From assembly GCA_009781315.1 (NCBI GenBank), contig WQYI01000002.1:61415-125414 (forward strand): a stretch of DNA of 64,000 bases, read 5' to 3'. The DNA comes from Candidatus Endomicrobium embiratermitis. GTDB lineage: Bacteria; Elusimicrobiota; Endomicrobiia; Endomicrobiales; Endomicrobiaceae. Position 1 is the first letter of the stretch; each line of letters begins with the position of its first letter. The notes below the pieces were generated by a model. It did not search any database. It had not been told where the DNA came from and saw only the letters and a list, made by a program, of their open reading frames with translations. Below, piece after piece: positions 1 through 64,000 of this stretch. The translations under genes were made by a program, and so were the position numbers.

Positions 1-91
1 CGAGCCTGTGTATTATTCCGTGCCCGCATCCCGGGCAGTAAGATAAAACAGAATCTTTAAGACTTTCCGGTTTTGATAATATTTTTTCCAT
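1..91 (-). CDS. 2-oxoacid:ferredoxin oxidoreductase beta (TPP-binding) subunit, N-terminal 30 codons; continues beyond window
   Basis: Minus-strand ATG overlaps the alpha-subunit stop (TAATG). Translation [30 protein letters not shown] carries the CPGCGH motif of TPP-binding beta subunits. Confidence 0.6.
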
Positions 92-1137
92 TATTTTGCC
101 ATCTCTTTAATTTTTACGAGTATTTCCTGTTCAGTGACTATTCCGCCGCCGGCTTTGCCTAAAAATTCGACGGGAGCTTTCCCGTTTACGGCAAGTTTTA
201 CGTCTTCAATCATTTGTCCGTGGCTTAACTCTACAGACAGAAACTTCGTTCCTTTTTTTGCCAATGAATCTATAATTTGTGATGGGAAAGGCCAAAGGGT
301 TTTTGGCCTAAGCAAACCTGCTTTTATACCTTCTTTTCTTGCCAGTTTTATTGCGGATTTGGCTATTCTCGACGAAATTCCGTAAGCGGTTATTATTATT
401 TCCGCGTCGTCAGTCATAAAAGTCTCATATTTTACTTCGTTTTTGGCGATAATTTTATATTTTTCCTGCAAATTAATATTATGTTTTTCCAATACTCCGT
501 CTTTCATAAGAAGCGATTGTACGGAACGCGGCTGTCTGCCTTTGCAGCCTGTCAAAACCCAGTTTTTGTCGTTAAAATCTTTTTTTTCGGATTTGTTAAA
601 TTCTACGGGTTCCATCATCTGCCCTATTATTCCGTCGGTAAGAATCATAACCGGGCTTCTGTATTTTTCCGCCAAATCAAAAGAATCATAAGCAAATTCA
701 TACATTTCCTGAGCGGAATTCGGCGAGAGAACTATAAGTCTGTAATCCCCGTGTCCGCCGCCTTTAACCGCCTGAAAATAGTCGGACTGCGAACCTGAAA
801 TATTTCCGAGTCCCGGCCCTCCTCTTTGAACATTGACTATTAAAGACGGAAGCTGCAATCCCGCCATATAAGAAATTGCTTCCTGTTTTAAAGAAATTCC
901 CGGAGACGACGATGAAGTCATTGCTCTTTTTCCCGTTACCGCCGCGCCCAAAACCATGTTAGCGGCCGCGATTTCCGATTCAGCCTGAACAAAAACGCGT
1001 TTCAGTTCAACCATCTTTTTGGACATATAAGCGGGGATTTCATTTTGAGGAGTTATCGGATAGCCGAAATAAGCGTGTAATCCCGCCGCTATAGCGCCTT
1101 CGCACAGAGCAATGTTACCTTTTATTAATTTTTTCAT
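91..1137 (-). CDS. 2-oxoacid:ferredoxin oxidoreductase alpha subunit (KorA/PorA/VorB family)
   Basis: 348-aa ORF with a GGPGLG-containing pyruvate-flavodoxin/ferredoxin oxidoreductase alpha fold. Lies between a ferredoxin delta-subunit gene and the beta-subunit start. Confidence 0.85.
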
Positions 1138-1209
1138 TTTATACCTTTCAAATGCATAGCAACTACAAAAGCAGTTCCCATGCCTCCGTGCGTCTATGCC
1201 TCTAATCTT

Positions 1210-1413
1210 CTATTTATATACTTCTATACATACATCGGGACAAACCAAATAACAGAATCCGCAGCCTATGCATGCGTCTTCTTTTTCAAGCGTTGCCCAG
1301 CGGTATCCGGCTTTATTAAACTGTTCTGAAAAAGATATGCATTGCTTTGGGCAGGCTTTTAAACATAAACTACAGCCTTTACATTTCTCGGCGTTAATTT
1401 TAATTGTGGGCAT
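1210..1413 (-). CDS. 4Fe-4S ferredoxin, delta subunit of 2-oxoacid:ferredoxin oxidoreductase
   Basis: 67 aa with two CxxCxxCxxxCP clusters (CKGCSLCLKACP and CIGCGFCYLVCP). Confidence 0.85.
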   Translation of the reverse strand: MPTIKINAEKCKGCSLCLKACPKQCISFSEQFNKAGYRWATLEKEDACIGCGFCYLVCPDVCIEVYK

Positions 1414-1493
1414 AACATAAAACCTTTAAATTTTTATATAAAACATTGTTATTTTAGGATTTTAGGAAATTTAAGTCAAATCACGGCAAACAA

Positions 1494-1587
1494 ACGAGAT
1501 GCAGAGATACGGGGATGCAAAGATGCGAAGAAAACAGCCTTTAAAGCCGTTGCTCTGCATCCCATCTTCTCCGCATCTCATCTTCTG
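1494..1587. repeat. Composite palindromic element, GATGCAGAGATGCGG family (family 4), copy 1
   Basis: 5' arm gagatgcagagatacggggatgcaaagatgcg and 3' arm gctctgcatcccatcttctccgcatctcatcttctgc are inverted. Related to copies at 21934-22032 and 30398-30493. Confidence 0.7.
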
Positions 1588-1676
1588 CTGTGTTGTTTGC
1601 ATAAACATTATAAATGTAGTATAATCCGCAAAGATAATTTGAAAGTTTTTAGATTGTTTGAAATGATTGTTCAAGT

Positions 1677-1762
1677 GGGCGGATGGCGGAACTGGCAGAC
1701 GCACAGGACTTAAAATCCTGAGGCTCGCAAGAGCCGTGAGGGTTCAATTCCCTCTCCGCCCA
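1677..1762 (+). tRNA. tRNA-Leu (anticodon TAA), type II with long variable arm
   Basis: Cloverleaf read by hand: acceptor GGGCGGA/TCCGCCC plus discriminator A, anticodon stem CAGGA/TCCTG with loop CTTAAAA, variable arm GGCTC-GCAA-GAGCC, T-arm GAGGG-TTCAATT-CCCTC. CCA not encoded. Confidence 0.9.
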
Positions 1763-1813
1763 TTTTTGCTTTGGCTTTTGAATTTTTGCCTCCTTATACT
1801 CCGGCTCATTTAG

Positions 1814-1915
1814 TTTTAGTCTAAGGATAGGGCGCTCACATCTCGCGTCCGTTGCCAGACTTACGCTCCTTATTCGTCGCGTGGCAACCCGTCTTAAGCG
1901 TCGCAAAAATATCAA
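1814..1915 (-). ncRNA. Candidate structured RNA element, copy A (two hairpins; conserved loop CGACGAAUAAGGAGC)
   Basis: Reverse complement aligns with 47489-47590 and the stem differences are compensatory (see findings). Confidence 0.45.
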
Positions 1916-1973
1916 AATCCTTTGCAAAAAAACTATATAAATTAGTGTTTTGTTTGAGTAAAAAGGAAAAAAT

Positions 1974-2843
1974 ATGAGTGAAAAAAAAGATATTCTCGTT
2001 GATTTTGCTTCAATAGAGAAAAATTTACAAAAATATAAAGTAAAAAACAAAGGAATTCAGGCTATAGAGACGGAAAAGATAGTCGGGAGCATTAACAGGT
2101 ACAATGATTTTTCCGAAAATCTGCTTCCTTACAGAGGCGACTCAAGCATGAGATACGCCAATATTGAAAGAGCTTTGCTCGCGGGAGTTAATCTGCCTCC
2201 TATACAGGTTTACCAGATACTTGACAGCTATTTTATAATAGACGGACATCACAGGGCTGCCGTTGCGAAAAGACTTTTTAACGCGGAATTTATCGACGCC
2301 GAAGTTTTTGAGGTTAAGTTTGAGTTCGATATTTCCACGACAAAGAATTATTCGTACGATACTAAAAGCGCCAAGGATTTTTTGATTAAACTTGAAGAAT
2401 ACTCTTTTTTGTCAAAAACGTATTTGTCAAACGCTGTTTTAAAATATCCTTTAAAAGTCACCGAGCTTAAAAGTTACGGAAAACTCCTTGAGGAAATAGA
2501 AAATTATAAAGCCAGCTATAATAAAGGCGAATTCAGCAAGAAACACACGATTTTTGCTTCGTATCATTGGTATGAGCATAGTTTTCTTCCGTCCGTGTCG
2601 GTTATGGAAGAAGAAGACGTATTGAGCGGGTTTCGCAAAAGAACTTACACGGATCTTTATGTCTGGATACAGCAGCATAAATATTACCTCAGCCAAAAAG
2701 CCGGTCACGACGTCGGGTTCGATTTTACCGCGCACGATTTTTTCAGAAAATATAAAAAAGTGAAGCCTCTGCATCTTATACCGTCGAAAATAAAAGATAT
2801 TTTAAACGGAATTAAGGAACGTATAAAAGACTTTAAGGAATAA
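1974..2843 (+). CDS. ParB-like nuclease domain protein (ParB/Srx fold, IIDGHHRAAVA motif)
   Basis: 289-aa ORF; DGHHR..A motif typical of the ParB N-terminal / ParB-like nuclease domain; an RBS-like AAGGAAAAAA lies upstream. Confidence 0.55.
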   Translation: MSEKKDILVDFASIEKNLQKYKVKNKGIQAIETEKIVGSINRYNDFSENLLPYRGDSSMRYANIERALLAGVNLPPIQVYQILDSYFIIDGHHRAAVAKRLFNAEFIDAEVFEVKFEFDISTTKNYSYDTKSAKDFLIKLEEYSFLSKTYLSNAVLKYPLKVTELKSYGKLLEEIENYKASYNKGEFSKKHTIFASYHWYEHSFLPSVSVMEEEDVLSGFRKRTYTDLYVWIQQHKYYLSQKAGHDVGFDFTAHDFFRKYKKVKPLHLIPSKIKDILNGIKERIKDFKE

Positions 2844-2849
2844 CTCGGT

Positions 2850-3527
2850 ATGAGAATTCTTTGCGTTTCAGACGATGAAGACGTTTATCTAAAGCATATT
2901 ATTGAAACGAGCCAGGATAAACTCGGAAAAATAGACTGTATTTTTTCCTGCGGCGATTTGACGAAAAAATATCTTGAGTACATAACCGACGGCGTAAATA
3001 AAAATTTATATTATGTGGTCGGAAACCATTTTGTTTCGCAGTTTTACCAGGACGGCGGAAAAGAATCGGATTTTGGTTTGGGCGGAACAGATATGCACGG
3101 CAGATTCGAGGTTGTCGGAAATTATATTGTCGTAGGTTTCGGCGGCTCTAAGAGATATAATCCCGGAAAATTCCAATTTGAAGAAAACGAAATGGAAAAA
3201 ATAGTAAGGAAAACGACGACGGCGGTAAAGCGTCGCCGTTTTTTCGATTTAATGGCTTCGAATAAAACGAAAGATATAATTGTTATAACGCACGCTCCGG
3301 TCGCGGGCGTTCATGATAAGCCCGACAGATGTCACAGCGGATTCGAGTGTTTCAGAAATTTTATCTCGGAAATGAAACCTTTGCTTTGGCTTCACGGGCA
3401 TATTCATGAAAATCGCAAAAAAATACAGCAGACCGTGCTTCATAATACCCTTATAGTAAATGCCGTTCCTTCAAAAATAATAGAAATAAACGATTCCGAA
3501 CTTTCCGTACGGCGAATAATTGATTAG
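2850..3527 (+). CDS. Calcineurin-like metallophosphoesterase
   Basis: 225 aa with GDLT, VVGNHF and GHIH metal-binding motifs; starts 7 nt after the previous stop. Confidence 0.7.
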   Translation: MRILCVSDDEDVYLKHIIETSQDKLGKIDCIFSCGDLTKKYLEYITDGVNKNLYYVVGNHFVSQFYQDGGKESDFGLGGTDMHGRFEVVGNYIVVGFGGSKRYNPGKFQFEENEMEKIVRKTTTAVKRRRFFDLMASNKTKDIIVITHAPVAGVHDKPDRCHSGFECFRNFISEMKPLLWLHGHIHENRKKIQQTVLHNTLIVNAVPSKIIEINDSELSVRRIID

Positions 3528-3629
3528 CGGCGCCTGCCTGCTTTAATTGAAAATTTTGTATAATATGCAAATTCAAAACAGCACGGAGTTAACCGAACTC
3601 CTGACTGTCTTTATAAACAGGATAATAAA

Positions 3630-5369
3630 ATGAAAGAACAAAAATCATTGGATACTTTGAGACATTCCGCGTCGCATATAATGGCTGCGGCCGTTACAGA
3701 ACTTTTTCCGGATACAAAAGTCGCGATAGGCCCTTCCATAGAAGAAGGCTTTTACTACGATTTCGACAGACCCGAGCCGTTTACCCCCGAAGATTTGTCG
3801 AAAATAGAAGAAAAAATGAAAGAGATTATAAAAGAGAATCATCCTTTTGTTTGTTCTTCCGTGCCAAAAGACGATGCGGTCAAAGAATTTAACTCAAAAG
3901 GCGAAAAATACAAAGCCGAAATAGCTTCGGAAATTCCCGATGACAAAGTCAGTATTTATAAATCCGGAGATTTTACCGACCTTTGCAGAGGTCCTCACGT
4001 CGCTTCGACGGGAGAAGTACAAAATTTTAAGCTTCTTTCCGTTGCCGGCGCGTACTGGAGAGGGGATTCTTCAAGAGAGATGCTGCAAAGGATTTACGGC
4101 ACCGCGTTTTTTACAAAAGAAGATTTAGACGAATATTTAAAGAAACTTGAAGAAATACAAAAAAGAGACCACAGAAAACTCGGAAAAGATTTAGACCTTT
4201 TCAGCGTTCACGACGCGGTAGGTGGAGGACTTGTTTTGTGGCACCCAAAAGGCGCTCTTTTAAGAGATATAATCGAAACCTACTGGAAACAGTTTCATAT
4301 TAACAATGGTTACGAGCTGTTGCTTACGCCTCATATAGCAAGCGAAGAACTTTTCAGCATAAGCGGCCATTTGCAGACGTATTCCGAAAATATGTACGCG
4401 CCGATGGAAATAGAGGGCAAACCATACCGCGTAAAACCCATGAATTGCCCCATGCATTTAATGGTGTATAAAACAAAGCTTCACTCTTACAGGGAGCTTC
4501 CGATAAGGTACGCTGAGCTCGGAACGGTTTACAGGTTTGAGAAATCTGGCGTTTTGCACGGACTTTTACGCGTCAGGGGGTTTACGCAGGACGACGGACA
4601 TGTAATAGTTTCTCCGGAACAGCTTGAAGGCGAAATGCTTACGATTTTTAATATGGCCGTAAATATGCTTAAAACTTTCGGTTTTAGCGATTATAAAATT
4701 TATCTTGCCACAAGACCTGAAAAAAAATACGTAGGAGAAGTTTCAGATTGGGAAAAAGCTCAAAAATCAATAGAAAGCGCTTTGAAAAAAACAGGTTATG
4801 AATATGAACTTGACGAAGGCGGCGGCGCTTTTTACGGTCCCAAAATAGACATAAAAATAAAAGACGCCATAGGCAGGCTATGGCAGTGTTCTACTATACA
4901 GTTTGATTTTAACCTTCCGGAAAGATTTGATATTACATATATTGATTCATCCGGAAAAAAAGCAAGACCTTATATGATTCACAGAGCTTTAATGGGTTCG
5001 CTTGAAAGATTTACAGGCGTTTTACTTGAGCATTATTCGGGCGCGCTTCCTTTATGGCTGTCGCCGATACAAGTTGCTATAGCTAATATCAACGATGAGC
5101 AGAGCGAATATTGTAAAGAGTTGCTGGATAAATTGAAAAAAGAGGGAATAAGAGCTGTTTTAGACGACAGAAATGAAAAAATCGGCCATAAAATCAGGGA
5201 AAACGCAATGCAGAAAATACCTTATATAGCGGTTGTAGGAAACAAAGAAAAAGAAGCCGGTTCTGTTGCCGTAAGAGCAAGGGGAAACAAAGATTTAGGC
5301 GTAATTAAAATTGACGATTTTATAAACCTTTTAAAAGAAAAAAGCATTCCCGGCGTAAACGAACTTTAA
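3630..5369 (+). CDS. thrS: Threonine--tRNA ligase (short form lacking the N-terminal TGS domain)
   Basis: 579 aa; begins at the HxxxH editing-domain region ([12 protein letters not shown]), followed by the class II core and a C-terminal anticodon-binding domain. Confidence 0.92.
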
Positions 5370-5373
5370 AGGC

Positions 5374-5408
5374 AAAGTTCAAAGTGTAAAGTGAAAAGTT
5401 CAAAGAGC
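5374..5408. repeat. Solo arm of the AAAGTGAAAAGTG composite-element family (family 2)
   Basis: caaagttcaaagtgtaaagtgaaaagttcaaagagc matches the 5' arms of the elements at 37186, 49014, 55535 and 61361, but no core or partner arm follows. Confidence 0.5.
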
Positions 5409-5409
5409 A

Positions 5410-5439
5410 TTGACATACCTATTGCAGTTATTGTATAAT
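5410..5439 (+). promoter_or_regulatory. Sigma-70-type promoter, TTGACA-N18-TATAAT with a TG just upstream of the -10
   Basis: cattgacatacctattgcagttattgtataatt; near-consensus hexamers about 165 nt upstream of the infC coding region. Confidence 0.6.
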
Positions 5440-5541
5440 TTTTAAATATTAATAATAAAGAAGCCGTCCCGGCTCACCTTGACCAAAATGAAATTATAGG
5501 AAAAAGGTTAAAAAACAGGCAATAATTTGTATCTCATAATC

Positions 5542-5575
5542 ACGGGGCGGGATTTTCCGTCCCGATTTTTTTATT
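5542..5575 (+). terminator. Stem-loop plus U-tract in the infC leader (attenuator-like, or thrS terminator)
   Basis: CGGGGCGG-GATTTT-CCGTCCCG (one G.U pair) followed by ATTTTTTTATTT, lying between the promoter and the infC coding region. Confidence 0.55.
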
Positions 5576-5603
5576 TAAATTCTGCCAAAGGCAGAGGGAG
5601 GAC

Positions 5604-6131
5604 ATCGTCGAAAACAAGAGATATCGTACCAACCAGTTCATAAGGGTAGCGGAGGTCAGGCTTATTGATTCCGACGGGCAGCAGGTAGGCGTTGTTAAAA
5701 CCTCAGAAGCTTTATCTATGGCTCAGGCAAAAGGTTTGGATTTAGTGGAAATTTCTCCGCAGGCAGTTCCGCCTGTGTGCAAAATAGTCAATTTTTCCAA
5801 GTTCAGATACGAAATGGAAAAGAAAGAAAAAGAAGCGAGAAAAAAACAAAAAATTACGCATACTAAAGAGGTCAGAATAAGGCCGCGCATAGGCGAACAT
5901 GATTTGGAAGTGAAAATAAAACACGCCAGGGAATTTATAGAGAAAGGCGATAAAGTCCAGATTACCGCTATGTTTTCCGGCAGAGAAATGCAGCATAAAG
6001 AGCTGGGTATAAAAATAATGGACAGAATAAAAGACGCTTTATCGGACATTGCCGAGCCGGAAGGTAGAACGTCTTCAATGGGAACCAGAGTGTTTTTAAC
6101 TTTGATTCCGAAGAAAAAACTTTCAAAATAA
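5604..6131 (+). CDS. infC: Translation initiation factor IF-3; start uncertain, probably a non-AUG codon (AUC at 5604 or AUU at 5565)
   Basis: The conserved IF-3 N-terminal region (KRYRTNQFIRVAEVRLIDSDGQQVGVV) lies upstream of the first ATG at 5718. There is no in-frame ATG/GTG/TTG between the TAA at 5523 and 5718. GGAGG at 5597-5601. Confidence 0.8.
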   Translation: MVENKRYRTNQFIRVAEVRLIDSDGQQVGVVKTSEALSMAQAKGLDLVEISPQAVPPVCKIVNFSKFRYEMEKKEKEARKKQKITHTKEVRIRPRIGEHDLEVKIKHAREFIEKGDKVQITAMFSGREMQHKELGIKIMDRIKDALSDIAEPEGRTSSMGTRVFLTLIPKKKLSK

Positions 6132-6158
6132 ATAATAACAAATATCGGAGGATTTACT

Positions 6159-6359
6159 ATGCCTAAAATGAAAACGCACAGCGGCGCAAAAAAGCGCTTT
6201 AAAGTTACCGGAACCGGAAAAGTAAAATATAAAAAGCCCGGGCAGAGACACTTGTTAACCGGAGATTCGGGAAACCAAAACAGAAAATCAAGAAAAGCCT
6301 CAATAGTCGATAAGGCTGATATGAACACTATGAAGAAGTATTTGCCATATAACTTCTAA
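6159..6359 (+). CDS. rpmI: 50S ribosomal protein L35
   Basis: MPKMKTHSGAKKRFKVTGTGK..., typical L35. Confidence 0.9.
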   Translation: MPKMKTHSGAKKRFKVTGTGKVKYKKPGQRHLLTGDSGNQNRKSRKASIVDKADMNTMKKYLPYNF

Positions 6360-6400
6360 ACAACAATTAATAGTCAATAATTAGGAAGGGGTAATGTAAA

Positions 6401-6748
6401 ATGCGTACGAAAAGTTCCGTCTATACAAGACAAAGAAAGAAAAAATACTTAAGAATCGCCAAAGGCTCTTACGCCACGAAGAAAAACCGCTGGAGAATGG
6501 TAATGCAGCAGGTTGAGAGATCTCTCGATTATGCTTATGTCGGCAGAAAAGACAATAAAGCCAATTTCAGAACTCTCTGGATTATCCGTTTGAACGCGGC
6601 CGTAAGGGAAGAAGGAATGTCTTATAACAGGTTTATTTCCGGGCTTAAAAAAGCCAGCGTCGTTATCGACAGAAAAATGCTCGCGGATATAGCCGTTAAT
6701 GACAACGCTTCTTTTAAGCAGCTTGTCCAAATAGCAAAATCCGCATAA
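6401..6748 (+). CDS. rplT: 50S ribosomal protein L20
   Basis: 115 aa, highly basic; follows infC-rpmI. Confidence 0.9.
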   Translation: MRTKSSVYTRQRKKKYLRIAKGSYATKKNRWRMVMQQVERSLDYAYVGRKDNKANFRTLWIIRLNAAVREEGMSYNRFISGLKKASVVIDRKMLADIAVNDNASFKQLVQIAKSA

Positions 6749-6756
6749 AATAAAAA

Positions 6757-8082
6757 ATGAATTATTCGCCGGCAAAAACCTTAATATTGTTTTTTCTCGT
6801 TCTAATAACCGCGGGAACGGTATTATTGTTGTTGCCTGTTTCAAGAAATTCCGGATTTGATTGTTCAATTTTGACATGTTTTTTTACTTCCGTTTCGGCT
6901 GTAAGCGTAACAGGTCTTACGGTCGTTCCAACAGGTGAATATTTCTCATTTTTCGGTCAGACCGTAATATTGCTTTTGATACAGCTTGGCGGTTTGGGTT
7001 ATATGTTTGTTTCAACCGTCGTCACTTTGCTTATAGGCAAAATGGCTTTAAAAGACAGACGCATAATGAAGGAAATTTTCGATATTTCGTCTTTTAGCGA
7101 TTTAAAAAAGCTCCTTTATAAAGCCGTGTTTTTTGTTCTAGCTATAGAGTTTATCGGGGCAATTATTCTTACGGCGTTTTTTATGCGGCAATTCTCTTTT
7201 TTGAAATCGGTTTATCTCGGTATATTTCATTCGGTATCTGCTTTTTGCAATGCAGGTTTTAGTTTGTTTCCCGACAGTTTGATAAGTTACGCAGGCTCTC
7301 CGGTTTTGCTTTATACGATCATGTTTCTTATATTGCTTGGCGGTTTAGGGTTCTTTGTAATAGTGGATTTATACGATACATACAGATATAAGCGTTTGCA
7401 TTTGACAACAAATACCAAAGTTATTCTTTCGATTTCCGCCGCGATTATTATTTTCGGATTCGTATTTTTCTTTTTGTCGGAAAAGGTTTACGCTTTCGGG
7501 CTTCTGAAAAACGCAAGCGTTTTGGATGCCGTCAATAATTCTCTGTTTCAGTCGATAAGCGCGCGAACGGCGGGTTTTAATTCGGTTCCTGCCGAACATT
7601 TTAACCGTTTTACGAAAGTGATATTATCTTTTCTTATGTCTATCGGCGCAGCTCCCGGAAGCACCGCGGGCGGCCTTAAAATTACTACGCTTGCGCTTGT
7701 TTTTGTTTTTGTAAGAAGCTCGGTTAAATCAGAAGAAGATTATGTTCTTTTTAAAAAAAGAATTCCTTGGGATTTAATAAAAAAAGCGTTAACTATTTTT
7801 ATAATATATTTTACGGCAATGGCGGTTTTTTCGGCAATTCTTGTTATGTTTGAATCCTCCCAAGCTTCCGTTGATATGATTTTTGAAACCGTTTCGGCTT
7901 TCGGGACGGCAGGCTTAGACTCGGGCATTACGCCTCTATTGTCGGCCGGAGGAAAATTTATTGTCATAGCGTCTATGATAACGGGACGAATCGGAATTTT
8001 GACTATTCTAATTTTAATGGTAACTTCTACGGTAAAAAGAAAAAATATAAAGTACCCTGAAGCAAGAGTACTTGTAGGGTAG
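6757..8082 (+). CDS. TrkH/KtrB family potassium uptake protein
   Basis: 441-aa polytopic membrane protein; GLTxV/GYxFxS and SAxxTxG/GGLK selectivity-filter-like segments; adjacent to a TrkA-like gene. Confidence 0.8.
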   Translation: MNYSPAKTLILFFLVLITAGTVLLLLPVSRNSGFDCSILTCFFTSVSAVSVTGLTVVPTGEYFSFFGQTVILLLIQLGGLGYMFVSTVVTLLIGKMALKDRRIMKEIFDISSFSDLKKLLYKAVFFVLAIEFIGAIILTAFFMRQFSFLKSVYLGIFHSVSAFCNAGFSLFPDSLISYAGSPVLLYTIMFLILLGGLGFFVIVDLYDTYRYKRLHLTTNTKVILSISAAIIIFGFVFFFLSEKVYAFGLLKNASVLDAVNNSLFQSISARTAGFNSVPAEHFNRFTKVILSFLMSIGAAPGSTAGGLKITTLALVFVFVRSSVKSEEDYVLFKKRIPWDLIKKALTIFIIYFTAMAVFSAILVMFESSQASVDMIFETVSAFGTAGLDSGITPLLSAGGKFIVIASMITGRIGILTILILMVTSTVKRKNIKYPEARVLVG

Positions 8083-8089
8083 GTAAAGT

Positions 8090-8794
8090 ATGAAAAAGAG
8101 ACAATTTGGCGTTATAGGGCTTGGAACTTTCGGATTTAACGTCGCCGCAGAGCTTGCAAAAAAAGGCATGCAGGTTCTCGCCATAGACAATGATACGGAG
8201 ATAATCAACAGAATAAGCGAATCCGTCACTCAGGCTTTGGTCGTTGACGCGACGGACGAAAAAGCTATGTTTAACGCGGGGATTGCCGACTGCGACAGCG
8301 TGATTATTTCAATAGGCGAAAGCATAGAAACCAGCATACTTGCGACTTTAATCGTAAAAGAACTGGGCGTTAAAAACGTTATAGTAAAATGCGTAAGTTT
8401 GTGGCATTCCAAAGTCGCGGCGAAACTCGGCGCGGACACCGTGGTTTACCCTGAGTTTGAAATGGCAAAAAAACTTGTCGACAGCATAATTACTCCTAAT
8501 ATTTTAGAGCAGATAGAACTTTCAAAAGATTATAATCTTTTGGAGATAGTCGCTCCTAAAGAATTCTGGGGAAAAACAATTAAAACTTCCGGCATAAGAA
8601 ACAATTACGGCATAAACGTCATCGCGGTGAGAAAACAAATTCCCATTGTAGACGATAACGGGCATACCGACATAAAAGAAGAAATAAATATGGTTCCGGG
8701 AGCCGATGACGAAATAAACCAAAATGACGTGTTAGTAGTGGTAGGTTCTCATAGTTCTCTCGAAAAAATTAAAAAAATAAAGGATATTAAATGA
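8090..8794 (+). CDS. TrkA/KtrA NAD-binding regulatory subunit
   Basis: 234 aa; Rossmann GxGxxG (GLGTFG) plus TrkA-C domain. Confidence 0.8.
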   Translation: MKKRQFGVIGLGTFGFNVAAELAKKGMQVLAIDNDTEIINRISESVTQALVVDATDEKAMFNAGIADCDSVIISIGESIETSILATLIVKELGVKNVIVKCVSLWHSKVAAKLGADTVVYPEFEMAKKLVDSIITPNILEQIELSKDYNLLEIVAPKEFWGKTIKTSGIRNNYGINVIAVRKQIPIVDDNGHTDIKEEINMVPGADDEINQNDVLVVVGSHSSLEKIKKIKDIK

Positions 8795-9069
8795 GCGGTA
8801 ATAATATTAAAAATGAAACTGACCTTATGGAAATGGGCAAGTTTTATTTTTTAAACAATAAGTATGACGAAGCAGTGGCGGAATTTAAAAAAGTTTTGGA
8901 ATTAAACACGAATAACGCCGAAGCTTATTATAATATAGGTTTGATAAACGAAACTTCAAACAATACCGACGAAGCTAAAAAAATGTATTCAAAAGCTTTA
9001 TCCATCAATCCAGATTATAAAACGGCAAGAGAAAAATTAAACAGGCTTATAGGACTTGAAGATGAATAA
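8791..9069 (+). CDS. Tetratricopeptide-repeat protein
   Basis: 92 aa with AEAYYNIG / KALSINPDY TPR signatures; overlaps neighbours by 4 nt and 14 nt. Confidence 0.6.
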   Translation: MSGNNIKNETDLMEMGKFYFLNNKYDEAVAEFKKVLELNTNNAEAYYNIGLINETSNNTDEAKKMYSKALSINPDYKTAREKLNRLIGLEDE

Positions 9070-10081
9070 TATCGAACAAATTATTTCGGACGCATTGCAA
9101 AAAATAAATAATTCCGATATTTCCGGACTTGAAGTTTTAAAGGCGGAATATTTAGGTAAAAACGGAGTTGTCACGCAGATTCTCAAATCCCTTTCGCAGT
9201 ACTCCGCGGAAGAAAAGAAAAAAATAGGCGCCGAAGCGAACAGAGCGAAAGATTCGATTGAATCCGCTATTGAACAAAGAGGGGAGTTTTTAAAAAATGC
9301 CGCTCTTGACGAAAAAATGGCCAAAGAAAAAGTCGATTTTTCGCAAATTTTTTATTTTCCTTTTTCAAAAGGCAGCCTGCATCCGGTTTTAAAAACAATA
9401 GAAGACATAAGCGCGGTTTTTAAATCTCTCGGTTTTGTAGTCGCAGAAGGCCCGGAGATTGAAACTGACTGGTACAATTTCGAAGCTTTAAATATTCCCT
9501 CGGATCATCCCGCAAGAGACACTCAGGACACGTTTTATATTGAAGGAATGAAAAACCTGCTCAGAACCCATACTTCTCCCGGACAGATACACGTTATGGA
9601 GAAACAAGAGCCGCCCGTGCGGGTTATAGTCCCGGGCAGAGTTTACAGAAACGAGGCTTCGGACGCTTCGCATTCGTCGACTTTTCACCAAATTGAAGGT
9701 TTGGCTGTTGATGAAAATATAACTTTCGCGGATTTAAAAAGCGTTCTTACGAAATTCGCGCATAAATTTTTCGGGCAGGATTTAGACATACGTTTCAGAC
9801 CGTCGCATTTTCAGTTTACCGAACCTTCGGCTGAAATGGACATGCAGTGCTTTTTCTGCAAAGGAAAAGGCTGCAGAGTATGCAAAAATTCAGGCTGGAT
9901 TGAAACTCTGGGCTGCGGAATGGTACACCCGAATGTGTTGAAAGCGGTAAATTATGACCCTGAGAAATATACGGGTTTCGCGTTCGGCATGGGCGTTGAA
10001 AGAATAACGATGTTGAAATACGGAATATACGATATACGCTTGTTTTACGAAAACGATTTGAGGTTTTTAAAACAGTTTTAA
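9056..10081 (+). CDS. pheS: Phenylalanine--tRNA ligase alpha subunit
   Basis: 341 aa; class II motifs (FRPSHFQFTEPS; GCGMVHPNVL). Confidence 0.92.
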   Translation: MKMNNIEQIISDALQKINNSDISGLEVLKAEYLGKNGVVTQILKSLSQYSAEEKKKIGAEANRAKDSIESAIEQRGEFLKNAALDEKMAKEKVDFSQIFYFPFSKGSLHPVLKTIEDISAVFKSLGFVVAEGPEIETDWYNFEALNIPSDHPARDTQDTFYIEGMKNLLRTHTSPGQIHVMEKQEPPVRVIVPGRVYRNEASDASHSSTFHQIEGLAVDENITFADLKSVLTKFAHKFFGQDLDIRFRPSHFQFTEPSAEMDMQCFFCKGKGCRVCKNSGWIETLGCGMVHPNVLKAVNYDPEKYTGFAFGMGVERITMLKYGIYDIRLFYENDLRFLKQF

Positions 10082-10109
10082 AACAGCAAAGTTCAAAAAA
10101 GGAAACGAA

Positions 10110-12473
10110 ATGAAAGTATCATATAACTGGCTGAAGAAATTTGTCGAATTTGATTTGTCACCCGGGGATCTTTCTTCTATGCTTACGTCTATAGGCGTTG
10201 AAACTTCCATTGCCTCGGGCGGATGCTCGTGGACGGACGTTATAACAGCTAAAGTTTTAACTAAAGAGAAACATCCGGGAGCCGACAAGCTTTCTTTGTG
10301 TGCGCTTACGGACGGCGTAAATAATTATTCCGTGGTTTGCGGGGCTGAAAATGTCGATGCGGGACAAATTGTTCCTTTAGCTAAAATCGGCGCGATACTT
10401 CCGGGTAACTTCCAGATAAAAAAAACCAAAATAAGAGGCGTAGACTCCGAAGGTATGATATGTTCTGAACAGGAACTCGGCTTTAAAGAAAATTCCGAAG
10501 GGATTTTAGTTTTGGACGAAAATACTAAAGTCGGAGTTCCTCTGGAAAGCGTTTTAGATTCGGACTCCGTTCTTAACATAGAAATAACCACAAACAGAGG
10601 CGATTGTTTAAGCCACTTGGGCGTTGCAAGAGAAATCGGCGCAAAACTTAAAAAAACTCCTATTTTGCCGGTAATAAAAACTTTTGACGTTCCCGAATTA
10701 AGCGTTGTCAAAGTAGAGTCCGATTTATGCTCGCGTTATATAGGAGCGGTTATATCCGGCGTAAAAGTCGGACCTTCGCCTAAATGGATGTCCGACGCGC
10801 TTGAAAAGTGCGGAATAAGATCAATAAATAATATCGTAGACATTACTAATTACGTTATGCTGGAACTCGGCCATCCGCTGCACGCTTTTGACATATCAAA
10901 ACTTGTTTCCAAAAAAATTGTCGTAAGAACAGCCCAAGAAAACGAATCTATGACGGCCCTTGACGGAAAAATATATAAACTCGATTCTGAAATGCTTGTA
11001 ATTGCCGATGAAACAAAGCCGGTTGCCATAGCCGGCGTCATGGGCGGCGAATATTCGGGTATTGACGAAAAAACCGAGACAATATTTTTAGAGAGCGCGA
11101 TATTTAAACCGTCTTCAATAAGAAAGACCTCAAAGAAGTTAAATCTTTCCAGCGATTCGTCTTACAGATTCGAAAGAGGCTCGGCGTGGGATATCGCGGA
11201 GCTTGCATCGTGGCGCGCGGTAAATTTAATAAGCGAACTTGCGGGCGGACGCATAGAAATAAGGGAAGACGTTAAAACCGTAAAATATGAAAAAACAAAT
11301 ATAACTTTGAGAGTTCCGAGAGTTTCAAAACTTTTGGGCTATACTATTGAGGAAAATAAAATCGCCGAGATTTTAAGATTCCTGGGCATAGATTTAAAGC
11401 CCGGCGGAAAAGAGATAATACTTTGTTCAATTCCTTCGTGGCGTAACGATATAAAAGAAGAAATTGACTTAATCGAGGAAGTCGCCCGTATTTACGGGTA
11501 TGACAATATACCTAAACCTTCGGAGCAGGGGGTTCAGATTTCTACAAAAAGCAATTCATTTTTTCCGGGGATTATCGCGGGTTTCAGGTCAAAACTTTCT
11601 GGGCTAGGCTTTAGCGAGGCTTTAAATTACAGCTTTTCCGAGATTAAAGAACTTGAATTTTTCGGTTTAAAATATTTTTACAAAATAGCAAATCCGATAT
11701 CCAAAGAAAACGAAGTTTTAAGGCCGTCGCTTCTTCCGTCTTTGTACAGGAATATTATGCTTAACGTAAGCCAGGGAGCGGAATCGGCAGCATTATTCGA
11801 ATACGGCAAGATTTACGTTGAACAAGGCGAAAGAAAAACTTTTGCGGCGATAATGTGCGGCAGAGTGTGGCCGGAATGGTGGAAATGGGCTGAAAACAAG
11901 ATAAGTCCTAAATATGATTTTTATTTCGGAGGCGGAATAGTAAAAAATATTATTCCCTCTGATAATTTTATCATTGCGGAAAATCTTTCTCCTAAAAATT
12001 ATTTTCATCCGGGCAAAACCGCCGCAATAGTCCATAGAGGCAAAGCAATAGGGCAGTTCGGAGTTTTAAAACCGTCTTTAAACGGCGATTTAAAAGACGA
12101 TATTTTTTATTTTGAAATCGACATAGAATCTTTAGAAAATGTTTATGACGGAGAAGTTTCTTTATATGAACATTATTCAAAATTTCCGTTAGTAAAAAGA
12201 GATATTTCCGTCACCGCGGAAAAATCTCTTCAGTTCGCGAAAATAGAAAAAGTCATAAAAAGCGTTATGAAAACAGGGAATATTTTAAAGGATTATTCTT
12301 TGTTTTCCGTATATGAAGACGAGTCAAAACTCGGAGCGGGAAAAATAAGTTATTCGTTCAGGCTTTCTTACAGAAATAATGAAAGAACTTTGACGGATGA
12401 GGAAGTCAATGCCGATATGAACGCTCTTATCCAAAAACTTGACAGTGAACTTTACGTAAAACTTAGAACATAG
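10110..12473 (+). CDS. pheT: Phenylalanine--tRNA ligase beta subunit
   Basis: 787 aa; N-terminal tRNA-binding domain, B3/B4, B5 and C-terminal FDX-ACB domains. Confidence 0.92.
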   Translation: MKVSYNWLKKFVEFDLSPGDLSSMLTSIGVETSIASGGCSWTDVITAKVLTKEKHPGADKLSLCALTDGVNNYSVVCGAENVDAGQIVPLAKIGAILPGNFQIKKTKIRGVDSEGMICSEQELGFKENSEGILVLDENTKVGVPLESVLDSDSVLNIEITTNRGDCLSHLGVAREIGAKLKKTPILPVIKTFDVPELSVVKVESDLCSRYIGAVISGVKVGPSPKWMSDALEKCGIRSINNIVDITNYVMLELGHPLHAFDISKLVSKKIVVRTAQENESMTALDGKIYKLDSEMLVIADETKPVAIAGVMGGEYSGIDEKTETIFLESAIFKPSSIRKTSKKLNLSSDSSYRFERGSAWDIAELASWRAVNLISELAGGRIEIREDVKTVKYEKTNITLRVPRVSKLLGYTIEENKIAEILRFLGIDLKPGGKEIILCSIPSWRNDIKEEIDLIEEVARIYGYDNIPKPSEQGVQISTKSNSFFPGIIAGFRSKLSGLGFSEALNYSFSEIKELEFFGLKYFYKIANPISKENEVLRPSLLPSLYRNIMLNVSQGAESAALFEYGKIYVEQGERKTFAAIMCGRVWPEWWKWAENKISPKYDFYFGGGIVKNIIPSDNFIIAENLSPKNYFHPGKTAAIVHRGKAIGQFGVLKPSLNGDLKDDIFYFEIDIESLENVYDGEVSLYEHYSKFPLVKRDISVTAEKSLQFAKIEKVIKSVMKTGNILKDYSLFSVYEDESKLGAGKISYSFRLSYRNNERTLTDEEVNADMNALIQKLDSELYVKLRT

Positions 12474-12494
12474 ACGCAATAAAACATACAAAAC

Positions 12495-12537
12495 AAAAAA
12501 GCCGCTATATTTGCAAATATAGCGGCTTTTTTGTTTT
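12495..12537. terminator. Bidirectional rho-independent terminator between convergent pheT and the 12652-14547 gene
   Basis: aaaaaa-GCCGCTATAT-ttgcaa-ATATAGCGGC-tttttt; perfect 10-bp stem flanked by A-tract and T-tract. Confidence 0.8.
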
Positions 12538-12545
12538 TCCTAGTT

Positions 12546-12613
12546 GTCATTCCGTTGGAAAACGGGATCCACGTTATTAGTTAAAAATGGATTCCGTTTT
12601 TCAACGGAATGAC
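12546..12613. repeat. Nested palindrome, GTCATTCC-type
   Basis: gtcattccgttggaaaacgggatcc ... ggattccgttttcaacggaatgac. Confidence 0.7.
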
Positions 12614-12651
12614 ACGACAAGAACAGGGGGGGGTAAGAAACTCGATTGATA

Positions 12652-14547
12652 TTATTTCCCTAAAAGATTTAACGGTATTAAAGAAGCCGTTTGTTTTTTT
12701 AATTCGTCTTCTTTTTTTGTAATTAAAGCTTTAACATCGTTAAGCTGTTTTTGGATATCTTTGAGTTTAGGGTCGATTTCTTTTTGAATTTTTGCTTTAT
12801 AATTATCGGCTTCAGCCTGTAAGACTTTTTTCTGGCTTTCTACGTACTGAGTGATTTCTTTTCTTATTGTTTCTTTTACATCTCCTATCGCCGCGTTTAG
12901 TATATTGCCGAATCTCTGTCCTAAGATTTTATCAATGTCGGACGAAAATGCGAATTTTAAACCGCTTTCTTTCAGTATGCCTATCTCCGCGTTAACATTT
13001 ATGCTGTTTATACCCTGCCATAGCGAGTTAACATATTTTGATATGTTTTTGTCGATTCCGGGAAATTCTCTTGAGCTGTCATATACAAGCCCATAGATGT
13101 ATAAACCTGCTTTTGTAGTAAAATCGTTTCCTTTTAGAATGAATTCCGCCGTTATGCTTGATTTTGCCTGTTTAAACGACGGTGTATAATCCGTTTCCGG
13201 AATACCTAGTCTTGCAGCTTCGACGCCTTCTAGGGAGAACAAAATTTTATCATCGGCAATTTCCGTCAATCTGTCAAAAGTGCCGGATAAATTGATTTTT
13301 TGATTCGTGTCGTCTCCCGCGATTTCAAACGTCGTATTATGTCCTATAAGTTTTTGATTAGAAGTGATATTTTTGACAAATCCTTTAAATGTTACCTGGA
13401 TATTTTCTTTTCCTTCGCCGCCCGTAGTGCCGCTCACGGAAATATTTCCTATCCACAACGACGGCAGATTATGTTTCAAAGGATAAATAATGTCTCTGCC
13501 TTTCATTCTTTCCCTGACTTCGATTTTCTTTTCCTCTTTACTCTTTTCAGGCATATACTTTCTGACAAGTTCCATATAATGAAGCGCTTTATCGACTCTG
13601 TTTATCCATATTTCTCCGAAAAGCATTCTGCTTATATTTTTAAAATCGAGCTTCGGAACGGATAGTTTTGACGCGATCTCGTCCACATCATTACTTATAA
13701 GGGACGATATGTCATTAAACATATTTTTCTGGTCGGCTACGTCTTTTGCAAGGCTTGTCTGAACCGTTTTTAAATCGGAATAAGATTTTTCAAGCTCTTT
13801 CCTTTTAGCGTCTAAAGCCTGCAGGTTTTCTTTCAAAGCTGCGGCGTCGGCGGCGGTTTTGATTTCTGTTTTAGATATTTTATCCGTAAGAGCTTTTACT
13901 TCGTCAATCTGCGTCTGAACGTTGAATGAATTTATTGTTTTTACATAAGAATCATATCTGCCCATAACGTCGACGAAAGCGGTTTGTATTTTGGCTATGG
14001 ATTGAATGCCTGTCATATCTATAACGCTTTGGGGGGAAAAATCTTTAAGCTGTCTTTGTATTTCGTCGAACCTTTTAACTCCCGGAAAAGCATTAAATTC
14101 GGCGGCAGCCTGTTTTTGCGCTTCTTTCATTTTTCTTCCCAGAAAACTTTCTTCACCGGGCTTTTTCTCTTTTTTCTTTTTGGGAGGGAGTTTGTTGGAA
14201 GTTTTTCTTGCCGTACCCCATTTCAAGCCGCCGACGCTCATATTGTCTATTATGACTTTTTTTGAAAGCAAAGGAATAAAGCGCACTTTAAAATTTATAT
14301 TGTCTATGTCGATAAGATTAGTGAATTCATTATCTTTATCGCCGATTTTTAAAGCGTTGACGTTTAAAGAAAGTTTTGTAAATGTCGTTTTTACGGATCC
14401 TATTTCAACTTTAGCGCCGAAAGCGGCTTCTCCCGCGCAGATGAAAGCTTTTTTAAGATAAACGTCGAAGTAAAAAATAAAAAAAACTATTATTAACGCG
14501 GTTATTATCACAGCGGGGATTATAAATGTCGTGCGGAATATTTTCAT
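12652..14547 (-). CDS. Conserved hypothetical membrane-anchored protein, AsmA-like (resembles TIGR03545 family)
   Basis: 631 aa; N-terminal TM helix, lysine-rich linker, long coiled-coil region; paired with the small TIGR03546-like membrane protein downstream. Confidence 0.5.
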   Translation of the reverse strand: MKIFRTTFIIPAVIITALIIVFFIFYFDVYLKKAFICAGEAAFGAKVEIGSVKTTFTKLSLNVNALKIGDKDNEFTNLIDIDNINFKVRFIPLLSKKVIIDNMSVGGLKWGTARKTSNKLPPKKKKEKKPGEESFLGRKMKEAQKQAAAEFNAFPGVKRFDEIQRQLKDFSPQSVIDMTGIQSIAKIQTAFVDVMGRYDSYVKTINSFNVQTQIDEVKALTDKISKTEIKTAADAAALKENLQALDAKRKELEKSYSDLKTVQTSLAKDVADQKNMFNDISSLISNDVDEIASKLSVPKLDFKNISRMLFGEIWINRVDKALHYMELVRKYMPEKSKEEKKIEVRERMKGRDIIYPLKHNLPSLWIGNISVSGTTGGEGKENIQVTFKGFVKNITSNQKLIGHNTTFEIAGDDTNQKINLSGTFDRLTEIADDKILFSLEGVEAARLGIPETDYTPSFKQAKSSITAEFILKGNDFTTKAGLYIYGLVYDSSREFPGIDKNISKYVNSLWQGINSINVNAEIGILKESGLKFAFSSDIDKILGQRFGNILNAAIGDVKETIRKEITQYVESQKKVLQAEADNYKAKIQKEIDPKLKDIQKQLNDVKALITKKEDELKKQTASLIPLNLLGK

Positions 14548-14560
14548 TTTTTTCTCTCCG

Positions 14561-15061
14561 TTATTTTAAAATCGTATGGGATAATATTCCGGCCGTAAGA
14601 AGTTTTGTTAATCTCCATTTCGCTACTTTGTCGCGCCAGTGCGTTCTGTAATAAGATATGAATTTTTTCGACGCGAAAAATACCGGAATGAAAAACAGCA
14701 ATCCTAAAACTATATTCCCCATAACCATAGAATTATTGAATTTAGTGAAAGGAACAATCGCAAGGTTATAAAGATAAGTCCAGAGAGGTATAAGAAAATC
14801 AATATTTAAAATAAAAAAACCGATTTTGTCGGAAATAGGGTCGAGCGCAAAGCTGATTACGCCGAACAATGTCCATGCGGCAAGAGCGGAACCTATATTG
14901 ACGCGAAGTATAAGGATTAAGACGAAAAGAATGCATTTCATAAGAATTCCCGGCACAAGACCGAGAAAAACCCCGAGCGCTGCTCCGAACGCTATTTGAT
15001 TAGGAGACACGTCGGTTTGCAGAACTTTTAAAAATTCTTTTATGAGTTTTGCGATAAACAC
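14561..15061 (-). CDS. Small integral membrane protein (resembles TIGR03546 family)
   Basis: 166 aa, 4-5 TM helices; conserved partner of the preceding gene. Confidence 0.5.
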   Translation of the reverse strand: MFIAKLIKEFLKVLQTDVSPNQIAFGAALGVFLGLVPGILMKCILFVLILILRVNIGSALAAWTLFGVISFALDPISDKIGFFILNIDFLIPLWTYLYNLAIVPFTKFNNSMVMGNIVLGLLFFIPVFFASKKFISYYRTHWRDKVAKWRLTKLLTAGILSHTILK

Positions 15062-15172
15062 AATTCCTCCAATTATTAATGGTTAACGGTTAATGATTAA
15101 TTATATGAGTGTGCTTTGCGTACCTTTCAATTAAAAAAGGTTCTGTCTTGAACAATAATTAACCATTTATCA

Positions 15173-15820
15173 TTAATCATTATTAACTATCTTTATTATT
15201 TCTTCAGGCTTTTCAACTATATAATCGGGTTTAAATTTTTTTATCTGTTCGATATTTGAATAGCCGTACAAAACGGCTATTGAAGCCGTGCCCGCGGCTT
15301 TAGCCGCTTTAAAATCGTTTTCGCTGTCGCCGATTAAGACTGTTTTAGAAGGCACTACGCCGGCTCTTTTCATTAAATCTAAAACAGGTTTCGGATCGGG
15401 CTTTTTTACTCCTGCCGTGTCTCCGCCCCAGACTTCGATGAAATATTTTAAAAGATCCAGTCTTTTTACTATTTCGTGCGAGAAAAATTCCGTTTTATTT
15501 GAAAGGATAGCTTTCTTTTTGTCTTTAAGAGTTTCAAGGGTTTTTTTAATTCCGGTATAGGCGACGGTTGTATCGGTAAGCGTTTGTCCGTAATGAAATT
15601 TGAAACGTTCCAAAGCTTCTTTGTGTATTTCTTTGTCATGCTCGGGCACGGCTTTATCCACTAAAGCATTAACGCCGCTTCCGAGAAAAGAACGCACCTT
15701 TTCCACGGTAAGCGGCTCAAAACCGAATTCTTTACGTACGCGGTTTATTGCGGAAGTTATATCTTTTTGGGAATCTATAACGGTTCCGTCCAAATCAAAA
15801 ATAAGAAAATCGTAGCCCAT
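15173..15820 (-). CDS. HAD-superfamily hydrolase, phosphoglycolate phosphatase-like
   Basis: FDLDGTVIDS motif I, SNK motif II, GDSENDFKAAKAAG motif III/IV. Confidence 0.8.
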   Translation of the reverse strand: MGYDFLIFDLDGTVIDSQKDITSAINRVRKEFGFEPLTVEKVRSFLGSGVNALVDKAVPEHDKEIHKEALERFKFHYGQTLTDTTVAYTGIKKTLETLKDKKKAILSNKTEFFSHEIVKRLDLLKYFIEVWGGDTAGVKKPDPKPVLDLMKRAGVVPSKTVLIGDSENDFKAAKAAGTASIAVLYGYSNIEQIKKFKPDYIVEKPEEIIKIVNND

Positions 15821-15831
15821 TTTAACAACCG

Positions 15832-15920
15832 GAAGTTGAGAAGATGGGAAGCTGAGATGTTGAGCAACGACTTTGTCTTTGCTTTTTCCAAACTTCTCAT
15901 CATCTCATCTTCTTATCTTC
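15832..15920. repeat. Composite palindromic element, GAAGTTGAGAAG family (family 3), copy 1
   Basis: 5' arm gaagttgagaagatgggaagctgagatgttgagcaacgac is nearly identical to the arm at 28094; 3' arm ccaaacttctcatcatctcatcttcttatcttc. Confidence 0.7.
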
Positions 15921-15925
15921 TGCCT

Positions 15926-18544
15926 TTATATGTTTTGCTGCCATTTTACCATTTCGGTAATATACTGAACTTCGCCGGAATATTGCGGCAAAACCCTTAT
16001 TGTATATCCGCAATGTCCTACTTTATCCGTTAAAATTTTGCCTTCATATATATGCAGGTCGCCTTCCTTAGATACGAGTCTCATTTCATCGACTTCCTGT
16101 TCGCTTACTACTTGCCTGGAATCAAGATACCCGCTGTAAATCTGTACGCTTATGTCGTCGGGAGTTAAAGAGCCGAGATTCACTTTTGCCTGTACCGTGA
16201 GACTGTTTGAAATTTTTATTTCGTCTTTAACATTGTCTTCGGAAAGGACTATTTTTATCGAATCCCAGTTGTCGCGTATGTTTTCCGCCCATATTGCTTT
16301 TTTCTTTACGGCGGTGAAATTGTCTTTTTTAAGTTTTTCGTGCGCGACGGCTGTAGGTATATAAAATTTTCTTGTATATTCTTCAATCATGCGGTTTGTA
16401 TTGAAAACCGGTCCGAGGGTCTGCATTGAAATTTTCATCTTTTTTATCCAGCCGCGCGGAATTCCGTCGGTTCCTCTTGTGAAATACAACGGTATAATTT
16501 CTTTTTCAAGAGTTTCGTAAATGGCGTTGCTTTCAACTTCATCCTGATATTCCCTGTCGGGATAACGGTCTATCGAGCCTATTGTCCAGCCGTTTTCATT
16601 TTCCGCGTTATAACCTTCGCACCACCAGCCGTCTAAAACGCTGAAATTAATGACGCCGTTTACGGCTGCTTTCATTCCGCTTGTTCCCGAAGCTTCTTCG
16701 GGCCTTAACGGATTATTCAGCCAGATGTCCGCGCCCTGCACCAGATAATGAGCCACGTTCATATCATAATCTTCTAAAAACACGACTTTATAACGCAGTT
16801 CCGGGTCATTTGCCATATTGACAATCTTTTTTATTATTTCTTTTCCGTTATTGTCCTGCGGATGCGCTTTGCCGGCTATGATTATCTGCACGGGAAAATC
16901 TTTGTTTGAGAGTATTTTTTTTATTCTTTCCAGGTTTTTAAAAATGAGGTCTCCGCGTTTATAAGAAGCGAATCTTCTGGCAAAACCTATGGTTAACGCT
17001 TCGGGGTCTAAAACTTCGTCGGCGTAACTTATAATCTTTTGGGAAGCTCCCCGTCTTTCAAGCTGGTGCTTGAGCTTTTCTCTCGCGAAAGATACAAGCC
17101 TTTCTCTTCTTCTTTCATGGCTTCTCCATATTTCCGCATCGGGGATTTGGGCTACTCTGTTCCATATTGTGTGGTCTGCGGGTTCGTCTTTCCACGACGA
17201 GCCCAGATATCTGTCGAAAAGCCCCGCGAACTCGTAAGATATCCACGTATTTGTGTGAATTCCGTTTGTTATGTGGGTTATAGGTACTTCTTTTCTCGGG
17301 ATTCCGGGCCATATTCCCGACCACATTTCCCTTGAAACCGTCGCGTGCAGCCTGCTTACTCCGTTTGCTTTGTTAGACACTTTCAAAGCCAGTATTGTCA
17401 TTGAGAAATTTGAAAGGTCGGTATTTTTGATTTCTTTTACCGGAAAAGAGCCTAATGCCAGAAGTTCTTCTTTTTTAGCTCCGAGTTTCCTGCACATGGG
17501 TTCAAAATATTTTAAAACCAAATCGTTTGAAAACATTTCGTTTCCGGCCGGAACCGGGGTATGCGTGGTGAAAACGCAGCTGCTTTTTACAATTTGATAA
17601 GCTTCTTCAATGGAAAGTCCGTTATCTTCAATATATCCTCTCATTTTTTCAAAAAGCAAAAACGCCGAATGCCCTTCGTTGATATGTATGACGTCAGGGT
17701 CTATTTTTAACGCTTTCAGCAGTTTCACTCCGCCTATGCCCAAAACTATTTCCTGAAGTATGCGCATTTCCCTGTCTCCGCCGTAAAGCTGGCCGGTAAT
17801 TTCTCTTACTTCTTTAGGGTTTTTTCTGAAGTCAGTATCCAAAAGATACAAAGGGACTCTGCCCACCTGCAGTTTCCAGACTCTCGCGTATATTTTTTGT
17901 TTGGGCGTGTCTATGTCTATAATCAAATATGTTCCGTCGTCATTTTTTACCTGCTGTAAAGGCATGCGGTTAAAATGATTTTCGCTGTATTCTTCCTGCT
18001 GCCAGCCGTCAAAACTTAAATATTGTTTAAAATAGCCGTATCTGTATAAAAGCCCGACGCCGACAAGCGGAAGGCCCATATCGCTTGCCGATTTCAGATG
18101 ATCTCCGGACAAAACTCCGAGGCCTCCGGAATAAATAGGTATGCTTTCATGAATTGCAAATTCCGTAGAGAAATACGCAAACTGCATATTGGCGTAATCC
18201 GAACAGGCGTGGGAATACCATGTGTTCATAGCCATATATTTTTCAAGTTCGTTTTTTACTCTTTCCATGTGCGAAACAAAACTGTCGTCTTTAGAAAGTT
18301 CTACAAGCCTTTCCTGCCTTACCATCCCGAGCATGGCTTTCGGATTATGGTATGTTTCTTCCCATAAATCCCTGTCCATCCTTCTGAAAAGTTCTACGGC
18401 TTCGCTGTTCCAGCACCACCACATATTGTTTGCTATGGTAAGAAGAGGAGCAAGAACTTCCGGCAAGTTCGGCACTACTACAAAAGGCTTTACGTTTTGG
18501 GTGTAAAAAGTCTCTTGGTTTTCGTTAAATAGATCTTTGTTCAT
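15926..18544 (-). CDS. glgP: Alpha-glucan phosphorylase (GT35)
   Basis: 872 aa; PLP-lysine region (GTSGMKAA); typical alpha-glucan-family phosphorylase architecture. Confidence 0.88.
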   Translation of the reverse strand: MNKDLFNENQETFYTQNVKPFVVVPNLPEVLAPLLTIANNMWWCWNSEAVELFRRMDRDLWEETYHNPKAMLGMVRQERLVELSKDDSFVSHMERVKNELEKYMAMNTWYSHACSDYANMQFAYFSTEFAIHESIPIYSGGLGVLSGDHLKSASDMGLPLVGVGLLYRYGYFKQYLSFDGWQQEEYSENHFNRMPLQQVKNDDGTYLIIDIDTPKQKIYARVWKLQVGRVPLYLLDTDFRKNPKEVREITGQLYGGDREMRILQEIVLGIGGVKLLKALKIDPDVIHINEGHSAFLLFEKMRGYIEDNGLSIEEAYQIVKSSCVFTTHTPVPAGNEMFSNDLVLKYFEPMCRKLGAKKEELLALGSFPVKEIKNTDLSNFSMTILALKVSNKANGVSRLHATVSREMWSGIWPGIPRKEVPITHITNGIHTNTWISYEFAGLFDRYLGSSWKDEPADHTIWNRVAQIPDAEIWRSHERRRERLVSFAREKLKHQLERRGASQKIISYADEVLDPEALTIGFARRFASYKRGDLIFKNLERIKKILSNKDFPVQIIIAGKAHPQDNNGKEIIKKIVNMANDPELRYKVVFLEDYDMNVAHYLVQGADIWLNNPLRPEEASGTSGMKAAVNGVINFSVLDGWWCEGYNAENENGWTIGSIDRYPDREYQDEVESNAIYETLEKEIIPLYFTRGTDGIPRGWIKKMKISMQTLGPVFNTNRMIEEYTRKFYIPTAVAHEKLKKDNFTAVKKKAIWAENIRDNWDSIKIVLSEDNVKDEIKISNSLTVQAKVNLGSLTPDDISVQIYSGYLDSRQVVSEQEVDEMRLVSKEGDLHIYEGKILTDKVGHCGYTIRVLPQYSGEVQYITEMVKWQQNI

Positions 18545-18611
18545 TATTGCTCCTTTAAAAAATGCCTAATATTTTCAATATGATATTAAACTTTGATATT
18601 CTTTGTCAAAG

Positions 18612-18790
18612 AAACGATTTTTCGTTTTGTTTATTCAAGCGCCGAGCGCATTCATTAAAAATTTTTAAAACAATTTGCGGAACTTGCGGCAGATAAAGAC
18701 TTATAAGGTTGCCGCTTCAAACAGTCCTCAATAGATTTTTAAAAAAATTTAATTCATAGACCGCGCTAATGCGCTTTGCATAAACAAAAC
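18612..18790 (-). mobile_element. MITE-like ~175-bp element with terminal inverted repeats (same family as 52262-52440, opposite orientation)
   Basis: The reverse complement aligns along its whole length with 52262-52440; termini gttttgtttatgcaaagcgc / gcgcttgaataaacaaaac. Confidence 0.7.
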
Positions 18791-18892
18791 AGGGTATTTC
18801 AAGACAACGACAAAGACGAGGAGGCTAGTATTTAAAGCAAGCAGTTGGAAAGGCAGGTAGTATTAGCAGTGATAATATATCTATAAATAAAA

Positions 18893-18925
18893 AAAGGGCA
18901 GAGTTTAAAAACTCTGCCCTTTAGA
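18893..18925 (-). terminator. Rho-independent terminator of the 18936-19535 gene
   Basis: GGGCAGAG-tttaaaaa-CTCTGCCC followed by a T7 run on the minus strand. Confidence 0.75.
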
Positions 18926-18935
18926 AAAATAACAA

Positions 18936-19535
18936 TTATTCGTAAATTATGTCGTCAAGATAAAATATAAATCCGTTAGGATTGTCGTCTTTTGAAGCTG
19001 CCCAGCAGAAACCGCCGATAATGTGGGACAAATCTTTGCCTTTAAGATCGATCGTGTATTTCTGCCATTCTTTTTTAAGTTCGACGGGTCCGATAGCCGC
19101 TGAGTCTGAATCCGGGAATTCTCCGGTAATTCCACCCATTTTAAATTCAGCTATTTTTTCTCCGCCTACCGCTCCGCGCGCCCAGAAAGTAAGTTTTGTA
19201 GCTCCGGTTAAATCATATCCGCCTTTCTTTTCGCCCCAGTTATTTGCAGGCTGCTGCCAATAAATTCCGGCCCATCCCGCGCCTTGGGTCATTTTCGCGC
19301 TGTACGTGGTTTTAATACAGTAATTTCCGCTTCTCGGGCTTTCTGTGCTTGCGAGGTTAAGTTTAAGATCGCCATAATCTCCCATCCATCCTGAAGGAGC
19401 AAAATGGTTTTCTTTCGAGTTATATTCGACATAAACAGCGAAAGGTTTGAAAGCCGGGGCTTTCTGGGCTATTACTGCTACTGAAGCTGTTGCTACAAAT
19501 GCTGCGGCTAAAGCTAACGACAAAATTTTCTTCAT
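18936..19535 (-). CDS. Secreted protein with a putative carbohydrate-binding, beta-sandwich-like domain
   Basis: 199 aa with a signal peptide (MKKILSLALAAAFVATASVAVIA); aromatic-rich Gly/Trp segments. Confidence 0.45.
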   Translation of the reverse strand: MKKILSLALAAAFVATASVAVIAQKAPAFKPFAVYVEYNSKENHFAPSGWMGDYGDLKLNLASTESPRSGNYCIKTTYSAKMTQGAGWAGIYWQQPANNWGEKKGGYDLTGATKLTFWARGAVGGEKIAEFKMGGITGEFPDSDSAAIGPVELKKEWQKYTIDLKGKDLSHIIGGFCWAASKDDNPNGFIFYLDDIIYE

Positions 19536-19659
19536 GACACTCTCCCTTTTTTAATTTGACGCCTTTGGGCATCATTAATATTGAGACAACTTCAAATTGA
19601 AAAATGTTACGCTTTGTTTTTTAATCTTTAATAATAAATAGTAAATGTTCGTCGACAAA

Positions 19660-20034
19660 TTACTCTGTACGTCCTTTTATTTGTTTTTCTTCATGTTCTT
19701 TTAAGAGTTTAATATATATGTTTTTTTGTTTTTCGTCAAGTATGCTTTTGATGTTTTCTCTTAATATATGTAGCTGTATTTTTATTCTAGGGTCAACCTG
19801 CTTCATTATATTGTCTATTGCGGTTTTATTGTCGGCAAGAATATTAAAAAGCAAAGCTTTTTGAACGTCGCTTAACTCTAAAGTCTGGGTAAGCATATCA
19901 AGCCTTTCAAATTTGTGCTGAAAATTATAGGTTTCTTTGGCTTTTACATTGGTTTTTGTTATATACCCGCCCGCAAAACCTATGAAAAATATTAAAATGC
20001 ACAATGCGACGGCTTTTGTTTTAACCGAAACCAT
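19660..20034 (-). CDS. Periplasmic LTxxQ-motif protein (Spy/CpxP family-like)
   Basis: 124 aa with N-terminal TM/signal and an LTQTLELSDVQK motif; downstream of the ECF sigma/anti-sigma pair. Confidence 0.5.
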   Translation of the reverse strand: MVSVKTKAVALCILIFFIGFAGGYITKTNVKAKETYNFQHKFERLDMLTQTLELSDVQKALLFNILADNKTAIDNIMKQVDPRIKIQLHILRENIKSILDEKQKNIYIKLLKEHEEKQIKGRTE

Positions 20035-20038
20035 TTAT

Positions 20039-20470
20039 TTATCCCATTAAACCTGAAGATATTTTATCGTATACGGAAGTGTCTTTTAAAACGTAATCGT
20101 TTAAAGCCGCTATATTATCGTGACTTTTTTTGTCAAAAAACGAAGGCGTAAAAAAATTAAAAGCCGCTATTACGGCAAACAAAAATACCGCGGCAAGCAA
20201 AGAAACTTTTACCGTTTGAAAGAAAGTCGAAGCTTGGCTTGGCGTATAAAGTTTTTTCTCGATTTTTTGCATTATTATGCTTTCAAATCGGGCGCCGGTT
20301 TTTTGTTTGTTAAGATTCATAAGCGAAGTTCTTACGTTTTTTAGCGAGGAATATTCTTTAAAACATTCTTTGCACGACTTCAAATGCTCCTCAAACAAAA
20401 CTTTTTCGTTTTGAGGAAGTTTATCGTCTATATAAAGACTTATTTTCGGGACAAAATTTTTGCACTTCAT
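20039..20470 (-). CDS. Anti-sigma factor, zinc-finger type with one TM helix
   Basis: 143 aa; HLKSCKEC Cys/His cluster, central TM helix, 4-nt gap from the sigma-factor gene. Confidence 0.6.
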   Translation of the reverse strand: MKCKNFVPKISLYIDDKLPQNEKVLFEEHLKSCKECFKEYSSLKNVRTSLMNLNKQKTGARFESIIMQKIEKKLYTPSQASTFFQTVKVSLLAAVFLFAVIAAFNFFTPSFFDKKSHDNIAALNDYVLKDTSVYDKISSGLMG

Positions 20471-20484
20471 TTTTTTTCCTAGTT

Positions 20485-21045
20485 TCAGATTTTTATAATG
20501 CTTTTTAATTTGTTTCTGGCTCTGAACAGCCAGACTTTTACTTTTGCGTCGGAAATTTTCATTATCTGCGCTATTTCCTCGTACGAAATGTCTTCAATGT
20601 CTCTTAGCGTCACAATCATTCTGTATTTTTCTGGCAATTCCAGCAAAGCTTTTCTTATCATGCTTTGGGTTTCCGCCGAAATAGAGTTTTGTTCAACATT
20701 CGCGTTCGGGTCGGCTAAAACGTCTTTTAGAGAAATATCATCTTTATTTTTTACTTCCGTTTCAAGGGAAACCGTGTTTTTCTTTCTTTTTTTCAGTCCG
20801 TTATAACATTCGTTGACGGAAATTCTGTAAAGCCATGTTGAAAAAGCCGATTTTTCCTCAAAAGAATCCAAATTGGAATAAACTTTCAAAAAAACATTCT
20901 GGGTTATATCGTCGCTTTCGGAATAATTTGAAGTAAAAGAAAAAGCTATATTGAAAACTTTGTCTTTGTATTTTGTTATAAGAGATTCAAAAGCGTTTAA
21001 ATGACCCTCTTTTGCAAGTTTTACAAGCTGAATGTCGCTAAGCAT
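20485..21045 (-). CDS. ECF-type RNA polymerase sigma-70 factor
   Basis: Sigma-70 regions 2 and 4 (YRISVNECYN; DIEDISYEEIAQIMKIS). The start is probably the ATG at 21045; the ORF track begins at a TTG two codons upstream. Confidence 0.85.
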   Translation of the reverse strand: MLSDIQLVKLAKEGHLNAFESLITKYKDKVFNIAFSFTSNYSESDDITQNVFLKVYSNLDSFEEKSAFSTWLYRISVNECYNGLKKRKKNTVSLETEVKNKDDISLKDVLADPNANVEQNSISAETQSMIRKALLELPEKYRMIVTLRDIEDISYEEIAQIMKISDAKVKVWLFRARNKLKSIIKI

Positions 21046-21063
21046 TACCAAACTCTCAATAAA

Positions 21064-21091
21064 TTAGACTGTTTTTTTTATAAAAAGTTAC
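21064..21091 (-). promoter_or_regulatory. ECF-type autoregulatory promoter candidate (GTAACTT-N16-TCTAA on the minus strand)
   Basis: Minus strand reads tGTAACTTtttataaaaaaaacagTCTAAtttattgagagtttggtaATG, matching the sigE-like AACTT-N16-TCTAA pattern. Confidence 0.45.
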
Positions 21092-21129
21092 ATTTTAAAA
21101 ATTTTTTACAAATAAAGGTGTTTTAATTC

Positions 21130-21912
21130 TTATAAATTTTCAAATGTTTTTGAAAATTCATACATAATTATAGATGCGGCTATAGCGGCGTTTAAAGATT
21201 GCGCGTTGCCGGGCATATTTATTTTTATAAGCGAGTCCGCGAGTTTTTCGGTTTCCGGTTTCAAACCTTTTGACTCATTTCCTATAATTAGAGCGATTTT
21301 ATTTTTAACGATGGGGCTATTAATATCTTTATCGCATTCAAGAGAAGCGGCAGTTATAAAAACAGATTCATTTTTCATAATATTTACGGTTTCTTTTATG
21401 TCAATATTGCCCAAAACCGGTATATGAAATATCGAACCCATAGAAGCTCTTACTGTTTTATCGGAATATATATCAGCGCTTTCTTTTGACACAAAAACGG
21501 CTTTCGCGCCAAATGCGTGCGCCGAACGTATTATTGTACCGAGATTGCCCGGATCCTGAATACTTTCCAAGATGACAAACATTCCGTCTTGTTTAATGAT
21601 TTCTTGGGTGTTATATTTCTTTTTTTCAACGACTGCTGCTATTCCCTGCGGGGTTTTGGTTGATGATATTTTGTCAAAAAGGCGCTGCGAAAATACAAAG
21701 GGTTTAAGGTTTTTTGACATCTTTTCATTGAAATTTTCTGAAATTACGATTTCTTTTATATTCCAAGTGTCGGGAATTTCATCAACCTGTTTTTTGCCTT
21801 CAACAAGAAAAAATCCGCTGCTGTCGCGGTTTTTTTTGATTTTTAGGTCCAAAATGTTTTTATAATTACTATTCTGCCGGCTTTCTATTACCATAATGTT
21901 ATAATTTATCAC
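21130..21912 (-). CDS. TrmH/SpoU-family RNA 2'-O-methyltransferase
   Basis: 260 aa; SpoU methylase motifs (GNLGTIIRSA; IGNESKGL). Confidence 0.8.
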   Translation of the reverse strand: MINYNIMVIESRQNSNYKNILDLKIKKNRDSSGFFLVEGKKQVDEIPDTWNIKEIVISENFNEKMSKNLKPFVFSQRLFDKISSTKTPQGIAAVVEKKKYNTQEIIKQDGMFVILESIQDPGNLGTIIRSAHAFGAKAVFVSKESADIYSDKTVRASMGSIFHIPVLGNIDIKETVNIMKNESVFITAASLECDKDINSPIVKNKIALIIGNESKGLKPETEKLADSLIKINMPGNAQSLNAAIAASIIMYEFSKTFENL

Positions 21913-21933
21913 TTATTGACAAAAAACGCAAAC

Positions 21934-22032
21934 GGCAGAGGCAGAGATGCGGAGATGCAGGGAAAAGACAAAAGCAAAGACAGTTGTGTCGTTAACTCCG
22001 CATCTCTGCCTCTCTGCATCTCCACATCTGCA
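21934..22032. repeat. Composite palindromic element, family 4, copy 2 (divergent intergenic region)
   Basis: gcagaggcagagatgcggagatgcaggg ... ctccgcatctctgcctctctgcatctccacatctgc. Confidence 0.7.
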
Positions 22033-22096
22033 GTTTTGACACTACATATACTATTTTGATATCATTACGGAAATAATCATACAAAAAGAGGCATAG

Positions 22097-23344
22097 ATGT
22101 TGCGTTATATTCAAAATGATTTGTATATTGAAAACGTTAAACTTGAAACTGTAGCAAAAAAATTCAAAACAGCGGCTTTCGTATATTCGAAAAAACAGCT
22201 TACGGATAATTTTTTAGCTTATAAAGAAGCCTTTGGTAATAAAGAAGGCTTAATTTGTTTTGCCTGTAAAACAAACTCAAACGGGCGGATTTTAAATATC
22301 CTTTCAAAACTGGGCGCAGGCGCGGACACAACTTCAGGAGGGGAAATATTCAGGTGCCTTAAAGCGGGTTTTAGCCCTTTGAAAATAGTTTATGCCGGAG
22401 TAGGCAAAACAAACGAAGAAATAGAATATGCTCTTAAAAATAAAATTTTGATGTTCAACGTTGAATCTTTTGAGGAACTTTCCGCAATCGATAAAATAGC
22501 GGGAAGACTTAAAACCAAAGCGAAAATCGCTTTCAGAATTAATCCTGATGTTGACCCTGACACGCATTCTTATATTGTTACGGGCAAAAAAGGCACGAAA
22601 TTCGGCATACCTTATGAAGATTCTGTAAAAGCTTATTTGACTGCCAAAAAGATGAAAAATATAGCTTTGACCGGGATACATTACCACATAGGTTCGCAGA
22701 TTTTAGACGTAGAGCCGTTTAGGATTGCCGCAAAAAAGATTAAAAAAGTCGTAGATGAAGTTGAAAAAAACGGCGTAAAACTCGAATATATTAACTGCGG
22801 CGGCGGATTGGGTATTGAATATTCCAAATCCGACAAAGCAAAAACCCCGAAACAGCTTATGTCCGAGATTTTTCCGGTTTTTGATAAAGATAAAAAATTT
22901 ATCTTTGAGCCGGGACGTTCTATAATCGGAAACGCCGGCCATTTGGTTGCAAAAGTCATTTACAGAAAACAGTCCGGCGGAAAAAGTTTTCTTATTACCG
23001 ACGCCGGAATGAACGATTTGATAAGACCTACTTTGTACGAGGCTTATCACGACATAGTGCCGGTTAAAAAAACTAAAATGAAAACCGTTAAAACGGATGT
23101 CGTGGGTCCGATTTGCGAAAGCGCTGATTTTATGGGTAAAGACAGGCAATTGCCTGTTTTAAATCAGGGAGAGTATTTGCTGATAAAATACGCGGGCGCT
23201 TACGGCGCGGCAATGTCGTCGCAATATAACTCAAGAACGCTGCTTGCGGAAATTTTAGTAGACGGTTCTAAAACGGAACTGATAAGGAAAAGGGCTGCAT
23301 ACGAAGATTTATTGTTGAATGAAACGTATCAGGATAAAAAATGA
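22097..23344 (+). CDS. lysA: Diaminopimelate decarboxylase
   Basis: 415 aa; PLP-dependent group IV decarboxylase motifs (FACKTNSN; EPGRSI; CESAD). Confidence 0.9.
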   Translation: MLRYIQNDLYIENVKLETVAKKFKTAAFVYSKKQLTDNFLAYKEAFGNKEGLICFACKTNSNGRILNILSKLGAGADTTSGGEIFRCLKAGFSPLKIVYAGVGKTNEEIEYALKNKILMFNVESFEELSAIDKIAGRLKTKAKIAFRINPDVDPDTHSYIVTGKKGTKFGIPYEDSVKAYLTAKKMKNIALTGIHYHIGSQILDVEPFRIAAKKIKKVVDEVEKNGVKLEYINCGGGLGIEYSKSDKAKTPKQLMSEIFPVFDKDKKFIFEPGRSIIGNAGHLVAKVIYRKQSGGKSFLITDAGMNDLIRPTLYEAYHDIVPVKKTKMKTVKTDVVGPICESADFMGKDRQLPVLNQGEYLLIKYAGAYGAAMSSQYNSRTLLAEILVDGSKTELIRKRAAYEDLLLNETYQDKK

Positions 23345-24153
23345 ATATCAATTTCTCAAAACTTACCGCAGCCGGGAACGATTTTGTTCTCATTGATAAC
23401 AGGGAAAATATAATAAATGAAAAGAATTACCGGAATCTTGCAATAAAACTGTGCGACAGGAAATATTCGATAGGCGCGGACGGTCTTATTTTTCTTGAAA
23501 AAAGCTCTGAAAAAGATTTTAAAATGAAATATTTTAATTCCGACGGTTCTCACGCTTCCATGTGCGGAAACGGCGGACGTTCTATCGCGATGTTTGCTTT
23601 TGAAATCGGAGCGGCAAAAGAAAAAATGATTTTTGAAACCGACGCAGGCGTTATTAACGCGGAAATTATACCCGGTAATAGGGTTAAACTTGATTTATAT
23701 GATCCAAAAGATTTAAAACGCGATATTAAAATCGAATCCGAAGGGCAAAAATTTGACATTGATTTTATAAATACGGGAGTTCCTCATGCGGTTATTTTTG
23801 TCGATGATATCGAAAATGCCGATGTTTTCAGATATGGAAGAGCGATACGAAACCATAAAGAGTTTGCGCCGTCAGGAACAAACGTAAATTTTGTCCGGGT
23901 ATTAAAAGACAATACGATTTTAGTCCGTACTTATGAAAGAGGAGTAGAAGGAGAAACTCTTGCCTGCGGCACAGGCATTACGGCTTCGGCGATAATTTCA
24001 GGGCTTAAGGGTTTTGCGAAATCTCCGGTTAATGTTGTTGCCAGAGGCGGAGATAAACTTGCAGTCGCGTTTAAAACCGGCGACGGAAAAATAACCGGAG
24101 TAGTTTTGGAAGGACCTGCGGTAATAGCGTTTAAAGGAACAGTAAAAATATAA
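23341..24153 (+). CDS. dapF: Diaminopimelate epimerase
   Basis: 270 aa; NSDGS...MCGNG and ACGTG catalytic-cysteine motifs; ATGA overlap with lysA. Confidence 0.9.
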   Translation: MNINFSKLTAAGNDFVLIDNRENIINEKNYRNLAIKLCDRKYSIGADGLIFLEKSSEKDFKMKYFNSDGSHASMCGNGGRSIAMFAFEIGAAKEKMIFETDAGVINAEIIPGNRVKLDLYDPKDLKRDIKIESEGQKFDIDFINTGVPHAVIFVDDIENADVFRYGRAIRNHKEFAPSGTNVNFVRVLKDNTILVRTYERGVEGETLACGTGITASAIISGLKGFAKSPVNVVARGGDKLAVAFKTGDGKITGVVLEGPAVIAFKGTVKI

Positions 24154-24155
24154 AA

Positions 24156-24268
24156 GACAAATAACAATTAACAAATGATAATTTACAATTAACGGCAAAA
24201 AACTATAGCAACAAGTTGACTTTAATTGTTATTTGTAAATTGTAAACTGTTAATTGTGGTTAATTGGG
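24156..24268. repeat. Composite palindromic element, TAACAATTAACAAAT family (family 1)
   Basis: aaataacaattaacaaatgataatttacaattaacgg ... ttaattgttatttgtaaattgtaaactgttaattgtggttaattgg; the 3' end runs into the GGGGG SD of dapA. Confidence 0.7.
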
Positions 24269-24274
24269 GGATGT

Positions 24275-25147
24275 ATGTTTCACGGGGTTTACACGGCTTT
24301 GATTACGCCTTTTAAGAATGACAAAATCGATTTTGACGCTTTAGGCGCGATAATTGAGAATCAAAAAAAATATGGTGTCGACGGATTAGTTCCCTGCGGA
24401 TCTACTGGCGAATCTACGACATTGTCTTATGAAGAACATGAAGCCGTAATAGAGTTTGCGGTTAAAGCCGTAAAAGGCAAAATGAAAGTTCTTGCCGGTA
24501 CGGGTTCAAATTCTACCGACGAAGCTATACATTTTACAAGTTTTGCCAAAAAAATCGGCTGCGACGGCGCTTTGATAGTTTCGCCTTATTACAATAAACC
24601 TACGCAAAAAGGCTTGTATCTTCATTTTAAACAAATTGCCGACAGCGTCGACATTCCGATAGTGCTTTATAATATCGCGGGCAGAACCGCCGTAAACATA
24701 GAAACCGCGACCGTCGCTAAATTATGTAAAGACTGCAAAAATATTATCGGCGTAAAAGAGGCGTCGGGGTCGCTTGACCAGATGAGCGCGGTAAAATCCG
24801 CCGTTGCGGAAATAGAACTTATTTCGGGAGACGATGCGCTTACGCTTCCGTTACTTTCAATAGGCGGTTGCGGAGTGATATCAGTCTTATCTAATATCGT
24901 TCCTCAAGAAGTCATATCTTTAGAAAGAGCTTTTAAAAGCGGAAATATAAAAGAAGCGCAAAGAATACATTACAAACTTTTGCCGCTTATAAAAGCTATG
25001 TTTATAGAAACAAATCCTATACCCGTGAAAACCGCGGCGGCAATGCTTGGAATGTGCGGTCCTGAGTTAAGGCTTCCGATGTGCGAGATGGATGAGGCAA
25101 ATAAAACAAAGCTTGAAAAAGCGATGAAGGATTTCGGACTTATTTAA
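24275..25147 (+). CDS. dapA: 4-hydroxy-tetrahydrodipicolinate synthase
   Basis: Begins MFHGVYTALITPF; the Schiff-base lysine region is present. The ORF track start at 24254 lies inside the repeat element. Confidence 0.88.
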   Translation: MFHGVYTALITPFKNDKIDFDALGAIIENQKKYGVDGLVPCGSTGESTTLSYEEHEAVIEFAVKAVKGKMKVLAGTGSNSTDEAIHFTSFAKKIGCDGALIVSPYYNKPTQKGLYLHFKQIADSVDIPIVLYNIAGRTAVNIETATVAKLCKDCKNIIGVKEASGSLDQMSAVKSAVAEIELISGDDALTLPLLSIGGCGVISVLSNIVPQEVISLERAFKSGNIKEAQRIHYKLLPLIKAMFIETNPIPVKTAAAMLGMCGPELRLPMCEMDEANKTKLEKAMKDFGLI

Positions 25148-25167
25148 AATGTACCAAAGGACTAAAT

Positions 25168-25692
25168 GTGAATAAAATATTGCTGGCGGTTGTAGCTGCG
25201 TTTTTGTTGTTGCCTAATGTTTATGCAACAAAACTTGTTAAAATAGTAAAAAATGAAAGCAGCGTTCAAATAAGAACGCCGGACGGCGAATTGAGCTTGT
25301 ACAAGGAAGGCGAAAAAGTTCCTGAACTTTTATACGGTTCGAAAATAATCGCCGGTTCAAAACCGGTATCAGTTCAATTTTTTAATACCGCGGTTATAGT
25401 TTTGGAAAAAAATCAGGGTATTTTTTTTACAAAAGACCCTATTAACAAAACAATAGAAATCTACAAACTTGAAACCAAAAGCAAGGATCAGAAAATAAAA
25501 GTTATTCTGCCAGGCAATATAACGGCGTATTTCGGCGCGGATGCGAAGATTACTTTAAAAGAACAGTTTCCAAGCATATATCTGGGGGTTAAAACAGGTT
25601 TTGCGACAGTCGAAGATTCTGACGGAACATTTTGCAAACTTGCCGAAGGCGACGACTATGAAGCAAAACAAAATTTGTTAAATGACTTTTAA
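25168..25692 (+). CDS. Hypothetical secreted protein
   Basis: 174 aa; GTG start with AAAGGA RBS; signal peptide. Confidence 0.5.
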   Translation: MNKILLAVVAAFLLLPNVYATKLVKIVKNESSVQIRTPDGELSLYKEGEKVPELLYGSKIIAGSKPVSVQFFNTAVIVLEKNQGIFFTKDPINKTIEIYKLETKSKDQKIKVILPGNITAYFGADAKITLKEQFPSIYLGVKTGFATVEDSDGTFCKLAEGDDYEAKQNLLNDF

Positions 25693-26230
25693 GTTTACAA
25701 AATTATCGATTCCGGACGTTGTTTTGATTGAATCTAAAAAATTCGAGGATTCAAGAGGTTTTTTTGCCGAATTATACCAGGAAAGCAAATTTAAGGAATT
25801 CGGTATCGACAAATCCGTGAAACAGATAAATCTTTCAAAATCTTCAAAAGGCGTTTTGAGAGGGCTCCATTATCAGCTTAACCCTTTTGCGCAGGGAAAA
25901 ATCGTAAGGGTTGTTGCCGGAAGCATCTTTGACGTTGCCGTGGATTTAAGAAAAAATTCGCAGTTTTACGGCAAATGGGTAGGCGTAAATTTAAAATCCG
26001 AAAACTTAAATATGCTTTATATTCCCGAAGGTTTTGCGCACGGTTTTGAAGTTCTTTCCGATACCGCCGAATTTGAATATCTTTGCACCCAGGTTTATTC
26101 GCCGCAGCATGAAAGGGGAATCAGATACGACGATCCTTTCCTTAACATATCATGGTCTTCAAAAAGTCCCGTTCTTTCCGAAAAAGATTTAAAATACCCG
26201 TTTTTTAAAGAAGCGGATACAAATTTTTAA
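25682..26230 (+). CDS. rfbC: dTDP-4-dehydrorhamnose 3,5-epimerase
   Basis: 182 aa; cupin motifs RGLHYQ and PEGFAHGF. Confidence 0.88.
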   Translation: MTFKFTKLSIPDVVLIESKKFEDSRGFFAELYQESKFKEFGIDKSVKQINLSKSSKGVLRGLHYQLNPFAQGKIVRVVAGSIFDVAVDLRKNSQFYGKWVGVNLKSENLNMLYIPEGFAHGFEVLSDTAEFEYLCTQVYSPQHERGIRYDDPFLNISWSSKSPVLSEKDLKYPFFKEADTNF

Positions 26231-26231
26231 A

Positions 26232-26732
26232 ATGACTCAAAATATATCAATTCCTTTAATTTACGCCGTCCGTTATGACGGTATAAATGAATTTCATTGT
26301 TTTATGAAAGAATTTAAAAACCGCGATGACGTTTTTAAGCATTACGCGGATTTATTGTGTGAAAAAATAACTTCAGACAAAGATTTTTTTGAAAATTTTG
26401 ATTTTTTTGTTTTTATACCTTCTTTAAGTCCCGACAGAGTAAATTACTCTTTAAAACTTGCCGAATATGTGTCTAAAAAATTAAATAAGCCCGTAAGATA
26501 CGACGTTTTGGAAAAAATAAAGTTTACAAAGGAAATCAAAACGCTTCCTAAAGAGGAAAGACGTAAGGAAATAGAAAAATCTTTTGTTGCTAAACTTGCC
26601 GGCAATGAAAGAGTTTGTATTATAGATGATGTTTGCGCTTCAGGAGCAACATTAAACGAGGTTTCAAAGGTTTTAAAAGCGGCAGGAGTATCATCTGTCT
26701 GTTGTGCCGTAGCGGCATTGTATGTTATTTAA
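26232..26732 (+). CDS. ComF-family / phosphoribosyltransferase-domain protein
   Basis: 166 aa; PRPP-binding motif VCIIDDVCASGATL. Confidence 0.65.
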   Translation: MTQNISIPLIYAVRYDGINEFHCFMKEFKNRDDVFKHYADLLCEKITSDKDFFENFDFFVFIPSLSPDRVNYSLKLAEYVSKKLNKPVRYDVLEKIKFTKEIKTLPKEERRKEIEKSFVAKLAGNERVCIIDDVCASGATLNEVSKVLKAAGVSSVCCAVAALYVI

Positions 26733-26755
26733 CATTTTCTTCTGTCAATATCGGC

Positions 26756-26880
26756 TTACTTGTCTTTAAATATCCGGAGCGTTCTATTCGTCTGTCATTC
26801 CCGCGAAAGCGGGAATCCAAGTTTAACATGACTCCCCTATTAAGACATTCGGGGATGACAAAAGGAAGGGTTTAAAACCT
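26756..26880. repeat. Palindromic element, GTCATTCCCGCGAAAGCGGGAATC type
   Basis: gtcattcccgcgaaagcgggaatc plus tcccctattaagacattcggggatgacaaaagg; the same core recurs at 40355-40390. Confidence 0.65.
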
Positions 26881-26928
26881 GCTTTTGTCAGTTTGCGGGA
26901 AATCTCTGATTTTTGTATAATTTTATGA

Positions 26929-28101
26929 ATGAATAAAAAGCAATTGAGCGGTTACGTATCTGATATAATTGAAGATATAAAAGAAAACGGCGATAAAGCC
27001 GTTTATAAATATCTCAAAAAATTTGACGGCGTTGATTTATCGCTAAAAGGATATAAAATATCTAAAAAAACGATAGACGATGCTGCCAAACGCGTTTCTC
27101 CCTCTTTAAAAAATGCTATAAAATCATCGTATCTTAATATTTTGTCATACCATAAATACGAATATTTGCAAATTAAAAAAAGCTGGGTCAGAAATAAAAA
27201 CGGCGTTAAGACGGGTCAATTTTACTCTGCGGTTGAGTCCGCGGGGATATATGTTCCGGGCGGTAAATTCCCTTATCCTTCTACTGTTATAATGACTGCC
27301 GTTCCTGCAAAAGCCGCGGGAGTTAAAAGAATTGTCATGGTAACCCCGCCAAATAATATTAGCGATGAAGTTCTTTATGCCGCTCAACTTTGCGGCGTTA
27401 CGGATGTATACGGCGTAGGCGGAATTATGGCGATTGCCGCTCTTGCTTACGGCACGCAGACAGTTAAAAAAGTCGATATTATAGCAGGTCCCGGAAACGC
27501 CTATGTGAACGAGGCCAAAAGGCAGGTTTTCGGCCGGGTAGGCATAGATTCTTTGGCAGGTCCCAGCGAAGTGGCTATAATAGCCGATAAAAGCGTTCCC
27601 GTAAAATACGTTGTTGCCGATATTATGGCGCAGGTTGAACATGACGCTATGGCTAAAGCTTATTTGTTTTGCGAAAGCCAATCAAAGATTGGGAAAATAA
27701 AAGAAGCTTTGCCAAAAGAAGCTCTTAGTCAGGTTGAAATTGAACTTTGTTCATTAGATAAAGCGGTTGAAAAAGTAAATAAAATCGCTCCAGAACATCT
27801 TGAGATTCTTGTTGAAAATTATTTAAAACTTGTCAAAAACATTAAAAACGCCGGCGCAATTTTTGCGGGTTATCAAACGCCTACGGCCGCCGGAGATTAC
27901 TGGGCGGGACCGTCTCATGTTTTGCCTACAAACGCTTCCGCGAAGTTTTCAAGCGGGTTGTCTGTTATGTCGTTTTTGAAAAGGACGACATATATTGAAT
28001 TGAACAAAAATAATGCTAAAGCCTATAAAGAAATTGCGGATTTTGCGCGCTGCGAAGGAATGAAATATCATAAAGAATCGGCCGATATAAGAAGAAGTTG
28101 A
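26929..28101 (+). CDS. hisD: Histidinol dehydrogenase
   Basis: 390 aa; Zn/NAD-binding motifs (AGPSEVAII; EHLEI). Confidence 0.88.
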   Translation: MNKKQLSGYVSDIIEDIKENGDKAVYKYLKKFDGVDLSLKGYKISKKTIDDAAKRVSPSLKNAIKSSYLNILSYHKYEYLQIKKSWVRNKNGVKTGQFYSAVESAGIYVPGGKFPYPSTVIMTAVPAKAAGVKRIVMVTPPNNISDEVLYAAQLCGVTDVYGVGGIMAIAALAYGTQTVKKVDIIAGPGNAYVNEAKRQVFGRVGIDSLAGPSEVAIIADKSVPVKYVVADIMAQVEHDAMAKAYLFCESQSKIGKIKEALPKEALSQVEIELCSLDKAVEKVNKIAPEHLEILVENYLKLVKNIKNAGAIFAGYQTPTAAGDYWAGPSHVLPTNASAKFSSGLSVMSFLKRTTYIELNKNNAKAYKEIADFARCEGMKYHKESADIRRS

Positions 28102-28204
28102 GAAGTTGGGCAGCTGGGAAGTTGAGCAACGACGAAGGTAAAGACAAAAGACGAAACGACCACAGCTCCTCTCAGCTTCTCAACTGCCAAGCTCTCTAAA
28201 CTTC
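28094..28204. repeat. Composite palindromic element, family 3, copy 2; its 5' arm overlaps the hisD stop codon
   Basis: gaagttgagaagttgggcagctgggaagttgagcaacgacgaagg ... cagctcctctcagcttctcaactgccaagctctctaaacttc. Confidence 0.7.
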
Positions 28205-28222
28205 CGCCATAAGGAATGTTAA

Positions 28223-28432
28223 ATGAAAATAGATTTAAGCTGGAAAGAAGTCGGGTATCTTCTGTATTTGATAAATGAATCAGCGGCAAAAAAATCCGAA
28301 AGCGGAGCCAATTATCACGAATACAGCATTGACGATATAGAACTTATGGATAAGCTTGAAGCAGCTATAAAATTTTTTGAAATTGAAAAATTCGGTTTGG
28401 GTAAAGCTTCAAAAAACCAGCCGTTAAATTGA
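28223..28432 (+). CDS. Small acidic hypothetical protein (69 aa) inserted between hisD and hisB
   Basis: AAGGAA RBS 6 nt upstream; no recognisable domain. Confidence 0.4.
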   Translation: MKIDLSWKEVGYLLYLINESAAKKSESGANYHEYSIDDIELMDKLEAAIKFFEIEKFGLGKASKNQPLN

Positions 28433-28439
28433 GAAAATT

Positions 28440-29027
28440 ATGAAACAAAGAAAATCAAAGATCAAAAGAACCACCAAAGAAACGGATGTTTCGGTAGAAT
28501 TAAATCTCGATAAAATTTCTAAGCCCGAAATTTCCACGACATCCGGATTTTTAGGCCATATGCTGGAGCTTTTTGCCGCTCACGCTGGAATTTTTTTAAA
28601 AGTAAAAGCCAAAGGCGATACTAATATTGACGAACATCATCTGGTTGAAGACATCGGAATAACAATCGGGCAGGCTTTAAAAACCGCGCTGGGCGACAAA
28701 AAAGGCATAGCCCGTTACGGCCATTTTCTGCTTCCCATGGACGAAGCGTTAAGTTATACGGCATTGGATTTGTCCGGCAGATTTTATTTGAGCTATGAAG
28801 CTTCAATCCGGTTTCAAAAAACGGGTTTTAATTATGATTTAATACAGGAATTTTTTTACGCTCTTGCAAGCAACGCAGGTATGACTTTGCATATAAAAAT
28901 GATTAAAGGGCGCAATAATCACCATATAGCCGAAGCTATTTTTAAATCTTTCGGACGCTCTTTAAAACAGGCGATTACTTTTACTAAAGGCAAAAAAGTA
29001 ATTCCTTCGACAAAAGGGATTTTATAA
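28440..29027 (+). CDS. hisB: Imidazoleglycerol-phosphate dehydratase
   Basis: 195 aa; Mn-binding HHxxE motifs (DEHHLVED; NNHHIAEA). Confidence 0.9.
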   Translation: MKQRKSKIKRTTKETDVSVELNLDKISKPEISTTSGFLGHMLELFAAHAGIFLKVKAKGDTNIDEHHLVEDIGITIGQALKTALGDKKGIARYGHFLLPMDEALSYTALDLSGRFYLSYEASIRFQKTGFNYDLIQEFFYALASNAGMTLHIKMIKGRNNHHIAEAIFKSFGRSLKQAITFTKGKKVIPSTKGIL

Positions 29028-29039
29028 CGGCAAAAAACA

Positions 29040-29675
29040 ATGTCTCAAAAAATAGCAATAATAGATTACGGTTTCGGTAATATTAAAAGCATTATAAACG
29101 CTTTAAAATTTTGCGGGTCGGAATATGAAGTTATAAATTCACCGGAAAAAATTTCAAATTTCGGCGGAGCTATACTTCCCGGTGTCGGGGCTTTTGGTCC
29201 TGCGTCGTATTTTTTAAGGGAATCCGGTTTTGATATTTCAATTCGCAATTACGTGAATTCAGGTAAAATGCTTTTCGGGATATGCCTGGGTTTTCAGCTT
29301 TTTTTCGCTAAAAGTTATGAAAACGGAACGCATGAAGGGCTTGGGCTGATAGAGGGCGAAGTCAAAAAGTTTGAATTTCCGGACAGCAGTTTAAAAGTAC
29401 CGCATATGGGCTGGAACAATGTCAGGATTACCGATACTTCTTATGCGAAAAAAATGTTTGCCGGGATAGTAAGCAGCGAAAATTTTTATTTCGTGCATTC
29501 TTATTATGCTTTACCCTCGGATAAAAGCAAGGCTTCGGGTTTCTGCGATTACGGCGTAGAGTTTTGTTCGTCCGCAGCTTTTGAAAACGTATGGGGAAGC
29601 CAGTTTCACCCCGAGAAAAGCGGCGACAAAGGGCTGAAAATAATTTCAAATTTTATAAACGAGGTAAATAAATGA
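29040..29675 (+). CDS. hisH: Imidazole glycerol phosphate synthase, glutamine amidotransferase subunit
   Basis: 211 aa; class I GATase (GICLGFQ; HSY..; QFHPE). Confidence 0.9.
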
Positions 29676-30397
29676 TAGTAATTCCCGCGATTGATATAAG
29701 ACAAGGAAATTCCGTAAGGCTTAAACAGGGGAAAATTGACGCTGAAACCATTTATTCTACAGATCCTGTTTTTATCGCAAAACTTTGGAAAGCGAAAGGC
29801 GCGCAAAGAATTCACGTCGTGGATTTGGACGGGGCGTTCAGCGGCTTAAACAGCAATAAAGAAATTATAAAACAGATATGCGCTTCAATGGATATTCCCG
29901 TGGAAGTCGGCGGCGGAATAAGAACCATGGAAAGATTAAAAGAAGTGTTTGATATGGGCGCGTCTTATGCGATTTTGGGGACAGTAGCCGTATATAATCC
30001 GGAAATTGTCCGCAAAGCAGTCGATAAATACGGTCCGAAAAAAATCATAATCTCTATAGACGCGAAAGACGGAAAAGTTGCAATAGGCGGCTGGAAAGAC
30101 ATTACGCCTGTCGATATGTTTGAACTTATAGATAAATTGAAAGAAGCCGGCATAAAAGATATTTTGTACACGGATATTTCAAGAGACGGAATGTTAACAG
30201 GCCCCGATTTTAGCGGACTTAAGAAAATTTCAAAAACAGGAATGAGAATAATCGCTTCCGGCGGAATAAAAACCGTAGATGACATAGTAAAACTCAAAGG
30301 GCTTGAAAAAGACGGCGTTTTTGCCGCGATAGTCGGCAGCGCTTTATATACGGATGATTTCAAGCTTGAAGAAGCAATAAAAAAAGCAGAGGATTAG
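29672..30397 (+). CDS. hisA: ProFAR isomerase (1-(5-phosphoribosyl)-5-[(5-phosphoribosylamino)methylideneamino]imidazole-4-carboxamide isomerase)
   Basis: 241 aa; begins [17 protein letters not shown]; TIM barrel; 4-nt overlap with hisH. Confidence 0.9.
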
Positions 30398-30493
30398 AGG
30401 CAAAGAGGCAGGGATGCAGAGTAACTGCTCTTGAAATAAAGGCAGTTTTTGTTGTCTTTGCTCCGCATCTTTGCATCCTCGCATCCATGCATC
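30398..30493. repeat. Composite palindromic element, family 4, copy 3 (between hisA and hisF)
   Basis: aggcaaagaggcagggatgcagag ... ctccgcatctttgcatcctcgcatccatgcatc. Confidence 0.7.
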
Positions 30494-30507
30494 AAAAAGG
30501 TATTCAT

Positions 30508-31260
30508 ATGTTAGGCGTAAGAGTTATTCCATGTTTGGACGTCAATAAAGGGCGCGTTGTAAAAGGCACGAATTTTGTAAATTTAAGAGACGCGGGCGAT
30601 CCTGTTGAAATTGCCGAAAGATACAATGCCGAGGGCGCAGACGAGCTTGTTTTTTTGGATATTACCGCAACCCACGAAGGCAGAGACACTACCGTCGATT
30701 TGGTAAGAAGAACCGCTGAGAAAGTGTTTATACCTCTTACGGTCGGCGGCGGAATAAGAACCCTGGACGATATAAGAAACCTTTTAAACGCGGGAGCCGA
30801 TAAAGTTTCTTTAAATTCGTCTGCTGTAAAAGACCCTGAAATCATAAAGCATGCAAGCGATAAATTCGGCATACAATGCATAGTCGCGGCAATAGACGCA
30901 AAGAAAATTGCCGAAAGAAAATGGAATGTTTTTATAAACGGCGGCAGAATAGATACCGGGCTTGACGCTGTTGAATGGGCGAAAAAAACCGCGGAACTCG
31001 GGGCAGGAGAAATTTTACTTACAAGCATGGACAAAGACGGAACAAAAGACGGATATGACAACGAACTTATAAAAGCAGTCTCGGATGCGGTTAAAATTCC
31101 TGTTATAGCTTCCGGCGGCGCGGGAAAGCTGGAACATTTTTACGAGGCCTGCAAAAGCGGTGCGTCGGCGGTCCTTGCAGCGTCTTTGTTTCATTATAAA
31201 GAAGTTACGATAAAAGAAGTTAAAAACTATTTAAAATCAAAAAATATATCTGTAAGGTAA
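30508..31260 (+). CDS. hisF: Imidazole glycerol phosphate synthase, cyclase subunit
   Basis: Begins [12 protein letters not shown] with AAAAAGG RBS. The ORF track start at 30487 extends into the repeat. Confidence 0.9.
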
Positions 31261-31282
31261 ATAAAGAAAAAAGGGGGACAAA

Positions 31283-32719
31283 ATGTACGGAAATGAAATG
31301 TCTGAGATGGTAATGTTTGTATTGGTGCTTGGCGGTATAGTAGCGTTTATTATTATGATCCTATTAATAAAGTGGATACTGAGTTTGAGAAGGGTTGTGC
31401 CGACAAATATGGTAGATATTGTTCAAAGGCGTTCGTCTACGGTTTCGTACGGAAAAAATTACGGCAACGGAAACACATATTATAAATTCCCGTCGTGGAT
31501 TCCTTTTATAGGCGTTACGACAATAAGCCTTCCTACTTCGGTTTTTGATGTCGATTTGAACAACTATGAAGCATATGACATGGAAAGGCTTCCGTTTGTA
31601 GTTGACGTCAAAGCTTTTTACAGAATTGAAGATTCTAATATGGCGGCAAACAGGATTTCAACATTTCCCGACCTTCTTACGCAGCTTACCGATATCACGC
31701 GCGGCGTTGTGAGAAGTTTGCTTGCGAAATCCAACCTTGAAAATATAATGTCCGAAAGAAGCACGTACGGAGCTCTTTTTACGAGTGAAGTTCAGGAGCA
31801 GCTTAAAGCATGGGGCGTGACTCCGGTAAAAAATATAGAGCTTATGGATATTCGAGATACGAAGGACGGAAAAGTTATTTCCGATATCATGAATAAGAAA
31901 AAATCCAAAATCGAGATGGAGTCAAGAACTGAAGTTGCCGAAAACATGAGAAAAGCCCAGGAAGCCGAAATCGAAGCCGGTAAAGAAGTCGCGCTGAAAA
32001 AAGAGCAGGCTGCTCAGGAAGTAGGTCAGAGAAAAGCGCAGGTTACCAGAGAAGTAGGCATAGCCGACGAAAAAGCGAAGCAGGAAGTTCAGGAACAGGC
32101 AAAAACAACGGCTGAAAAAATGATGGCTGTTGAAAAAGTCAATCAGGTTAAACTTGCGGAAATTAAGAAAGAAGCGAATATTGTTAAAGCGGAAGAAGAA
32201 AAGAGCGTTACGATTATTTCGTCTGAAGCGAATAAGGAATATTTGGCTATTAATGCCGCGGGCGTTAAAAAACAGCTTGAACTTGAAGCGGAAGGCAAGC
32301 TTTATTCGAAAGCGAAGGAGTCTGAAGGTATACACCTTGAAGGTACGGCAAGAGCCGACGCTGAAAAGAAGATGCAGCTTGCTTCCGTTGAAGCTCAGAT
32401 AACTTTAGCGGCGAAAATCGGAGAAAATAAGGGTTATCAGGAATATCTTATCAATATAAGATCGGTTGAAGCCCAGGAAAAAGTCGGCGTTGAACAGGCA
32501 AAGAATTTAGGAAGAGCCGATATTAAAGTTATCGCAAATGCGGGCGACGTAAATTCCGGAGTTAAATCTGCGATGGAGATGTTCTCTTCAAAAGGCGGAA
32601 CCGCAGTCGGCGGAATGCTTGAGGCTTTAAAAAATACTCCGACAGGTAAAGCTGTTTTAGAAAAGATAGCAGGAAAATCGCACCACCATAGTGAAGATAA
32701 GAAAGACGGAAACAAATAA
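31283..32719 (+). CDS. Flotillin / SPFH-domain membrane protein
   Basis: 478 aa; N-terminal TM helix, SPFH domain, long E/A/K-rich coiled coil, C-terminal HHH tail; inserted between hisF and hisI. Confidence 0.75.
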
Positions 32720-32745
32720 ATTGTTTAAATCGGAGAATTTCAATA

Positions 32746-33141
32746 GTGGAAAAGATAATAAAAGTTTTAAAGTTCGATGACAAAGGATTAATTCCGGCCG
32801 TAGTGCAGGACTGGAAAGACAATGCCGTTTTAATGGTCGCGTATATGAATAAAGAGGCTGTTTTAAGAACCCTTAAAACAAAAAAAGCTACTTTCTGGAG
32901 CCGTTCAAGGCAGTCTTTTTGGGTAAAAGGCGAAAGTTCCGGAAATATCCAGAAAGTCAAAGAATTTTATTATGACTGCGACGGCGACTGCATACTTTTA
33001 AAAGTTAACCAAATCGGCGGAGCGGCGTGCCATACGGGGCATAGAAGCTGCTTTTTTACAAAAGTTACTTCGACCGGCAATACTAAAACCATTGGAAAGA
33101 AGTTGTTTGATCCGGAGAAAGTCTACAAAAAAGACAAGTAA
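32746..33141 (+). CDS. hisI: Phosphoribosyl-AMP cyclohydrolase
   Basis: 131 aa; CDGD and CHTG metal-binding motifs; HisI only, no HisE fusion. Confidence 0.88.
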
Positions 33142-33215
33142 CAATTTACAAATAACAATGAAAAACAATGTTTTTGTCGTTTTGTCGTTAATTGTAAATT
33201 ATTAATTGAAAATTG
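33139..33215. repeat. Composite palindromic element, family 1
   Basis: taacaatttacaaataacaatg ... cgttaattgtaaattattaattgaaaattgg; the 3' end supplies the GGAG RBS of trpF. Confidence 0.65.
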
Positions 33216-33223
33216 GAGTTATT

Positions 33224-33850
33224 GTGGCTAAAGTTAAAATATGCGGTCTTGCGAATTATAACGACGCTTTGGACGCAACAAATTTGGGCGCGGATTTTTT
33301 AGGGTTTCATTTTATAAAAGAATCTCCAAAAAAAGTTTCCGAAAAAATGGTTAGGGATATTGTCTCAAAACTTCCGCCTTTTGTAGTTCCCGTAGGTATT
33401 TTTAAAGACGAAGAGCAAAAAGTAATATCTAAAACCGTTAAAAAATGCTCGTTAAAAAACATTCAGTTTAACGGAAACGAGACTCCCGAGTTTTGCAAAG
33501 CGGCGCGCGAAGGGCTTGGCGTGAAAGTTTTTAAATTTTTTAAACTTGAAAACGACGAATCTCTTTTACCTCTTGAAAGCTACATAGGAAGCGTCGATTA
33601 TTTCGTCTTTGACGTTTCTTATGCGGACGGCGAAGCTGTAAAACAAAATTATGCTCTCGTAGCTAAAGCAGGAAATTTGAAAGTTCCTTTTTTTATTTCG
33701 GGACAAATTAAGCCTGAAGATATTCCTGAAACTCTTGAAATTGCCGTACCTTTCGGCATAGACGGTGATTCGGGAATAGAAAGGCTTCCGAAAAGAAAAG
33801 ATTATGACAAAATGAACGCTTTTATAAGATATAGTCACGGGCTTAAGTAA
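33224..33850 (+). CDS. trpF: Phosphoribosylanthranilate isomerase
   Basis: GTG start (MAKVKICGL) 6 nt after GGAG. The ORF track starts at a TTG inside the repeat. Confidence 0.8.
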   Translation: MAKVKICGLANYNDALDATNLGADFLGFHFIKESPKKVSEKMVRDIVSKLPPFVVPVGIFKDEEQKVISKTVKKCSLKNIQFNGNETPEFCKAAREGLGVKVFKFFKLENDESLLPLESYIGSVDYFVFDVSYADGEAVKQNYALVAKAGNLKVPFFISGQIKPEDIPETLEIAVPFGIDGDSGIERLPKRKDYDKMNAFIRYSHGLK

Positions 33851-33876
33851 AGGCAATTACGAATTATAAATTTCGG

Positions 33877-34851
33877 GTGGATGTATTAATGGATAACTTT
33901 AAAATAGCGAAAGAAACGATTGATATCGAAGTAAAAGCCCTTCAGCGCCAGATAAAACATCTTGACGCTAATTTTTCCAAAGCCGTTGATCTGATTAAGA
34001 ATTGCAGAGGGCGTATTTTGGTTATGGGGCTTGGAAAATCCGGGCTTATAGGGCGCAAAATATCTGCGACCATGTCTTCCGTAGGAATACCGTCGGCTTT
34101 TATTCATCCGTCGGAAAGTCTTCACGGTGATATCGGAATGGTTATGAAAGACGACGTAGTTATAATGCTTTCTTATTCCGGCGAAACCGAAGAAATTAAA
34201 AAAGTTCTTCCTGTTCTGCGTAAAATGAAAATAGAAGTCGTGGTTATGACCGGTAAACCGAAAGCGTTTGTATGGCGGGACTGCAAATGTATAATTGATT
34301 GCAGCGTTGAGAAAGAGGCGTGTCCTTATAATCTTGCGCCTACCGCTTCCACTACCGCAATGCTTGCAATGGGAGACGCTCTGTCTTTGACTGTTTCCAA
34401 TTTGAAAGGTTTTAAAAAAGAAAATCTGGCTTTGTTTCACCCGCTTGGAGCTATAGGCAAAAAGCTTACAATGCAGGTAAGCGATATTATGAGAAAAGGC
34501 AGCGCTAATCCGGTTGTAAAAGAAAATGCCTTTGTCGGGGACGCGCTTTTGGTAATGACCGGCACAAGAGTCGGCGCGACAAGCATTATAAATAAAAATG
34601 GAAAGATAACCGGCTTTTTTACCGACGGCGACTTAAGAAGACATTTGCAGAAAGACGGAAAAATTCTTAAAAAGAAAATTTCGGAAGTTATGACAAAATC
34701 TCCGCGCACGGTTACGCCCGATATGATGGCGGTTGACGCGGCGAGGATTTTAAAAAAATATAACATCGACAATATTCCGGTGGTAAGCAAAGACAATAAA
34801 CCTTTGGGAATTTTAGACCAGGGAGATTTGCTTGCCGAAGGAATTTCTTGA
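33877..34851 (+). CDS. kpsF: Arabinose-5-phosphate isomerase (KpsF/GutQ family; SIS plus tandem CBS domains)
   Basis: 324 aa; SIS motif VMGLGKSG; C-terminal CBS pair. Confidence 0.85.
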   Translation: MDVLMDNFKIAKETIDIEVKALQRQIKHLDANFSKAVDLIKNCRGRILVMGLGKSGLIGRKISATMSSVGIPSAFIHPSESLHGDIGMVMKDDVVIMLSYSGETEEIKKVLPVLRKMKIEVVVMTGKPKAFVWRDCKCIIDCSVEKEACPYNLAPTASTTAMLAMGDALSLTVSNLKGFKKENLALFHPLGAIGKKLTMQVSDIMRKGSANPVVKENAFVGDALLVMTGTRVGATSIINKNGKITGFFTDGDLRRHLQKDGKILKKKISEVMTKSPRTVTPDMMAVDAARILKKYNIDNIPVVSKDNKPLGILDQGDLLAEGIS

Positions 34852-34855
34852 AAAG

Positions 34856-34958
34856 CAATTAACAAATAACAATTTACAATTGACAAATGAAAACTGTCAA
34901 AAAAATTTAATTATTATTTATAATCTGTTAATTGTGCTTTGTTAATTATTAATTGTCT
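34856..34958. repeat. Composite palindromic element, family 1
   Basis: aattaacaaataacaatttacaattgacaaatg ... taatctgttaattgtgctttgttaattattaattg, followed by GGGGG. Confidence 0.7.
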
Positions 34959-34975
34959 TTATGGGGGAATTGAAA

Positions 34976-35782
34976 ATGGCGAGAAAACAGACAAAAGTGT
35001 CTGATAAAAAGGGTCTTCCCGCGGGAATATGGACTAAATGCAAAAAATGCGAGCAGTTATTTCTTCAGAAAGATTTTGAAGAAAATCTTATGGTATGTCT
35101 TAAATGCGGGTATTATGCGAGGCTTAACGCGCGCAAAAGAATAGAATTTATGACGGATGCGGGAAGTTTTAAAGAATCCGATAAAGACGTTAAACCGGTG
35201 GATTTTTTGGATTTTCCGGGATACGCCGATAAGATAAGCAAATCCGACTCATGCGACGCGATAGTGACGGGCGAAGCAAAAATCGGCGGACACGGCGTTA
35301 TGGTTGCCGTTATGGATTTTGATTTTATGGGCGGAAGCATGGGTTCGGTAGTCGGAGAGAAAATTGTCCGCGCCGTTGAAACGGCCATAGATAAAAAATT
35401 CCCGGTAATAATAGTTTCAGCGTCGGGCGGAGCCAGAATGCAGGAGGGAATAATTTCCCTTATGCAGATGGGTAAAACAAGCGCCGCGCTTGCAAGGCTT
35501 GCCGACAACGGCCTTGCCTATATTTCGGTTTTAACAGACCCGACAACCGGCGGAGTCGCGGCCAGTTACGCAATGCTTGGCGATGTAAATATTGCGGAGA
35601 CCAAAGCTTTAATCGGTTTTGCGGGTCCGAGAGTTATCGAACAGACAATAAGACAGCAGTTGCCGGAAGGATTTCAAATGTCGGAGTTTCTCGAAAAGCA
35701 CGGAATGGTTGATATAGTCGTAGAAAGAAAAGATTTGAAAAATACGCTTGCTAAAGTTTTGAAGTTTTTGTCTAAAAAGTGA
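34976..35782 (+). CDS. accD: Acetyl-CoA carboxylase carboxyltransferase beta subunit
   Basis: Begins MARKQTK...; zinc ribbon CxxC...CxxC; the GGGGG SD lies 11 nt upstream. Confidence 0.88.
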   Translation: MARKQTKVSDKKGLPAGIWTKCKKCEQLFLQKDFEENLMVCLKCGYYARLNARKRIEFMTDAGSFKESDKDVKPVDFLDFPGYADKISKSDSCDAIVTGEAKIGGHGVMVAVMDFDFMGGSMGSVVGEKIVRAVETAIDKKFPVIIVSASGGARMQEGIISLMQMGKTSAALARLADNGLAYISVLTDPTTGGVAASYAMLGDVNIAETKALIGFAGPRVIEQTIRQQLPEGFQMSEFLEKHGMVDIVVERKDLKNTLAKVLKFLSKK

Positions 35783-35784
35783 CG

Positions 35785-35915
35785 CGAAGTGTCATCCTGA
35801 ATCCCCGATTACGAATTTCGAGGATAAACTCCGTGAAGGATCCATGTTAAACTGTTATCTATTCTTCAATGCTTCGCATTTCAGAATGACAACAACGGCA
35901 ATGATTAGAGGTATT
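35785..35915. repeat. Long imperfect palindrome, GACGCGAAGTGTCATCC type
   Basis: tgacgcgaagtgtcatcctgaatc ... gcttcgcatttcagaatgacaac; the 5' end is related to 58258-58280. Confidence 0.6.
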
Positions 35916-35922
35916 AACGCTG

Positions 35923-37176
35923 ATGTTCTTTGAATCGTTAAAAGAATATGAAGGAATGAAGCCGGGTCTTTCAAGAATAAAAAAATTTCTTGATAGCGTC
36001 GGAAATCCTCAAAATAAATTTAATTGCGTTCATATAGCGGGAACAAACGGTAAAGGTTCCACTGCGGCTTTTATAGACGCTGTTTTAAAAGAAAACGGTT
36101 ATAAAACCGCTCTTTACACTTCTCCGCATTTGACGGATATTAACGAACGCATAAAAGTATGCGGAAAAAATATCCCGAAAAATAAATTTAACTACATAGC
36201 CCAAAAATATATAAAACATGCCATACAATGCGAACTTTCTTATTTTGAATATCTTACCGCTATAGCTTTTATATATTTTGCCGGGCAAAAAATCGATATT
36301 GCCGTAATAGAAACAGGACTTGGCGGCAGATTTGATGCCACTAATGTTATTGAAAAACCTTTGGGTTCGGTTATCACTTCCATATCTTTTGACCATAAGG
36401 AAATTTTAGGAAATACCATTGAAAAAATAGCGTCTGAAAAAGCGGGTATTATAAAAAAAGGAGCTTTTACCGTTTGTTCTAAAGTTCCCGCTGCGGCTTT
36501 GAGAGTAATACGCGGTAAAGCAAGAAATGTTCAGAGCCGGGTTTATATTTTAAATAAAGATTTCTTTATAAAGAACGCGACCGATAAAGAGTTTGACTAT
36601 CACGGCATTGAAAAAAATATACAAGATATAAAATTATCCCTTATAGGCAAACATCAGTTTAATAATGCCGCGACGGCTCTTTGCGTTATTGAACTTTTAA
36701 CAAAAAACGGCTATGCTTTTAGCGATGAAAAAATAAAAAAAGCCTTGATTTCCGCGGTTTGGAACGCAAGATTTGACGTAAGAAAAGTAAAATTTAACAA
36801 TAGAAAATTTGAACTTGTTATAGACGGCGCGCACAATGAAGAGGGAATAAACGCCTTTATCGAAACCTGGAATAACAGCGCATATTGTAAAAAGAAACGA
36901 AGTTTCATTTTTGCGGTGATGAAAGAAAAAAATTATAAGAAAATAGCGAAGAAAATAGCTTGTTTGGCGGACGAGGTAATTTTACCGGATTTAAAAACCG
37001 ACAGAGCCGTGCCGCAAAACGTTTTAAAAACGGAATTTTTAAAATATATGGAAGATGAGAGTAAAATTTATCGCGCGGGTTCCGTAAAAGAAGCCTTAAA
37101 TATTATAAAAAACAAGGGTAAAGCGGCGGCAGTAGGTTCTCTTTATCTTGCGGGCGAGATTTTAAAAAATATATAA
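35923..37176 (+). CDS. folC: Folylpolyglutamate synthase / dihydrofolate synthase
   Basis: 417 aa; Mur-ligase P-loop GTNGKGST. Confidence 0.88.
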   Translation: MFFESLKEYEGMKPGLSRIKKFLDSVGNPQNKFNCVHIAGTNGKGSTAAFIDAVLKENGYKTALYTSPHLTDINERIKVCGKNIPKNKFNYIAQKYIKHAIQCELSYFEYLTAIAFIYFAGQKIDIAVIETGLGGRFDATNVIEKPLGSVITSISFDHKEILGNTIEKIASEKAGIIKKGAFTVCSKVPAAALRVIRGKARNVQSRVYILNKDFFIKNATDKEFDYHGIEKNIQDIKLSLIGKHQFNNAATALCVIELLTKNGYAFSDEKIKKALISAVWNARFDVRKVKFNNRKFELVIDGAHNEEGINAFIETWNNSAYCKKKRSFIFAVMKEKNYKKIAKKIACLADEVILPDLKTDRAVPQNVLKTEFLKYMEDESKIYRAGSVKEALNIIKNKGKAAAVGSLYLAGEILKNI

Positions 37177-37185
37177 TTCAAACAA

Positions 37186-37308
37186 CAAAGTTGAAAGTGA
37201 AGAGAGAAAAGAGGAAATGTCGTATTTCGGCAAATCCGAAATTAATTTTAGGTTTTCGCTTTGCGAAAACACAATAATTTCACTTTTAACTTTACACTTT
37301 TCACTTTT
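37186..37308. repeat. Composite palindromic element, family 2 (AAAGTGAAAAGTG)
   Basis: Arms caaagttgaaagtgaagagag / ttcacttttaactttacacttttcacttttc; core hairpins tttcggcaaatccgaaa and ttttcgctttgcgaaaac. Confidence 0.75.
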
Positions 37309-37324
37309 CTTTTGAGGTATTAAA

Positions 37325-38272
37325 ATGTCAAAACAGCAATTTTATCTCGGAATAGACATGGGCGGAACTCATATTAAAATCGCTATAGTTGATTCTTCAT
37401 GTAACATTGTCGAAGAAACCGTTCTTGACACGGACATAAAAGCCACTCCTATAGACGTTATCAAATCCATAATTTCAAAAGCTTCGGAGATGAAAAATTA
37501 TTCAAAAGTAAAAAGCATAGGCATAGGCATGGCCGGCGATATAAACTGTTTTGACGGAAGCGTGCGTTTTTCTCCGAATCTTCCGAAGTGGAAAAATATC
37601 GCGTTGAAAAAAATTATAGAAAATCTTACAAAGAAGAAAACTATTGTGGATAATGACGCCAATACCGCTTCCATAGGGGCGTTTTGGCTTGACGCTAAAG
37701 GTAAAGCCGAAAATCTTGTATGCGTTACTTTGGGGACTGGTGTCGGAGGGGGATTTATTCTTGATAAAAAACTTTACAGAGGGTCGTCTTGTAGCGCCGG
37801 AGAAATAGGGCATATTACCATTGATCCTTGCGGAGACGTCTGCAAATGCGGCAACAGAGGCTGTGTAGAAACATTTATAGGCGCGAAATATATTTCAAAA
37901 TATGCCGCGCGGTATTTAAAGAAAAATAAATCCGAATTAATAAATAAACTTACAAACGGCGATTATTCCAAGGTTACTCCGAGAATTTTGTATTTGGCTG
38001 CCAAAAAAGGCGATAAGGCGGCAATATCAATCTGGAAATATGTCGGGGAAAAACTCGGAATACTGTTTGCCGGCATACTTAATTTTATAAATCCGGATGT
38101 CATTGTTTTGTGCGGCGGCGTAAGCCACGCAGGAAAATATCTTATAGACCCCGCAAGACGCGAAATGAAATCCAGGGCATTCGCTTCGGCGGTGAAAAAT
38201 TGCAGCATTGTAGTTTCAAAATATACAAACAAACTCGGAGTGGTCGGCGCCGCTATGCTTCCGAAACAGTAA
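37325..38272 (+). CDS. glk: ROK-family glucokinase
   Basis: 315 aa; DxGGT ATPase motif; ROK Cys cluster CGxxGC. Confidence 0.8.
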   Translation: MSKQQFYLGIDMGGTHIKIAIVDSSCNIVEETVLDTDIKATPIDVIKSIISKASEMKNYSKVKSIGIGMAGDINCFDGSVRFSPNLPKWKNIALKKIIENLTKKKTIVDNDANTASIGAFWLDAKGKAENLVCVTLGTGVGGGFILDKKLYRGSSCSAGEIGHITIDPCGDVCKCGNRGCVETFIGAKYISKYAARYLKKNKSELINKLTNGDYSKVTPRILYLAAKKGDKAAISIWKYVGEKLGILFAGILNFINPDVIVLCGGVSHAGKYLIDPARREMKSRAFASAVKNCSIVVSKYTNKLGVVGAAMLPKQ

Positions 38273-40305
38273 TGAAAAAAAAAATCTTTCTTTTTTTTAT
38301 TTTTTTGTTGTTTAGCACGGCGGTTTTCGCCTATGAAGTCGATATTAACGCCGATAATCTTGTATATGACCAAAACAGCGGAAAAATTTCAGCGGACGGC
38401 AACGTAATTCTTGTCTGGAAAGGCAAAAAGGTAAAAGCGGATTACGTTGAGTTTTTAGTCGATAAAAAAGTTATGAATGCGTATGGAGGCGTTAAGATTG
38501 AAGAAGACGGAAACGCTTTTTTCGCCGACAGCATAAATTATAATTTTTCGGACGAAAGCGGGGAAATAAAAAATACTTTTGCGGCTTCATCGTCCATATT
38601 TATGCGCGCCGAAGCTATGCTGCGCCAAGACAAAGACACATACTCCGTAAACAGCGTAAAAATATCAAACTGCGATTTAGACCATCCTCATACGTATTTC
38701 AAAGCAAAAAAAGGAAAAATAACAATCGGAAAAAGAGTTACTCTTTATAATCCGATATTTTATATCGGTAAAATTCCGATTTTCTATCTTCCGATAGTCA
38801 CAAAATCGCTTGAAGGCGGAAGCGGTTTTTCTTCAAAATTAAATTATAAATTCGAGCCCGGCTACACAAGCGACGGCGGAGTTTCCATTAAAAATACCCT
38901 TGAGTACAGATTTAACAATAAAACGTCCGCAAGCGCTTTGTTTGACTATTACGGTTCAAGAGGCTGGGGTTACGGCGGGCAGTTTGACTATTTTTCTAAT
39001 GACGCCAAAGCCTCGGTTTTTGCTTATCACATAGAGGATTTGTCAACGGGAACGGATCGCTGGACAGTGCGTCCGTATTATTGGCACAGGCTGGATGACA
39101 AATGGAGTATACAGTCCCAGGCGGAATTCGTAAGCGACAAAAGTTTTAACAATTATTATAATCAAAACGACTGGAACAGGGTGATGAACACGCTGGAATC
39201 TTATGCCGCGATTACACGGCAGGATCAAAACGGTAATTTGATGATACTTGCCCGGCGTTTCGATACTTATGACCCTTCTAAAGGCGATTTTGAAACTACG
39301 TCGCTGACTCTTCCTCAGGTAAATTTTACTTATTATCCTAAAAAGATTTTCTGGGGAATAACCAACAGTTTTAATCTGGTTTATAATAATGACTACAGAG
39401 AGTACAGTCTTGATAATTTTTTCTATAAAAATTCAACCGCGTTTTCTTATTCTTTGGCGAAAGATTTTAAATTCGGAAGGCGTTTCACTTTAAAGCCTAC
39501 TTTGGGATTTTCCGAGGAGTGGTACGATAAAAATGATTCGGGTGAAATAGATCATATGTTTTTGTCGAAATATTCGGCAAGCTTAAATTCAAGATTCAGA
39601 GCAACCAGCTGGATGGACTGGAACATAAATTATTCCGCGACTGCAAGAGCCGGAAGAAATTCTTTGCAAATAGATTCTGCGGCAAACGATTATGGAATAG
39701 AAAGCAATCTTCTTTCATATACCAATTATATGTATATCGGCAACAGAACCACTGTCCGAAATTTTCTTTCTTACAATTTGAAAGAAGACAGATTGTTTAC
39801 TCCTCAGAAATGGTCTCCTTTTGTCACGGAAATAATATACACGCCAAAGTATTTTATAACCACTTACTTAAGACAGACGCAAATGCTGGAGCCTTTCAAA
39901 TTTAATTCGCTTCAGCTTGACGTTAGAGTCGGAGAACTGGAGAAAATTTATTTAAATTTCGGAGCGTTTTACCAAAATTATGACGACGATCCGTATTATA
40001 GTTACCGCACGCGCGAAGTTGACAATACTTTGGGTTTCGGTTTATGGTTTACCCCAAAATGGCGTTTGGATTACAATATTAAAACTACGGCAAAACTTGA
40101 TTTTACGTATATAAGGATGAATGAACACGAATTCAGGCTTTACAGGGATTTGCACTGTTATAATCTTGGAGTGACGTGGCGGATAAGAGGCGTATACCAC
40201 GAAGTGTTTTTTAAATTCGATTTGAAAACGAATATGCCGTTCGACAGAAAAGCCGTACTGGAAGAGCAGAGAGAGGATGAAAGAATATTTTATCCGTGGA
40301 GATAA
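38272..40305 (+). CDS. lptD: LPS-assembly outer-membrane protein LptD (OstA family)
   Basis: Start MKKKIFLFF... overlaps the glk stop (TAATG). Signal peptide; OstA N-terminal domain (ADNLVYDQNSGKISADGNVIL); aromatic-rich beta-barrel ending in a hydrophobic C-terminal residue. The ORF track start at 38110 is an artefact. Confidence 0.8.
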   Translation: MKKKIFLFFIFLLFSTAVFAYEVDINADNLVYDQNSGKISADGNVILVWKGKKVKADYVEFLVDKKVMNAYGGVKIEEDGNAFFADSINYNFSDESGEIKNTFAASSSIFMRAEAMLRQDKDTYSVNSVKISNCDLDHPHTYFKAKKGKITIGKRVTLYNPIFYIGKIPIFYLPIVTKSLEGGSGFSSKLNYKFEPGYTSDGGVSIKNTLEYRFNNKTSASALFDYYGSRGWGYGGQFDYFSNDAKASVFAYHIEDLSTGTDRWTVRPYYWHRLDDKWSIQSQAEFVSDKSFNNYYNQNDWNRVMNTLESYAAITRQDQNGNLMILARRFDTYDPSKGDFETTSLTLPQVNFTYYPKKIFWGITNSFNLVYNNDYREYSLDNFFYKNSTAFSYSLAKDFKFGRRFTLKPTLGFSEEWYDKNDSGEIDHMFLSKYSASLNSRFRATSWMDWNINYSATARAGRNSLQIDSAANDYGIESNLLSYTNYMYIGNRTTVRNFLSYNLKEDRLFTPQKWSPFVTEIIYTPKYFITTYLRQTQMLEPFKFNSLQLDVRVGELEKIYLNFGAFYQNYDDDPYYSYRTREVDNTLGFGLWFTPKWRLDYNIKTTAKLDFTYIRMNEHEFRLYRDLHCYNLGVTWRIRGVYHEVFFKFDLKTNMPFDRKAVLEEQREDERIFYPWR

Positions 40306-40314
40306 ATGAAACAA

Positions 40315-40450
40315 TTAGGAATTAGGAGTGAGGAGTTAGGAATTAACGACAAAAGACTTTGTCATTCCCGCGAAAGCGGGAATCTAAGTTTTCTAAAAGT
40401 TTGCGGCGAAGCCGCTCCAAAATTCCTAATTCCTAATTTCTAACTCCTAA
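40315..40450. repeat. Composite palindromic element, ATTAGGAATTAGGAG arm flavour
   Basis: Arms attaggaattaggagtgaggagttaggaatt / aattcctaattcctaatttctaactcctaatt; core gtcattcccgcgaaagcgggaat plus tttgcggcgaagccgctccaaaatt. Confidence 0.75.
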
Positions 40451-40473
40451 TTAAATATAAAGAGGGGATATTT

Positions 40474-41430
40474 ATGAAACTATTTGTAACTGGCGGGGCG
40501 GGATTTATCGGATCGAATTTTATAAGGTATATTTTAAAAAAATACCCGAAATACATAATAATTAATTACGATAAGCTTACTTATGCGGGAAATCCCGATA
40601 ATTTAAGAGACGTAGAAAAAAATCCGAGATATAAATTTATAAAAGGCGATATATGCGATTTTAATACGGTAAATAAAAATATAAAAAGCGTTGATGCGAT
40701 TATAAATTTTGCGGCGGAAACGCATGTTGATCGCTCGATTTTAAGCGGCGGCGAGTTTATTAAAACCAATGTCAACGGGACTTATTCTCTTTTGGAAGCC
40801 GCGAGACAAAACAACATAAAAAAATTCGTGCATGTTTCCACGGATGAAGTTTACGGAAGCATATTGAAAGGTTCATTCACGGAAAAATCGCATTTAAGCC
40901 CTAATAGTCCGTACTCGGCTTCAAAGGCTTCTTCGGATTTGCTTGTACGCTCTTATTTTGTCACTTACGGATTGCCGGCAATAATTACAAGATGTTCCAA
41001 CAATTACGGTCCTTACCAGTATCCTGAAAAAGTTATCCCTTTGTTTGTGACGAATGCTTTGCAAAACAAAGAGCTTCCTCTTTACGGAGACGGGAAAAAT
41101 GTCCGTGACTGGCTTTATGTCGAAGACCATTGTCTGGGAATAGATATAGTTTTGCATAAAGGAAAACTTGGCGAAATATATAATATAGGCGGCGGAGTTG
41201 AAATGACAAATATTGAGCTTACCAAAACTATATTAAATATCATGGGAAAACCTGAAACTCTTATAAAACGCGTCGCTGACAGGCTTGGACATGACAGGCG
41301 GTATTCCATAAATTGCGCAAAAATCAAAAGGTTAGGCTATAAACCTAAATTTTCATTTGCAAAAGCCATAAAAAATACTGTAAAATGGTATTCAGAAAAT
41401 GAAAAAATATGGCGAAAATTAACTAAGTGA
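40474..41430 (+). CDS. rfbB: dTDP-glucose 4,6-dehydratase
   Basis: 318 aa; GGAGFIGS and YSASK motifs. Confidence 0.9.
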   Translation: MKLFVTGGAGFIGSNFIRYILKKYPKYIIINYDKLTYAGNPDNLRDVEKNPRYKFIKGDICDFNTVNKNIKSVDAIINFAAETHVDRSILSGGEFIKTNVNGTYSLLEAARQNNIKKFVHVSTDEVYGSILKGSFTEKSHLSPNSPYSASKASSDLLVRSYFVTYGLPAIITRCSNNYGPYQYPEKVIPLFVTNALQNKELPLYGDGKNVRDWLYVEDHCLGIDIVLHKGKLGEIYNIGGGVEMTNIELTKTILNIMGKPETLIKRVADRLGHDRRYSINCAKIKRLGYKPKFSFAKAIKNTVKWYSENEKIWRKLTK

Positions 41431-41440
41431 CATATTAAAG

Positions 41441-41983
41441 ATGTTATCGTCAAAGGAATTAAAAAAGTCCGGCGGACAGGCTTTGGTTGAGGCGGCATTA
41501 ATCGCGCCCCTTATAATTTTTTTTCTTTTCACGGTCGTTTGGTTTGCGCGCGTTATGCTTACATGGCAGCAAATTACGGGCGCGGCAAGGTACGGAACGG
41601 ATCTTATAGCTTATACCTCTTATAGTAAAAAATTTATAGAAAAAGATATCAGGCATTATTTATGCCACGGCAACAATATAGGCAGGACTTTGGATTCCGA
41701 TCCGAAAATATTGCGTATTAAAGTTGAAGCGCGCGACGCGAAAAAATCGGATTTCAGTTTAGGTATCAAAAATATTGCGGATTTTAACCCTTTAAATATT
41801 GTCCAAAACATAAAAAATTTGTCGCCTATCGGGCCGGATAAGTCTTATGTGGAAATAGAATATGACTATAAAATTCCGAAAATTATGAGAATAACCGGTA
41901 ATGAATATTTAACAATAAGAGCAAAAAGCGAAGTGTTGTCCGGAGACGCAAGCGCGGGATATAAAAAACGCAGAGGAACATAA
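41441..41983 (+). CDS. TadE/TadG-family pilus assembly protein
   Basis: 180 aa; N-terminal GQALVEAALIAPLIIFFLF hydrophobic segment. Confidence 0.65.
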   Translation: MLSSKELKKSGGQALVEAALIAPLIIFFLFTVVWFARVMLTWQQITGAARYGTDLIAYTSYSKKFIEKDIRHYLCHGNNIGRTLDSDPKILRIKVEARDAKKSDFSLGIKNIADFNPLNIVQNIKNLSPIGPDKSYVEIEYDYKIPKIMRITGNEYLTIRAKSEVLSGDASAGYKKRRGT

Positions 41984-42000
41984 TAAAACAGTTAGTAATT

Positions 42001-42100
42001 AGTAGTGAGTAGTTAGTAGTTGTTGTGCGGGGCTTTGCCCCGCTAATAAACAGGTGCGCAAAGCGCACTCCAAAATTACTCACTATTCACTACTCACTGA
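42001..42100. repeat. Composite palindromic element, AGTAGTGAGTAG arm flavour
   Basis: Arms cagttagtaattagtagtgagtagttagtag / tactcactattcactactcactg; core gcggggctttgccccgc plus gtgcgcaaagcgcactccaaaatt. Confidence 0.75.
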
Positions 42101-42121
42101 TGTTAAAAGGGGAGAAACAAA

Positions 42122-42301
42122 ATGTTGAACTTTGGCTGGCTTAAAAGAAACAAAGGTCAGGGTATGGTAGAGTATATTTTGATTGTTGCCGTGGTTGTAG
42201 GCATCGTATTTGCGGCTTATAAACTTATGGGCGGGTCTGTAAAAGAGCAATTCGGAAAAGCCCAGACTACTATTGAAAATGCGGATGCAGAGAAAAAATA
42301 G
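42122..42301 (+). CDS. flp: Flp/Fap-family type IVb pilin (59 aa; not in the ORF track)
   Basis: MLNFGWLKRNKGQGMVEYILIVAVVVGIVFAAY...: Flp motif G-xxxx-EY followed by a hydrophobic helix; GGGGAG RBS upstream; precedes cpaB. Confidence 0.8.
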   Translation: MLNFGWLKRNKGQGMVEYILIVAVVVGIVFAAYKLMGGSVKEQFGKAQTTIENADAEKK

Positions 42302-42304
42302 TCT

Positions 42305-43147
42305 ATGAAAAAAACGATATTATTGTCGGTTATTTTTGCCGTTGCCGCATCGTTTTTTGCTTACGTATATCTTTCGGGTTTGGAAACAAAATACAAACAG
42401 ATGTCCGAGCCTGTAAAAGTTGTAGTGGCGGCGCAGAGAATCGCCCAAGGAACGGTTATTGGAAAAAATATGCTTGCCGAAAAAAATGTTCCTAAAGAAT
42501 ACGTTCAGCCTAAAGTTTTTGAGGCTGTCGGGAACCTTTTTTCAAAAGACTGGTCACCGGTATACATAGCGTTAAATACCATTGAACCCGGCGAACAGAT
42601 ACTTTCGACAAAAGTTTCGCAAACAAATCAAGATACGGGAATATCCAATATTATCCCGGACGGTCAGAAAGCTTTGGCAGTAAATTTCGACGCGGACAGT
42701 TCTCTTGTCATAACTCCCGGAAGCAGAATAGACGTTTTGAGCATAATAGAATATTCCGACGGCAATAAACAATTCCATCAATCTGTTTTCCCGGTGGCTC
42801 AAAATATTCTTGTTTTGGCTGTAGGAAATAATTATTTGGGTTCCGCTAAAAGAAAAGGCGATGATGAATCGTCATCGGGTAAAGGAATACTCACATTGGC
42901 TGTAAGCATCGAAGACGCTCAGGCGATACTTCTTGCGGGCGAAAAAGGGATTTTAAAATATATAATACGTCCCGCAGGCGACGAAACCGTAACGGAAATA
43001 AAACCTTTAAAAATGTCGGATATTATCAAAGATATTTCAAAAACTTCATATCAGTCCGATATTAAAAAATCCGCCGCGGAAAAAGCCGTAAACCAAAGCC
43101 GGAAAGAAGCGCTGGAAATAATAAATAAATACGCAAAAGGCGAGTAA
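42305..43147 (+). CDS. cpaB: Flp pilus assembly protein CpaB/RcpC
   Basis: 280 aa; N-terminal TM helix, SAF/CpaB domain. Confidence 0.75.
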   Translation: MKKTILLSVIFAVAASFFAYVYLSGLETKYKQMSEPVKVVVAAQRIAQGTVIGKNMLAEKNVPKEYVQPKVFEAVGNLFSKDWSPVYIALNTIEPGEQILSTKVSQTNQDTGISNIIPDGQKALAVNFDADSSLVITPGSRIDVLSIIEYSDGNKQFHQSVFPVAQNILVLAVGNNYLGSAKRKGDDESSSGKGILTLAVSIEDAQAILLAGEKGILKYIIRPAGDETVTEIKPLKMSDIIKDISKTSYQSDIKKSAAEKAVNQSRKEALEIINKYAKGE

Positions 43148-45198
43148 TGCTTACTATTGTCCCGACCTGTGATTGTCTTAAAAGATCTTTAATAGCTAAC
43201 GCTTTGTCGCTGATATCTTCTAACCGCGGCGAAGAAAATATAATTGTCGATTTTTCCGTTCCCGCGACCGAAGCATTTTGGTCGTTATATAAAAACGGAG
43301 TGAAATATGTCGAGGATATTCTGGACGTTTTGCCGGGAATTAATCCAAAAATGTTAAAAAGTTTTTTATCTCCTTCGGGAGTAAGTCTTGTTTTGGGCCT
43401 GAAAAGCAAAAAACTTTCGGAAATACCTTTGACAAGCGTGGATTATCTGCTTGAGATGCTCGGTAAAAATTACAAACGTGTTTTTGTAATTTTGCCGGAC
43501 ACAAATGACGAACATTCTTTTGAAATTATAAAAAAATCAAAATGCGTGTTAATGCCTTTTACTTCCGACGCATTTTCCGCAAGAAATGCCGTGTCGCTTG
43601 CAAATCTTTATGCTTCAAAGGTTCCGTTAGGATTTAATCCCTTGTCTTTAAAACTTAAATTAGATTACGACTTTAATTCCGATAGAATTTTAAATTCCAA
43701 TGAAATTTTTAAAAACACTTTGTCGGCGGAATTTAACGCCGGAATTGAACGCCAGATTAGTTCCCCGAAATATTCATTCAGGGATAAATCCGTGGAATTT
43801 ACGGCGACTTTGGAAAAAGTTCTTGATTATTGCGATTCGTCCGACAAAGTCGCAATTTATTCGGAAAATGTTTCGAAAAAATATTTTAACGATGAAAATG
43901 TTTACGGTGAATTGAAAAATAAGGTTTACGGCGAACTCGTTGAAGACATTTATGATGAATTGAGAAATAAAGTTTACGGGGAACTCGTTGAAGAAATGAA
44001 ATCTTTTGCGGGTGAAACGGATGAAAAACGCTTAAAAGAGATTGCCGGTGAAAAAATCGGAGCCATATTAAAAAAACTTGATTTGCGTTTGCCGGAAGAG
44101 ATTTCGGAAAAAATTTTCAAAGAGTTGATCGATAATGTAACAGGACTCGGTGTTTTGGAGGATTTTATTAAAAATCCGGCTGTTACGGAAATAATGGTTA
44201 ACGGTTACGACAATATTTATATTGAAAAGTCGGGACGCATTTTTAAAACCGACATGGCGTTTGCTGATGAAAAACAATTGAGAACGGTTATCGACAGAAT
44301 CGTAGCCCAGACAGGAAGGCATATAGACGAAGCTTCGCCTATTGTCGACGCAAGGCTCAAAGACGGCTCGCGCGTTAATGCCGTCATCAAACCTGTCGCT
44401 TTAAACGGTTCGATTTTAACGATAAGAAAATTTTCGAAAAGCAAACTTTCTATTGAATCTTTAGTATCTTCGGGAAGTATAAGCATAGAAATGATAGCTT
44501 TTTTAAAAATCGCTGTGGTGTTGAAGAAAAATATTATAATTTCTGGCGGTACGGGTACCGGAAAGACAACTTTGTTGAATATACTGTCGTCTTTTATACC
44601 TGAAAACGAAAGAATCGTAACGATTGAAGATTCCGCGGAATTGCAGCTCCAGCAAAAACACGTTGTCCGGCTTGAAAGCCGTCCTATATCCAGCGAAGGT
44701 ACCGGCGAAGTAAGCATAAAGCGTCTGGTTGTCAATGCGCTAAGAATGAGACCTGACAGAATTATAGTCGGAGAGTGCCGTGCCGGAGAAGCGTTTGATA
44801 TGCTGCAGGCAATGAATACGGGTCATGAAGGCAGCATGTCGACAGTGCATGCGAATACGGAAGCCGACGCCATTTCAAGGCTTGTTGCCATGGTTTTGAT
44901 GTCCGGCGTAGATTTTCCGGAGCGTTCGATAATTTCGCAGATAGCTTCGGCAGTGCACGTTATAGTCCAGCTTACGCGTTATAACGACGGTTCGAGAAAA
45001 ATATCTTCGATATCGTGCGTAAATAAAACCATGGACGATAGAATATTCGAAATAAACCAGGTATTTAAGTTTCATTTGAAAGGAGTTGAGAACGGAATTC
45101 AAAAAGGCGAATTCCACTCTACGGGATTTATACCGGATTTTATAAAAACGGCCGTAGACAGCGGACTAAACATAGATCTCGGTATTTTTAAATGCTAA
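43147..45198 (+). CDS. cpaF: Tad pilus secretion ATPase CpaF/TadA fused to a ~330-aa N-terminal domain, possibly a degenerate TadZ/CpaE-like scaffold
   Basis: C-terminal half has Walker A GGTGTGKTT and the VirB11-like RGE..AF motif. N-terminal half has no Walker A. A linker carries the direct repeat NKVYGELVEDIYDELRNKVYGELVEEMK. Confidence 0.8.
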   Translation: MLTIVPTCDCLKRSLIANALSLISSNRGEENIIVDFSVPATEAFWSLYKNGVKYVEDILDVLPGINPKMLKSFLSPSGVSLVLGLKSKKLSEIPLTSVDYLLEMLGKNYKRVFVILPDTNDEHSFEIIKKSKCVLMPFTSDAFSARNAVSLANLYASKVPLGFNPLSLKLKLDYDFNSDRILNSNEIFKNTLSAEFNAGIERQISSPKYSFRDKSVEFTATLEKVLDYCDSSDKVAIYSENVSKKYFNDENVYGELKNKVYGELVEDIYDELRNKVYGELVEEMKSFAGETDEKRLKEIAGEKIGAILKKLDLRLPEEISEKIFKELIDNVTGLGVLEDFIKNPAVTEIMVNGYDNIYIEKSGRIFKTDMAFADEKQLRTVIDRIVAQTGRHIDEASPIVDARLKDGSRVNAVIKPVALNGSILTIRKFSKSKLSIESLVSSGSISIEMIAFLKIAVVLKKNIIISGGTGTGKTTLLNILSSFIPENERIVTIEDSAELQLQQKHVVRLESRPISSEGTGEVSIKRLVVNALRMRPDRIIVGECRAGEAFDMLQAMNTGHEGSMSTVHANTEADAISRLVAMVLMSGVDFPERSIISQIASAVHVIVQLTRYNDGSRKISSISCVNKTMDDRIFEINQVFKFHLKGVENGIQKGEFHSTGFIPDFIKTAVDSGLNIDLGIFKC

Positions 45199-45998
45199 TT
45201 TTAATATGTTTCATCATATCGGTATTTGCCGCCGTATTTTTGCTTGTATTTTCTTTGATAAAAGGAATATCCGCAAAAAAAGAAAAGAGAAAAATATCGT
45301 TTAAAAACATAAGCGCGAACAGGAAAAGAGTAATCGTCGCGCTTATTATTTTTTTATTGTCCGCCGTTATTATCCAAAATATAATTTTTGCTTTAATTTT
45401 TTGCGGTTTGTATTTGTATTTCGGCTGGTATTTCAAAGATAAAAAAGCAAAGGAACTTGCCGCATTAATCGATAAACAGGTTATAGAAGCGTTGACAATT
45501 ATTAAAAGCGCGGTACAGTCGGGACAGTCTCTTGTCAAAGCGATTAATACGGCTTCATCGGAACTTAAAGAGCCTATTAAAAGCGAATTTTCCGGTATTT
45601 CCGAAAGGCTTGCTTTAGGCGCAAGTTTTGATAAAGTTTTATCCGATATTTCAGAAAAATCTCCGAGTAAAGAATTTCGCCTTATGATAAATACAATAAG
45701 AATTTCAAAAGATTCCGGCGCAAGTCTTGGCGGTATGTTTGACAGGATAACCGACGCCGCGGTTCAAAGGGTTGCGATTCAGTCCAAAGTCAACGCGTTG
45801 ACGGCGCAGGGCAGAATGTCCGGAAATATCGTAAGCGTAATACCTTTTGTCGTTGTTTTGATGATGTATGTAATCGAGCCTGATATGATGAGTTCACTTT
45901 TTACTACTGTCGCGGGCAATATTTTACTTTTGATAGTCGTAATAATGGTGCTTACGGGTTCTTTCGTAATCAGAAAGTTAACGGAAATAGACTTTTGA
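45192..45998 (+). CDS. tadB: Tad pilus inner-membrane protein TadB
   Basis: 268 aa; T2SF-like domain; overlaps cpaF by 7 nt. Confidence 0.75.
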   Translation: MLILICFIISVFAAVFLLVFSLIKGISAKKEKRKISFKNISANRKRVIVALIIFLLSAVIIQNIIFALIFCGLYLYFGWYFKDKKAKELAALIDKQVIEALTIIKSAVQSGQSLVKAINTASSELKEPIKSEFSGISERLALGASFDKVLSDISEKSPSKEFRLMINTIRISKDSGASLGGMFDRITDAAVQRVAIQSKVNALTAQGRMSGNIVSVIPFVVVLMMYVIEPDMMSSLFTTVAGNILLLIVVIMVLTGSFVIRKLTEIDF

Positions 45999-46006
45999 TA
46001 ACAGCA

Positions 46007-46102
46007 GAAGTTTAGATGTTTGGCAGCTTGGAAGCTTGGCAAAAACAAAAGGCAGTTACTAAGCTTCCAAACTTCTAAGCTCTCTAAACTCTCTAAACTT
46101 CT
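46007..46102. repeat. Composite palindromic element, family 3, copy 3 (between tadB and tadC)
   Basis: gaagtttagatgtttggcagcttggaagcttggc ... aagcttccaaacttctaagctctctaaactctctaaacttc. Confidence 0.7.
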
Positions 46103-46116
46103 TAATAAGGATATTT

Positions 46117-47001
46117 ATGTACTTAATCCTATTTTGCATATTTTTTGCCGTAAGTTTATTCTTTTTTACAAATTTTTTTCTCAAAAGCGTTGACCGGGCT
46201 GCAGCAGAGGGAAAAGTTTATAATGCGCTTGAAAAAAATCAAAGCAAAAGTTTTCTTATGCCTTTTATTTTTAGACGCGCGGATAATTTAGGAAAACTGT
46301 TTTCTAAAATAAACAATAAAAAATTCCGCGAATATGCCGGTAAAATTGATAATGACTTAAGGACTCTCGAAGGAAATTACGATAAGTTCAATTCTTATCA
46401 ATATATATCTTTACAATTTTTTGCGGCAGCCGCGGGAATGTTATTTTGCGCTTTATTTATAAGCGTTGATATCTTTTTTCTGTTTTTTGCCGGTCTTTTG
46501 TTTTTCTTTTTGCCGCTCATTAAAATCAAAGAAGAAATAAAAAAGCGAAGGGAAACTATATTTAAACAATTGCCCGATATGGCGGATTTACTTTCTATAA
46601 TGCTTGAGTCCGGAGCTGATTTTTTCGGAGCCGCGGATAAAGCGACCGTTATTTTAAAAGGGCCGCTGTCAGACGAATTTAAAAGCGTTTTGTCAAAAAT
46701 ATCTTTCGGCTACGATAAGAAAAAAGCCCTAAACGAGATGGTGCAAAAAACAGGGGTCGAACAGCTCGGTTTTTTCGTAAGGACTATAAATATGTCCTTA
46801 GATTCCGGCGCTGGCATGGCCGGCACTTTAAAAAGGATTGCCGCGCAAATCAGAAATGAGCGCGCGTCTCTTGCCGAAAAAAAAGCTCAGGAAGCTCCGG
46901 TGAAAATGCTAATTCCTCTGGTTCTTTTTATATTTCCGACCATTTTTATAGTAATATTCGGACCTATAGTAATAAACTTCATTAAGACCGGCGGCTTTTG
47001 A
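46117..47001 (+). CDS. tadC: Tad pilus inner-membrane protein TadC
   Basis: 294 aa; T2SF-like domain; AAGGA RBS. Confidence 0.75.
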   Translation: MYLILFCIFFAVSLFFFTNFFLKSVDRAAAEGKVYNALEKNQSKSFLMPFIFRRADNLGKLFSKINNKKFREYAGKIDNDLRTLEGNYDKFNSYQYISLQFFAAAAGMLFCALFISVDIFFLFFAGLLFFFLPLIKIKEEIKKRRETIFKQLPDMADLLSIMLESGADFFGAADKATVILKGPLSDEFKSVLSKISFGYDKKKALNEMVQKTGVEQLGFFVRTINMSLDSGAGMAGTLKRIAAQIRNERASLAEKKAQEAPVKMLIPLVLFIFPTIFIVIFGPIVINFIKTGGF

Positions 47002-47035
47002 TTTTAATCCTCGCTTGCCTTTGCCGTTAAATATC

Positions 47036-47098
47036 GGTTTTGTTTATGTAAAGCGCGTTAGTGCGAATGCGTGCGGCGCTTGAATAAACAAAACAAAA
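47036..47098. mobile_element. Internally deleted derivative of the MITE-like element (terminal inverted repeats only)
   Basis: gttttgtttatgtaaagcgcgttagtgcg ... cgtgcggcgcttgaataaacaaaac, matching both ends of 52262-52440. Confidence 0.6.
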
Positions 47099-47106
47099 AA
47101 TATTGA

Positions 47107-47135
47107 TTGACAAAAAAAAATATTTTTTCTATATT
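47107..47135 (+). promoter_or_regulatory. Sigma-70-type promoter for the tRNA-Lys/tRNA-Glu pair (TTGACA-N17-TATATT)
   Basis: ttgacaaaaaaaaatattttttctatatt, about 70 nt upstream of tRNA-Lys. Confidence 0.5.
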
Positions 47136-47203
47136 ATACAGGTTGTGAAAATTAGACATTCTTCTCTCTTCGAAGTTCGACGGTCTAATCTTTTCAAATC
47201 AAA

Positions 47204-47276
47204 GGGCCCGTAGCTCAGCCGGTAGAGCACCTCACTTTTAATGAGGTTGTCGTGCGTTCGAGCCGCACCGGGCTCA
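47204..47276 (+). tRNA. tRNA-Lys (anticodon TTT)
   Basis: Acceptor GGGCCCG/CGGGCTC plus A; anticodon stem CCTCA/TGAGG, loop CTTTTAA; T-arm GTGCG-TTCGAGC-CGCAC. Confidence 0.9.
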
Positions 47277-47287
47277 TTTTTAATCAA

Positions 47288-47360
47288 GCCCCCATCGTCT
47301 AGGGGTCTAGGACACATGATTTTCAATCATGCGACCGGGGTTCAAATCCCCGTGGGGGCG
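47288..47360 (+). tRNA. tRNA-Glu (anticodon TTC)
   Basis: Acceptor GCCCCCA/TGGGGGC plus G; anticodon stem CATGA/TCATG, loop TTTTCAA; T-arm CGGGG-TTCAAAT-CCCCG. Confidence 0.9.
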
Positions 47361-47488
47361 TTTTTAACTTCGTCTTTTAAGCTTATACAGCGTCAGAGGT
47401 TCGCTCATTTACCGTTTGCTTTCGTAAACTTCGCCAGCCTCTTCCTTGTCTAAACTTAAAATACTTCGTTAAATTTATGGTAACCATA

Positions 47489-47590
47489 TTGATTTGCTGT
47501 CGCAAGCGTCAGTCGCCGTGCGACGAATAAGGAGCACAAGTTTGGCGACGGGTGCAAGATGGTGAGCACCCAATCCTTTAAGAGAATCCT
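47489..47590 (+). ncRNA. Candidate structured RNA element, copy B (two hairpins; conserved loop CGACGAAUAAGGAGC)
   Basis: Aligns with the reverse complement of 1814-1915; the stems differ by compensatory substitutions. Confidence 0.45.
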
Positions 47591-47701
47591 TGTAAAAATT
47601 AATATATAAATAAAATATTTCGCTAAAAGATATTATTTCAAATACAACCGTTTAGACTTTAGAGCAACAGTTTAAACGGTTATTTTATGGAAGGTGGAAA
47701 A

Positions 47702-48991
47702 ATGTCAACATTAGTCGTTTTGGGCACCCAGTGGGGAGATGAAGGCAAAGGCAAAGTAGTTCATTATCTCGCAAAACAGGCAGACTATATTGTACGTTAT
47801 CAGGGCGGAAATAACGCGGGACATACCTTAATTTATGAAAACAAGCCTTTTGTGCTGCACCTTATACCTTCGGGGATATTATTTCCGGATAAAATGTGTT
47901 TAATTACAAACGGAGTCGTAGTTGACTCGAAAGCCTTAAGAGAAGAAATTATTCTTTTAAATAAGAAAAAAATTCCCGTTAAAGGAAGATTTTTTATAAG
48001 CGAACAGGCGCATGTTATTTTGCCTTATCACAAATTAATCGATGGAATTCTTGAAGAAGGGCAGGTCAAAATAGGAACTACCAAAAGAGGAATAGGTCCT
48101 GCTTATGCCGATAAAGTTAAAAGAATAGGCATAAGGGTGGTTGACTATATAGAAAAAGACGTATTTATAGATTTACTTGAGAAAAATTTTATCGAAAAAG
48201 CGCCTATCTTAGAAAAAAGCGGCGTAAATATAGCCAAACTTAAAAAAGAAATATTAAACGATCATAAGATTCTTTCGAAGTTCATAAAGCCTTTTGTGAC
48301 CGACACAAGTTTAATGCTTGAAGCCGCAATGAAAAAGAATAAAAAAGTTTTATATGAAAGCGCTCAGGGGACGATGCTTGACTTAGATTTCGGAACATAT
48401 CCGTTTGTGACGTCGTCAAACCCTATAGCCGGCGGAGTATGTACGGGCGCGGGTATAGGACCTACGCAGGTGCAGAAAGTTTTAGGAGTCGTAAAGGCTT
48501 ATACTACGAGAGTAGGGGAAGGTCCTTTTGCAGTAGAACTTTTCGATAAAATGGGCGAATATTTGAGAGAAAAGGGCGGAGAATACGGCGCGACTACAGG
48601 CAGACCGCGCCGCTGCGGCTGGTTTGACGCCGTTGTTGTGCGTCACAGCGTAAGAGTAAGCGGAATAAAACATTTGATACTTACAAAGCTCGACTGTATG
48701 GAAGATATAGAGAAAATAAAAATTTGCGTTGCATATAAATATAAAGGTAAAATTTATAAGGAGTTTCCTTCGTCAAGAACCGTTCAAGCGGGATGCAAAC
48801 CCGTTTATGAAGAATTTCCGGGTTTTAACGGAAAAGTCAAAGGAATCACGGATTTTAAAAAACTTCCCGTGAACGCGCAAAAGTATGTTAAACGCCTTGA
48901 ACAGCTTGTCGGGGCCGATATAGATTTGATATCTCTCGGACGTAAACGGGAAGAAACAATAGAAGTGCGCAAAGGCGTTAAGTGGTTTTAA
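47702..48991 (+). CDS. purA: Adenylosuccinate synthetase
   Basis: GTQWGDEGKGK P-loop; start at the second ATG (MSTLVV...), preceded by AAGGTGG. Confidence 0.92.
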   Translation: MSTLVVLGTQWGDEGKGKVVHYLAKQADYIVRYQGGNNAGHTLIYENKPFVLHLIPSGILFPDKMCLITNGVVVDSKALREEIILLNKKKIPVKGRFFISEQAHVILPYHKLIDGILEEGQVKIGTTKRGIGPAYADKVKRIGIRVVDYIEKDVFIDLLEKNFIEKAPILEKSGVNIAKLKKEILNDHKILSKFIKPFVTDTSLMLEAAMKKNKKVLYESAQGTMLDLDFGTYPFVTSSNPIAGGVCTGAGIGPTQVQKVLGVVKAYTTRVGEGPFAVELFDKMGEYLREKGGEYGATTGRPRRCGWFDAVVVRHSVRVSGIKHLILTKLDCMEDIEKIKICVAYKYKGKIYKEFPSSRTVQAGCKPVYEEFPGFNGKVKGITDFKKLPVNAQKYVKRLEQLVGADIDLISLGRKREETIEVRKGVKWF

Positions 48992-49013
48992 TAAAAGCAG
49001 AGTAAGAATAATA

Positions 49014-49146
49014 AAAAGTGTAAAGTTGAAAGTTAAAAGTGAAAATTACGTGTTTTCGCTTTGCGAAAACTAATTAATTTGATTTCGGCTTTGTCGAAAT
49101 TCATTATTTTAACTTTGCACTTCTCACTTTTCACTTTGTCGTTAAA
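49014..49146. repeat. Composite palindromic element, family 2 (core hairpins in swapped order)
   Basis: aaaagtgtaaagttgaaagttaaaagtgaaaat ... gttttcgctttgcgaaaac ... gatttcggctttgtcgaaat ... ctttgcacttctcacttttcactttgtcgttaaaaaagg. Confidence 0.75.
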
Positions 49147-49159
49147 AAAGGCGGAGCCT

Positions 49160-49855
49160 TTGAAAGTAAAACTTCTTAAATTTACCAATGATCCGGAAAA
49201 AACCTGCGCTATAGCGGCGAGGCTTTGCTACAGCGCTGCGGGAATAGACGAGATTACCGAAAAATTTACGAAAGAGAAAGTTAAAGAACTTCTTGATAAA
49301 GTTATTTCGTCGGGGCATCAATCCGTTTTGGAGCACGCGTCGTTTTCTTTCGGAATAGAAGGCGTCTCCCGCGCTTTGCTTGCCCAGCTTACAAGACACA
49401 GAATAGCGTCATTTTCCGTGCAAAGCCAGAGATATGTGAAATTTAAAAACGGTGTGGAGTTTGTTACTCCCGATACTGTAAAAAAACAAAAAGCTTTGCT
49501 TTTAAAATTCGATAATTTTTTAAAAGAAGTCGAAAAACTTTACGAATATTTTTTGGAAGCCGGAATTCCGGCGGAAGACGCAAGATATGTTTTGCCTAAC
49601 GCTTCCGCTACGAAAATAATAATAACGATGAACGCCAGAGAGTTAAGGCATTTTTTCGCTTTAAGGTGCTGTAACAGAGCGCAGTGGGAAATAAGAGATA
49701 TGGCTTGCAGGATGTTAAATCTTGTCCGCAAAGAAGCCCCCGTGCTCTTTTCTGACGCGGGGCCTGATTGCGTGAAAGGCGGTTGCCACGAAGCTTTCCC
49801 GTGCGGAAAACCGTGGACAAAGTCCCGGATAAAGTCCGAAAAATACTCGATATAA
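49160..49855 (+). CDS. thyX: Flavin-dependent thymidylate synthase ThyX
   Basis: ThyX RHRxxxxxS motif (LAQLTRHRIASFSVQSQRY). Probable TTG start (MKVKLLKF...) after AAAAAAGGCGGAG. The ORF track start at 49061 reads through the repeat. Confidence 0.85.
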   Translation: MKVKLLKFTNDPEKTCAIAARLCYSAAGIDEITEKFTKEKVKELLDKVISSGHQSVLEHASFSFGIEGVSRALLAQLTRHRIASFSVQSQRYVKFKNGVEFVTPDTVKKQKALLLKFDNFLKEVEKLYEYFLEAGIPAEDARYVLPNASATKIIITMNARELRHFFALRCCNRAQWEIRDMACRMLNLVRKEAPVLFSDAGPDCVKGGCHEAFPCGKPWTKSRIKSEKYSI

Positions 49856-50077
49856 ATTTGATTTTACCTCTTTTAATTGACTAATCTTTTTAACAGGCGT
49901 GCCAAAAAATTTCAAAAAGAATTCCAAAACTTTTTTCCGATTAAAAAATGACTATACAATTTCTTTAAAATATCTTACAATAAAGCAAAAAGACAAAATT
50001 GCAAAGGCTGATAAAGCCGGCTTTGAAGTTCCGGAAGATTTTATTGAAATTTTAAATCTTCATAAGGAATAGTTGAG

Positions 50078-51250
50078 ATGCACGAAATTTATGCTTTTTT
50101 GATGGCTATTGCCGTTATACTTATTGCTGCGAAGCTTTTTGGCGAAATTGCCGTGCGGTTCGGCCAAAGCGCGATAGTCGGAGAGCTTCTTGCAGGCGTG
50201 ATAATAGGTCCGAGCGTTTTTGGGTTTGTATCGGAAACGCATGTTTTATCAAGCATTGCCGAACTCGGAGCAATTATTTTGCTTTTTGAAGTAGGTCTTT
50301 CGTCGGATATAAAAGAGTTTGCCAAAGCCGGAGGATGGGCTGCCGCTGTTGCGTTTGTCGGAGTATTTTTGCCTTACATATCCGGTTACTATGTGTTTTT
50401 GTATTTTGGTTTCAGTACTACTCAGGCGATTTTTGCGGGCGCTGTGCTTACTGCGACATCAGTTGGGATAACCGCCAGAGTTTTTATGGATTTAAAAAGA
50501 ATAGAAACGCAGGAAGCCAAAATTGTTTTGGGCGCGGCGGTTATTGACGATGTAATAGGTCTTGTCATACTTGCCGTGGTTTTGAAACTTGTATCCGGCG
50601 GAACAGTTACAGCAGGAACGATTGCTCATGTAAGCGGAATGGCGGTATTATTTTTGATTCTGTCAGTAGGGGCGGGGCTGCTTATAGCGCCGACTTTATT
50701 TAGATTTATTTCGAAAATGAAACAAGAGCAAGTAATTTTTGTAATGGCAGTGGCTTTTTGCTTAATAATATCGGCATTGGCGTCAAAAGTCGGCCTTGCG
50801 CCGATAGTCGGGGCATTTGCCGCGGGGCTTGTCCTGTCATCGACAAATTATAAGGCTGAAATAAGAAACGGCGTTAAGCCTCTTTACGTATTTTTTGTTC
50901 CCGTATTTTTTGTATTGATGGGAACACAGGTTGATTTAAGCGTTTTCAATCCGTTTATAGAATCTAACAGAATGATTCTTTTGCTTACCGCCATACTTTT
51001 TATTGTAGCGTTTATAGGAAAAGCCGTCGCGGGTTTTGTTGTTTTAAAAAAAGGAATCAACAAACTTTTAGTCGGAGTCTCAATGGTTCCTCGAGGCGAA
51101 GTGGGTTTGATTTTTGCCGGTATAGGTTTAAAAAACGGAGTTTTCGGTTCCGATGATTACAGCGCTTTGGTTGCCGTAATAATGCTTACGACTTTTGTGA
51201 CTCCGTTTATTTTAAAATATTTGATTTCTAAAGACATGGAAAAAAATTAA
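50078..51250 (+). CDS. Cation:proton antiporter (CPA family, Kef/NhaP-like)
   Basis: 390 aa, about 11-12 TM helices, Na_H exchanger-like. Confidence 0.75.
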   Translation: MHEIYAFLMAIAVILIAAKLFGEIAVRFGQSAIVGELLAGVIIGPSVFGFVSETHVLSSIAELGAIILLFEVGLSSDIKEFAKAGGWAAAVAFVGVFLPYISGYYVFLYFGFSTTQAIFAGAVLTATSVGITARVFMDLKRIETQEAKIVLGAAVIDDVIGLVILAVVLKLVSGGTVTAGTIAHVSGMAVLFLILSVGAGLLIAPTLFRFISKMKQEQVIFVMAVAFCLIISALASKVGLAPIVGAFAAGLVLSSTNYKAEIRNGVKPLYVFFVPVFFVLMGTQVDLSVFNPFIESNRMILLLTAILFIVAFIGKAVAGFVVLKKGINKLLVGVSMVPRGEVGLIFAGIGLKNGVFGSDDYSALVAVIMLTTFVTPFILKYLISKDMEKN

Positions 51251-51263
51251 GAGGAGAAAAATT

Positions 51264-52178
51264 ATGAAAAGACATTTTTCTATCGCCGTATGTTTGGTAT
51301 TTATTATGAGCGTTTTTATCCCGTCTTTTTTGCATGCGGAAGATTATATGGTCTACGAAGACGGAGTTGTTGTTATGGTTGAAGACAAAAATTCTGAAGA
51401 TGAGACGGCCTCCGTAAATAAAAATGACGACGAAAATGATGTAAGCGAAGAAACGACAACCGTTACTGACGAGCACAAAGACTCGGAAGATGATAATACG
51501 GCGTCCGTAAATGAAAATGAGAACGAAAATGCAAGCGAAGAACCGACAACCGTTACTGACGAGCGCAAAAATTCGGAAGATAATAAAACGGCGGCCGTAA
51601 ATAAAAATAACGACGAAAATGTAAGCGAAGAAACGAAAACCGTTGCTGACGAGCGCAAAGATTCGGAAGATAATAAGACTGCATCCGTAAATGAGAATGA
51701 AGACGAGGATGAAAATAGTTTTGTCTACATAGGAAACGAAAGGAAAACTCGCGCAAATGCGAGTAAATTTAATGAATCCGGTAACGATAATGTTTCTGTA
51801 AATGAAAATAAAGAAAGAGGCGTAAAGGCACAGACGGCAAAGCCGAAACCGCAACAAGCGAAACCGCAGCAAGCGCAAAATACAGGTCCTAAACCTAACC
51901 AGGACGAACAGGCAATAGCAAAAAAAGTTCAGGAATATTATAATGAGTTTATGAAAAATCCTAAAGTGGTATCTTTTATTAAGTTTCTTTCAAAAAGATG
52001 GGAAGAAATAAAAGCTTTTGTTTCTGAGCTTCCGGGAATCAAGCAGTATAACAACTCTATATATACAAACGAAAACTACAAAAAAGAGATGGGAGCTTTT
52101 TCCACTGAATACAAACCTCATATACAGAGTAACAGCGAAGGCGTTCAAAAAGCCAAAGAAGGTGCAAAAAAGCTTTAA
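51264..52178 (+). CDS. Secreted acidic tandem-repeat protein (hypothetical)
   Basis: Signal peptide, then about 3.5 imperfect ~31-aa repeats (TTTVTDE[HR]K[DN]SED[DN][NK]TA[SA]VN[EK]N[EDN]...), a Q/P-rich segment (KPKPQQAKPQQAQNTGPKPNQ) and a folded-looking ~100-aa C-terminal domain. Confidence 0.6.
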   Translation: MKRHFSIAVCLVFIMSVFIPSFLHAEDYMVYEDGVVVMVEDKNSEDETASVNKNDDENDVSEETTTVTDEHKDSEDDNTASVNENENENASEEPTTVTDERKNSEDNKTAAVNKNNDENVSEETKTVADERKDSEDNKTASVNENEDEDENSFVYIGNERKTRANASKFNESGNDNVSVNENKERGVKAQTAKPKPQQAKPQQAQNTGPKPNQDEQAIAKKVQEYYNEFMKNPKVVSFIKFLSKRWEEIKAFVSELPGIKQYNNSIYTNENYKKEMGAFSTEYKPHIQSNSEGVQKAKEGAKKL

Positions 52179-52261
52179 TATCGTAAATTTTGTGCTTCTT
52201 CTTTCCGAGGCTGTTGAGAGAGAAAATTACTGGAATTTATTTATAAATTTTTGTCTTTAAA

Positions 52262-52440
52262 AACCCTGTTTTGTTTATGTAAAGCGCATTAGCGTGGCTT
52301 ATGAATTAAAAATTTTTAAAAATCTTGAGGACTGTCCGAAGCGGCAACCTTATAAGCCTTTATTTGCCGCAAGTTCCGCAAACTGTTTTAAAAATTTTTA
52401 ATGAATGCGCTCGGCGCTTGAATAAACAAAACGAAAAAGC
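52262..52440 (+). mobile_element. MITE-like ~175-bp element with ~20-bp imperfect terminal inverted repeats
   Basis: gttttgtttatgtaaagcgcattagcg ... cgctcggcgcttgaataaacaaaacg, with internal sub-palindromes; full copy at 18612-18790 (inverted) and deleted copy at 47036-47098. Confidence 0.7.
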
Positions 52441-52444
52441 AATC

Positions 52445-52587
52445 TTGACATATCAACCCGTAGTTTTGTATAACCTGCAAAACCTAACCTGTAGAAAATA
52501 ATTCCTCGAAAAAATTTCTAAAAAAAAATCATTGACAAATCTATACGTATGTTGTAACATTATTTTTGCCACTACGGGTAGTTTTGT
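52445..52587 (+). promoter_or_regulatory. nrdR upstream region: two promoter-like hexamer pairs plus the palindromes TAGTTTTG-N9-CAAAACCTA and ACTACGGGTAGT
   Basis: TTGACA-N18-TATAAC at 52445-52474, TTGACA-N17-TAACAT at 52532-52560, perfect 12-bp palindrome ACTACGGGTAGT at 52571-52582; the motif cgtagttttgt occurs twice. Confidence 0.4.
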
Positions 52588-52624
52588 CGACCAGTAAAAT
52601 TTAAAAAAAATTAAGAGCAAAAAA

Positions 52625-53107
52625 ATGAAATGTCCTTTTTGCGGAAGTTTTGAAGACCAAGTGCTTGATTCCCGCCCGATTGAACATTTGCCTGCCGTAA
52701 GGCGGCGCAGAGAATGTTCCGGCTGTAAAAAAAGGTATACCACTTTTGAAAGGCCTGAAGAAATAAGCCTTATGGTTGTTAAATCTGACCAAAGCAGGCA
52801 GCCTTTTGACAGAAAAAAGATTTGGGAAGGCATAGACAGAGCGTGCCGCAAACGTCCTATTGCCGTTGAAACAATAGACAAAATCGTAAGCGAAATAGAA
52901 AACGAGCTGACAGGCGAATACGTTATGGAAATACCGTCAAGCGTTATAGGACAGAAAATTTTAGATAAACTTTGGGACGTAGACCTTGTGGCGTATATAA
53001 GGTTTGCTTCGGTATATAGAAAATTCGGCGACATAGACACTTTTATGGCCGAACTTAAAAAACTTAAAAAAGAACATATAAAAAGACAATTGAAAAATAA
53101 CAAATAA
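52625..53107 (+). CDS. nrdR: Transcriptional repressor NrdR
   Basis: MKCPFCGSFEDQVLDSR zinc ribbon plus ATP-cone. Confidence 0.92.
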   Translation: MKCPFCGSFEDQVLDSRPIEHLPAVRRRRECSGCKKRYTTFERPEEISLMVVKSDQSRQPFDRKKIWEGIDRACRKRPIAVETIDKIVSEIENELTGEYVMEIPSSVIGQKILDKLWDVDLVAYIRFASVYRKFGDIDTFMAELKKLKKEHIKRQLKNNK

Positions 53108-53196
53108 CAGATAACAATTAAAAACGGCTGTAGTAATAAGGCAGCTTTGAAGTTTTAATTAATTTGTCAATTGTAAATTGTTAATTGTTGTTAATC
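53098..53196. repeat. Composite palindromic element, family 1 (between nrdR and nrdJ)
   Basis: aacaaataacagataacaattaaaaacgg ... ttaattaatttgtcaattgtaaattgttaattgttgttaatc followed by TGGGGG. Confidence 0.7.
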
Positions 53197-53208
53197 TGGG
53201 GGTTGAAA

Positions 53209-55527
53209 ATGGCACAAAACACTAAAGAGGAGCTTATTTCCGAAAACAGTGCAAAACTTGAAAAAAACGCGCTTACGGTTTTGCAAAAAAGATATTTAGG
53301 AAAAGACAGTAACGGCAATATAATTGAAGAACCGGAAGATTTATTTTACAGAGTGGCCGAAAATATTGCCCAGGCTGATAAAATATATGATAAAGACGCG
53401 GATTTGGCGTTTTTGATCAAAGAATTCTATTTGGCTATGTCGTCCCTTGATTTTTTGCCTAACTCTCCGACTTTGATGAACGCAGGCAGGCATTTACAGC
53501 AGCTTTCGGCGTGTTTTGTGCTTCCGATAGAAGATTCAATGGATTCTATATTTGAAACCCTTAAAAATACCGCTCTTATACATAAGTCGGGCGGCGGAAC
53601 TGGATTTTCTTTTTCAAGGCTGCGTCCTAAAAATGATAATGTAAAAACCACAAGCGGCGTGTCTTCGGGACCGGTATCTTTTATGCAGGTTTTTAACGCC
53701 GCTACGGAAGCCATTAAACAGGGCGGAACAAGACGCGGCGCGAATATGGGTATGCTTCGCGTTGATCATCCGGACATTTTAGACTTCATTACCTGTAAAG
53801 ACAGAAACGACAGCCTCAATAATTTCAATATTTCCGTGGCCGTGACAAAAGAGTTTATGGAGGCTTTGGAAGAAGAGACTGACTATAATCTTTATAATCC
53901 GCGCACTAAAGAAGCGGCGGGAACGCTTAACGCAAAAGAAGTTTTCAATAAAATAGTCGATCAGGCGTGGAAAAACGGCGAGCCGGGTATAGTTTTTATA
54001 GACAGGATGAACGACGCTAATCCTACTCCCGAAGCGGGGCTTATTGAATCGACAAACCCATGCGGCGAACAGCCGCTTCTCCCTTACGAGTCTTGCAATT
54101 TAGGATCGATAAATTTAAGTCATTTTGTAAAAGAGGGACAGGTTGACTGGGAAAGGCTTGAGAGTATTATTAAAACGGCGGTTCATTTTTTGGATAATGT
54201 TATAGACATGAACAATTATCCGATACAAAAAATCGGCGAGACCACGCGTTCTAACAGAAAAATCGGGCTTGGCGTTATGGGATGGGCTGATATGCTTTTA
54301 AGTTTAGGCATACCGTACGGTTCGCATGATTCTTTAATGCTTGCGGAAAAAGTTATGGGTTTTATACAATCCAAGTCGCACGAAGCTTCCGAAGAACTTG
54401 CTCTTAAAAGAGGAGCTTTCCCGAATTTTAAACAAAGTATATACGGCAAAGGAAATCCTATAAGAAACGCTACTACCACGACTATTGCTCCGACAGGCAC
54501 AATAGGCATTATAGCGTCGGCTTCGGGCGGTATAGAACCTATTTTTGCGCTTGTCTATAAAAGGGCAAATTGTCTGGATAACGCGGAAATGTACGAAGTG
54601 AACCCTCATTTTGAAAAAGTCGCAAAAGAACAGGGATTTTATTCCGCCGAACTTATGGATAAAATTGCCGAAAAAGGCAGCGTGCACGGGTTAAAAGAAG
54701 TTCCGGAAAAAATAAAAAAAGTTTTCGTCACCGCTCAGGACATTACGCCCGAAGACCATATAAGAATGCAGGCGGCTTTCCAGAAATTTACGGACAATGC
54801 CGTGTCAAAAACCGTAAACTTTCCTAATTCCGCTACTAAAGAAGACGTAAAAAAAGTTTATATGCTTTCGTATAAAATGGCTTGCAAAGGCGTAACGGTT
54901 TACCGCGACGGCAGCAGGGATTTACAGGTTTTAAATCTGGCAAATAAAAAAGAAACCGTTCAGTCTCAAGGAGAAATTAAAGAAAAAAAGCCGAGAACCA
55001 GGCCTAAAAAAACAATGGGATTCACGTTTTTAATGCATACGGGCTGCGGAAAGATGTATGTTACGATAAATGAAGATGAGCAGGGAGCGTGCGAGTTGTT
55101 TACGCAGCTCGGTAAATCAGGAGGCTGTACGTCGTCCCAGTCTGAAGCGGTCGCCCGTATGATTTCTTTGGCATTGCGTTCCGGCGTTAATCAGCAGGAT
55201 ATAATAAATCAGTTAAAAGGCATAAGATGTCCGTCGCCGACTTTGGCCGAAGGCGGAGCTATATTGTCTTGCGCGGACGCGGTTGCAAAAGCCCTCGAAG
55301 CTTACGCAAAAGAAAAACAAACTCCGGCTCTTTTTACCGAGGAAGTGATAAATTCCGAGCCGTATGCTCCGGTTGAAGAAAATAGCCGCCCTTCGGCGTC
55401 GTATTCTTCGGATATAAAAAATAATTTTTCAGGTTCATGCCCGCAATGTCCGGAATGCGGAGAGATGCTTACTTTTTCCGAAGGGTGCGTTGTGTGCAGG
55501 GACTGCGGATATAGTAAATGCTGGTAG
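53209..55527 (+). CDS. nrdJ: Adenosylcobalamin-dependent ribonucleoside-diphosphate/triphosphate reductase (class II, NrdJ)
   Basis: About 772 aa from MAQNTKEEL; active-site NPCGEQPL motif; C-terminal CxxC...CxxC zinc ribbon. Confidence 0.88.
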   Translation: MAQNTKEELISENSAKLEKNALTVLQKRYLGKDSNGNIIEEPEDLFYRVAENIAQADKIYDKDADLAFLIKEFYLAMSSLDFLPNSPTLMNAGRHLQQLSACFVLPIEDSMDSIFETLKNTALIHKSGGGTGFSFSRLRPKNDNVKTTSGVSSGPVSFMQVFNAATEAIKQGGTRRGANMGMLRVDHPDILDFITCKDRNDSLNNFNISVAVTKEFMEALEEETDYNLYNPRTKEAAGTLNAKEVFNKIVDQAWKNGEPGIVFIDRMNDANPTPEAGLIESTNPCGEQPLLPYESCNLGSINLSHFVKEGQVDWERLESIIKTAVHFLDNVIDMNNYPIQKIGETTRSNRKIGLGVMGWADMLLSLGIPYGSHDSLMLAEKVMGFIQSKSHEASEELALKRGAFPNFKQSIYGKGNPIRNATTTTIAPTGTIGIIASASGGIEPIFALVYKRANCLDNAEMYEVNPHFEKVAKEQGFYSAELMDKIAEKGSVHGLKEVPEKIKKVFVTAQDITPEDHIRMQAAFQKFTDNAVSKTVNFPNSATKEDVKKVYMLSYKMACKGVTVYRDGSRDLQVLNLANKKETVQSQGEIKEKKPRTRPKKTMGFTFLMHTGCGKMYVTINEDEQGACELFTQLGKSGGCTSSQSEAVARMISLALRSGVNQQDIINQLKGIRCPSPTLAEGGAILSCADAVAKALEAYAKEKQTPALFTEEVINSEPYAPVEENSRPSASYSSDIKNNFSGSCPQCPECGEMLTFSEGCVVCRDCGYSKCW

Positions 55528-55534
55528 TATACGA

Positions 55535-55666
55535 CAAAGTAGAAAGTTAAAAGTGTAAAGTGAAAATATTGTGTTTCGGCAAAGCCGAAACAGAGTTTAG
55601 GTTTTTGCAAAGCAAAAACACATCTTAACTTTTAACTCTTCACTTTTCACTTTGTCGTTAAAAAAG
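55535..55666. repeat. Composite palindromic element, family 2
   Basis: caaagtagaaagttaaaagtgtaaagtgaaaat ... gtttcggcaaagccgaaac ... gtttttgcaaagcaaaaac ... cttaacttttaactcttcacttttcactttgtcgttaaaaaaggg. Confidence 0.8.
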
Positions 55667-55672
55667 GGATTT

Positions 55673-56260
55673 ATGGTAAAAAGCGATAAATGGATTAAAC
55701 GGATGGCTCTTGATAAGAAAATCATAGAGCCGTTTGAAGCCGGGCAAATAAAACAAATAGACGGTAAAGGCGTTATATCTTTCGGCACTTCGTCTTATGG
55801 TTACGATATGCGTTTGTCAGACGAGTTTATGGTTATGAAAGTCCGTACCGGACAGGAAGGCCAAGGAAGTGTTGAAGCGCTTGACCCTAAAAATTCAGCC
55901 GAAAGGCTGTTTGAACCCATAAAAGTAAAAGATTACATAATAATCCCGCCCAACTCAATTGTTTTGGGAAAAACTATAGAGTATTTTAGAATACCGAGAG
56001 ACATTGTCACAATAGCGTTCGGTAAATCTACTTACGCAAGGTGCGGCATTTTTGTAAATGTAACGCCGTTTGAGCCGGAGTGGGAAGGGTATGTAACTCT
56101 TTCTATAGCAAATACTACGGCTTTGCCGGTAAAAGTATATGCCAATGAAGGTATTGCCCAGGTTCTTTTTTTAGGCCCGGACGAAATGTGTGAAATATCG
56201 TATGCCGACAGAAAAGGCAAGTATCAGGCTCAAAAAATCATAACTTCGGCGAAAATTTAG
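55673..56260 (+). CDS. dcd: dCTP deaminase
   Basis: Begins [21 protein letters not shown]; dUTPase-like fold. The ORF track start at 55652 lies in the repeat. Confidence 0.88.
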
Positions 56261-56298
56261 TATAATAGTACGGTAGTTCAATTAAAAGGAGGAAGTCT

Positions 56299-56703
56299 AT
56301 GGACAAGTTTATGGCATGGTTTAAGCTTTATTTTTGGGAAGTTGTAACAAAACAGTATGTTAATTTTGAAGGACGTGCAAGCAGACCTCAGTATTGGTAT
56401 TTTGTTTTGGTTTGTTTTATAATTAGCTTAATTCTATCCATACTTCACTTAGGTGTTATAAATTTTATTATATCGTTGGCATTATTTATTCCTTCTATTG
56501 CAATTTGTGCAAGAAGGCTCCACGATATTAATCAATCAGGTTGGCTTCAGTTGATAGTTCTTATTCCTATTTTAGGTTGGATTGCTATAATTATTTTGTG
56601 CGTATTGCCTCCAGTAGAACCCAATAAATACGGAAATAACTCAAAAGTAAAAGAAACAACTGCTTCTACAGAAACAGATAAAATGAAAACGGAAACAAAT
56701 TAA
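56299..56703 (+). CDS. DUF805-family inner-membrane protein
   Basis: 134 aa; GRASRPQYWYFVL signature; 3 TM helices. Confidence 0.7.
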   Translation: MDKFMAWFKLYFWEVVTKQYVNFEGRASRPQYWYFVLVCFIISLILSILHLGVINFIISLALFIPSIAICARRLHDINQSGWLQLIVLIPILGWIAIIILCVLPPVEPNKYGNNSKVKETTASTETDKMKTETN

Positions 56704-58233
56704 ATGATTTTAATTTTAGATTTCGGTTCTCAGTATACGCAGCTTATAGCAAGGCGTATAAGGGAAGAGAAAGTTTACTGCGAAATATATCCCGGAAATA
56801 AATCTTTAGCAGATTTGGAAAATTTAAGAGATTTGAAAGGCGTAATACTTTCCGGCGGTTATGACAGCGTTTATTCTAAAGGCGCTCCTCACCCGGACCC
56901 GAAAATCTGGGAACTCGGCGTTCCTGTTTTGGGTATTTGTTACGGAATGCAGCTTATAGCCGAACTTTTCGGCGGCAAAGTAAGCCCGTCAAATAAAAGG
57001 GAATTTGGTCTGGCTTTGATAAACGTAAACCCCAAAAGCGAATTGTTAAAGGGGCTTAGCCGCGGGGAAACGCTGTGGATGAGCCATGGCGACAAACTTT
57101 CCAAAATGCCGAAAAATTTTAAAATAACCGCAAAATCATCAAATTCTCCTTACGCCGCCATAGAAAACGTTAAAGATAAGATATACGGCGTTCAGTTTCA
57201 CCCCGAAGTAAAACATTCCGTGCACGGCAGAAAAATTCTTCAAAACTTTATATTCGGCATATGCGGTTCCAAGCGCGACTGGACAATGAAATCTTATATT
57301 GTCGATGAAGTCAAAAGAATCAAAAATCAGGTCGGCAAGGGTAAAGTTTTATGCGCTCTTTCCGGCGGGGTTGATTCGTCAGTCGCGGCGGTTATGCTTC
57401 ATAAAGCTATAGGAAAACGGCTTGTATGCGTTTTTGTCGATCATGGTTTGCAAAAACTCGGCGAAAATGACAGGGTAAAAAAAATATTCGGGAAAAAGTT
57501 TGGTAAAAACCTTATTATGGTTGACGCGAGAAAATTTTTTCTTGGAAGGCTTAAAGGCGTAACAGACCCGGAGCATAAGAGAAAGATAATAGGACACACT
57601 TTCATAGAAGTTTTTGACAAAGAAGCTGCTAAATTAAAAGGAATAGATTTCCTCCTTCAGGGAACAATTTATCCTGACGTCATTGAAAGCATTTCAGTTA
57701 AAGGCGCGAAAGTCGCGATAAAGAGCCATCACAATGTCGGCGGGCTTCCGGAAAAAATGAAAATGAAGCTGGTTGAGCCTTTGAAATTTCTCTTTAAAGA
57801 CGAAGTCAGAATTTTGGGCAGGGAACTTAATATTCCCGACGAAATCATAAACAGACAGCCTTTTCCGGGTCCGGGACTTGCAGTAAGGTGTATCGGAGAA
57901 ATAACCGAAGAAAAGCTCAGGATCTTAAAGGAAGCGGACTATATAGTCACGCAGGAGATAAGAAAAGCCGGTCTGTACGAAAAAATCTGGCAGTCTTTTG
58001 CCATAATTTTACCCGTAAAAACAGTAGGCGTTATGGGCGATGTGAGAACATACGAACACGTTATAGTTTTAAGAGCAGTAAATTCTGAAGACGCCATGAC
58101 TGCGGACTGGGTAAAACTTCCTTATGATTTGCTCGGCAGAATATCTTCAAGAATTATAAATGAAGTAAAAGGCGCAAACAGAGTAGTTTACGATATTTCC
58201 AACAAACCGCCGGCAACCATCGAATGGGAATAA
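56704..58233 (+). CDS. guaA: GMP synthase (glutamine-hydrolysing)
   Basis: 509 aa; GATase (GICYGMQ; QFHPE) plus ATP-PPase SGGVDSSV. Confidence 0.92.
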
Positions 58234-58249
58234 ATTTATAGCGTCTTAA

Positions 58250-58340
58250 TAAAATTGACACGAAGTGTCACCCCGTTGAAAAACGGGGTCTCAGTTAATA
58301 ATAAACATGGATACCGACTTTCGTCGGTATGACAAAAGAT
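58250..58340. repeat. Cluster of three short hairpins, GACACGAAGTGTCACC type
   Basis: gacacgaagtgtcac; ccccgttgaaaaacgggg; ataccgactttcgtcggtat. Confidence 0.6.
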
Positions 58341-58562
58341 ATGATTAACATCTTGCTTTTGTCAATTTTTAAGCCTTTAACGACAACGGCTGTCGCAGGC
58401 GTCGCCTAAACGCAAAAATACTTTGCCTTTAACGGCAAATACTACGCCTCTTAAACGGCAAGTAAAGACATATAAAATGTAATATAATGCAAGACGTTAT
58501 ATATTACTTTTTATATGTTATATTTTATATGTTTTTAAATTTTGTTTTCATTAAGGGGTATA

Positions 58563-59447
58563 ATGAAACAATTTTGTATATTTGTTTTGTGTTTTTTTGC
58601 TTTTTTTATATCTTCCTGTTCCCGTCCTGCCGGAAAAGACGGGGAGTATGCGGCGTCTATACAAATAAAAGGGTCGGATACCATAGTTAACCTTGTTCAG
58701 GTTTGGGCTGAAAGGTTTGTGGAAAATAACCCTTCATGTAATATAGGCGTTACCGGCGGCGGTTCGGGAACCGGTTTTGCGGCTCTGTTAAACAACACTT
58801 GCGATATAGCGATGTCGTCAAGAGAAATAGAGGAAAAAGAAAAAATTAAAGCTACGGAAAAAAATATAAATCCCGTTGAACATATGGTAGGTCTTGACGG
58901 TTTGGCGATACTTATAAATAAAAATAATCCCGTGGATAAGTTGACTTTGGAACAGTTACGGGATATTTTTATGGCAAAGATTACAAACTGGAAAGAAATC
59001 GGCGGGGAAGACAGAAAAATAGTTATTCTTTCCCGCGAAAGCAATTCCGGCACGCATATGTTTTTTAAAGAACACGTTTTAAGGCATAAAGATAAAAAAT
59101 CGAAAGAAGAATTCTCTCCGCGCGCATTGCTTATGCCGTCGTCTCAGGCAATATATGACGAAGTCTATCAAAACCCTAACGCCTTAGGATATGTCGGAAT
59201 GGGTTATATCAACGATAAGGTCAAAGCGGTTTTAGTCGCGATAAACGAAAACAGCGAATATTTTTACCCGAATGTCGAAAACGTAATGACGGGACAATAT
59301 CCGATTTCAAGGCCTTTATACCTTTATACCGACGGCGATCCTCACGACGTTGTTGAAAAATTTATAGAGTACGCTTTATCAGACGAAGGGCAAAAAATCG
59401 TAGCTGAAACTGATTTTGTGCCGATAAACAAGACAAGTAATAAATAA
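58563..59447 (+). CDS. pstS: Phosphate ABC transporter, periplasmic substrate-binding protein
   Basis: Signal/lipoprotein peptide (MKQFCIFVLCFFAFFISSC); PBP superfamily (GSGTG). Confidence 0.88.
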   Translation: MKQFCIFVLCFFAFFISSCSRPAGKDGEYAASIQIKGSDTIVNLVQVWAERFVENNPSCNIGVTGGGSGTGFAALLNNTCDIAMSSREIEEKEKIKATEKNINPVEHMVGLDGLAILINKNNPVDKLTLEQLRDIFMAKITNWKEIGGEDRKIVILSRESNSGTHMFFKEHVLRHKDKKSKEEFSPRALLMPSSQAIYDEVYQNPNALGYVGMGYINDKVKAVLVAINENSEYFYPNVENVMTGQYPISRPLYLYTDGDPHDVVEKFIEYALSDEGQKIVAETDFVPINKTSNK

Positions 59448-59527
59448 AATATAACATGTAAAATATTTTTATTCCCTCGCCCCTTGCGGGAGAGGGACAA
59501 GCGGAGCTTGAGGGTGAGGGGTCGCTT

Positions 59528-60397
59528 TTGAAACGTAAAATAATTGATACTATCATTGAAAAAATAATATTTTTTTGCGGAATACTGGCAATAGTCTTTG
59601 TCACGCTTATATTCGGTTTTTTGCTTAAAGAAGGCTTTGCGTTTTTTAAAGAATACGGCGTTATAAGTTTTATAGCCGGAAAATTGTGGTATCCTACCTC
59701 TGATCCGGCGCAATTCGGCATACTTTCCATGATAGTCGGTTCTCTTTTAGTGACCGCTGGCGCTTGTGTAATTGCGGTTCCTATAGGCATTATGGCTGCG
59801 TTATACATTTCCGAAATTGCTCCCAAAGGAGTGAGAGACGTTTTGAAATCTTTTATAGAACTTATGGCTGCGGTTCCAAGCGTTGTTATAGGTTTTGTCG
59901 GCATGGTTACGCTTGTTCCTCTTGTAAGAACTATTTTTGATCTTCCTACGGGGCTTACTGCTTTTTCAGGTTCTATAATGCTTGCGTTTATGGCAATGCC
60001 TACTATAGTTACCATATCCGAAGACGCTATACGTTCGGTTCCGTGGTCGTATAAAGAAGGAGCGTTGGCGCTCGGCGCGACTAAATGGCAGACGATACGC
60101 CGCATAGTTTTAAAAGCGGCAATGCCCGGAATTATCGCAGCGGTAATGCTCGGGATAGGGCGCGTTGTCGGTGAAACTATGGCTGTTATGATGATAACCG
60201 GAAACGCGGCTCATATACCTAGTTCTATTTTTGAGCCTGTTCGTACGATGACGGCGACTATTGCAGCCGAAATGGGCGAGACAGTCCGGGGCGGAATGCA
60301 TTACAGGGCGTTATTTGCCATAGGGCTTGTTCTGTTTATTATTACGTTTATAGTAAATTTTATAGCGGACTTATTTTTGGGAAAAAGCAAGAAGTAA
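59528..60397 (+). CDS. pstC: Phosphate ABC transporter permease
   Basis: 289 aa; 6 TM helices; EAA-like loop. Confidence 0.85.
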   Translation: MKRKIIDTIIEKIIFFCGILAIVFVTLIFGFLLKEGFAFFKEYGVISFIAGKLWYPTSDPAQFGILSMIVGSLLVTAGACVIAVPIGIMAALYISEIAPKGVRDVLKSFIELMAAVPSVVIGFVGMVTLVPLVRTIFDLPTGLTAFSGSIMLAFMAMPTIVTISEDAIRSVPWSYKEGALALGATKWQTIRRIVLKAAMPGIIAAVMLGIGRVVGETMAVMMITGNAAHIPSSIFEPVRTMTATIAAEMGETVRGGMHYRALFAIGLVLFIITFIVNFIADLFLGKSKK

Positions 60398-60495
60398 TTA
60401 ACAATTAACAATTAATAATGAACAATTGTTGAGCGCGCTTTGCGCGCATATAATTTGCGGCTTTGCCGCTCCAAAATTGTTATTTGTAATTTGGT
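60396..60495. repeat. Composite palindromic element, family 1 (between pstC and pstA)
   Basis: aattaacaattaacaattaataatgaacaattg ... gagcgcgctttgcgcgc ... ttgcggctttgccgctccaaaattg ... ttatttgtaatttgg. Confidence 0.75.
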
Positions 60496-60502
60496 GTTAA
60501 AA

Positions 60503-61357
60503 ATGTTTAAACTAAATCCTAAACTATCACAGAAAATTTCATATTCGATTTTATTTTGCGCGACGATACTTGCCATTATTCCGGTGGCAGTCATTATTTT
60601 TATTATTATAAAAAACGGCGCCTCGGCGATAACATGGGAATTTTTAACTTCTATGCCCAAAAACGGCATGAGAGGCGGAGGTATTCTTCCCGCTATAATA
60701 GGAACACTTTCGATAGTTATGTGCGCTATTGCCGTCACTTTGCCGATAGGTGTTTGCGCGGCTATATATTTAAACGAGTATGCGAAAGACAATCTGCTTA
60801 CAAGAATAATAAAACTTGCGATCGTAAATCTTGCGGGCGTTCCGTCGGTAGTATACGGGTTGTTCGGGCTCGGAATTTTCGTAATGTTTTTAAAACTCGG
60901 CGTGTCGATTATTGCCGGAGCCTTAACTTTGGCTATAATGGAGTTACCGGTAATTATAACTACGGCAAGAGGCGCGCTAAACAGCGTGCCGTATTCTTTC
61001 AGGGAAGCAAGCTTATCTTTAGGCGTAAGCCGCTGGCAGACTATAAGGCATGTTGTTTTGCCTAATGCTTTGCCGGGAATTTTAACGGGAGCGATTTTAA
61101 GCATAGCAAGAATTTCGGGAGAAACCGCGCCGATAATGTTTACCGCGGCGGCTTTTTATGTTCCGCATCTTCCGACGTCCGCTTTTGACCAGGTTATGGC
61201 TTTACCGTACCATTTGTATATTATTTCAACCCAGATACCGGGTATGCCCAAAAACATAATTTTCGGCACGGCTTTGGTTTTATTAATGATGGTTTTATCG
61301 ATGAGCTTAATCGCTATAATAGCAAGAATATATTTCAGAAAACGCAGAAAATGGTAA
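60503..61357 (+). CDS. pstA: Phosphate ABC transporter permease
   Basis: Begins MFKLNPK...; 6 TM helices. Confidence 0.85.
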   Translation: MFKLNPKLSQKISYSILFCATILAIIPVAVIIFIIIKNGASAITWEFLTSMPKNGMRGGGILPAIIGTLSIVMCAIAVTLPIGVCAAIYLNEYAKDNLLTRIIKLAIVNLAGVPSVVYGLFGLGIFVMFLKLGVSIIAGALTLAIMELPVIITTARGALNSVPYSFREASLSLGVSRWQTIRHVVLPNALPGILTGAILSIARISGETAPIMFTAAAFYVPHLPTSAFDQVMALPYHLYIISTQIPGMPKNIIFGTALVLLMMVLSMSLIAIIARIYFRKRRKW

Positions 61358-61360
61358 TTT

Positions 61361-61492
61361 TAACGACAAAGTGAAGAGTGAAAAGTGTAGAGTGTAAATA
61401 TTGTGTTTCGGCGAAGCCGAAACGGATTAAATGTTTTTGCAAAGCAAAAACTCATTATTTCCACTTTTAACTTTCAACTTTTCAAATTGTCT
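61361..61492. repeat. Composite palindromic element, family 2 (between pstA and pstB1)
   Basis: acgacaaagtgaagagtgaaaagtgtagagtg ... gtttcggcgaagccgaaac ... gtttttgcaaagcaaaaac ... ccacttttaactttcaacttttcaaattgtc. Confidence 0.8.
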
Positions 61493-61504
61493 CTGCAGGT
61501 AAAA

Positions 61505-62254
61505 ATGGATAAAATAAAAGTTGAAAATTTAAGTTGTTTTTATGGCGGACAATGCGTTTTGGAATCGTTGGATATCAACGTTGTCAAAAACGAGATACTG
61601 ACTATTATAGGCCCCGCAAACAGCGGCAAAACCACTTTTTTAAGAACTCTTAACAGAATGAGCGATTTAAACACTAGTTATTCGCGTAAAGGCACTGTAT
61701 ATCTCGACGATGAAAATATTTTTAATATGAATATGGAAAAACTCAGGAAACGCGTCGGAATGCTTTTCGCAATGCCCATACCTTTGCCTATGACGATTTA
61801 TGAAAATATAGTTTACGCGCCTAAAAGACTCGGGCTTGTTTCTAAAAAAAACGAAATGGACGCTGTTGTAGAACAGGCTTTGAAAGACGCTTCTTTATGG
61901 GACGAGGTTAAAGACAGGCTTAACTCTTCGGGAATGAAACTTTCCGGCGGCCAGCAGCAAAGGCTTTGCATAGCAAGAATATTAGCGATAAATCCCGAAG
62001 TTATTTTATTTGACGAACCCTGCTCCGGACTTGATCCTATTTCAACTGCGAAAGTAGAAGAATCTATGATAGAGTTGAAAGAAAAATATACTATCGTCCT
62101 TGTGACGAATAACGTAAAACAGGCTTCAAGAGTAGGCGACAGAACTGCGTTTTTCCTTATGGGAAAACTTGTAGAAATTGATAAAACGGGAACTATGTTT
62201 GTTTCGCCGAAGCAGAAACAGACGGAAGACTATATTACAGGCAGATTTGGATAA
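61505..62254 (+). CDS. pstB: Phosphate import ATP-binding protein PstB, copy 1
   Basis: Begins MDKIKVENLS; Walker A GPANSGKTT; signature LSGGQQQRL. Confidence 0.88.
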   Translation: MDKIKVENLSCFYGGQCVLESLDINVVKNEILTIIGPANSGKTTFLRTLNRMSDLNTSYSRKGTVYLDDENIFNMNMEKLRKRVGMLFAMPIPLPMTIYENIVYAPKRLGLVSKKNEMDAVVEQALKDASLWDEVKDRLNSSGMKLSGGQQQRLCIARILAINPEVILFDEPCSGLDPISTAKVEESMIELKEKYTIVLVTNNVKQASRVGDRTAFFLMGKLVEIDKTGTMFVSPKQKQTEDYITGRFG

Positions 62255-62261
62255 TAACGGC

Positions 62262-62320
62262 AGTTAACAATTTACAAATAATAATTAACAAATTTGTTTT
62301 AAATTGTTAATTATAAATTG
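62262..62320. repeat. Composite palindromic element, family 1 (short; between pstB1 and pstB2)
   Basis: cagttaacaatttacaaataataattaacaaatttgttttaaattgttaattataaattgg followed by AG. Confidence 0.65.
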
Positions 62321-62330
62321 GAGTTTTGAT

Positions 62331-63089
62331 TTGGCAATAAAAATACAAATAAAAAATTTTAATCTTTGGTACACGGATTTTCTTGCGCTTAAGAATATAA
62401 ATATCGCTATTGAGGAAAAGCGTATTACCGCAATGATAGGTCCTTCGGGCTGCGGTAAATCTACTCTTTTGCGCGCCATAAACAGAATAAATGACACTAT
62501 TGAAGGCGTGCGTACGGAAGGCGACATAATTATCTCCGGAAAAAGTGTTTACGACAGCAGAGCCGATGTTGAAGTTTTACGCAGAAATGTCGGTATGGTT
62601 TTTCAGCGGCCGAATCCTTTTCCGATTTCTATTTATGAGAATGTGGCTTTCGGTTTGAAAGTCAACAGGATAGAGTCTAAAAAAAGTCTCATTGACGAAA
62701 CGGTTGAAGAAAGTCTTAAGTCTGTTTTACTTTGGGATGACATAAAACATAAACTGAAAAAATCCGCTCTCGAACTTACTTTAGAGCAGCAGCAGAGGCT
62801 TTGCATAGCAAGAGTTATAGCTGTAAAATCGCAAATTATTCTTTTAGACGAACCTTGCTCGTCTCTTGATCCTGTCGCGACACAGAGAATAGAAGAGTTG
62901 ATGCTGCAGCTTAAAGATAAATACACGATAGTCATAGTGACGCACAATATGCAGCAGGCGGCGAGGGTTTCTGCCGATACGGCTTTTATGCTTTTGGGCG
63001 ATCTTATAGAATTTGATAAAACCGAAAAAATATTTACAAATCCCGCTAAAAAAGAAACAAACGATTATGTGAGCGGAAGATTCGGATAA
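62331..63089 (+). CDS. pstB: Phosphate import ATP-binding protein PstB, copy 2
   Basis: Probable TTG start (MAIKIQIKNFNLWY) 7 nt after GGAG; Walker A GPSGCGKST; signature LTLEQQQRL. Confidence 0.85.
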   Translation: MAIKIQIKNFNLWYTDFLALKNINIAIEEKRITAMIGPSGCGKSTLLRAINRINDTIEGVRTEGDIIISGKSVYDSRADVEVLRRNVGMVFQRPNPFPISIYENVAFGLKVNRIESKKSLIDETVEESLKSVLLWDDIKHKLKKSALELTLEQQQRLCIARVIAVKSQIILLDEPCSSLDPVATQRIEELMLQLKDKYTIVIVTHNMQQAARVSADTAFMLLGDLIEFDKTEKIFTNPAKKETNDYVSGRFG

Positions 63090-63124
63090 TGGCAATTACG
63101 AATTACGAATAATTGGGGGAAACT

Positions 63125-63802
63125 ATGAGGCACTTTGAAGTGGAAATGAACGACTTGAAAAAATGTCTTTTGGACATGAGCGATCTTGTTCAGGAGATGA
63201 TAAAAACCACAATCAACGGGCTTGTAAAAAGAGACTTGAAATTGTTCGATACGGTTTTTTGTCTGGAAAAAGAAGTTAATATTCAGGAAATAGTTATTGA
63301 CGATAAATGTTTAAAGCTTATGGCGTTAAACCAGCCTGTCGGAACGGATTTGCGTTTTATTACGTCTGCCGCGAGAATCAGCACTGATTTGGAAAGAATG
63401 GGCGATGAAGCCGTAAATATAAGCGAAAGAGCCGTTAATTTAATAAAATATCCCGAACTCAAACCTCTTATAGATATTCCGAAAATGTCCGATATAGTCC
63501 AGCAGATGGTAACGGATAGCATCAAGGCTTTTAATACTAACGACGTGGAGCTTGCCAATTCCGTGCTTGTCAAAGACGACGAAGTTGACAATTTAAAAGA
63601 TACCGTTTTTAAAGATTTAAAAGTATACATGACAAAATCTACCGAACCGGACACAATAGAAAGAGCCGTTGATTTAATGCTTGTCGCCAAAAGTCTTGAA
63701 AGAATCGGCGATCACGCGACAAATATCAGCGAAGACGTAATTTTTATGGTTCACGGTAAGGATGTCAGGCATCCCAGAACGTGCGCCGCTAAAACCGAAT
63801 AA
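63125..63802 (+). CDS. phoU: Phosphate transport system regulator PhoU
   Basis: Begins MRHFEVEMNDLKK; two PhoU repeats (D..R..D motifs). Confidence 0.88.
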   Translation: MRHFEVEMNDLKKCLLDMSDLVQEMIKTTINGLVKRDLKLFDTVFCLEKEVNIQEIVIDDKCLKLMALNQPVGTDLRFITSAARISTDLERMGDEAVNISERAVNLIKYPELKPLIDIPKMSDIVQQMVTDSIKAFNTNDVELANSVLVKDDEVDNLKDTVFKDLKVYMTKSTEPDTIERAVDLMLVAKSLERIGDHATNISEDVIFMVHGKDVRHPRTCAAKTE

Positions 63803-63850
63803 ACCGCAGATAGCGAAGGATTGAGGTCGGTATATTGAGAGAAAACAAAA

Positions 63851-64000
63851 ATGTCTAACCAGGAAGACAATATTAATCTGCCTTTAGTACACAAAGGCAA
63901 GGTCAGAAATGTTTACGATTTGGGGCAAAGTTTTTTAATTGTCGCTTCGGACAGAATCTCGGCGTTTGATTACGTTATTCCGACGCTTATTCCGGATAAG
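63851..64000 (+). CDS. purC: SAICAR synthetase, N-terminal fragment; continues beyond window
   Basis: [42 protein letters not shown]: typical PurC N-terminus. Confidence 0.8.

Follow-up and report, generated by a model that had tools for sequence, protein, structure and literature searches.

The window, by which we mean the whole 64,000-nt stretch of DNA that was analysed, contains two copies, A and B, of a small structured repeat that we call element E. Both are genuine members of an undescribed family of ≈75-nt two-hairpin repeats, which so far is confined to the termite-gut Endomicrobia and other Elusimicrobiota. With a probability that we place a little above one half (≈0.55), E is a dispersed, structure-constrained and non-autonomous module that lodges at the apex of pre-existing hairpins, and the window copies are old, lineage-specific arrivals in or next to hairpins of tRNA trailers.

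Repeats of this kind, small and structured, tend to be written off as assembly clutter. E is not in Rfam, although its conservation signature matches a curated RNA family in clarity, and it stands out by its precise nesting at hairpin tips, including both loops that form the tRNA elbow, and by its link to tandem units and to duplications of tRNA ends. The family provides a tractable case for how non-autonomous elements spread in termite-gut symbionts with their reduced genomes, and for their possible use by the host. For annotation, E accounts for several puzzling "tRNA fragments" and for conserved spacers of Endomicrobia MAGs that lack annotation, and it removes a false lead, as the window holds no invertible 45 kb segment.

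Two window copies and a conserved fold

The core of copy A lies on the minus strand at 1830–1888, as delineated by a covariance-model match, our own parse and alignment with the 22 other copies. P1 (5′ strand 1882–1888, 3′ strand 1851–1857) and P2 (1879–1881 and 1864–1866) close loop L1, GACGAAUAAGGA (1867–1878), with a bulge UAAGUC at 1858–1863, and P3 has its 5′ strand at 1845–1850, the loop GAGAUGUGA at 1836–1844 and its 3′ strand at 1830–1835. The core of copy B was placed by model match and our own parse at 47512–47571 on the plus strand, with P1 at 47512–47518 and 47543–47549, P2 at 47519–47521 and 47534–47536, L1 at 47522–47533, a bulge CAAGUU at 47537–47542, and P3 at 47550–47555 and 47566–47571 around the loop AAGAUGGUGA (47556–47565). 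When parsed independently of the model, P1 pairs at 7 of 7 positions in both copies and P3 at 5 of 6 positions in A and 6 of 6 in B.

A covariance-model scan of the whole window with filters off returned only two sites, A at 1812–1893 (minus strand, 77.4 bits, E-value 1.4e-17) and B at 47507–47589 (plus strand, 75.4 bits, E-value 4.4e-17), and the third-best match reached just 7.6 bits. As the model was built from 23 copies and both A and B were part of the training alignment, their own high scores are expected; what is informative is the absence of anything else like the E family from the window.

The initial annotation had described two copies of one element, A on the minus and B on the plus strand, and this is borne out by the scan. 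The span it gave for A, 1814–1915, comprises the core (1830–1888), the tail of the inserted block (1816–1829) and an arm of the carrier hairpin (1889–1917). Its distances are also close to those measured. The model match of A ends 49 nt (claimed ≈50 nt) from the 3′ end of tRNA-Leu(UAA) (1676–1763, plus strand), the trailer of which contains A with its carrier. For B, where 130 nt had been claimed, the core begins 152 nt and the carrier hairpin ≈126 nt past tRNA-Glu(UUC) (47288–47360), which forms a plus-strand operon (47204–47360) with tRNA-Lys(UUU) (47204–47276). All three tRNAs were called by ARAGORN and Rfam. The copies are 45,623 nt apart (claimed ≈45.5 kb). The gene at 1974–2843, which had been called ParB-like, has a Pfam match to DUF4032; the earlier name survives in that some sources call its homologues ParB-family or ParB-domain proteins.

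Pattern scans identified 21 further distinct copies in contigs of Endomicrobium, Endomicrobiellum and other Elusimicrobiota, and all 23 were aligned. The common fold consists of a 7-bp and a 3-bp helix closing L1, a CAAGU bulge and an adjoining 6-bp hairpin, i.e., two hairpins that are unlike each other, their loops being 12 nt and 9–12 nt long; the invariance of L1 was imposed by the search patterns. In the alignment, which is fitted to the structure by the model and consists of mutually related copies, both sides change at 15 of 16 pairs, and 91.6% of the cells are paired compared with at most 56% when the partners are slid, values reached by none of 500 shuffles; among paralogous copies such covariation does not separate host selection from selection on the replicating lineage.

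The parse that is independent of the model has 332 Watson–Crick, 14 G-U, 3 A-C and 17 G-A pairs, the last including a recurrent tandem G-A variant of P1. The excess of G-U over A-C (14 vs 3) establishes which strand is the functional one. Compensatory changes and wobbles on one strand are what a structured single strand, RNA or ssDNA, displays, and the proposal of one family, conserved in the pattern expected of a folded single strand with a defined polarity, thus stands. Since the sequence is held to its fold on one strand only, E must do its work, or be recognised, in single-stranded form, whether as RNA or as ssDNA.

All copies come from metagenomic contigs, with 2–4 copies per genome sample. 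Identity between copies is 80–90% and no near-identical pair was found within one genome, so that recent activity is not evident. The model found two diverged relatives only, at L035 8468–8549 and at E. proavitum L041 16534–16601 (in CP009498), and the latter has lost the GGAG of the loop. Seven returns of the pattern scans (L005, L010, L012, L013, L024, L027, and L028) were discarded as false positives, having at most 23 bits or no model match.

Rfam 15 at gathering threshold recognised tRNAs only in the whole window. At both loci, matches with E-values up to 10 were chance hits of at most 16.7 bits (cut-offs of at least 44 bits), none covering the element as a unit, and on 19 related loci Rfam gave tRNA, rRNA and group I introns only. 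A literature search on the loop sequence and on RNA motifs of Endomicrobia gave nothing. Among 2.9 million viral contigs there was no true copy, only two chance matches, both in coding sequence. ARAGORN calls nothing at E, which speaks against a tmRNA or tRNA-like gene. A short ORF, AUG-UGA within the loop of P3, lacks conservation, and stem covariation is incompatible with coding. L1 (UAAGGA) and the tail (UCCUUA) could form a pseudoknot in the Y-borne subset only, where the carrier's own UAAGGA can pair with the tail instead.

Carrier hairpins, empty sites and tRNA genes

Copy A sits at the apex of a longer hairpin. In the fold of 1776–1920, composite A spans 1776–1917 on the minus strand and consists of a carrier hairpin, Y, with E at its tip; the closing stem, in which UUUUGAUAUUUUUGC (1903–1917) pairs with GCAAAAAUUCAAAA (1776–1789), starts 13 nt past the 3′ end of tRNA-Leu. 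Y likewise carries E at its apex in L030, and an empty Y is found behind tRNA-Glu in E. proavitum (L041 9680–9775, z −5.2). Y is also present and empty at the exact site of copy A in L044, where the DUF4032 protein is 87% identical. Comparing the filled site in the window with the empty site in L044 gives an insert of ≈73 nt without terminal inverted repeats or target-site duplication. This alignment and the spacer sequences also delimit the 3′ tail of the inserted block, UAUCCUUAGACUAA (1816–1829, minus strand), which the window has and the empty orthologous carrier lacks.

Composite B (47486–47605, plus strand) comprises E, flanks like the outer closing stem of Y (AUAUUGAUUUGC ... GUAAAAAUUAAUAU) and a tail, AAUCCUUUAA. 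It was recognised from flank similarity in the A/B alignment and from direct reading of the sequence; its inner flanks are unlike those of A, and the helix that closes it is weak in energy (z −0.55). X (47374–47468, plus strand), which lies between tRNA-Glu and copy B, was identified from its sequence as a member of a second family of tRNA-trailer hairpins with termini resembling those of Y. Homologues of X follow tRNA-Leu in L045 and also in E. proavitum L047, there as about four full tandem copies and a divergent fifth (9464–9990), and further copies adjoin E in L035 and L030. Terminal inverted repeats are present in the X and Y carriers of the window and in a separate element of 190 nt, whereas E has none, and it has no ORF or target duplication either.

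Across the family, flank complementarity reaches z < −2 in 9 of 20 copies. E is enclosed by closing helices in L032 and L035 and flanked by 20-bp inverted REP-like arms in L004, L007, and L014; about half of the copies, B included, have no convincing closing helix. The 5′ flanks end in GG or CA/A.

Copies A and B are lineage-specific insertions. The order tRNA-Lys–tRNA-Glu–purA is kept in five related loci (L038–L042) and the order tRNA-Leu–DUF4032 in four (L044–L047), and none of them has E. In the hisD–hisB spacer E is present in L008 and absent from the window. The nearness of the window copies to tRNA genes is largely inherited from the tRNA-trailer carrier hairpins (Y, beside X), which are present in relatives without E. 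The initial view that the element tends to sit beside tRNA loci is accordingly right in part: E is often found beside stable-RNA genes (≈10 of 23 copies, an enrichment gauged against a rough expectation and not a computed background), but in other genomes it lies also between hisD and hisB and upstream of gyrA, besides sites after 5S rRNA and within a tRNA pseudogene, and in the window the nearness comes largely from the carriers.

The pseudogene is found in L030, where a tRNA-Ser harbours two E copies, in the D-loop and in the T-loop, respectively. As it also has a 385-nt insert and adjoins an intact tRNA-Ser(CGA), this tRNA has the look of a pseudogene. If both E copies and the insert, which is bounded by inverted repeats, are removed and three lost bases of the T-loop restored, ARAGORN calls tRNA-Ser(CGA).

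Duplicated tRNA ends or tandem units occur near E in L006, L009, L015, and L019. The direct repeats comprise 18–22 nt of the tRNA 5′ part (L006, L009, and L015) or 68 nt including the 3′ end of tRNA-Lys (L019). They bound just 110–220 nt without an ORF, those of L015 and L019 being tandem units, and most E copies have no tRNA fragment. The tRNA-identical 18–22 nt 5′ of E were considered as the guide of a guide-plus-scaffold RNA (ωRNA- or sgRNA-like). This was put aside, as the 5′ flanks of most copies are unrelated and have no second match in the locus, and the D-loop copy of L030 is a plain insertion.

The hosts in which E was seen are tRNA-trailer hairpins (Y), palindromes of the REP-like type and, in tRNA genes, the D- and T-arms. 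In the reading that we prefer, A and B would be old, diverged arrivals inside or next to hairpins that occupy tRNA trailers, which would explain both their nearness to tRNA genes and their arbitrary relative orientation. E may travel partly as a passenger of its carriers, through recombination between carrier copies and local tandem duplication, and may partly spread alone into hairpin loops by means of a putative factor supplied in trans. The conserved fold would then be what this factor, or an RNA-binding partner of the host, recognises. The copies may instead persist by serving the host.

Alternative readings

A bolder proposal, for which we see only about one chance in several, is that E is the recognition module of a new mobility system for hairpin loops (in ssDNA or RNA, and including the D- and T-loops of tRNA) that generates the duplications of tRNA 5′ and 3′ ends, or else a new catalytic or processing RNA that makes insertions harmless. 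If either were true, E would represent a new class of small mobile structured element in bacteria that depends on a factor supplied in trans.

It is rather unlikely that the copies are independently transcribed genes for trans-acting sRNAs near tRNA loci, e.g., with the exposed UAAGGAG of the loop as a Shine–Dalgarno mimic. Such genes would fit the strong strand-specific structural conservation with compensatory changes, the several diverged yet folded copies per genome, the frequent adjacency to tRNA and rRNA genes, and the perfect match of UAAGGAG in L1 to the Shine–Dalgarno consensus. However, crude consensus scans, made with Endomicrobia promoters being uncharacterised, found neither a sigma-70-like site ahead of A or B on the strand of the element nor a terminator-like site downstream of either. 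In addition, E sits at the apex of longer hairpins and in the loops of a tRNA pseudogene, the orthologous sites of close relatives are without it, and GGAG is gone from the loop of the diverged E. proavitum relative. The free-standing small-RNA gene that was favoured initially finds no support in these scans or in the comparison with the spacers of nine related loci, all of them without E.

We are similarly doubtful that E is a cis module used by the host in stable-RNA and 3′-UTR transcripts, i.e., a protein- or ribosome-binding, processing or stabilising cap at hairpin tips that is co-transcribed with tRNA and rRNA operons and with upstream genes. The upstream neighbour is on the same strand in 11 of the 14 copies inspected, and diverged copies keep their structure. 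The tRNA-Lys/tRNA-Glu operon has a promoter-like site (47107–47135) and no terminator-like site between it and copy B, and other copies lie 83 nt past 5S rRNA (L025), upstream of tRNA-Ser (L009) or beside duplicated tRNA-Ser 5′ ends (L015). Against this, copy A and the L014 copy are antisense to both neighbours, so that read-through would give the wrong strand, and the sporadic presence of E at the same operons in close relatives is hard to square with a needed function.

A role of E as a new, small ribozyme that cleaves itself, or as a recognition element for an RNase, by which insertions in structured RNAs become tolerable, is very unlikely. Its size, multiple copies and varied contexts, its conserved unpaired nucleotides beside covarying helices and its occupation of helix tips in tRNA genes would all suit such a role, and analogues are known in the small ribozymes found in many genomic contexts and in the rRNA intervening sequences removed by RNase III. 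Yet there is no similarity to the ribozyme families of Rfam, and the one tRNA with two copies seems to be a pseudogene.

An origin of E as attachment-site remnants of tRNA-targeting integrative elements is suggested by the direct repeats of tRNA ends, but we consider it highly improbable. Just 110–220 nt separate the repeats, an integrase gene is absent, and the repeated segment takes in the 5′ part of the tRNA up to a point in the D-loop, a geometry unlike the usual one of integrase target sites. Tandem units in two of the four cases, the lack of a tRNA fragment at most copies and the absence of true copies from viral contigs also weigh against such an origin.

The data leave next to no room for A and B as inverted repeats that drive inversion of the intervening 45.6 kb. 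They are opposed in orientation around a block of housekeeping genes, and a repeat search of the window does pair 1839–1888 with 47512–47561 as an inverted repeat (50 nt, 80% complementary). However, the reverse complement of A is identical to B in 79% of the columns over ≈140 nt (MAFFT) with a longest exact run of 16 nt, GCGACGAATAAGGAGC, in line with the earlier remark that identity is too low for efficient homologous exchange. GC skew is positive (about +0.10 to +0.17) on either side of 47.5 kb, with no change of sign. Both copies are missing from the relatives in which the local synteny on each side is kept, and no relative carries the two. A better substrate exists in the same window, ≈190 nt at 89–92% identity (18618–18807 vs 52251–52438). 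A and B do not mark an invertible segment.

A purA riboswitch or leader is scarcely credible for copy B, which is on the strand of purA and ≈130 nt before its start codon, as the comparative data contradict it: the purA genes of five relatives are without E, four of them keep a separate conserved leader hairpin just before the ribosome-binding site, AACCGTTTAGAC...GTTTAAACGGTTATTTT, with a more diverged version in E. proavitum, and other copies precede unrelated genes or none. Copy A, as was noted initially, is no 5′ leader either, having an antisense tRNA downstream. A cis-regulatory leader or riboswitch in general was rejected since the downstream genes are mixed and purA orthologues lack E. 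Neighbours and relative orientations vary among copies, and on the downstream side stand protein genes (purA, gyrA, a membrane protein and a small ORF that precedes hisB), tRNA genes (tRNA-Ser and an antisense tRNA) and convergent genes, while some copies have none.

Relation to known systems

The REP, BIME and REPIN sequences mobilised by RAYT are, like E, short non-coding intergenic repeats that often follow genes, with hairpins maintained by compensatory changes and with possible nesting and composites. E differs in having two unlike hairpins with large conserved loops and a bulge, and it is neither a simple palindrome nor provided with a GTAG-type head. Measured against a 20–40-nt imperfect palindrome with a conserved head and inverted doublets, E is no REP or REPIN. 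It is an apical insert within REP-like hairpins (L003, L004, L007, and L014) and not the REP itself.

MITEs and the palindrome-associated elements derived from IS200/IS605 are also small and non-autonomous with secondary-structure potential. E was rejected as a MITE, as neither the filled and empty junctions of copy A nor those in the D- and T-loops of L030 have terminal inverted repeats or target-site duplication, and unlike these elements it has no single conserved target tetranucleotide.

The intervening sequences of 23S rRNA resemble E in that an additional stem-loop takes the place of a helix tip in a stable-RNA gene, and in being sporadic among close relatives. They occur only in rRNA helices 25 and 45, from which RNase III removes them, whereas E is mostly outside stable RNAs and the sole tRNA seen with it looks like a pseudogene.

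The palindromic elements of Rickettsia and the small dispersed repeats of cyanobacteria are small and selfish, and enter genes and RNA genes or nest in repeats with the host structure preserved. They have very high copy numbers. E differs from them in sequence, size and architecture, and in its 2–4 copies per genome sample.

The double-hairpin elements, repetitive hairpin-forming elements and GC clusters in the mitochondria of fungi, sponges and yeast are tiny and dispersed, with one or two hairpins and no encoded enzyme (PMC2800124; PMC4478555). They are intergenic, at times inside rRNA or other genes, and spread singly or within larger duplicated blocks (PMC2800124; PMC4478555). E shares with them its tiny size, its dispersal, its hairpins and the lack of an enzyme. 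In the mitochondrial elements the stems are conserved and the loops variable (PMC2800124), whereas the stems of E covary and what is conserved are those loop residues that the search patterns did not fix. These elements are organellar and unrelated in sequence, while E is bacterial and prefers the apices of hairpins, including the D- and T-loops of tRNA.

Structure and distribution of the element

The initial annotation had described copies A and B as an inverted pair, and its coordinates and orientation are right; the cores lie at 1830–1888 (A, minus strand) and 47512–47571 (B, plus strand). A repeat finder returned 1839–1888 versus 47512–47561 (50 nt, 80% complementarity, spacing 45.6 kb), and an unfiltered scan of the entire window with the covariance model of the element found only two sites, A and B (77.4 and 75.4 bits), with the third-best match at 7.6 bits. 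As both copies belong to the training set of the model, the informative result is the lack of any further match in the window. Column identity between B and the reverse complement of A is 79% across ≈140 nt, the longest identical run being 16 nt, and the helix differences are compensatory (GUUGCCA/UGGCAAC versus GUCGCCG/UGGCGAC, and ACGC/GCGU versus GUGC/GCAC). The window is part of a metagenomic contig of ≈210 kb, and its proteins are 82–89% identical to Endomicrobium or Endomicrobiellum proteins. tRNA calling identified three genes, all on the plus strand: tRNA-Leu(UAA) (1676–1763), tRNA-Lys(UUU) (47204–47276) and tRNA-Glu(UUC) (47288–47360).

We searched for the family with exact-pattern scans based on the conserved loops. 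Eight true copies were found in species-representative genomes: two in Ca. Endomicrobium labiotermitis, four in Ca. E. neocapritermitis, and one each in Ca. Endomicrobiellum siamense and an Elusimicrobiota MAG. Metagenomes added many copies, the majority of which share JGI metagenome projects with termite-named Endomicrobium MAGs, giving 23 distinct full copies and one truncated at a contig end. The covariance model sets true copies apart from seven chance pattern matches. The loop sequence was required by both search patterns, which explains the apparent invariance of CGACGAAUAAGGAG. Only two diverged relatives were identified with the covariance model, at 8468–8549 of the related contig locus L035 and 16534–16601 of L041 (E. 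proavitum), and both have altered loops. Rfam 15 contains no family that matched it, whether at gathering score or with E values of up to 10.

In the 5' to 3' direction of the element strand, P1 (7 bp) is followed by P2 (3 bp), which closes the 12-nt loop GACGAAUAAGGA, and then by P2', a CAAGU(U) bulge and P1'. P3 (6 bp, usually GGGCGC/GCGCCC, with the loop GAG-N(1-3)-GUGA) abuts P1'. The tail comes in two kinds, each tied to its own 5' flank: CGGAA accompanies flanks ending in GG, and (A/U)AUCC those ending in CA or A. Pairing holds in 91.6% of the cells of the model-fitted alignment, with changes on both sides in 15 of 16 pairs; none of 500 shuffles equalled the observed pairing values, and sliding the partners lowered pairing to 20–56%. 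A model-independent parse gave 332 Watson-Crick, 14 G-U, 3 A-C and 17 G-A cells, the last mostly due to a recurring P1 variant with tandem G-A (GYGAGUG/CACGARC). As G-U pairs far outnumber A-C mismatches, the fold has been selected on one strand only, minus for A and plus for B, and works as RNA or single-stranded DNA. The element is an undescribed, structure-constrained and strand-specific repeat of ≈75 nt.

Placement at hairpin tips and in tRNA loops

The element is dispersed among Endomicrobia genomes, and its presence is polymorphic between close relatives. The order tRNA-Lys–tRNA-Glu–purA is kept in five related loci including E. proavitum (PurA 82–88% identical), none of which has the element at the purA side. 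Likewise, the order oxidoreductase operon–tRNA-Leu(UAA)–DUF4032 is kept in four related loci (DUF4032 63–87% identical), with the element at the DUF4032 side in none of the four. The closest of these, L044, contains the same 100-nt carrier, a longer hairpin holding the element at its apex, in which the exact copy A site is empty: in L044 ...GCGGCGGCGUUUAGGCGGG runs directly into AACUUAAUGAGCCCGGGCAUAAGGAAGCAAAAAUUCAAAAG, and in the window ...GCGACGCUUAAGACGG is followed by the element with UAUCCUUAGACUAA and then by AACUAAAUGAGCCGGAGUAUAAGGAGGCAAAAAUUCAAAAG. The copy A insert is ≈73 nt and sits at the carrier apex; comparing the window with L044 shows no terminal inverted repeats and no duplicated target. 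The reverse case is seen in L008, which holds an element between hisD and a small ORF preceding hisB, where the window has none.

A separate hairpin just before the purA ribosome-binding site is kept in four of the five related loci, the E. proavitum version being more diverged. This hairpin (AACCGTTTAGAC...GTTTAAACGGTTATTTT; window 47645–47686, plus strand; L038 9935–9990, L039 9950–9985, L042 9950–9990) is independent of the element in the window and these three relatives, matches no Rfam family at gathering score, and looks like a purA leader or attenuator hairpin. In L044 (3850–4191) and L047 (6790–7137) the 2-oxoacid:ferredoxin oxidoreductase operon contains an inserted gene of family PF05635 (‘23S rRNA intervening-sequence protein’), which is missing from the window, L045 and L046.

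The element is typically placed at the apex of other hairpins, tRNA loops included. Flank complementarity is far above the shuffled expectation (z < −2) in 9 of 20 copies. The element is surrounded by 20-bp REP-like arms in L004, L007 and L014 (GTCATTGCGGCC.../...GGCCGCAATGAC), by CCCTCGCCCC.../...GGGTGAGGGG arms in L011, L022, L023 and L025 (in L025 83 nt past the 5S rRNA), and by other closing helices in L032 and L035. In several Endomicrobia genomes, intergenic spacers repeatedly contain hairpins of a REP-like family, TGTCATTCCCGCGAAAGCGGGAATCCAAGTTT (window 12545–12576, 26793–26824 and 40360–40391; L038 9750–9850; L025 880–950), and in L003, L004, L007 and L014 the element lies between related GTCATTGCG... 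arms.

Three inserts interrupt a tRNA-Ser(CGA)-like gene in L030: an element copy following G18G19 in the D-loop, another in the T-loop, and 385 nt bounded by 32-bp inverted repeats (GGCTTCTCTTTTGAATATAGCGCGCTTGCGTT) and containing an intact tRNA-Ser(CGA). When the inserts were removed in silico and three lost T-loop bases (TTC) put back, ARAGORN called a tRNA-Ser(CGA). The region (4560–5200, minus strand) is an apparent tRNA-Ser(CGA) pseudogene with matching acceptor halves, and the 385-nt insert looks like an insertion bringing a replacement tRNA. In L009 and L006, the 18–22 nt 5' of the element are identical to the 5' part of a tRNA ≈100 nt downstream, which in L006 carries a group I intron. 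Tandem repeats were found of a tRNA-Ser 5' end, element and spacer (L015) and of a tRNA-Lys 3' end, 48 nt and an element-like sequence (L019). Group I introns occupy the anticodon loop of two tRNA genes (L006 7253–7864 and L032 1132–1430; Rfam 70 and 77 bits), and the L006 intron ORF (122 aa, Cys-rich with HH motifs) is HNH endonuclease-like by eye, with no Pfam match at E 0.001.

Two families of tRNA-trailer hairpins, X and Y, have common inverted termini, CTTTTGA(G/A)TTT ... AAA(C)TCAAAA, and begin ≈8–17 nt past the tRNA 3' end, as read directly. Y, the carrier of copy A, is filled there and in L030, whereas the Y that follows tRNA-Glu in E. proavitum is empty (96 nt, −37.8 kcal/mol, z −5.2). 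In the window X separates tRNA-Glu from copy B; in L045 it follows tRNA-Leu, and in E. proavitum the interval from tRNA-Leu to the DUF4032 gene holds about four full tandem units and a fifth, divergent one. Its unit of ≈100 nt (CTTTTGAGTTTATACTGCGTCAGAG...CTCTTCCTTGTCTAAACTCAAAATACTTCGCAAAAA) lies directly 3' of tRNA genes (L047 9464–9990, E. proavitum CP009498; window 47374–47468; L045 9860–9950; further positions L035 8418–8478 and L030 about 4870–4930). As X and Y occupy tRNA trailers, the tRNA-proximal placement of A and B noted in the initial annotation holds but is largely a property of these hairpins. About 10 of the 23 copies have a tRNA or rRNA gene or fragment within 300 nt, well above a rough estimate of the expectation for intergenic DNA.

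Spread and possible function

The element may have spread partly alongside its carriers, by recombination among copies of the carrier and by local tandem duplication, and partly independently into hairpin loops via a putative factor supplied in trans. The fold would then be the recognition target of this factor or of a host partner. Copies inside one genome are 80–90% identical, so the activity is not recent. The retained pairing could equally reflect use by the host, and the element may have a ribosome- or protein-binding role. UAAGGAG in its loop is a perfect match to a Shine-Dalgarno sequence, and a similar stretch (GUAUAAGGAGG) occurs in carrier Y, although the GGAG is missing from the diverged relative in E. 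proavitum.

The small-RNA reading, favoured at first, stands as far as a structured, strand-specific family is concerned and is weakened as regards an sRNA gene. Consensus scans that do detect the tRNA promoters in the window found no promoter on the element strand upstream of A or B, although the consensus may not be that of the host, and no terminator-like site after A, after B, or between tRNA-Glu and B. Neighbours also vary from copy to copy (purA; an antisense tRNA and then the 2-oxoacid:ferredoxin oxidoreductase operon; gyrA; the hisD–hisB spacer; convergent gene ends), and this context rules out a leader, against which the initial annotation had argued for copy A.

Rare inversion between A and B has no support, given their short longest match, a GC skew that stays positive (about +0.10 to +0.17) either side of 47.5 kb with its sole dip at 12–22 kb, inside the A–B segment, the lineage specificity of each copy, and a much better recombination substrate in the window (18618–18807 versus 52251–52438; inverted, ≈190 nt, 89–92% identity, 33.5 kb apart). 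That A and B point in opposite directions carries no particular significance. The ≈190-nt element is non-coding, is bounded by terminal inverted repeats of its own (GTTTTGTTTAT.CAA.GCGC) and looks MITE-like; a short version, mainly its two termini, lies just upstream of the tRNA-Lys promoter (47030–47101).

Other repeats also occur in the window. Several spacers contain long imperfect hairpins made of purine-rich quasi-periodic repeats, of the GATGCAGAG and GAAGTTGAGAAG types, with their complements (1166–1211, 1498–1600, 15832–15921, 28094–28200, 30374–30493 and 46007–46046), one of them filling the hisD–hisB spacer where L008 has the element. A ≈130-nt family is present in both orientations (37174–37328, 49005–49151, 55526–55667 and 61355–61488), its small GTTTCGGCAAAGCCGAAAC or GTTTTCGCTTTGCGAAAAC hairpins being enclosed by AAAGTG-rich arms. 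A 90-nt tandem repeat (51400–51714, ≈3.5 units, 79–87% identity) inside the ORF 51264–52178 probably encodes a repetitive protein segment.

Relation to known repeats

In membership tests the element fell outside the MITEs, the REPs and every Rfam family. It belongs among small nested structured repeats; less probably, it stands for a new mobility system that targets hairpin loops, or for a new processing RNA. Among its functionally closest parallels are the bacterial REP/REPIN repeats, the Rickettsia palindromic elements and cyanobacterial small dispersed repeats, and the double-hairpin and repetitive hairpin-forming elements of mitochondria. The mitochondrial elements likewise invade RNA genes as well as intergenic regions, and copying takes place both singly and as part of larger blocks (PMC2800124).

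Follow-up and report, generated by a model that had tools for sequence, protein, structure and literature searches.

Word-armed fold-back repeats with interchangeable mini-hairpin cores in the intergenic DNA of a termite-gut Endomicrobium

Word-armed hairpins of the window

The stretch analysed here (the window, 64 kb of a termite-gut Endomicrobium genome) carries about 21 long, imperfect hairpins, flanked by unrelated housekeeping genes (his, pst, tad, nrd, pur), whose arms are built of short repeated words. The elements are 50-140 nt long and non-coding, with only short, spurious ORFs called over them. The arms, 20-48 nt in length, are paired inverted arrays in which a 7- or 8-nt word recurs in 3-7 copies; they are 71-93% complementary, and purines prevail in the 5' arm and pyrimidines in the 3' arm, whichever strand is read. 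An earlier note on this DNA had confined such elements to 24-63 kb, but others begin at 1496, 5371, 15071, 15830 and 21930. Within 24-63 kb, its statement that nearly every spacer longer than 60 nt is occupied proved roughly right: by manual reading of the spacer sequences, 14 of 21 contain a word-armed hairpin and 4 of 21 another repeated type of hairpin. The features are as follows, with the strand given where one was assigned.

1496..1579: word-armed hairpin of the GAGATGC/GCAGAGA family (D), adjoining minus-strand genes
5371..5409: half element, a lone AAGTGAA-type array without partner arm
15071..15188: element with TTAATGG arms (G), lying between two minus-strand genes and holding a T-core hairpin that has decayed (ATGAGTGTGCTTTGCGTAC)
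15830..15922: GAAGTTGA-family hairpin (C, period 8), minus-strand genes on both sides
21930..22036: GCAGAGAT-family hairpin (D, period 8) within a divergent promoter region
24157..24257: AACAATT-family (A) hairpin with the TTAACGGCAA junction motif at its centre and no GC mini-hairpin
26793..26865, plus strand: TGTC-tagged REP (attcccgcgaaagcgggaat, tail CCA) and a second, inverted hairpin ending ATGACA
28104..28193: family C hairpin (GAAGTTG/GGCAGCT), no GC core
30395..30487: family D hairpin (GGCAGAG/GATGCAG), no GC core
33135..33208: coreless family A hairpin, right inner junction TTGTCGTTA
34851..34960: family A hairpin, AT-rich at its centre
37187..37307, plus strand: family B element (AAGTGAA arms) with a B-type double mini-hairpin core
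40313..40452, plus strand: AATTAGG-armed element (E), the 5' part of its centre holding a TTAACGACAA junction, a GACAAA hairpin and a CGTC-type REP (40360-40386)
40401-40424, plus strand: 3' part of the centre of element E, the second of the two T-core hairpins (GCGGC-GAA-GCCGC) and the tail CTCCAAAATT
41989..42099, plus strand: AGTAGTG-armed element (F) with a T-type core, made up of a GCGGGGC-TTT hairpin (42027-42043), a GTGCGC-AAA hairpin (42054-42068) and the tail, to 42077
46009..46100: family C hairpin (GGCAGCTT/GGAAGCTT), no GC core
49006..49137, minus strand: family B element, core inverted relative to the 55531 and 61365 copies
53096..53192: family A hairpin in the nrdR/RNR spacer, where relatives have other families or nothing
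55531..55658, plus strand: family B element with outer ends ACGACAAAG...CTTTGTCGT and core hairpins TGTTTCGGC-AAA and GTTTTTGC-AAA
60385..60500, plus strand: family A arms with a full T-core in the pstC/pstA spacer, made up of a GCGCGC-TTT hairpin (60433-60447), a GCGGC-TTT hairpin (60456-60468) and the tail, to 60478
61365..61491, plus strand: family B element in the pstA/pstB1 spacer, absent there in L004, L007, L009 and L010
62268..62320: short coreless family A hairpin in the pstB1/pstB2 spacer
63093..63112: half element of two ATTACGA words; the same spacer of L004 has a full ATTACGA hairpin

These elements are dispersed, multi-copy DNA. We counted 26 clusters of long, imperfect hairpins in the window against 2-6 in Markov shuffles, and self-similarity at period 7 picked out 17 segments, with 0-6 at lags 4-11 otherwise. 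Independently, TRF resolved the arms into arrays of 3-7 copies with period 7 in families A, B, E, F, G and H and period 8, not 7, in families C and D, so that intergenic tandem arrays of a 7-nt unit, as in STRR-type repeats, are present and the earlier note's inverted arms of short words are confirmed. Word sequence and copy number differ between copies, and in L005 a 48-nt unit has been amplified in tandem. The sequence TAACGRCAA is frequent at element ends and inner junctions, and the more inclusive TAACGRCAR occurs 16 times in the window against 2.7 expected, always pointing inward at element borders.

Predicted folds were stable in the eight elements folded (z from -2.5 to -9.1). Among arm mispairs read on the sense strand, 77 were G·U-compatible and 69 A·C (p = 0.56), and the arms therefore show no sense-strand G·U bias. 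An Rfam search of the window at the gathering score returned three tRNAs only, no element matching a curated RNA family. Independent ENA, JGI and Logan assemblies give one and the same window sequence, so the repeats are not an assembly artefact; contigs of the same species are all 100% identical, and no recent insertion or excision was therefore caught.

Hairpin modules within the arms

The apex of an element may be empty or hold at least one short hairpin module from what would be a common pool: the T-core, the B-core and a CGTC-tagged REP. The earlier note had given every family a core of GC-rich stems. Such mini-hairpins are present in about 8 of the approximately 21 elements, whereas in most AACAATT, GAAGCTG and GCAGAGA copies the centre is AT-rich or lacks structure, and copies without a core are known for arm families that elsewhere carry one. 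The loops, described there as 4 nt throughout, are better read as 3-nt AAA, TTT or GAA loops closed by a G-C pair, a 4-nt GAAA loop being found in the REP only.

The T-core, about 55 nt long, consists of a GCGCGC hairpin, some 10 nt (N10), a GCGGC hairpin and then TCCAAAATT. Its tail, CTCCAAAATT, occurs three times in the window, always on the plus strand (40415, 42068 and 60469), against 0.37 expected, and a count of three was reached in none of 100 shuffles. The tail shared by three elements that the earlier note had reported is thus real, although it spans three arm families in the window (AATTAGG, AGTAGTG and AACAATT) and not six. Scanning JGI metagenome contigs for GCGGCNNNGCCGCTCCAAAATT gave 24 stretches, of which about 13 were high-GC chance matches in unrelated DNA and 11 were low-GC contigs, ten of them distinct (L095 and L105 overlap). 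In nine of these ten (L094, L095, L100, L104, L109, L112, L114, L116 and L102), the match falls within a word-armed element, of which L102 has just the right arm; in L107 (GC 0.54, from the window's own metagenome) it lies outside any element. The collection scanned is not exhaustive, the JGI contig of the window itself being missing from the hits, and the metagenome copy numbers are therefore lower bounds. The metagenome copies have the module immediately internal to the 3' arm, with TTAATAG, TTAATGG/TTAATGA, AAGAATT/AAGAATG and ATTACGA as the surrounding words, so that the window and nine other low-GC contigs together place the T-core within about seven arm families. The tail is invariant in nine copies whose adjoining arms are unrelated.

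The T-core stems vary (GCGCGC, GTGCGC, GTGCGGC, GCGGGGC) yet remain paired: 92% of cells in the stem alignment are paired, a share that drops to 15-59% once the partner is shifted along. Mini-hairpin stems thus diverge between copies but stay self-complementary. A selected RNA structure or a protein-binding site would likewise agree with self-complementary stems and a conserved single-stranded tail. By manual count, nine T-cores have the same orientation as their flanking genes and four the opposite, a mild excess; for T- and B-cores together, a manual tally gave 14 and 7 (two-sided binomial p ~0.19). Cores therefore occur in both orientations.

The B-core is a double hairpin with TTTCGGC and TTTT(T/C)GC stems. 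Family B, in which it is found, is a dispersed repeat of 125-130 nt with four loci in the window and two in L009, its copies being homologous along their full length, and one of the L009 copies sits in a different spacer from the window copy. At a third L009 site, the B-core is enclosed by AACAATT arms. Its arm partners are AAGTGAA, AAGAGTG, AACAATT and AATAATT, and the core loops AAA, TTT and GAA flip independently of core order. One core is thus found with many arm families, and one arm type with different cores.

The third module, attcccgcgaaagcgggaat, occurs exactly twice in the window (26797-26816 and 40364-40383), with no further match even at 3 mismatches. The earlier note had put it in two tail-bearing elements and at 26765-26790; only one of the three tail-bearing elements has it, and this string was the exception among those that the note quoted, all others being at or near the positions given. 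Both copies are preceded by a TGTC tag (26793-26796 and 40360-40363). The 8-bp stem (ATTCCCGC/GCGGGAAT) begins with A-T pairs, and the 3' tail is CCA at 26817-26819 and CTA, one mismatch away, at 40384-40386. CGTC-1 REPs are defined by an unpaired CGTC (or TGTC/CCTC) tag, an 8-bp stem starting AT, a 4-nt loop and a CCA tail (PMC3733652), a definition that the attcccgcgaaagcgggaat module, with its TGTC tag and CCA tail, fits. No GTAG or CGTC tag adjoins the T- or B-core hairpins in the core alignments. The REP at 26793..26865 belongs to a different class of repeat that also nests in word-armed elements; the REP module is found within AAGAGTG, TTAATAG and AATTAGG arms.

Orthologous spacers in relatives and the origin of the elements

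Orthologous spacers of congeners vary in the presence, family and core of the element. In the pst operon and the ribonucleotide reductase region, the genes of congeners abut or overlap, or are separated by an element that has other arms or that combines matching arms with a different core. The pstC/pstA spacer has AACAATT arms in both the window and L009, around a T-core in the former and a B-core in the latter; something else is present in L004, and L007 and L010 have a gap of 6 nt between the pstC stop and the pstA start. Independent insertions of two common elements could also explain arms that agree and cores that differ at a single spacer. In the pstB1/pstB2 spacer, L004 has a family A element with a different centre and L009 a family B element. 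By a strict criterion, word-armed hairpins number 11 in the window, 5 in L009, 4 in L022 and 1 each in L004 and L005, and none in the congeners L006-L008, L010 and L011, nearly all Endomicrobiellum endosymbionts, rumen Elusimicrobia and most outgroups. Neither of the two outcomes that the earlier note had named as refuting its idea came about: the tail is found elsewhere, in the nine metagenome contigs, and spacers are unequally occupied in relatives. Its proposal of a modular system, with a conserved core dressed in family-specific arms and dispersed in the manner of MITEs or REPs, is therefore supported.

We considered whether the hairpins might be functional intercistronic RNA, acting as mRNA stabilisers, RNase III or RNase E sites, or weak terminators or attenuators that tune operon expression, with one design reused. 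In its favour, elements begin a few bases past a stop codon and finish 10-20 nt ahead of a ribosome-binding site, the RNA folds predicted for them are highly stable (z as low as -9), core stems keep their pairing while the sequence changes and T-cores lean toward the sense orientation; moreover, terminator-like sites number 38 against 21 in shuffles, and a permissive scan flagged the core hairpins at 40364, 60433, 61433 and 49052. The terminator tails of these flagged hairpins are interrupted, however (for example, ATATAATTTG and TCATTATTTC; a canonical bidirectional terminator, for comparison, lies at 12490-12537), and in B-core mini-hairpins the GC stem has a T-run on its 5' side and an A-run on its 3' side, opposite to the order in an intrinsic terminator. 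The absence of a sense-strand G·U excess from the arms and the occurrence of cores in either orientation also speak against a role in RNA, as do the congeners that lack elements at the same operon junctions, the change of occupying family from species to species, the element in a divergent promoter region, fragments within coding sequence (in the dcd gene of L004, an arm fragment is inserted in frame) and the decayed copy at 15071-15188. We regard such a function as unlikely.

It is more doubtful still that the arms are immobile simple-sequence arrays, generated by polymerase slippage independently in each spacer (compare STRR and heptamer LSSRs) and similar by convergence. Period 7 does dominate, as it does in long simple-sequence repeats of many bacteria (Mrazek 2007), word sequence and copy number vary, and there are half arrays at 5371 and 63093 as well as the tandem 48-nt unit of L005. 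Yet cores of 22 nt that are identical, and of 55 nt that are nearly so, recur at unlinked loci and in separate metagenomes, the family B copies show full-length homology, TAACGRCAR always points inward at element borders, and slippage alone does not produce a matching inverted arm. Least probable, in our judgement, is that the core, and especially CTCCAAAATT, is bound by a host protein that recognises DNA or RNA, for instance a nucleoid-associated protein or a regulator, with a regulon-like set of targets; the invariance of the tail beside unrelated arms and the binding of host proteins by REPs of other bacteria (PMC2817692) would agree with this, but the flanking genes are functionally unrelated, a covariance model found no T-core in 22-kb loci of the closest named relatives and copies decay.

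We conclude that the elements probably form a superfamily of small, selfish, MITE/REP-like fold-back repeats with quick turnover, in which hairpin modules nest at hairpin apices; they behave like fast-turnover selfish DNA and not like conserved regulatory signals. No target-site duplication was recognisable at filled versus empty pst junctions, where TAA/TTAA-like arm starts would mask 2-4 nt, and no transposase was found among the window ORFs tested or in the 20 kb of sequence flanking it (84 kb of genome read), nor a RAYT gene in the same 84 kb; the mobilising mechanism we can therefore only infer. The elements of free-living termite-gut Endomicrobium may spread as selfish DNA into intergenic DNA, with modules inserting or being exchanged at the apex of existing hairpins when the DNA is single-stranded or extruded, through either a trans-acting, hairpin-recognising (HUH/Y1-type) transposase or template switching during replication. 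Arms would diversify by word slippage and templated correction within the hairpin. Co-transcribed in operons, the elements would fold in mRNA, a side effect tolerated by selection and not their raison d'être.

Comparison with known systems

Drosophila Foldback (FB) transposons have long inverted arms of tandem short sub-repeats, variable in length, around a centre that is heterogeneous or absent. The Endomicrobium elements resemble them in their sub-repeat arms, arm length variation and variable or missing centre, but FB elements are eukaryotic and of kilobase scale, and a mechanistic relation is speculative. Bacterial MITEs include Correia, RUP, ERIC, Nezha and Chunjie (reviewed in PMC3184786 and PMC10969869). 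Like them, the window elements are small (<~500 bp), non-coding and intergenic, with terminal inverted repeats, a stable predicted hairpin, many dispersed copies and filled versus empty orthologous sites among related genomes. In classical MITEs, however, the conserved part is the terminal inverted repeats, which match an IS, and direct target duplications flank the element, whereas the window elements conserve an internal core and vary in their arms (arrays of 7-8-nt words in many families), with no target duplication or parent IS seen.

The GTAG- and CGTC-tagged REP superfamilies and REPINs (PMC3116915, PMC3733652) are likewise short, GC-rich extragenic hairpins, patchy among strains, that commonly lie as inverted pairs forming a larger hairpin and at times are nested inside longer palindromes. 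T- and B-core mini-hairpins differ from REPs in having 5-9-bp stems and 3-nt loops without the tag, and the word-array arms that dominate the window elements are no part of REPs or REPINs. The TAACTGA heptamer repeats of Beggiatoaceae, Cyanobacteria and Bacteroidetes, proposed as sites for a translational regulator, are also intergenic heptamer arrays near start codons with a sporadic phylogeny, but they are direct repeats of a single word without partner arm or core (PMC4679880).

The modular design of the Endomicrobium elements, with interchangeable mini-hairpin cores in arms of 7- or 8-base words, is little described. Its closest conceptual match is the modular nesting of the cyanobacterial STRRs and "small dispersed repeats", for which Elhai and coworkers in 2008 reportedly described intergenic tandem heptamers and dispersed modules of 21-27 nt in conserved contexts (heptamer arrays and hairpins) into which they had apparently been inserted. 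The cyanobacterial repeats belong to another phylum and are unrelated in sequence; in Endomicrobium, by contrast, heptamer arrays come systematically in inverted pairs that form the two arms, and each nested module is itself a hairpin or double hairpin, 13-55 nt long.

Word-armed hairpins in the window

The window lies within a 209,729-nt ENA metagenome contig (ERZ27264051 k141_4538588), and its sequence recurs at 100% identity on JGI (3300009826) and Logan contigs; because these independent contigs are identical, the sequence is not an assembly artefact. The GC content is ~39%, and the ribonucleotide reductase (53185-55527) has 94% identity with its counterpart in the MAG "Candidatus Endomicrobium macrotermitis", 85-87% with those of other Endomicrobium MAGs, 74-78% with those of Endomicrobiellum endosymbionts and ~73% with those of rumen Elusimicrobia. 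The genes are all of ordinary housekeeping or surface type (dapA, his, accD, folC, Tad pilus, purA, thyX, nrdR/RNR, dcd, guaA and pstSCAB-phoU), and no transposase is encoded among them or across the 84 kb of this genome examined. ORF 51264-52178 (304 aa, without a Pfam match) contains a 90-nt unit repeated 3.3 times (51405-51706) and is, as judged from its sequence, a repeat protein; the 677-aa ORF 38272-40305, which adjoins the Tad pilus genes, is likewise without a Pfam match.

Long imperfect hairpins form 26 clusters in the window, compared with 2-6 in Markov shuffles (the final scan did not score G·T as a full mismatch, a full penalty having lost one-third of the elements). Self-similarity at a period of 7 was found in 17 segments, compared with 0-6 at other lags, and TRF independently resolved the arms into arrays of 3-7 units each, with a period of 7 in the AACAATT, AAGTGAA, AATTAGG, AGTAGTG, TTAATGG and ATTACGA families and a period of 8 in the GAAGTTGA and GCAGAGAT families. 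The predicted folds of eight elements had z-scores of -2.5 to -9.1. The window holds ~21 such word-armed elements, dispersed, in multiple copies and totalling ~2.0 kb. An earlier note, whose quoted strings are present in the window, had placed them in 24-63 kb; 16 do lie there, but five lie outside, of which three adjoin minus-strand genes and one is in a divergent promoter region.

Both in the window and in the other loci compared, purines predominate in the 5' arm (68% A+G) and pyrimidines in the 3' arm, and the 5' arm has more G than C in 44 cases versus 11 of the reverse. Because reverse complementation does not alter this purine-first bias, it would fit a shared ancestry of all of the families. 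The motif TAACGRCAR, six-fold enriched (16 occurrences versus 2.7 expected), sits at outer or inner arm borders and points inwards every time.

Practical effects of the elements include broken assemblies, spurious ORFs and displaced predicted start codons. The TTG or GTG ORF starts listed at 49061, 60440, 61403 and 63113 are inside elements, and the real starts are downstream of them (49160, ~60504, ~61508 and 63125, the last confirmed by exact protein look-up). A separate palindrome, GTTTTGTTTATGTAAAGCGC...GCGCTTGAATAAACAAAAC, has two copies in the window (47040-47100 and 52262-52445), one before tRNA-Lys/Glu and the other before nrdR, and a promoter-like TTGACA box follows each closely; the loop of the 52262-52445 copy holds an extra ATTAAAAATTTTTAAAA hairpin and ~100 nt.

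Hairpin cores and the arms that carry them

GC-rich mini-hairpin cores with 4-nt loops had been attributed to all of the families. Such cores exist, but in only ~8 elements, and we read their loops instead as 3 nt (AAA, TTT or GAA), closed by a G-C pair. In one type, the T-core, a GCGGC hairpin and a tail form a module whose usual upstream partner is the hairpin (A/T)TGAGCGCGC-TTT-GCGCGC, followed by a ~10-nt spacer. The copies at 40398-40424 and 60453-60478 have TTTGCGGC-NNN-GCCGCTCCAAAATT in common, and CTCCAAAATT occurs 3 times in the window (0.37 expected).

When JGI metagenome contigs were scanned for GCGGCNNNGCCGCTCCAAAATT, 24 stretches matched. About 13 of these were chance matches in high-GC coding DNA, and the other 11 were low-GC contigs whose spacers are of the same kind, counted as ten because two of them (L095 and L105) overlap at 99.3%. 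Except in L107, where the match is not within an element, the right arm of a word-armed hairpin follows the module directly on its 3' side; thus the tail is not peculiar to the window, the same module being found in other low-GC metagenome contigs. A further 20 kb of this genome beyond the window held remnants only and zero additional tails, and a search of IMG/VR phages gave two high-GC chance matches to the T pattern and none to the B pattern.

Arm words found around the T-core (L numbers are metagenome contigs)
TTAATAG: L094, L112, L114
TTAATGG/TTAATGA: L095, L100, L109
AAGAATT/AAGAATG: L095, L116
ATTACGA: L104
AATTAGG, AGTAGTG, AACAATT: window

The tail, TCCAAAATT, is invariant in alignment A2 save for one C-to-T change, and the bases that follow it are unrelated, which shows that the tail is part of the core and not of the arms. 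The first-hairpin stems vary yet remain self-complementary (GCGCGC, GTGCGC, GTGCGGC and GCGGGGC); 92% of stem cells are paired, compared with 15-59% when the partner is slid, and covariation counts over the nine sequences are only modestly higher than in shuffles. A T-core covariance model had matches in the window and in the tail-bearing metagenome contigs and none in the 22-kb loci of four Endomicrobium relatives (L004, L005, L007 and L009) or in outgroups. Cores also decay: in the TTAATGG-armed element at 15071-15188, the T-core hairpin has been eroded by transitions.

The second type, the B-core, consists of two hairpins, TTTCGGC-NNN-GCCGAAA and TTTT(T/C)GC-NNN-GC(A/G)AAAA, whose 3-nt loops switch independently among AAA, TTT and GAA, and it is found in both orientations relative to the neighbouring genes. 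It characterises family B, a dispersed repeat of 125-130 nt with AAGTGAA/AAGAGTG arms and outer ends TTAACGACAAAG...CTTTGTCGTTAA (window 37187, 49006, 55531 and 61365; congener L009 9120 and 18040), and it is also found within AACAATT arms (L009 16262) and AATAATT arms (L114 872).

A third module is the attcccgcgaaagcgggaat hairpin (26793-26819 and 40360-40386), with a TGTC tag, an 8-bp stem starting from AT, a GAAA loop and a CCA/CTA tail. CGTC-1 REPs, among them Neisseria dRS3, are defined by a tag, an AT-started 8-bp stem, a 4-nt loop and a tail (PMC3733652), and the attcccgcgaaagcgggaat hairpin matches this definition, which appears to extend the superfamily to the Elusimicrobiota. Exact copies of attcccgcgaaagcgggaat occur only at 26797 and 40364, so just one tail-bearing element has it and not two, as had been thought. 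Related (C/T)GTCAT hairpins occur alone or as inverted pairs (12545, 26793, 35790 and 58256, with REP-like pairs at 12545-12614, 35790-35897 and 58256-58336), TGTCAY...ATGACA inverted pairs occupy other spacers, and some (C/T)GTCAT hairpins are nested at the apex of word-armed elements (window 40360; L114 108-252 and 2276-2444). The same arm families also form coreless hairpins (e.g., L112 1784, L095 4570 and window 62268). Taken together, the T-core, B-core, REP, coreless and TAACGRCAR results show the arms-by-core matrix to be at least partly combinatorial.

Two further kinds of hairpin were seen in these loci. A dispersed type, CCCTCGCCCCTTGCGGGAGAGGG...GAGGGTGAGGGG, occurs in the window (59470-59528) and in termite-gut contigs L094 (1359-1455) and L095 (9682-9792, nested within AGAGTGAAG arms). 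The distant Endomicrobiales MAG L022 has AGCGTAT/AGCGGAT heptamer arms around centres of 158 nt (12280-12493) and 235 nt (14313-14603), the latter with a 50-codon ORF whose product resembles a small membrane protein.

Orthologous spacers and distribution in relatives

Relatives are not identically occupied: orthologous spacers are empty, hold another family or hold the same arms around another core.

Orthologous spacers in the window and in Endomicrobium relatives (L004, Ca. E. macrotermitis; L009, a congener)
pstC-pstA: window, AACAATT arms with T-core; L009, same AACAATT arms with B-type core; L004, unrelated GATGCAT-like sequence; L007 and L010, stop and start codons 6 nt apart
pstA-pstB1: window, family B element; L004 and L009, other short sequence; L007, short spacer; L010, overlapping genes (ATGGTAG)
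pstB1-pstB2: window, coreless AACAATT hairpin; L004, same family with different centre; L009, family B element; L007 and L010, plain spacers
pstB2-phoU: window, two ATTACGA words; L004, complete ATTACGA hairpin; L009, ATATAAA hairpin; L007 and L010, plain spacers
nrdR-RNR: window, AACAATT; L004, AAGTTAAG; L009, ATTACGA; L005, 48-nt unit repeated 5.2 times; L007, L008 and L011, none
purA-thyX (window-L004 comparison): window, inverted family B; L004, coreless ATTACAA hairpin

Under a strict criterion, we counted 11 word-armed hairpins in the window, 5 in L009, 4 in L022 and a single one in each of L004 and L005. Congeners L006-L008, L010 and L011 had none, and the same was true of nearly all Endomicrobiellum loci, all rumen Elusimicrobia and most outgroups; lone look-alikes occur in L068, L047 and the Dehalococcoidia contig L079. 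Such patchiness marks DNA that invades and turns over quickly rather than a structure fixed long ago. The same-species contigs, all 100% identical, showed no strain polymorphism or recent change, and no target duplication could be recognised at the elements. The modular, MITE- or REP-like interpretation of the earlier note thus survives comparison both of the tail elsewhere and of spacer occupancy, and the observation behind it was largely right.

A fragment of an element also lies within a gene. Relative to all other orthologues, the L004 dcd gene has two in-frame insertions (12466-12510 and ~12590-12660), the first of which is an AGTTAGG/AGTGAGG/AGTCAGG array with a TTAACGGC junction, so that an element arm is translated as LGVRSQESGINGGSS. 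Upstream of the L005 ribonucleotide reductase gene (8508-8766), the tandem 48-nt unit TAATTGCCGTTAAAAGCCGTTGATTCGTAATTCGTAATTTGTAATTTT corresponds to the junction motif joined to an ATTACGA element's right half. Between guaA and pstS, the 312-nt window spacer (58234-58545) is filled with REP-like hairpins, and L004 has three extra ORFs (14800-17329) that look like a putative restriction-modification system, two being methyltransferase-like and one endonuclease-like. L095 and L105 share 2.5 kb at 99.3% identity, and their synteny breaks precisely at a half element (L095 ~11860-11890; L105, reverse complement, ~2490-2520) with a terminal AACGRCAAAA junction motif, which hints that elements can be rearrangement breakpoints.

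Possible RNA-level roles, a proposed mechanism and known systems

Once transcribed, the elements are certain to fold, and they are likely to have side effects on the stability or processing of the mRNA. However, in the sense strand of 47 elements between co-directional genes, arm mispairs were G·U-compatible in 77 cases and A·C in 69 (P = 0.56), so that this test of RNA-strand function was negative, and the tally of core orientations (14 sense, 7 opposite) was not significant. The balanced mispairs, the two core orientations, the decayed core and the dcd insertion are all at odds with a strand-specific RNA role as the main cause of the elements. A permissive terminator scan flagged several core hairpins, with interrupted T-tails, and B-core hairpins have a T-run 5' and an A-run 3' of the GC stem; in contrast to these cores, the perfect 22-bp hairpin with A-run and T-run flanks between convergent genes at 12490-12537 is by its predicted structure a textbook bidirectional intrinsic terminator. 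Stop codons in all three frames of C-free 5' arms and start avoidance in G-free 3' arms gave no general rule (families D and H are without stops, D has ATG, and the family A 5' arm has C), and masking of a downstream Shine-Dalgarno sequence by CUCC in the tail was rejected because the arm helix has the tail at one end and the ribosome-binding site at the other. Identity as a CRISPR, a retron or a riboswitch was also rejected (no arrays, reverse transcriptase or Rfam match); at the gathering threshold, Rfam found tRNAs only across the window.

We infer that the elements spread selfishly and non-autonomously, with hairpin modules (T-core, B-core and CGTC-REP) that would insert or exchange at the apex of an existing hairpin when the DNA is single-stranded or extruded. 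The agent might be a trans-acting hairpin-recognising enzyme, by analogy with RAYT or IS200/IS605 Y1 transposases acting on REPs, or else template switching. Arms would diversify by word slippage and templated correction between arms, and selection would keep only copies that spare genes and do not terminate transcription. We regard as doubtful the bolder proposal of a prokaryotic class of fold-back transposon, in which conservation and recognition would centre on the internal double hairpin and its single-stranded tail (GCGGC-NNN-GCCGC-TCCAAAATT) instead of the termini. In this proposal, a single-stranded-DNA enzyme specific for hairpins would move the core by targeting the apex of existing hairpins, slippage and intra-hairpin template switching would generate and reshape the word-array arms around it, and the resulting combinatorial arms-by-core system would colonise operon junctions without terminating transcription.

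The Endomicrobium elements are fold-back repeats of modular build, their arms being arrays of words and their hairpin cores interchangeable. If this modular picture is true, free-living Endomicrobium has hundreds of nested hairpin repeats, with insertions reaching even translationally coupled gene pairs, and the reduced Endomicrobiellum endosymbionts are without them, a contrast that, in this model system for the evolution of symbionts, would be a marker of genome dynamics.

We found no description of such elements in the literature on Endomicrobium or Elusimicrobia repeats, heptamer inverted repeats or STRRs. One nested module, the attcccgcgaaagcgggaat hairpin, is a CGTC-1 REP, and REPs within longer palindromes have been reported (PMC3733652). 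The elements resemble MITEs in size, inverted ends, copy number and filled or empty sites; no target duplication was recognisable at them, and no transposase of a possible parent IS turned up in the 84 kb of this genome examined. They reverse the classical MITE, however, in having variable termini and a conserved core. The Drosophila Foldback element has arms built from sub-repeats and a heterogeneous centre, a design common to the Endomicrobium elements. The nearest conceptual match is in cyanobacteria, where heptamer STRR arrays are reportedly combined with small dispersed repeats of 21-27 nt (Elhai, in 2008); together with those repeats, the Endomicrobium elements point to a still uncharacterised mechanism by which very small hairpin DNAs are moved.

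Follow-up and report, generated by a model that had tools for sequence, protein, structure and literature searches.

REPs are short, non-coding repeats, each a single hairpin of 20–40 nt that ends on one side in an unpaired tag, GTAG or CGTC (PMC3733652). They are also found inside genes and are thought to be recognized as single-stranded DNA by a Y1/HUH enzyme, and they may act as RNA hairpins as well (PMC3733652, PMC8266576). [quoted passage not shown]

In this study, we analysed a stretch of 64,000 nt from Candidatus Endomicrobium embiratermitis (the window), in which a structured RNA with two hairpins had been predicted in two copies. The element is previously undescribed, measures about 60–75 nt in its folded form, is dispersed in genomes of Endomicrobia from termite guts and of a few further uncultured bacteria, and is best filed under small structured dispersed repeats. 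It resembles REPs and REPINs in being short, non-coding, multi-copy, mostly intergenic and occasionally inside genes, and in keeping its hairpin by compensatory change. However, REPs reach high copy number and are mobilized by RAYT (TnpA-REP), whose gene often has the repeats on its flanks, whereas few copies of the element are seen per genome fragment, and the element has two or three helices, a length of at least 60 nt, a 12-nt invariant loop, tandem G·A pairs and a conserved bulge. A REP/REPIN architecture was rejected: the complement of CGTC, GACG, is located within the loop and not at the end, and there is no single palindrome of 20–40 nt. Like the ends of IS200/IS605 and their gene-less derivatives, the element has a pair of similarly built subterminal hairpins and lacks terminal inverted repeats; strand specificity, insertion beside a short specific sequence and the lack of an evident target duplication may also be common to both (PMC3201880, PMC6006769). 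Unlike in IS200/IS605, neither TnpA nor TnpB is encoded between the hairpins or close to them, and the left hairpin lies at the junction itself instead of about 19 nt inside.

RPEs and intragenic MITEs are likewise small structured repeats found in frame in protein genes, where the reading frame survives, and in RNA genes (PMC10969869); RPEs are 100–150 bp long, are similar in sequence throughout the family and encode a conserved peptide, whereas the element presents one intragenic case. A classical MITE was rejected, as no terminal inverted repeats are common to the copies and the flanking inverted repeats differ completely. Integron attC sites, with R''/R' boxes RYYYAAC/GTTRRRY, were also rejected: the outer helix of the element varies freely (GUCGCC, GACGCC, GCCGCA, GUGAGU and others). 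The copies are not arrayed one per cassette. A compact covarying fold, invariant nucleotides and a dispersed distribution not tied to one gene family recall small multi-copy RNAs and ribozymes with an unknown or selfish role, such as HEARO, twister, hatchet and HDV-like RNAs, from which the element differs in having no associated ORF and no sequence or structure match in Rfam 15.

The two copies in the window

The two look-alike stretches of the original prediction are real, as judged from the sequence, their alignment and a shared 16-mer, with some corrections to their anatomy. Copy B (47489–47590, + strand) and copy A (1915–1814, − strand) are 70% identical in a global alignment (76 of 109 columns), within the range of two-thirds to three-quarters estimated by eye, and the 60-nt folded cores are 80% identical (48/60). 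The exact 16-mer common to both, GCGACGAATAAGGAGC (47520–47535, +; 1880–1865, −), forms the sole exact pair within the 64-kb window.

The core of copy B occupies 47512–47571 (+; covariance-model score 82.1 bits, E = 8e-16). The outer helix P1 (47512–47517 with 47544–47549, GUCGCC/GGCGAC) encloses P2 (47518–47521 with 47534–47537, GUGC/GCAC), which carries the 12-nt invariant loop GACGAAUAAGGA (47522–47533); a 3′ bulge, AAGUUU, lies at 47538–47543, and P3 (47550–47555 with 47566–47571, GGGUGC/GCACCC) has the loop AAGAUGGUGA (47556–47565). The 3′ tail AAUCCUUU (47572–47579, +) belongs to the 'AUCC' subfamily according to a flank table of the 32 copies described below and a subfamily alignment. 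Copy A has its core at 1888–1830 (−; 83.0 bits, E = 5e-16), with P1 at 1888–1883 and 1856–1851 (GUUGCC/GGCAAC), P2 at 1882–1879 and 1866–1863 (ACGC/GCGU), the invariant loop at 1878–1867, the bulge AAGUCU at 1862–1857, P3 at 1850–1845 and 1835–1830 (GGACGC/GCGCCC, one A·C mismatch) and the P3 loop GAGAUGUGA at 1844–1836. Its 3′ tail, UAUCCUUAGACUAA (1829–1816, −), marks the approximate right end of the inserted segment, as placed by the flank table and by comparison of filled and empty sites.

The loop of the first hairpin, given originally as 15 nt, has 12 unpaired nucleotides closed by a 4-bp stem. The inner and outer stems proposed for copy B stand as they were; in copy A the inner stem CGC/GCG has to be corrected to ACGC/GCGU and the outer stem UUGCCA/UGGCAA to GUUGCC/GGCAAC. 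The second hairpin holds in both copies, with the A·C mismatch of copy A as the only amendment. Eight of the 12 core differences between the copies combine into four compensatory pairs, two of them in the inner stem and one each in the outer stem and hairpin 2; three are unpaired, and one, the A·C mismatch in hairpin 2 of copy A, breaks a pair. With RNAfold, the minimum-free-energy fold of copy B gives all three helices (z = −2.0); the minimum-free-energy structure of copy A differs, and the same three helices can form.

Homologues, common fold and subfamilies

The 21-mer CGACGAATAAGGAGCNNAAGT was scanned against a collection of species-representative genomes and then against metagenomes; retrieved loci are labelled L### (e.g. 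L004, L032, L057). The genome scan gave 13 loci: four copies in Ca. Endomicrobium neocapritermitis, two in Ca. E. labiotermitis, two in an unclassified MAG, and others in further Elusimicrobiota/Endomicrobia MAGs, one Omnitrophota MAG and one Nitrospiraceae MAG. The metagenomes added 21 loci, most of them from termite-gut samples; seven of the 21 duplicated genome-scan or viral loci. A covariance model built from 15 cores and run over the retrieved DNA found 32 distinct full-length copies (54–85 bits) on contigs of Elusimicrobiota (mostly Endomicrobium), Omnitrophota and Nitrospiraceae, at least three phyla, with up to three copies within 14 kb. Loci were sampled by an exact match to the 21-mer, so that the invariance of the loop is partly a matter of ascertainment; five of the 32 copies lack the search pattern, were found by the covariance model alone and keep the loop in every case. 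The stems are absent, with scores of 25 bits or less, from three kinds of word match: the one viral contig with the 21-mer, one match in coding DNA and all 13 viral matches to the 16-mer; these stemless matches provide a chance control for the fold of the 32 copies. A phage origin was rejected, all viral matches to either word being without the fold.

At the gathering threshold, Rfam 15 returned only three tRNAs from the whole window; the region of copy B gave noise of 12–17 bits at E ≤ 10, and nothing overlapped the element at 12 + 9 other loci. At gathering and permissive thresholds alike, this bears out the original view that the element is unlike tmRNA, SRP RNA, 6S RNA, RNase P RNA and the known riboswitches. 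Full-text literature searches gave no match to the loop sequence and nothing relevant on structured RNAs of Elusimicrobia.

All 32 copies have one fold, in which P1 encloses P2, P2 bears the invariant loop and P3 follows directly after P1. P1 (5–6 bp) is free in sequence, with tandem G·A in one subtype; P2 is NNGC/GCNN in all copies; the 3′ bulge is AAGUNN, rarely GAGU or AGGU; and P3 has 6 bp and a loop GAG-N2–5-GUGA. In the 32-sequence alignment 93.5% of cells are paired, compared with 76.6% in shuffles, and double changes occur in 14 of the 16 pairs; none of 500 shuffles reached any observed measure, and shifting the 3′ partners into slid registers left 22–50% paired. RNAalifold independently recovered P2, the inner C–G pair and P3 from an unfitted MAFFT alignment. 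Chance is excluded by the retention of the fold in 32 homologues together with the shuffle and slid-register controls. The covariance model and homologue search proposed with the original prediction have thus yielded 32 homologues with the stems maintained in all, and the covariation that it took as a sign of selection on single-strand structure is strong over this larger set. On the alignment, the fold is kept by compensatory change and the loops are invariant.

The variant at L035:8471 has a continuous Watson–Crick stem, GUCUGAC-GAAUAA-GUCAGAC, in place of GC-GA-C..G-GA-GC. This substitution of the G·A pairs points to a GAAUAA hexaloop, set on a C–G pair and two predicted sheared G·A pairs, as the true tip of P2. 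The tip of P3 repeats the design of a GC clamp with tandem G·A/A·G and tolerates inserted helices in L005 and L032:5102. Ten G·U cells stand against three A·C cells, in addition to 20 G·A cells, and the excess of G·U over A·C indicates that the strand chosen in the original prediction is the folded one. The unit, of about 60–110 nt, is predicted to work as a single strand, on that strand.

The left flank ends in GG in 18 of the 32 copies, often as GCGG, and 12 of those 18 have the tail CGGA or CGGG; in the CGGAA copies the tail begins a further hairpin. A left flank ending in CA is found in nine copies, eight of which have the tail (A/U)AUCC. Both window copies have the AUCC tail, with ..CA to the left of copy B and ..GG to the left of copy A. 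No guide pairing with the target was identified across these GG (18/32) and CA (9/32) flanks. In one subfamily, GCAAGUC..GAACGG with GGGUGAGU is a combination that we take to be common to 16S rRNA; it was dropped as subfamily-specific.

The downstream AUCCUU, proposed originally to pair with the loop, is indeed part of the element and complementary to the loop, as a property restricted to the Endomicrobium 'AUCC' subfamily (11/32 copies), other subfamilies having CGGAA.. or other tails. The tail UCCUUA is complementary to UAAGGA of the loop over 6 bp in copy A, L024:687 and L032:12209; the match covers 5 bp in copy B (UCCUU/AAGGA) and L017, and 3 + 3 bp with a 2-nt bulge in L002, L007 and L013. 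A loop–tail pseudoknot is plausible in this subfamily from complementarity, a pairing that covariation is unable to probe because the loop is invariant.

Genomic contexts of the copies

Copy B lies 129 nt from tRNA-Glu and about 100–110 nt from purA, which is on the same strand, much as originally described (about 130 and 100 nt). The further hairpin noted 3′ of it (AACCGTTTA..TAAACGGTT) is present at 47646–47681 (+), where AACCGUUUA..UAAACGGUU is followed by UUAUUUUAU and the purA Shine–Dalgarno sequence. The purA gene of the window is 82% identical to that of E. proavitum and 83–89% identical to those of many Endomicrobium MAGs, and the order tRNA-Lys/tRNA-Glu/purA was compared in eight loci (E. 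proavitum, Endomicrobiellum agilis, E. devescovinae and five metagenomic relatives), whose tRNA-Glu-to-purA spacers measure 70 to 513 nt. A covariance scan with filters off found the element in none of the eight, and the purA-proximal hairpin is kept in all eight regardless of spacer length, with compensatory changes (AACCG/CGGUU, AACCC/GGGUU, UCAUU/AAAUG). Since it is kept in loci without the element, this hairpin belongs to the tRNA-operon/purA junction and not to the element; it is likely to be a terminator of the tRNA operon or an attenuator of purA. The link of the element to tRNA-Glu or purA that its position had suggested falls with these eight loci.

A cis-regulatory leader of purA or of the tRNA operon, masking or mimicking a Shine–Dalgarno sequence, would agree with the place of copy B some 110 nt upstream of purA on the same strand and with AAGGAG in the loop and complementary UCCUU downstream, but the orthologous purA loci do without the element while keeping the hairpin, copy A faces an antisense tRNA, the genes downstream of other copies are unrelated (exbB, glnA, dsbA, thiC, tRNAs) and the orientation relative to neighbouring genes is mixed. 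We therefore give such a leader hardly any credence, and as a reading of purA control it is, on these comparisons, essentially excluded. The position of copy B between tRNA-Glu and the conserved pre-purA hairpin makes it probable that the copy is transcribed as a trailer of the tRNA operon, without regulating purA. Directly after tRNA-Glu, at 47363–47473 (+), lies a separate 110-nt palindromic insert with 27-nt imperfect inverted arms around a hairpin (GCGUCAGAGGUUCGCUCAUUUACC..); a hairpin related to it abuts the divergent element copy in L035 (about 8400–8470).

The genes nearest to the copies are exbB and those for a TonB-dependent receptor, flavodoxin, glnA, dsbA, hemerythrin, thiC, hisD and a decarboxylase. 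Between co-directional genes, ten copies are in sense and five in antisense, and orientation with respect to the flanking genes is not strongly biased. A 5′-UTR element was rejected, as these orientation statistics give no support to it, and so was a cis-regulatory leader or riboswitch class in general, no position upstream of one gene family being conserved in sense. One unclassified MAG carries copies at L011 3555–3618 and 5760–5823 (−) and L009 6722–6785 (+), all three in sense in short gaps just upstream of genes (exbB, glnA and a small ORF); two of them have a common 3′ extension, GACGACU..UAGCGUAAGCGAAAGGAGGAG, that supplies a Shine–Dalgarno sequence. In L025 the element lies in frame inside an ORF of 2466 amino acids and is translated as ..GVGCATNKEHKFSQAAETVRRPG..; the insertion point is a variable linker, about ten amino acids shorter in five of six aligned homologues. 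Most copies contain stop codons, and this is the one intragenic case.

Copy A is inserted in a host repeat, H (UUUUUGCGACGCUU..element..AAAUGAGCCGGAGUAUAAGGAGGCAAAAAUUCAAAAGC; 1764–1935, −), which abuts the 3′ end of tRNA-Leu in antisense and of which element-free copies are found in L057, L036 and L042. H has the consensus UUUUUGCGACGCYUGCGACGG ... GAGCCGGAGYRUAAGGARGCAAAAAYUUCAAA and is present at L036 2175–2260, L042 990–1215, L057 1880–1960 and L032 12150–12300 in addition to the window; it stands in antisense against the 3′ ends of tRNA-Leu (window, L057) or tRNA-Glu (L036, L042). It occurs with or without the element and bears a second, element-like loop, GGAGUAUAAGGA, identified by motif search in the related hairpin GCC-GGAGUAUAAGGA-GGC (1805–1788, −). 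The closest relative, L057, has the same PFOR/tRNA-Leu(UAA)/DUF4032 order and a DUF4032 protein 87% identical to that of the window; its 121-nt spacer lacks the element and contains H intact. With junctions marked by a slash, the empty site in L057 reads ..GCGTTTAGGCGG/GAACTTAATGAGCC.. and the filled site of copy A reads ..CGCTTAAGACGG/GTTGCC...GCGCCCTATCCTTAGACTA/AAACTAAATGAGCC.. The right boundary of copy A is ambiguous by a few bases, and CTTAAGAC and CTTAGAC flank its junction, which leaves the junction ambiguous and a duplication possible; this filled/empty comparison establishes neither a target-site duplication nor a defined right end. On its + strand H has a promoter-like TTGGCT-18-TATACT (1771–1800). 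The strand of copy A is opposite to the GC-skew expectation under a lagging-template model, which is uninformative with two copies only.

Copies in several independent contexts have a sharp left boundary, set at the first base of P1, and the core has no terminal inverted repeats of its own. Copies are found at the apex of unrelated long palindromes, and many are enclosed by a long flank–flank helix of unrelated sequence (perfect over 20 bp in L007, 30 bp in L010, with a tRNA-derived 5′ strand in L015). These flanking inverted repeats are wholly different between copies, e.g. GTCATTGCGG.., GGCAATTACGAAT.. and CCCTCGCCCC.., and are part of host palindromes, which are found without the element as well. 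A unit of 150–175 nt with near-identical flanks (CCCTCGCCCCTTGCGGG...AGGGTGAGGGG) bears different P1 types, and the P1 type GUGAGU/ACGAAC is found in four flank contexts.

A tRNA gene or tRNA fragment is found no more than 300 nt from nine of the 32 copies, eight of which are in sense, and one copy lies 70 nt after a 5S rRNA. One copy in L032 comes exactly after the D-loop GG of a tRNA-Ser-like sequence (GGAGAGGUGUCCGAGUGG-element-UGAAGGAGCUAGUCUCGAAAACU), with no duplication seen at the junction; about 500 nt away a second lies inside a tRNA-Ser-like T-loop (ACGGGAAACCGUAUCGCGGG-element-AAAUCCCGCCCUCUCCGCC), and an intact tRNA-Ser(CGA) with a flanking 25–33-nt inverted repeat stands between the two. 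A duplicated tRNA 5′ part ending at the same D-loop GG directly precedes the element in L005 (from the adjacent tRNA-Ser(UGA)), L004 (from the adjacent tRNA-Asn) and L015 (a tRNA-Ser-like 5′ part in tandem units of 118 nt). The tRNA pieces flanking the element are partial copies of neighbouring genes. A tRNA or tRNA-like gene was rejected, since neither ARAGORN nor RF00005 calls the element or its fusions with tRNA fragments.

Several of these neighbourhoods have been rearranged in other ways. At L032 4570–5200 (−), the dead halves of a tRNA-Ser (acceptor GGAGAGG/CCUCUCC) lie about 490 bp apart, separated by a segment that is bounded by the 25–33-nt inverted repeats and carries the intact tRNA-Ser(CGA); from the sequence, this looks like a tRNA gene replaced by an inserted cassette. 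At L004 7258–7910 the anticodon loop of a tRNA-Asn(GUU), a gene missed by ARAGORN, is interrupted by an intron of about 600 nt, which Rfam identifies as a group I intron (70 bits, 7596–7864) and which contains an HNH-like ORF. Other MITE-like palindromes lie in L040 between tRNA-Lys and tRNA-Glu (1915–2136) and after tRNA-Glu (2213–2370), with terminal inverted repeats of about 45 bp, GTCATTCCCG..CGGGAATGAC modules and outer ends TGGGTCTCTCTAAAAATCC, which also enclose the copies of the element in L007 and L002. At L020 1205–1480, a segment of about 66 nt, made up of tRNA-Lys from the T-loop to the 3′ end and a further 46 nt, recurs as a duplicate about 210 nt downstream; a degenerate element-like sequence (GACGAATAGGAGG..) comes after the first repeat and a canonical copy after the second. 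The flanks of tRNA genes appear to be insertion hot spots in these genomes, to judge from their sequences.

In the tRNA contexts the junctions are placed in the D- and T-loops, which meet at the elbow, and always in tRNA sense. Together with the sharp left boundary at the first nucleotide of P1 and the head-to-tail units in L015, they could suit a new small self-cleaving ribozyme or RNA-level mobile element, one that would self-process at the 5′ boundary, in the manner of HDV-like or hatchet ribozymes, and be joined as RNA into cleaved tRNA loops or other transcripts before returning to DNA by reverse transcription. The size, multi-helix core, possible pseudoknot and dispersed copies also resemble the small ribozyme classes. 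However, the conserved nucleotides are mainly in the terminal loops and not at a junction, no Rfam ribozyme family matches even at E ≤ 5–10, and a reverse transcriptase was not seen nearby; catalysis is hypothetical, and we judge this reading very improbable.

A somewhat better prospect, which we still hold to be unlikely, is that the copies are paralogous trans-acting small RNAs whose invariant tips bind a conserved partner in the cell, which would be a protein or, by way of UAAGGAG, the 3′ end of 16S rRNA, and whose stems, borrowed from tRNA fragments and palindromes, would give stability, promoters and processing sites. The complex fold with invariant loops and covarying stems, the closure of many copies by flank–flank helices and the proximity in sense to tRNA genes and once to 5S rRNA all fit such a family, as do the unit in L005, which brings a promoter-like TATAAT of its own and, beyond the closing stem, a U-run, the tandem units in L015 with their resemblance to tRNA arrays, and the recurrence of the related hairpin GGAGUAUAAGGA beside tRNAs. 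Yet the element is absent at all nine orthologous sites examined and lies once in frame inside a giant ORF, scans for sigma-70 promoters and terminators gave no consistent signals, and the GGA of the Shine–Dalgarno-like motif is engaged in G·A pairs and replaced in L035:8471. The discrete small-RNA gene of the original prediction is not the best fit; the distribution is like that of an inserted dispersed repeat.

The dispersed-repeat interpretation

A non-autonomous dispersed repeat is favoured over a small-RNA gene or a cis-regulator because selection on a one-strand fold is combined with insertion in many unrelated places. By sequence comparison, copies are present or absent at orthologous sites and stand in unrelated contexts; absence at orthologous sites could also be explained by loss. 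We tentatively regard both stretches of the window as the folded core of a non-coding, insertion-type dispersed repeat family of Endomicrobia and a few uncultured phyla, a proposal whose chances we put slightly short of even.

In such a repeat, the two similar hairpin tips would be the binding sites of one trans-acting, probably dimeric protein, which would copy or move the element, and insertion would take place beside short G-rich targets (..GCGG/..GG) that hairpin loops, for instance the D- and T-loops of tRNAs, leave exposed. The nearest mechanistic analogy would be the single-strand recognition of subterminal hairpins by HUH/Y1 enzymes, as at IS200/IS605 ends and in REP–RAYT systems; the likeness is drawn from the similar hairpin tips, the lack of terminal inverted repeats, a left flank rich in G and a left boundary that is sharp. 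No copy was found to have a transposase, recombinase or reverse transcriptase beside it (the ten nearest genes are unrelated housekeeping genes), and tblastn searches of 443 kb with IS200 TnpA and RAYT queries gave only noise (dnaA, rplT, trkH). To our knowledge, no transposon end or REP has so elaborate a fold. Its three to four helices, non-canonical pairs, conserved bulge and possible pseudoknot give it the likeness of a functional RNA, which speaks against the repeat reading.

A larger though unlikely claim is that of a new RNA class. Its members would be either self-processing, RNA-level mobile modules joined into tRNA elbow loops (the D-loop after G19, the T-loop) and other transcripts, or a protein-binding small-RNA family scaffolded by tRNA-derived and palindromic stems; in either form the invariant GACGAAUAAGGA, AAGU and GAG..GUGA would make up a functional tertiary core.

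With 32 copies in at least three phyla, near-complete covariation and no database match, the element is among the better-supported undescribed structured nucleic-acid motifs found from sequence alone. In annotation practice, it should not be labelled a purA leader. If it is a cellular or catalytic RNA, it would represent a new RNA class in almost entirely uncultured lineages. If it is a mobile repeat, it would be a new type of small selfish element that is recognized through an unusually elaborate fold and prefers hairpin loops, those of the D- and T-loops in tRNA genes among them, and this reading would bear on the decay and replacement of tRNA genes in reduced symbiont genomes.
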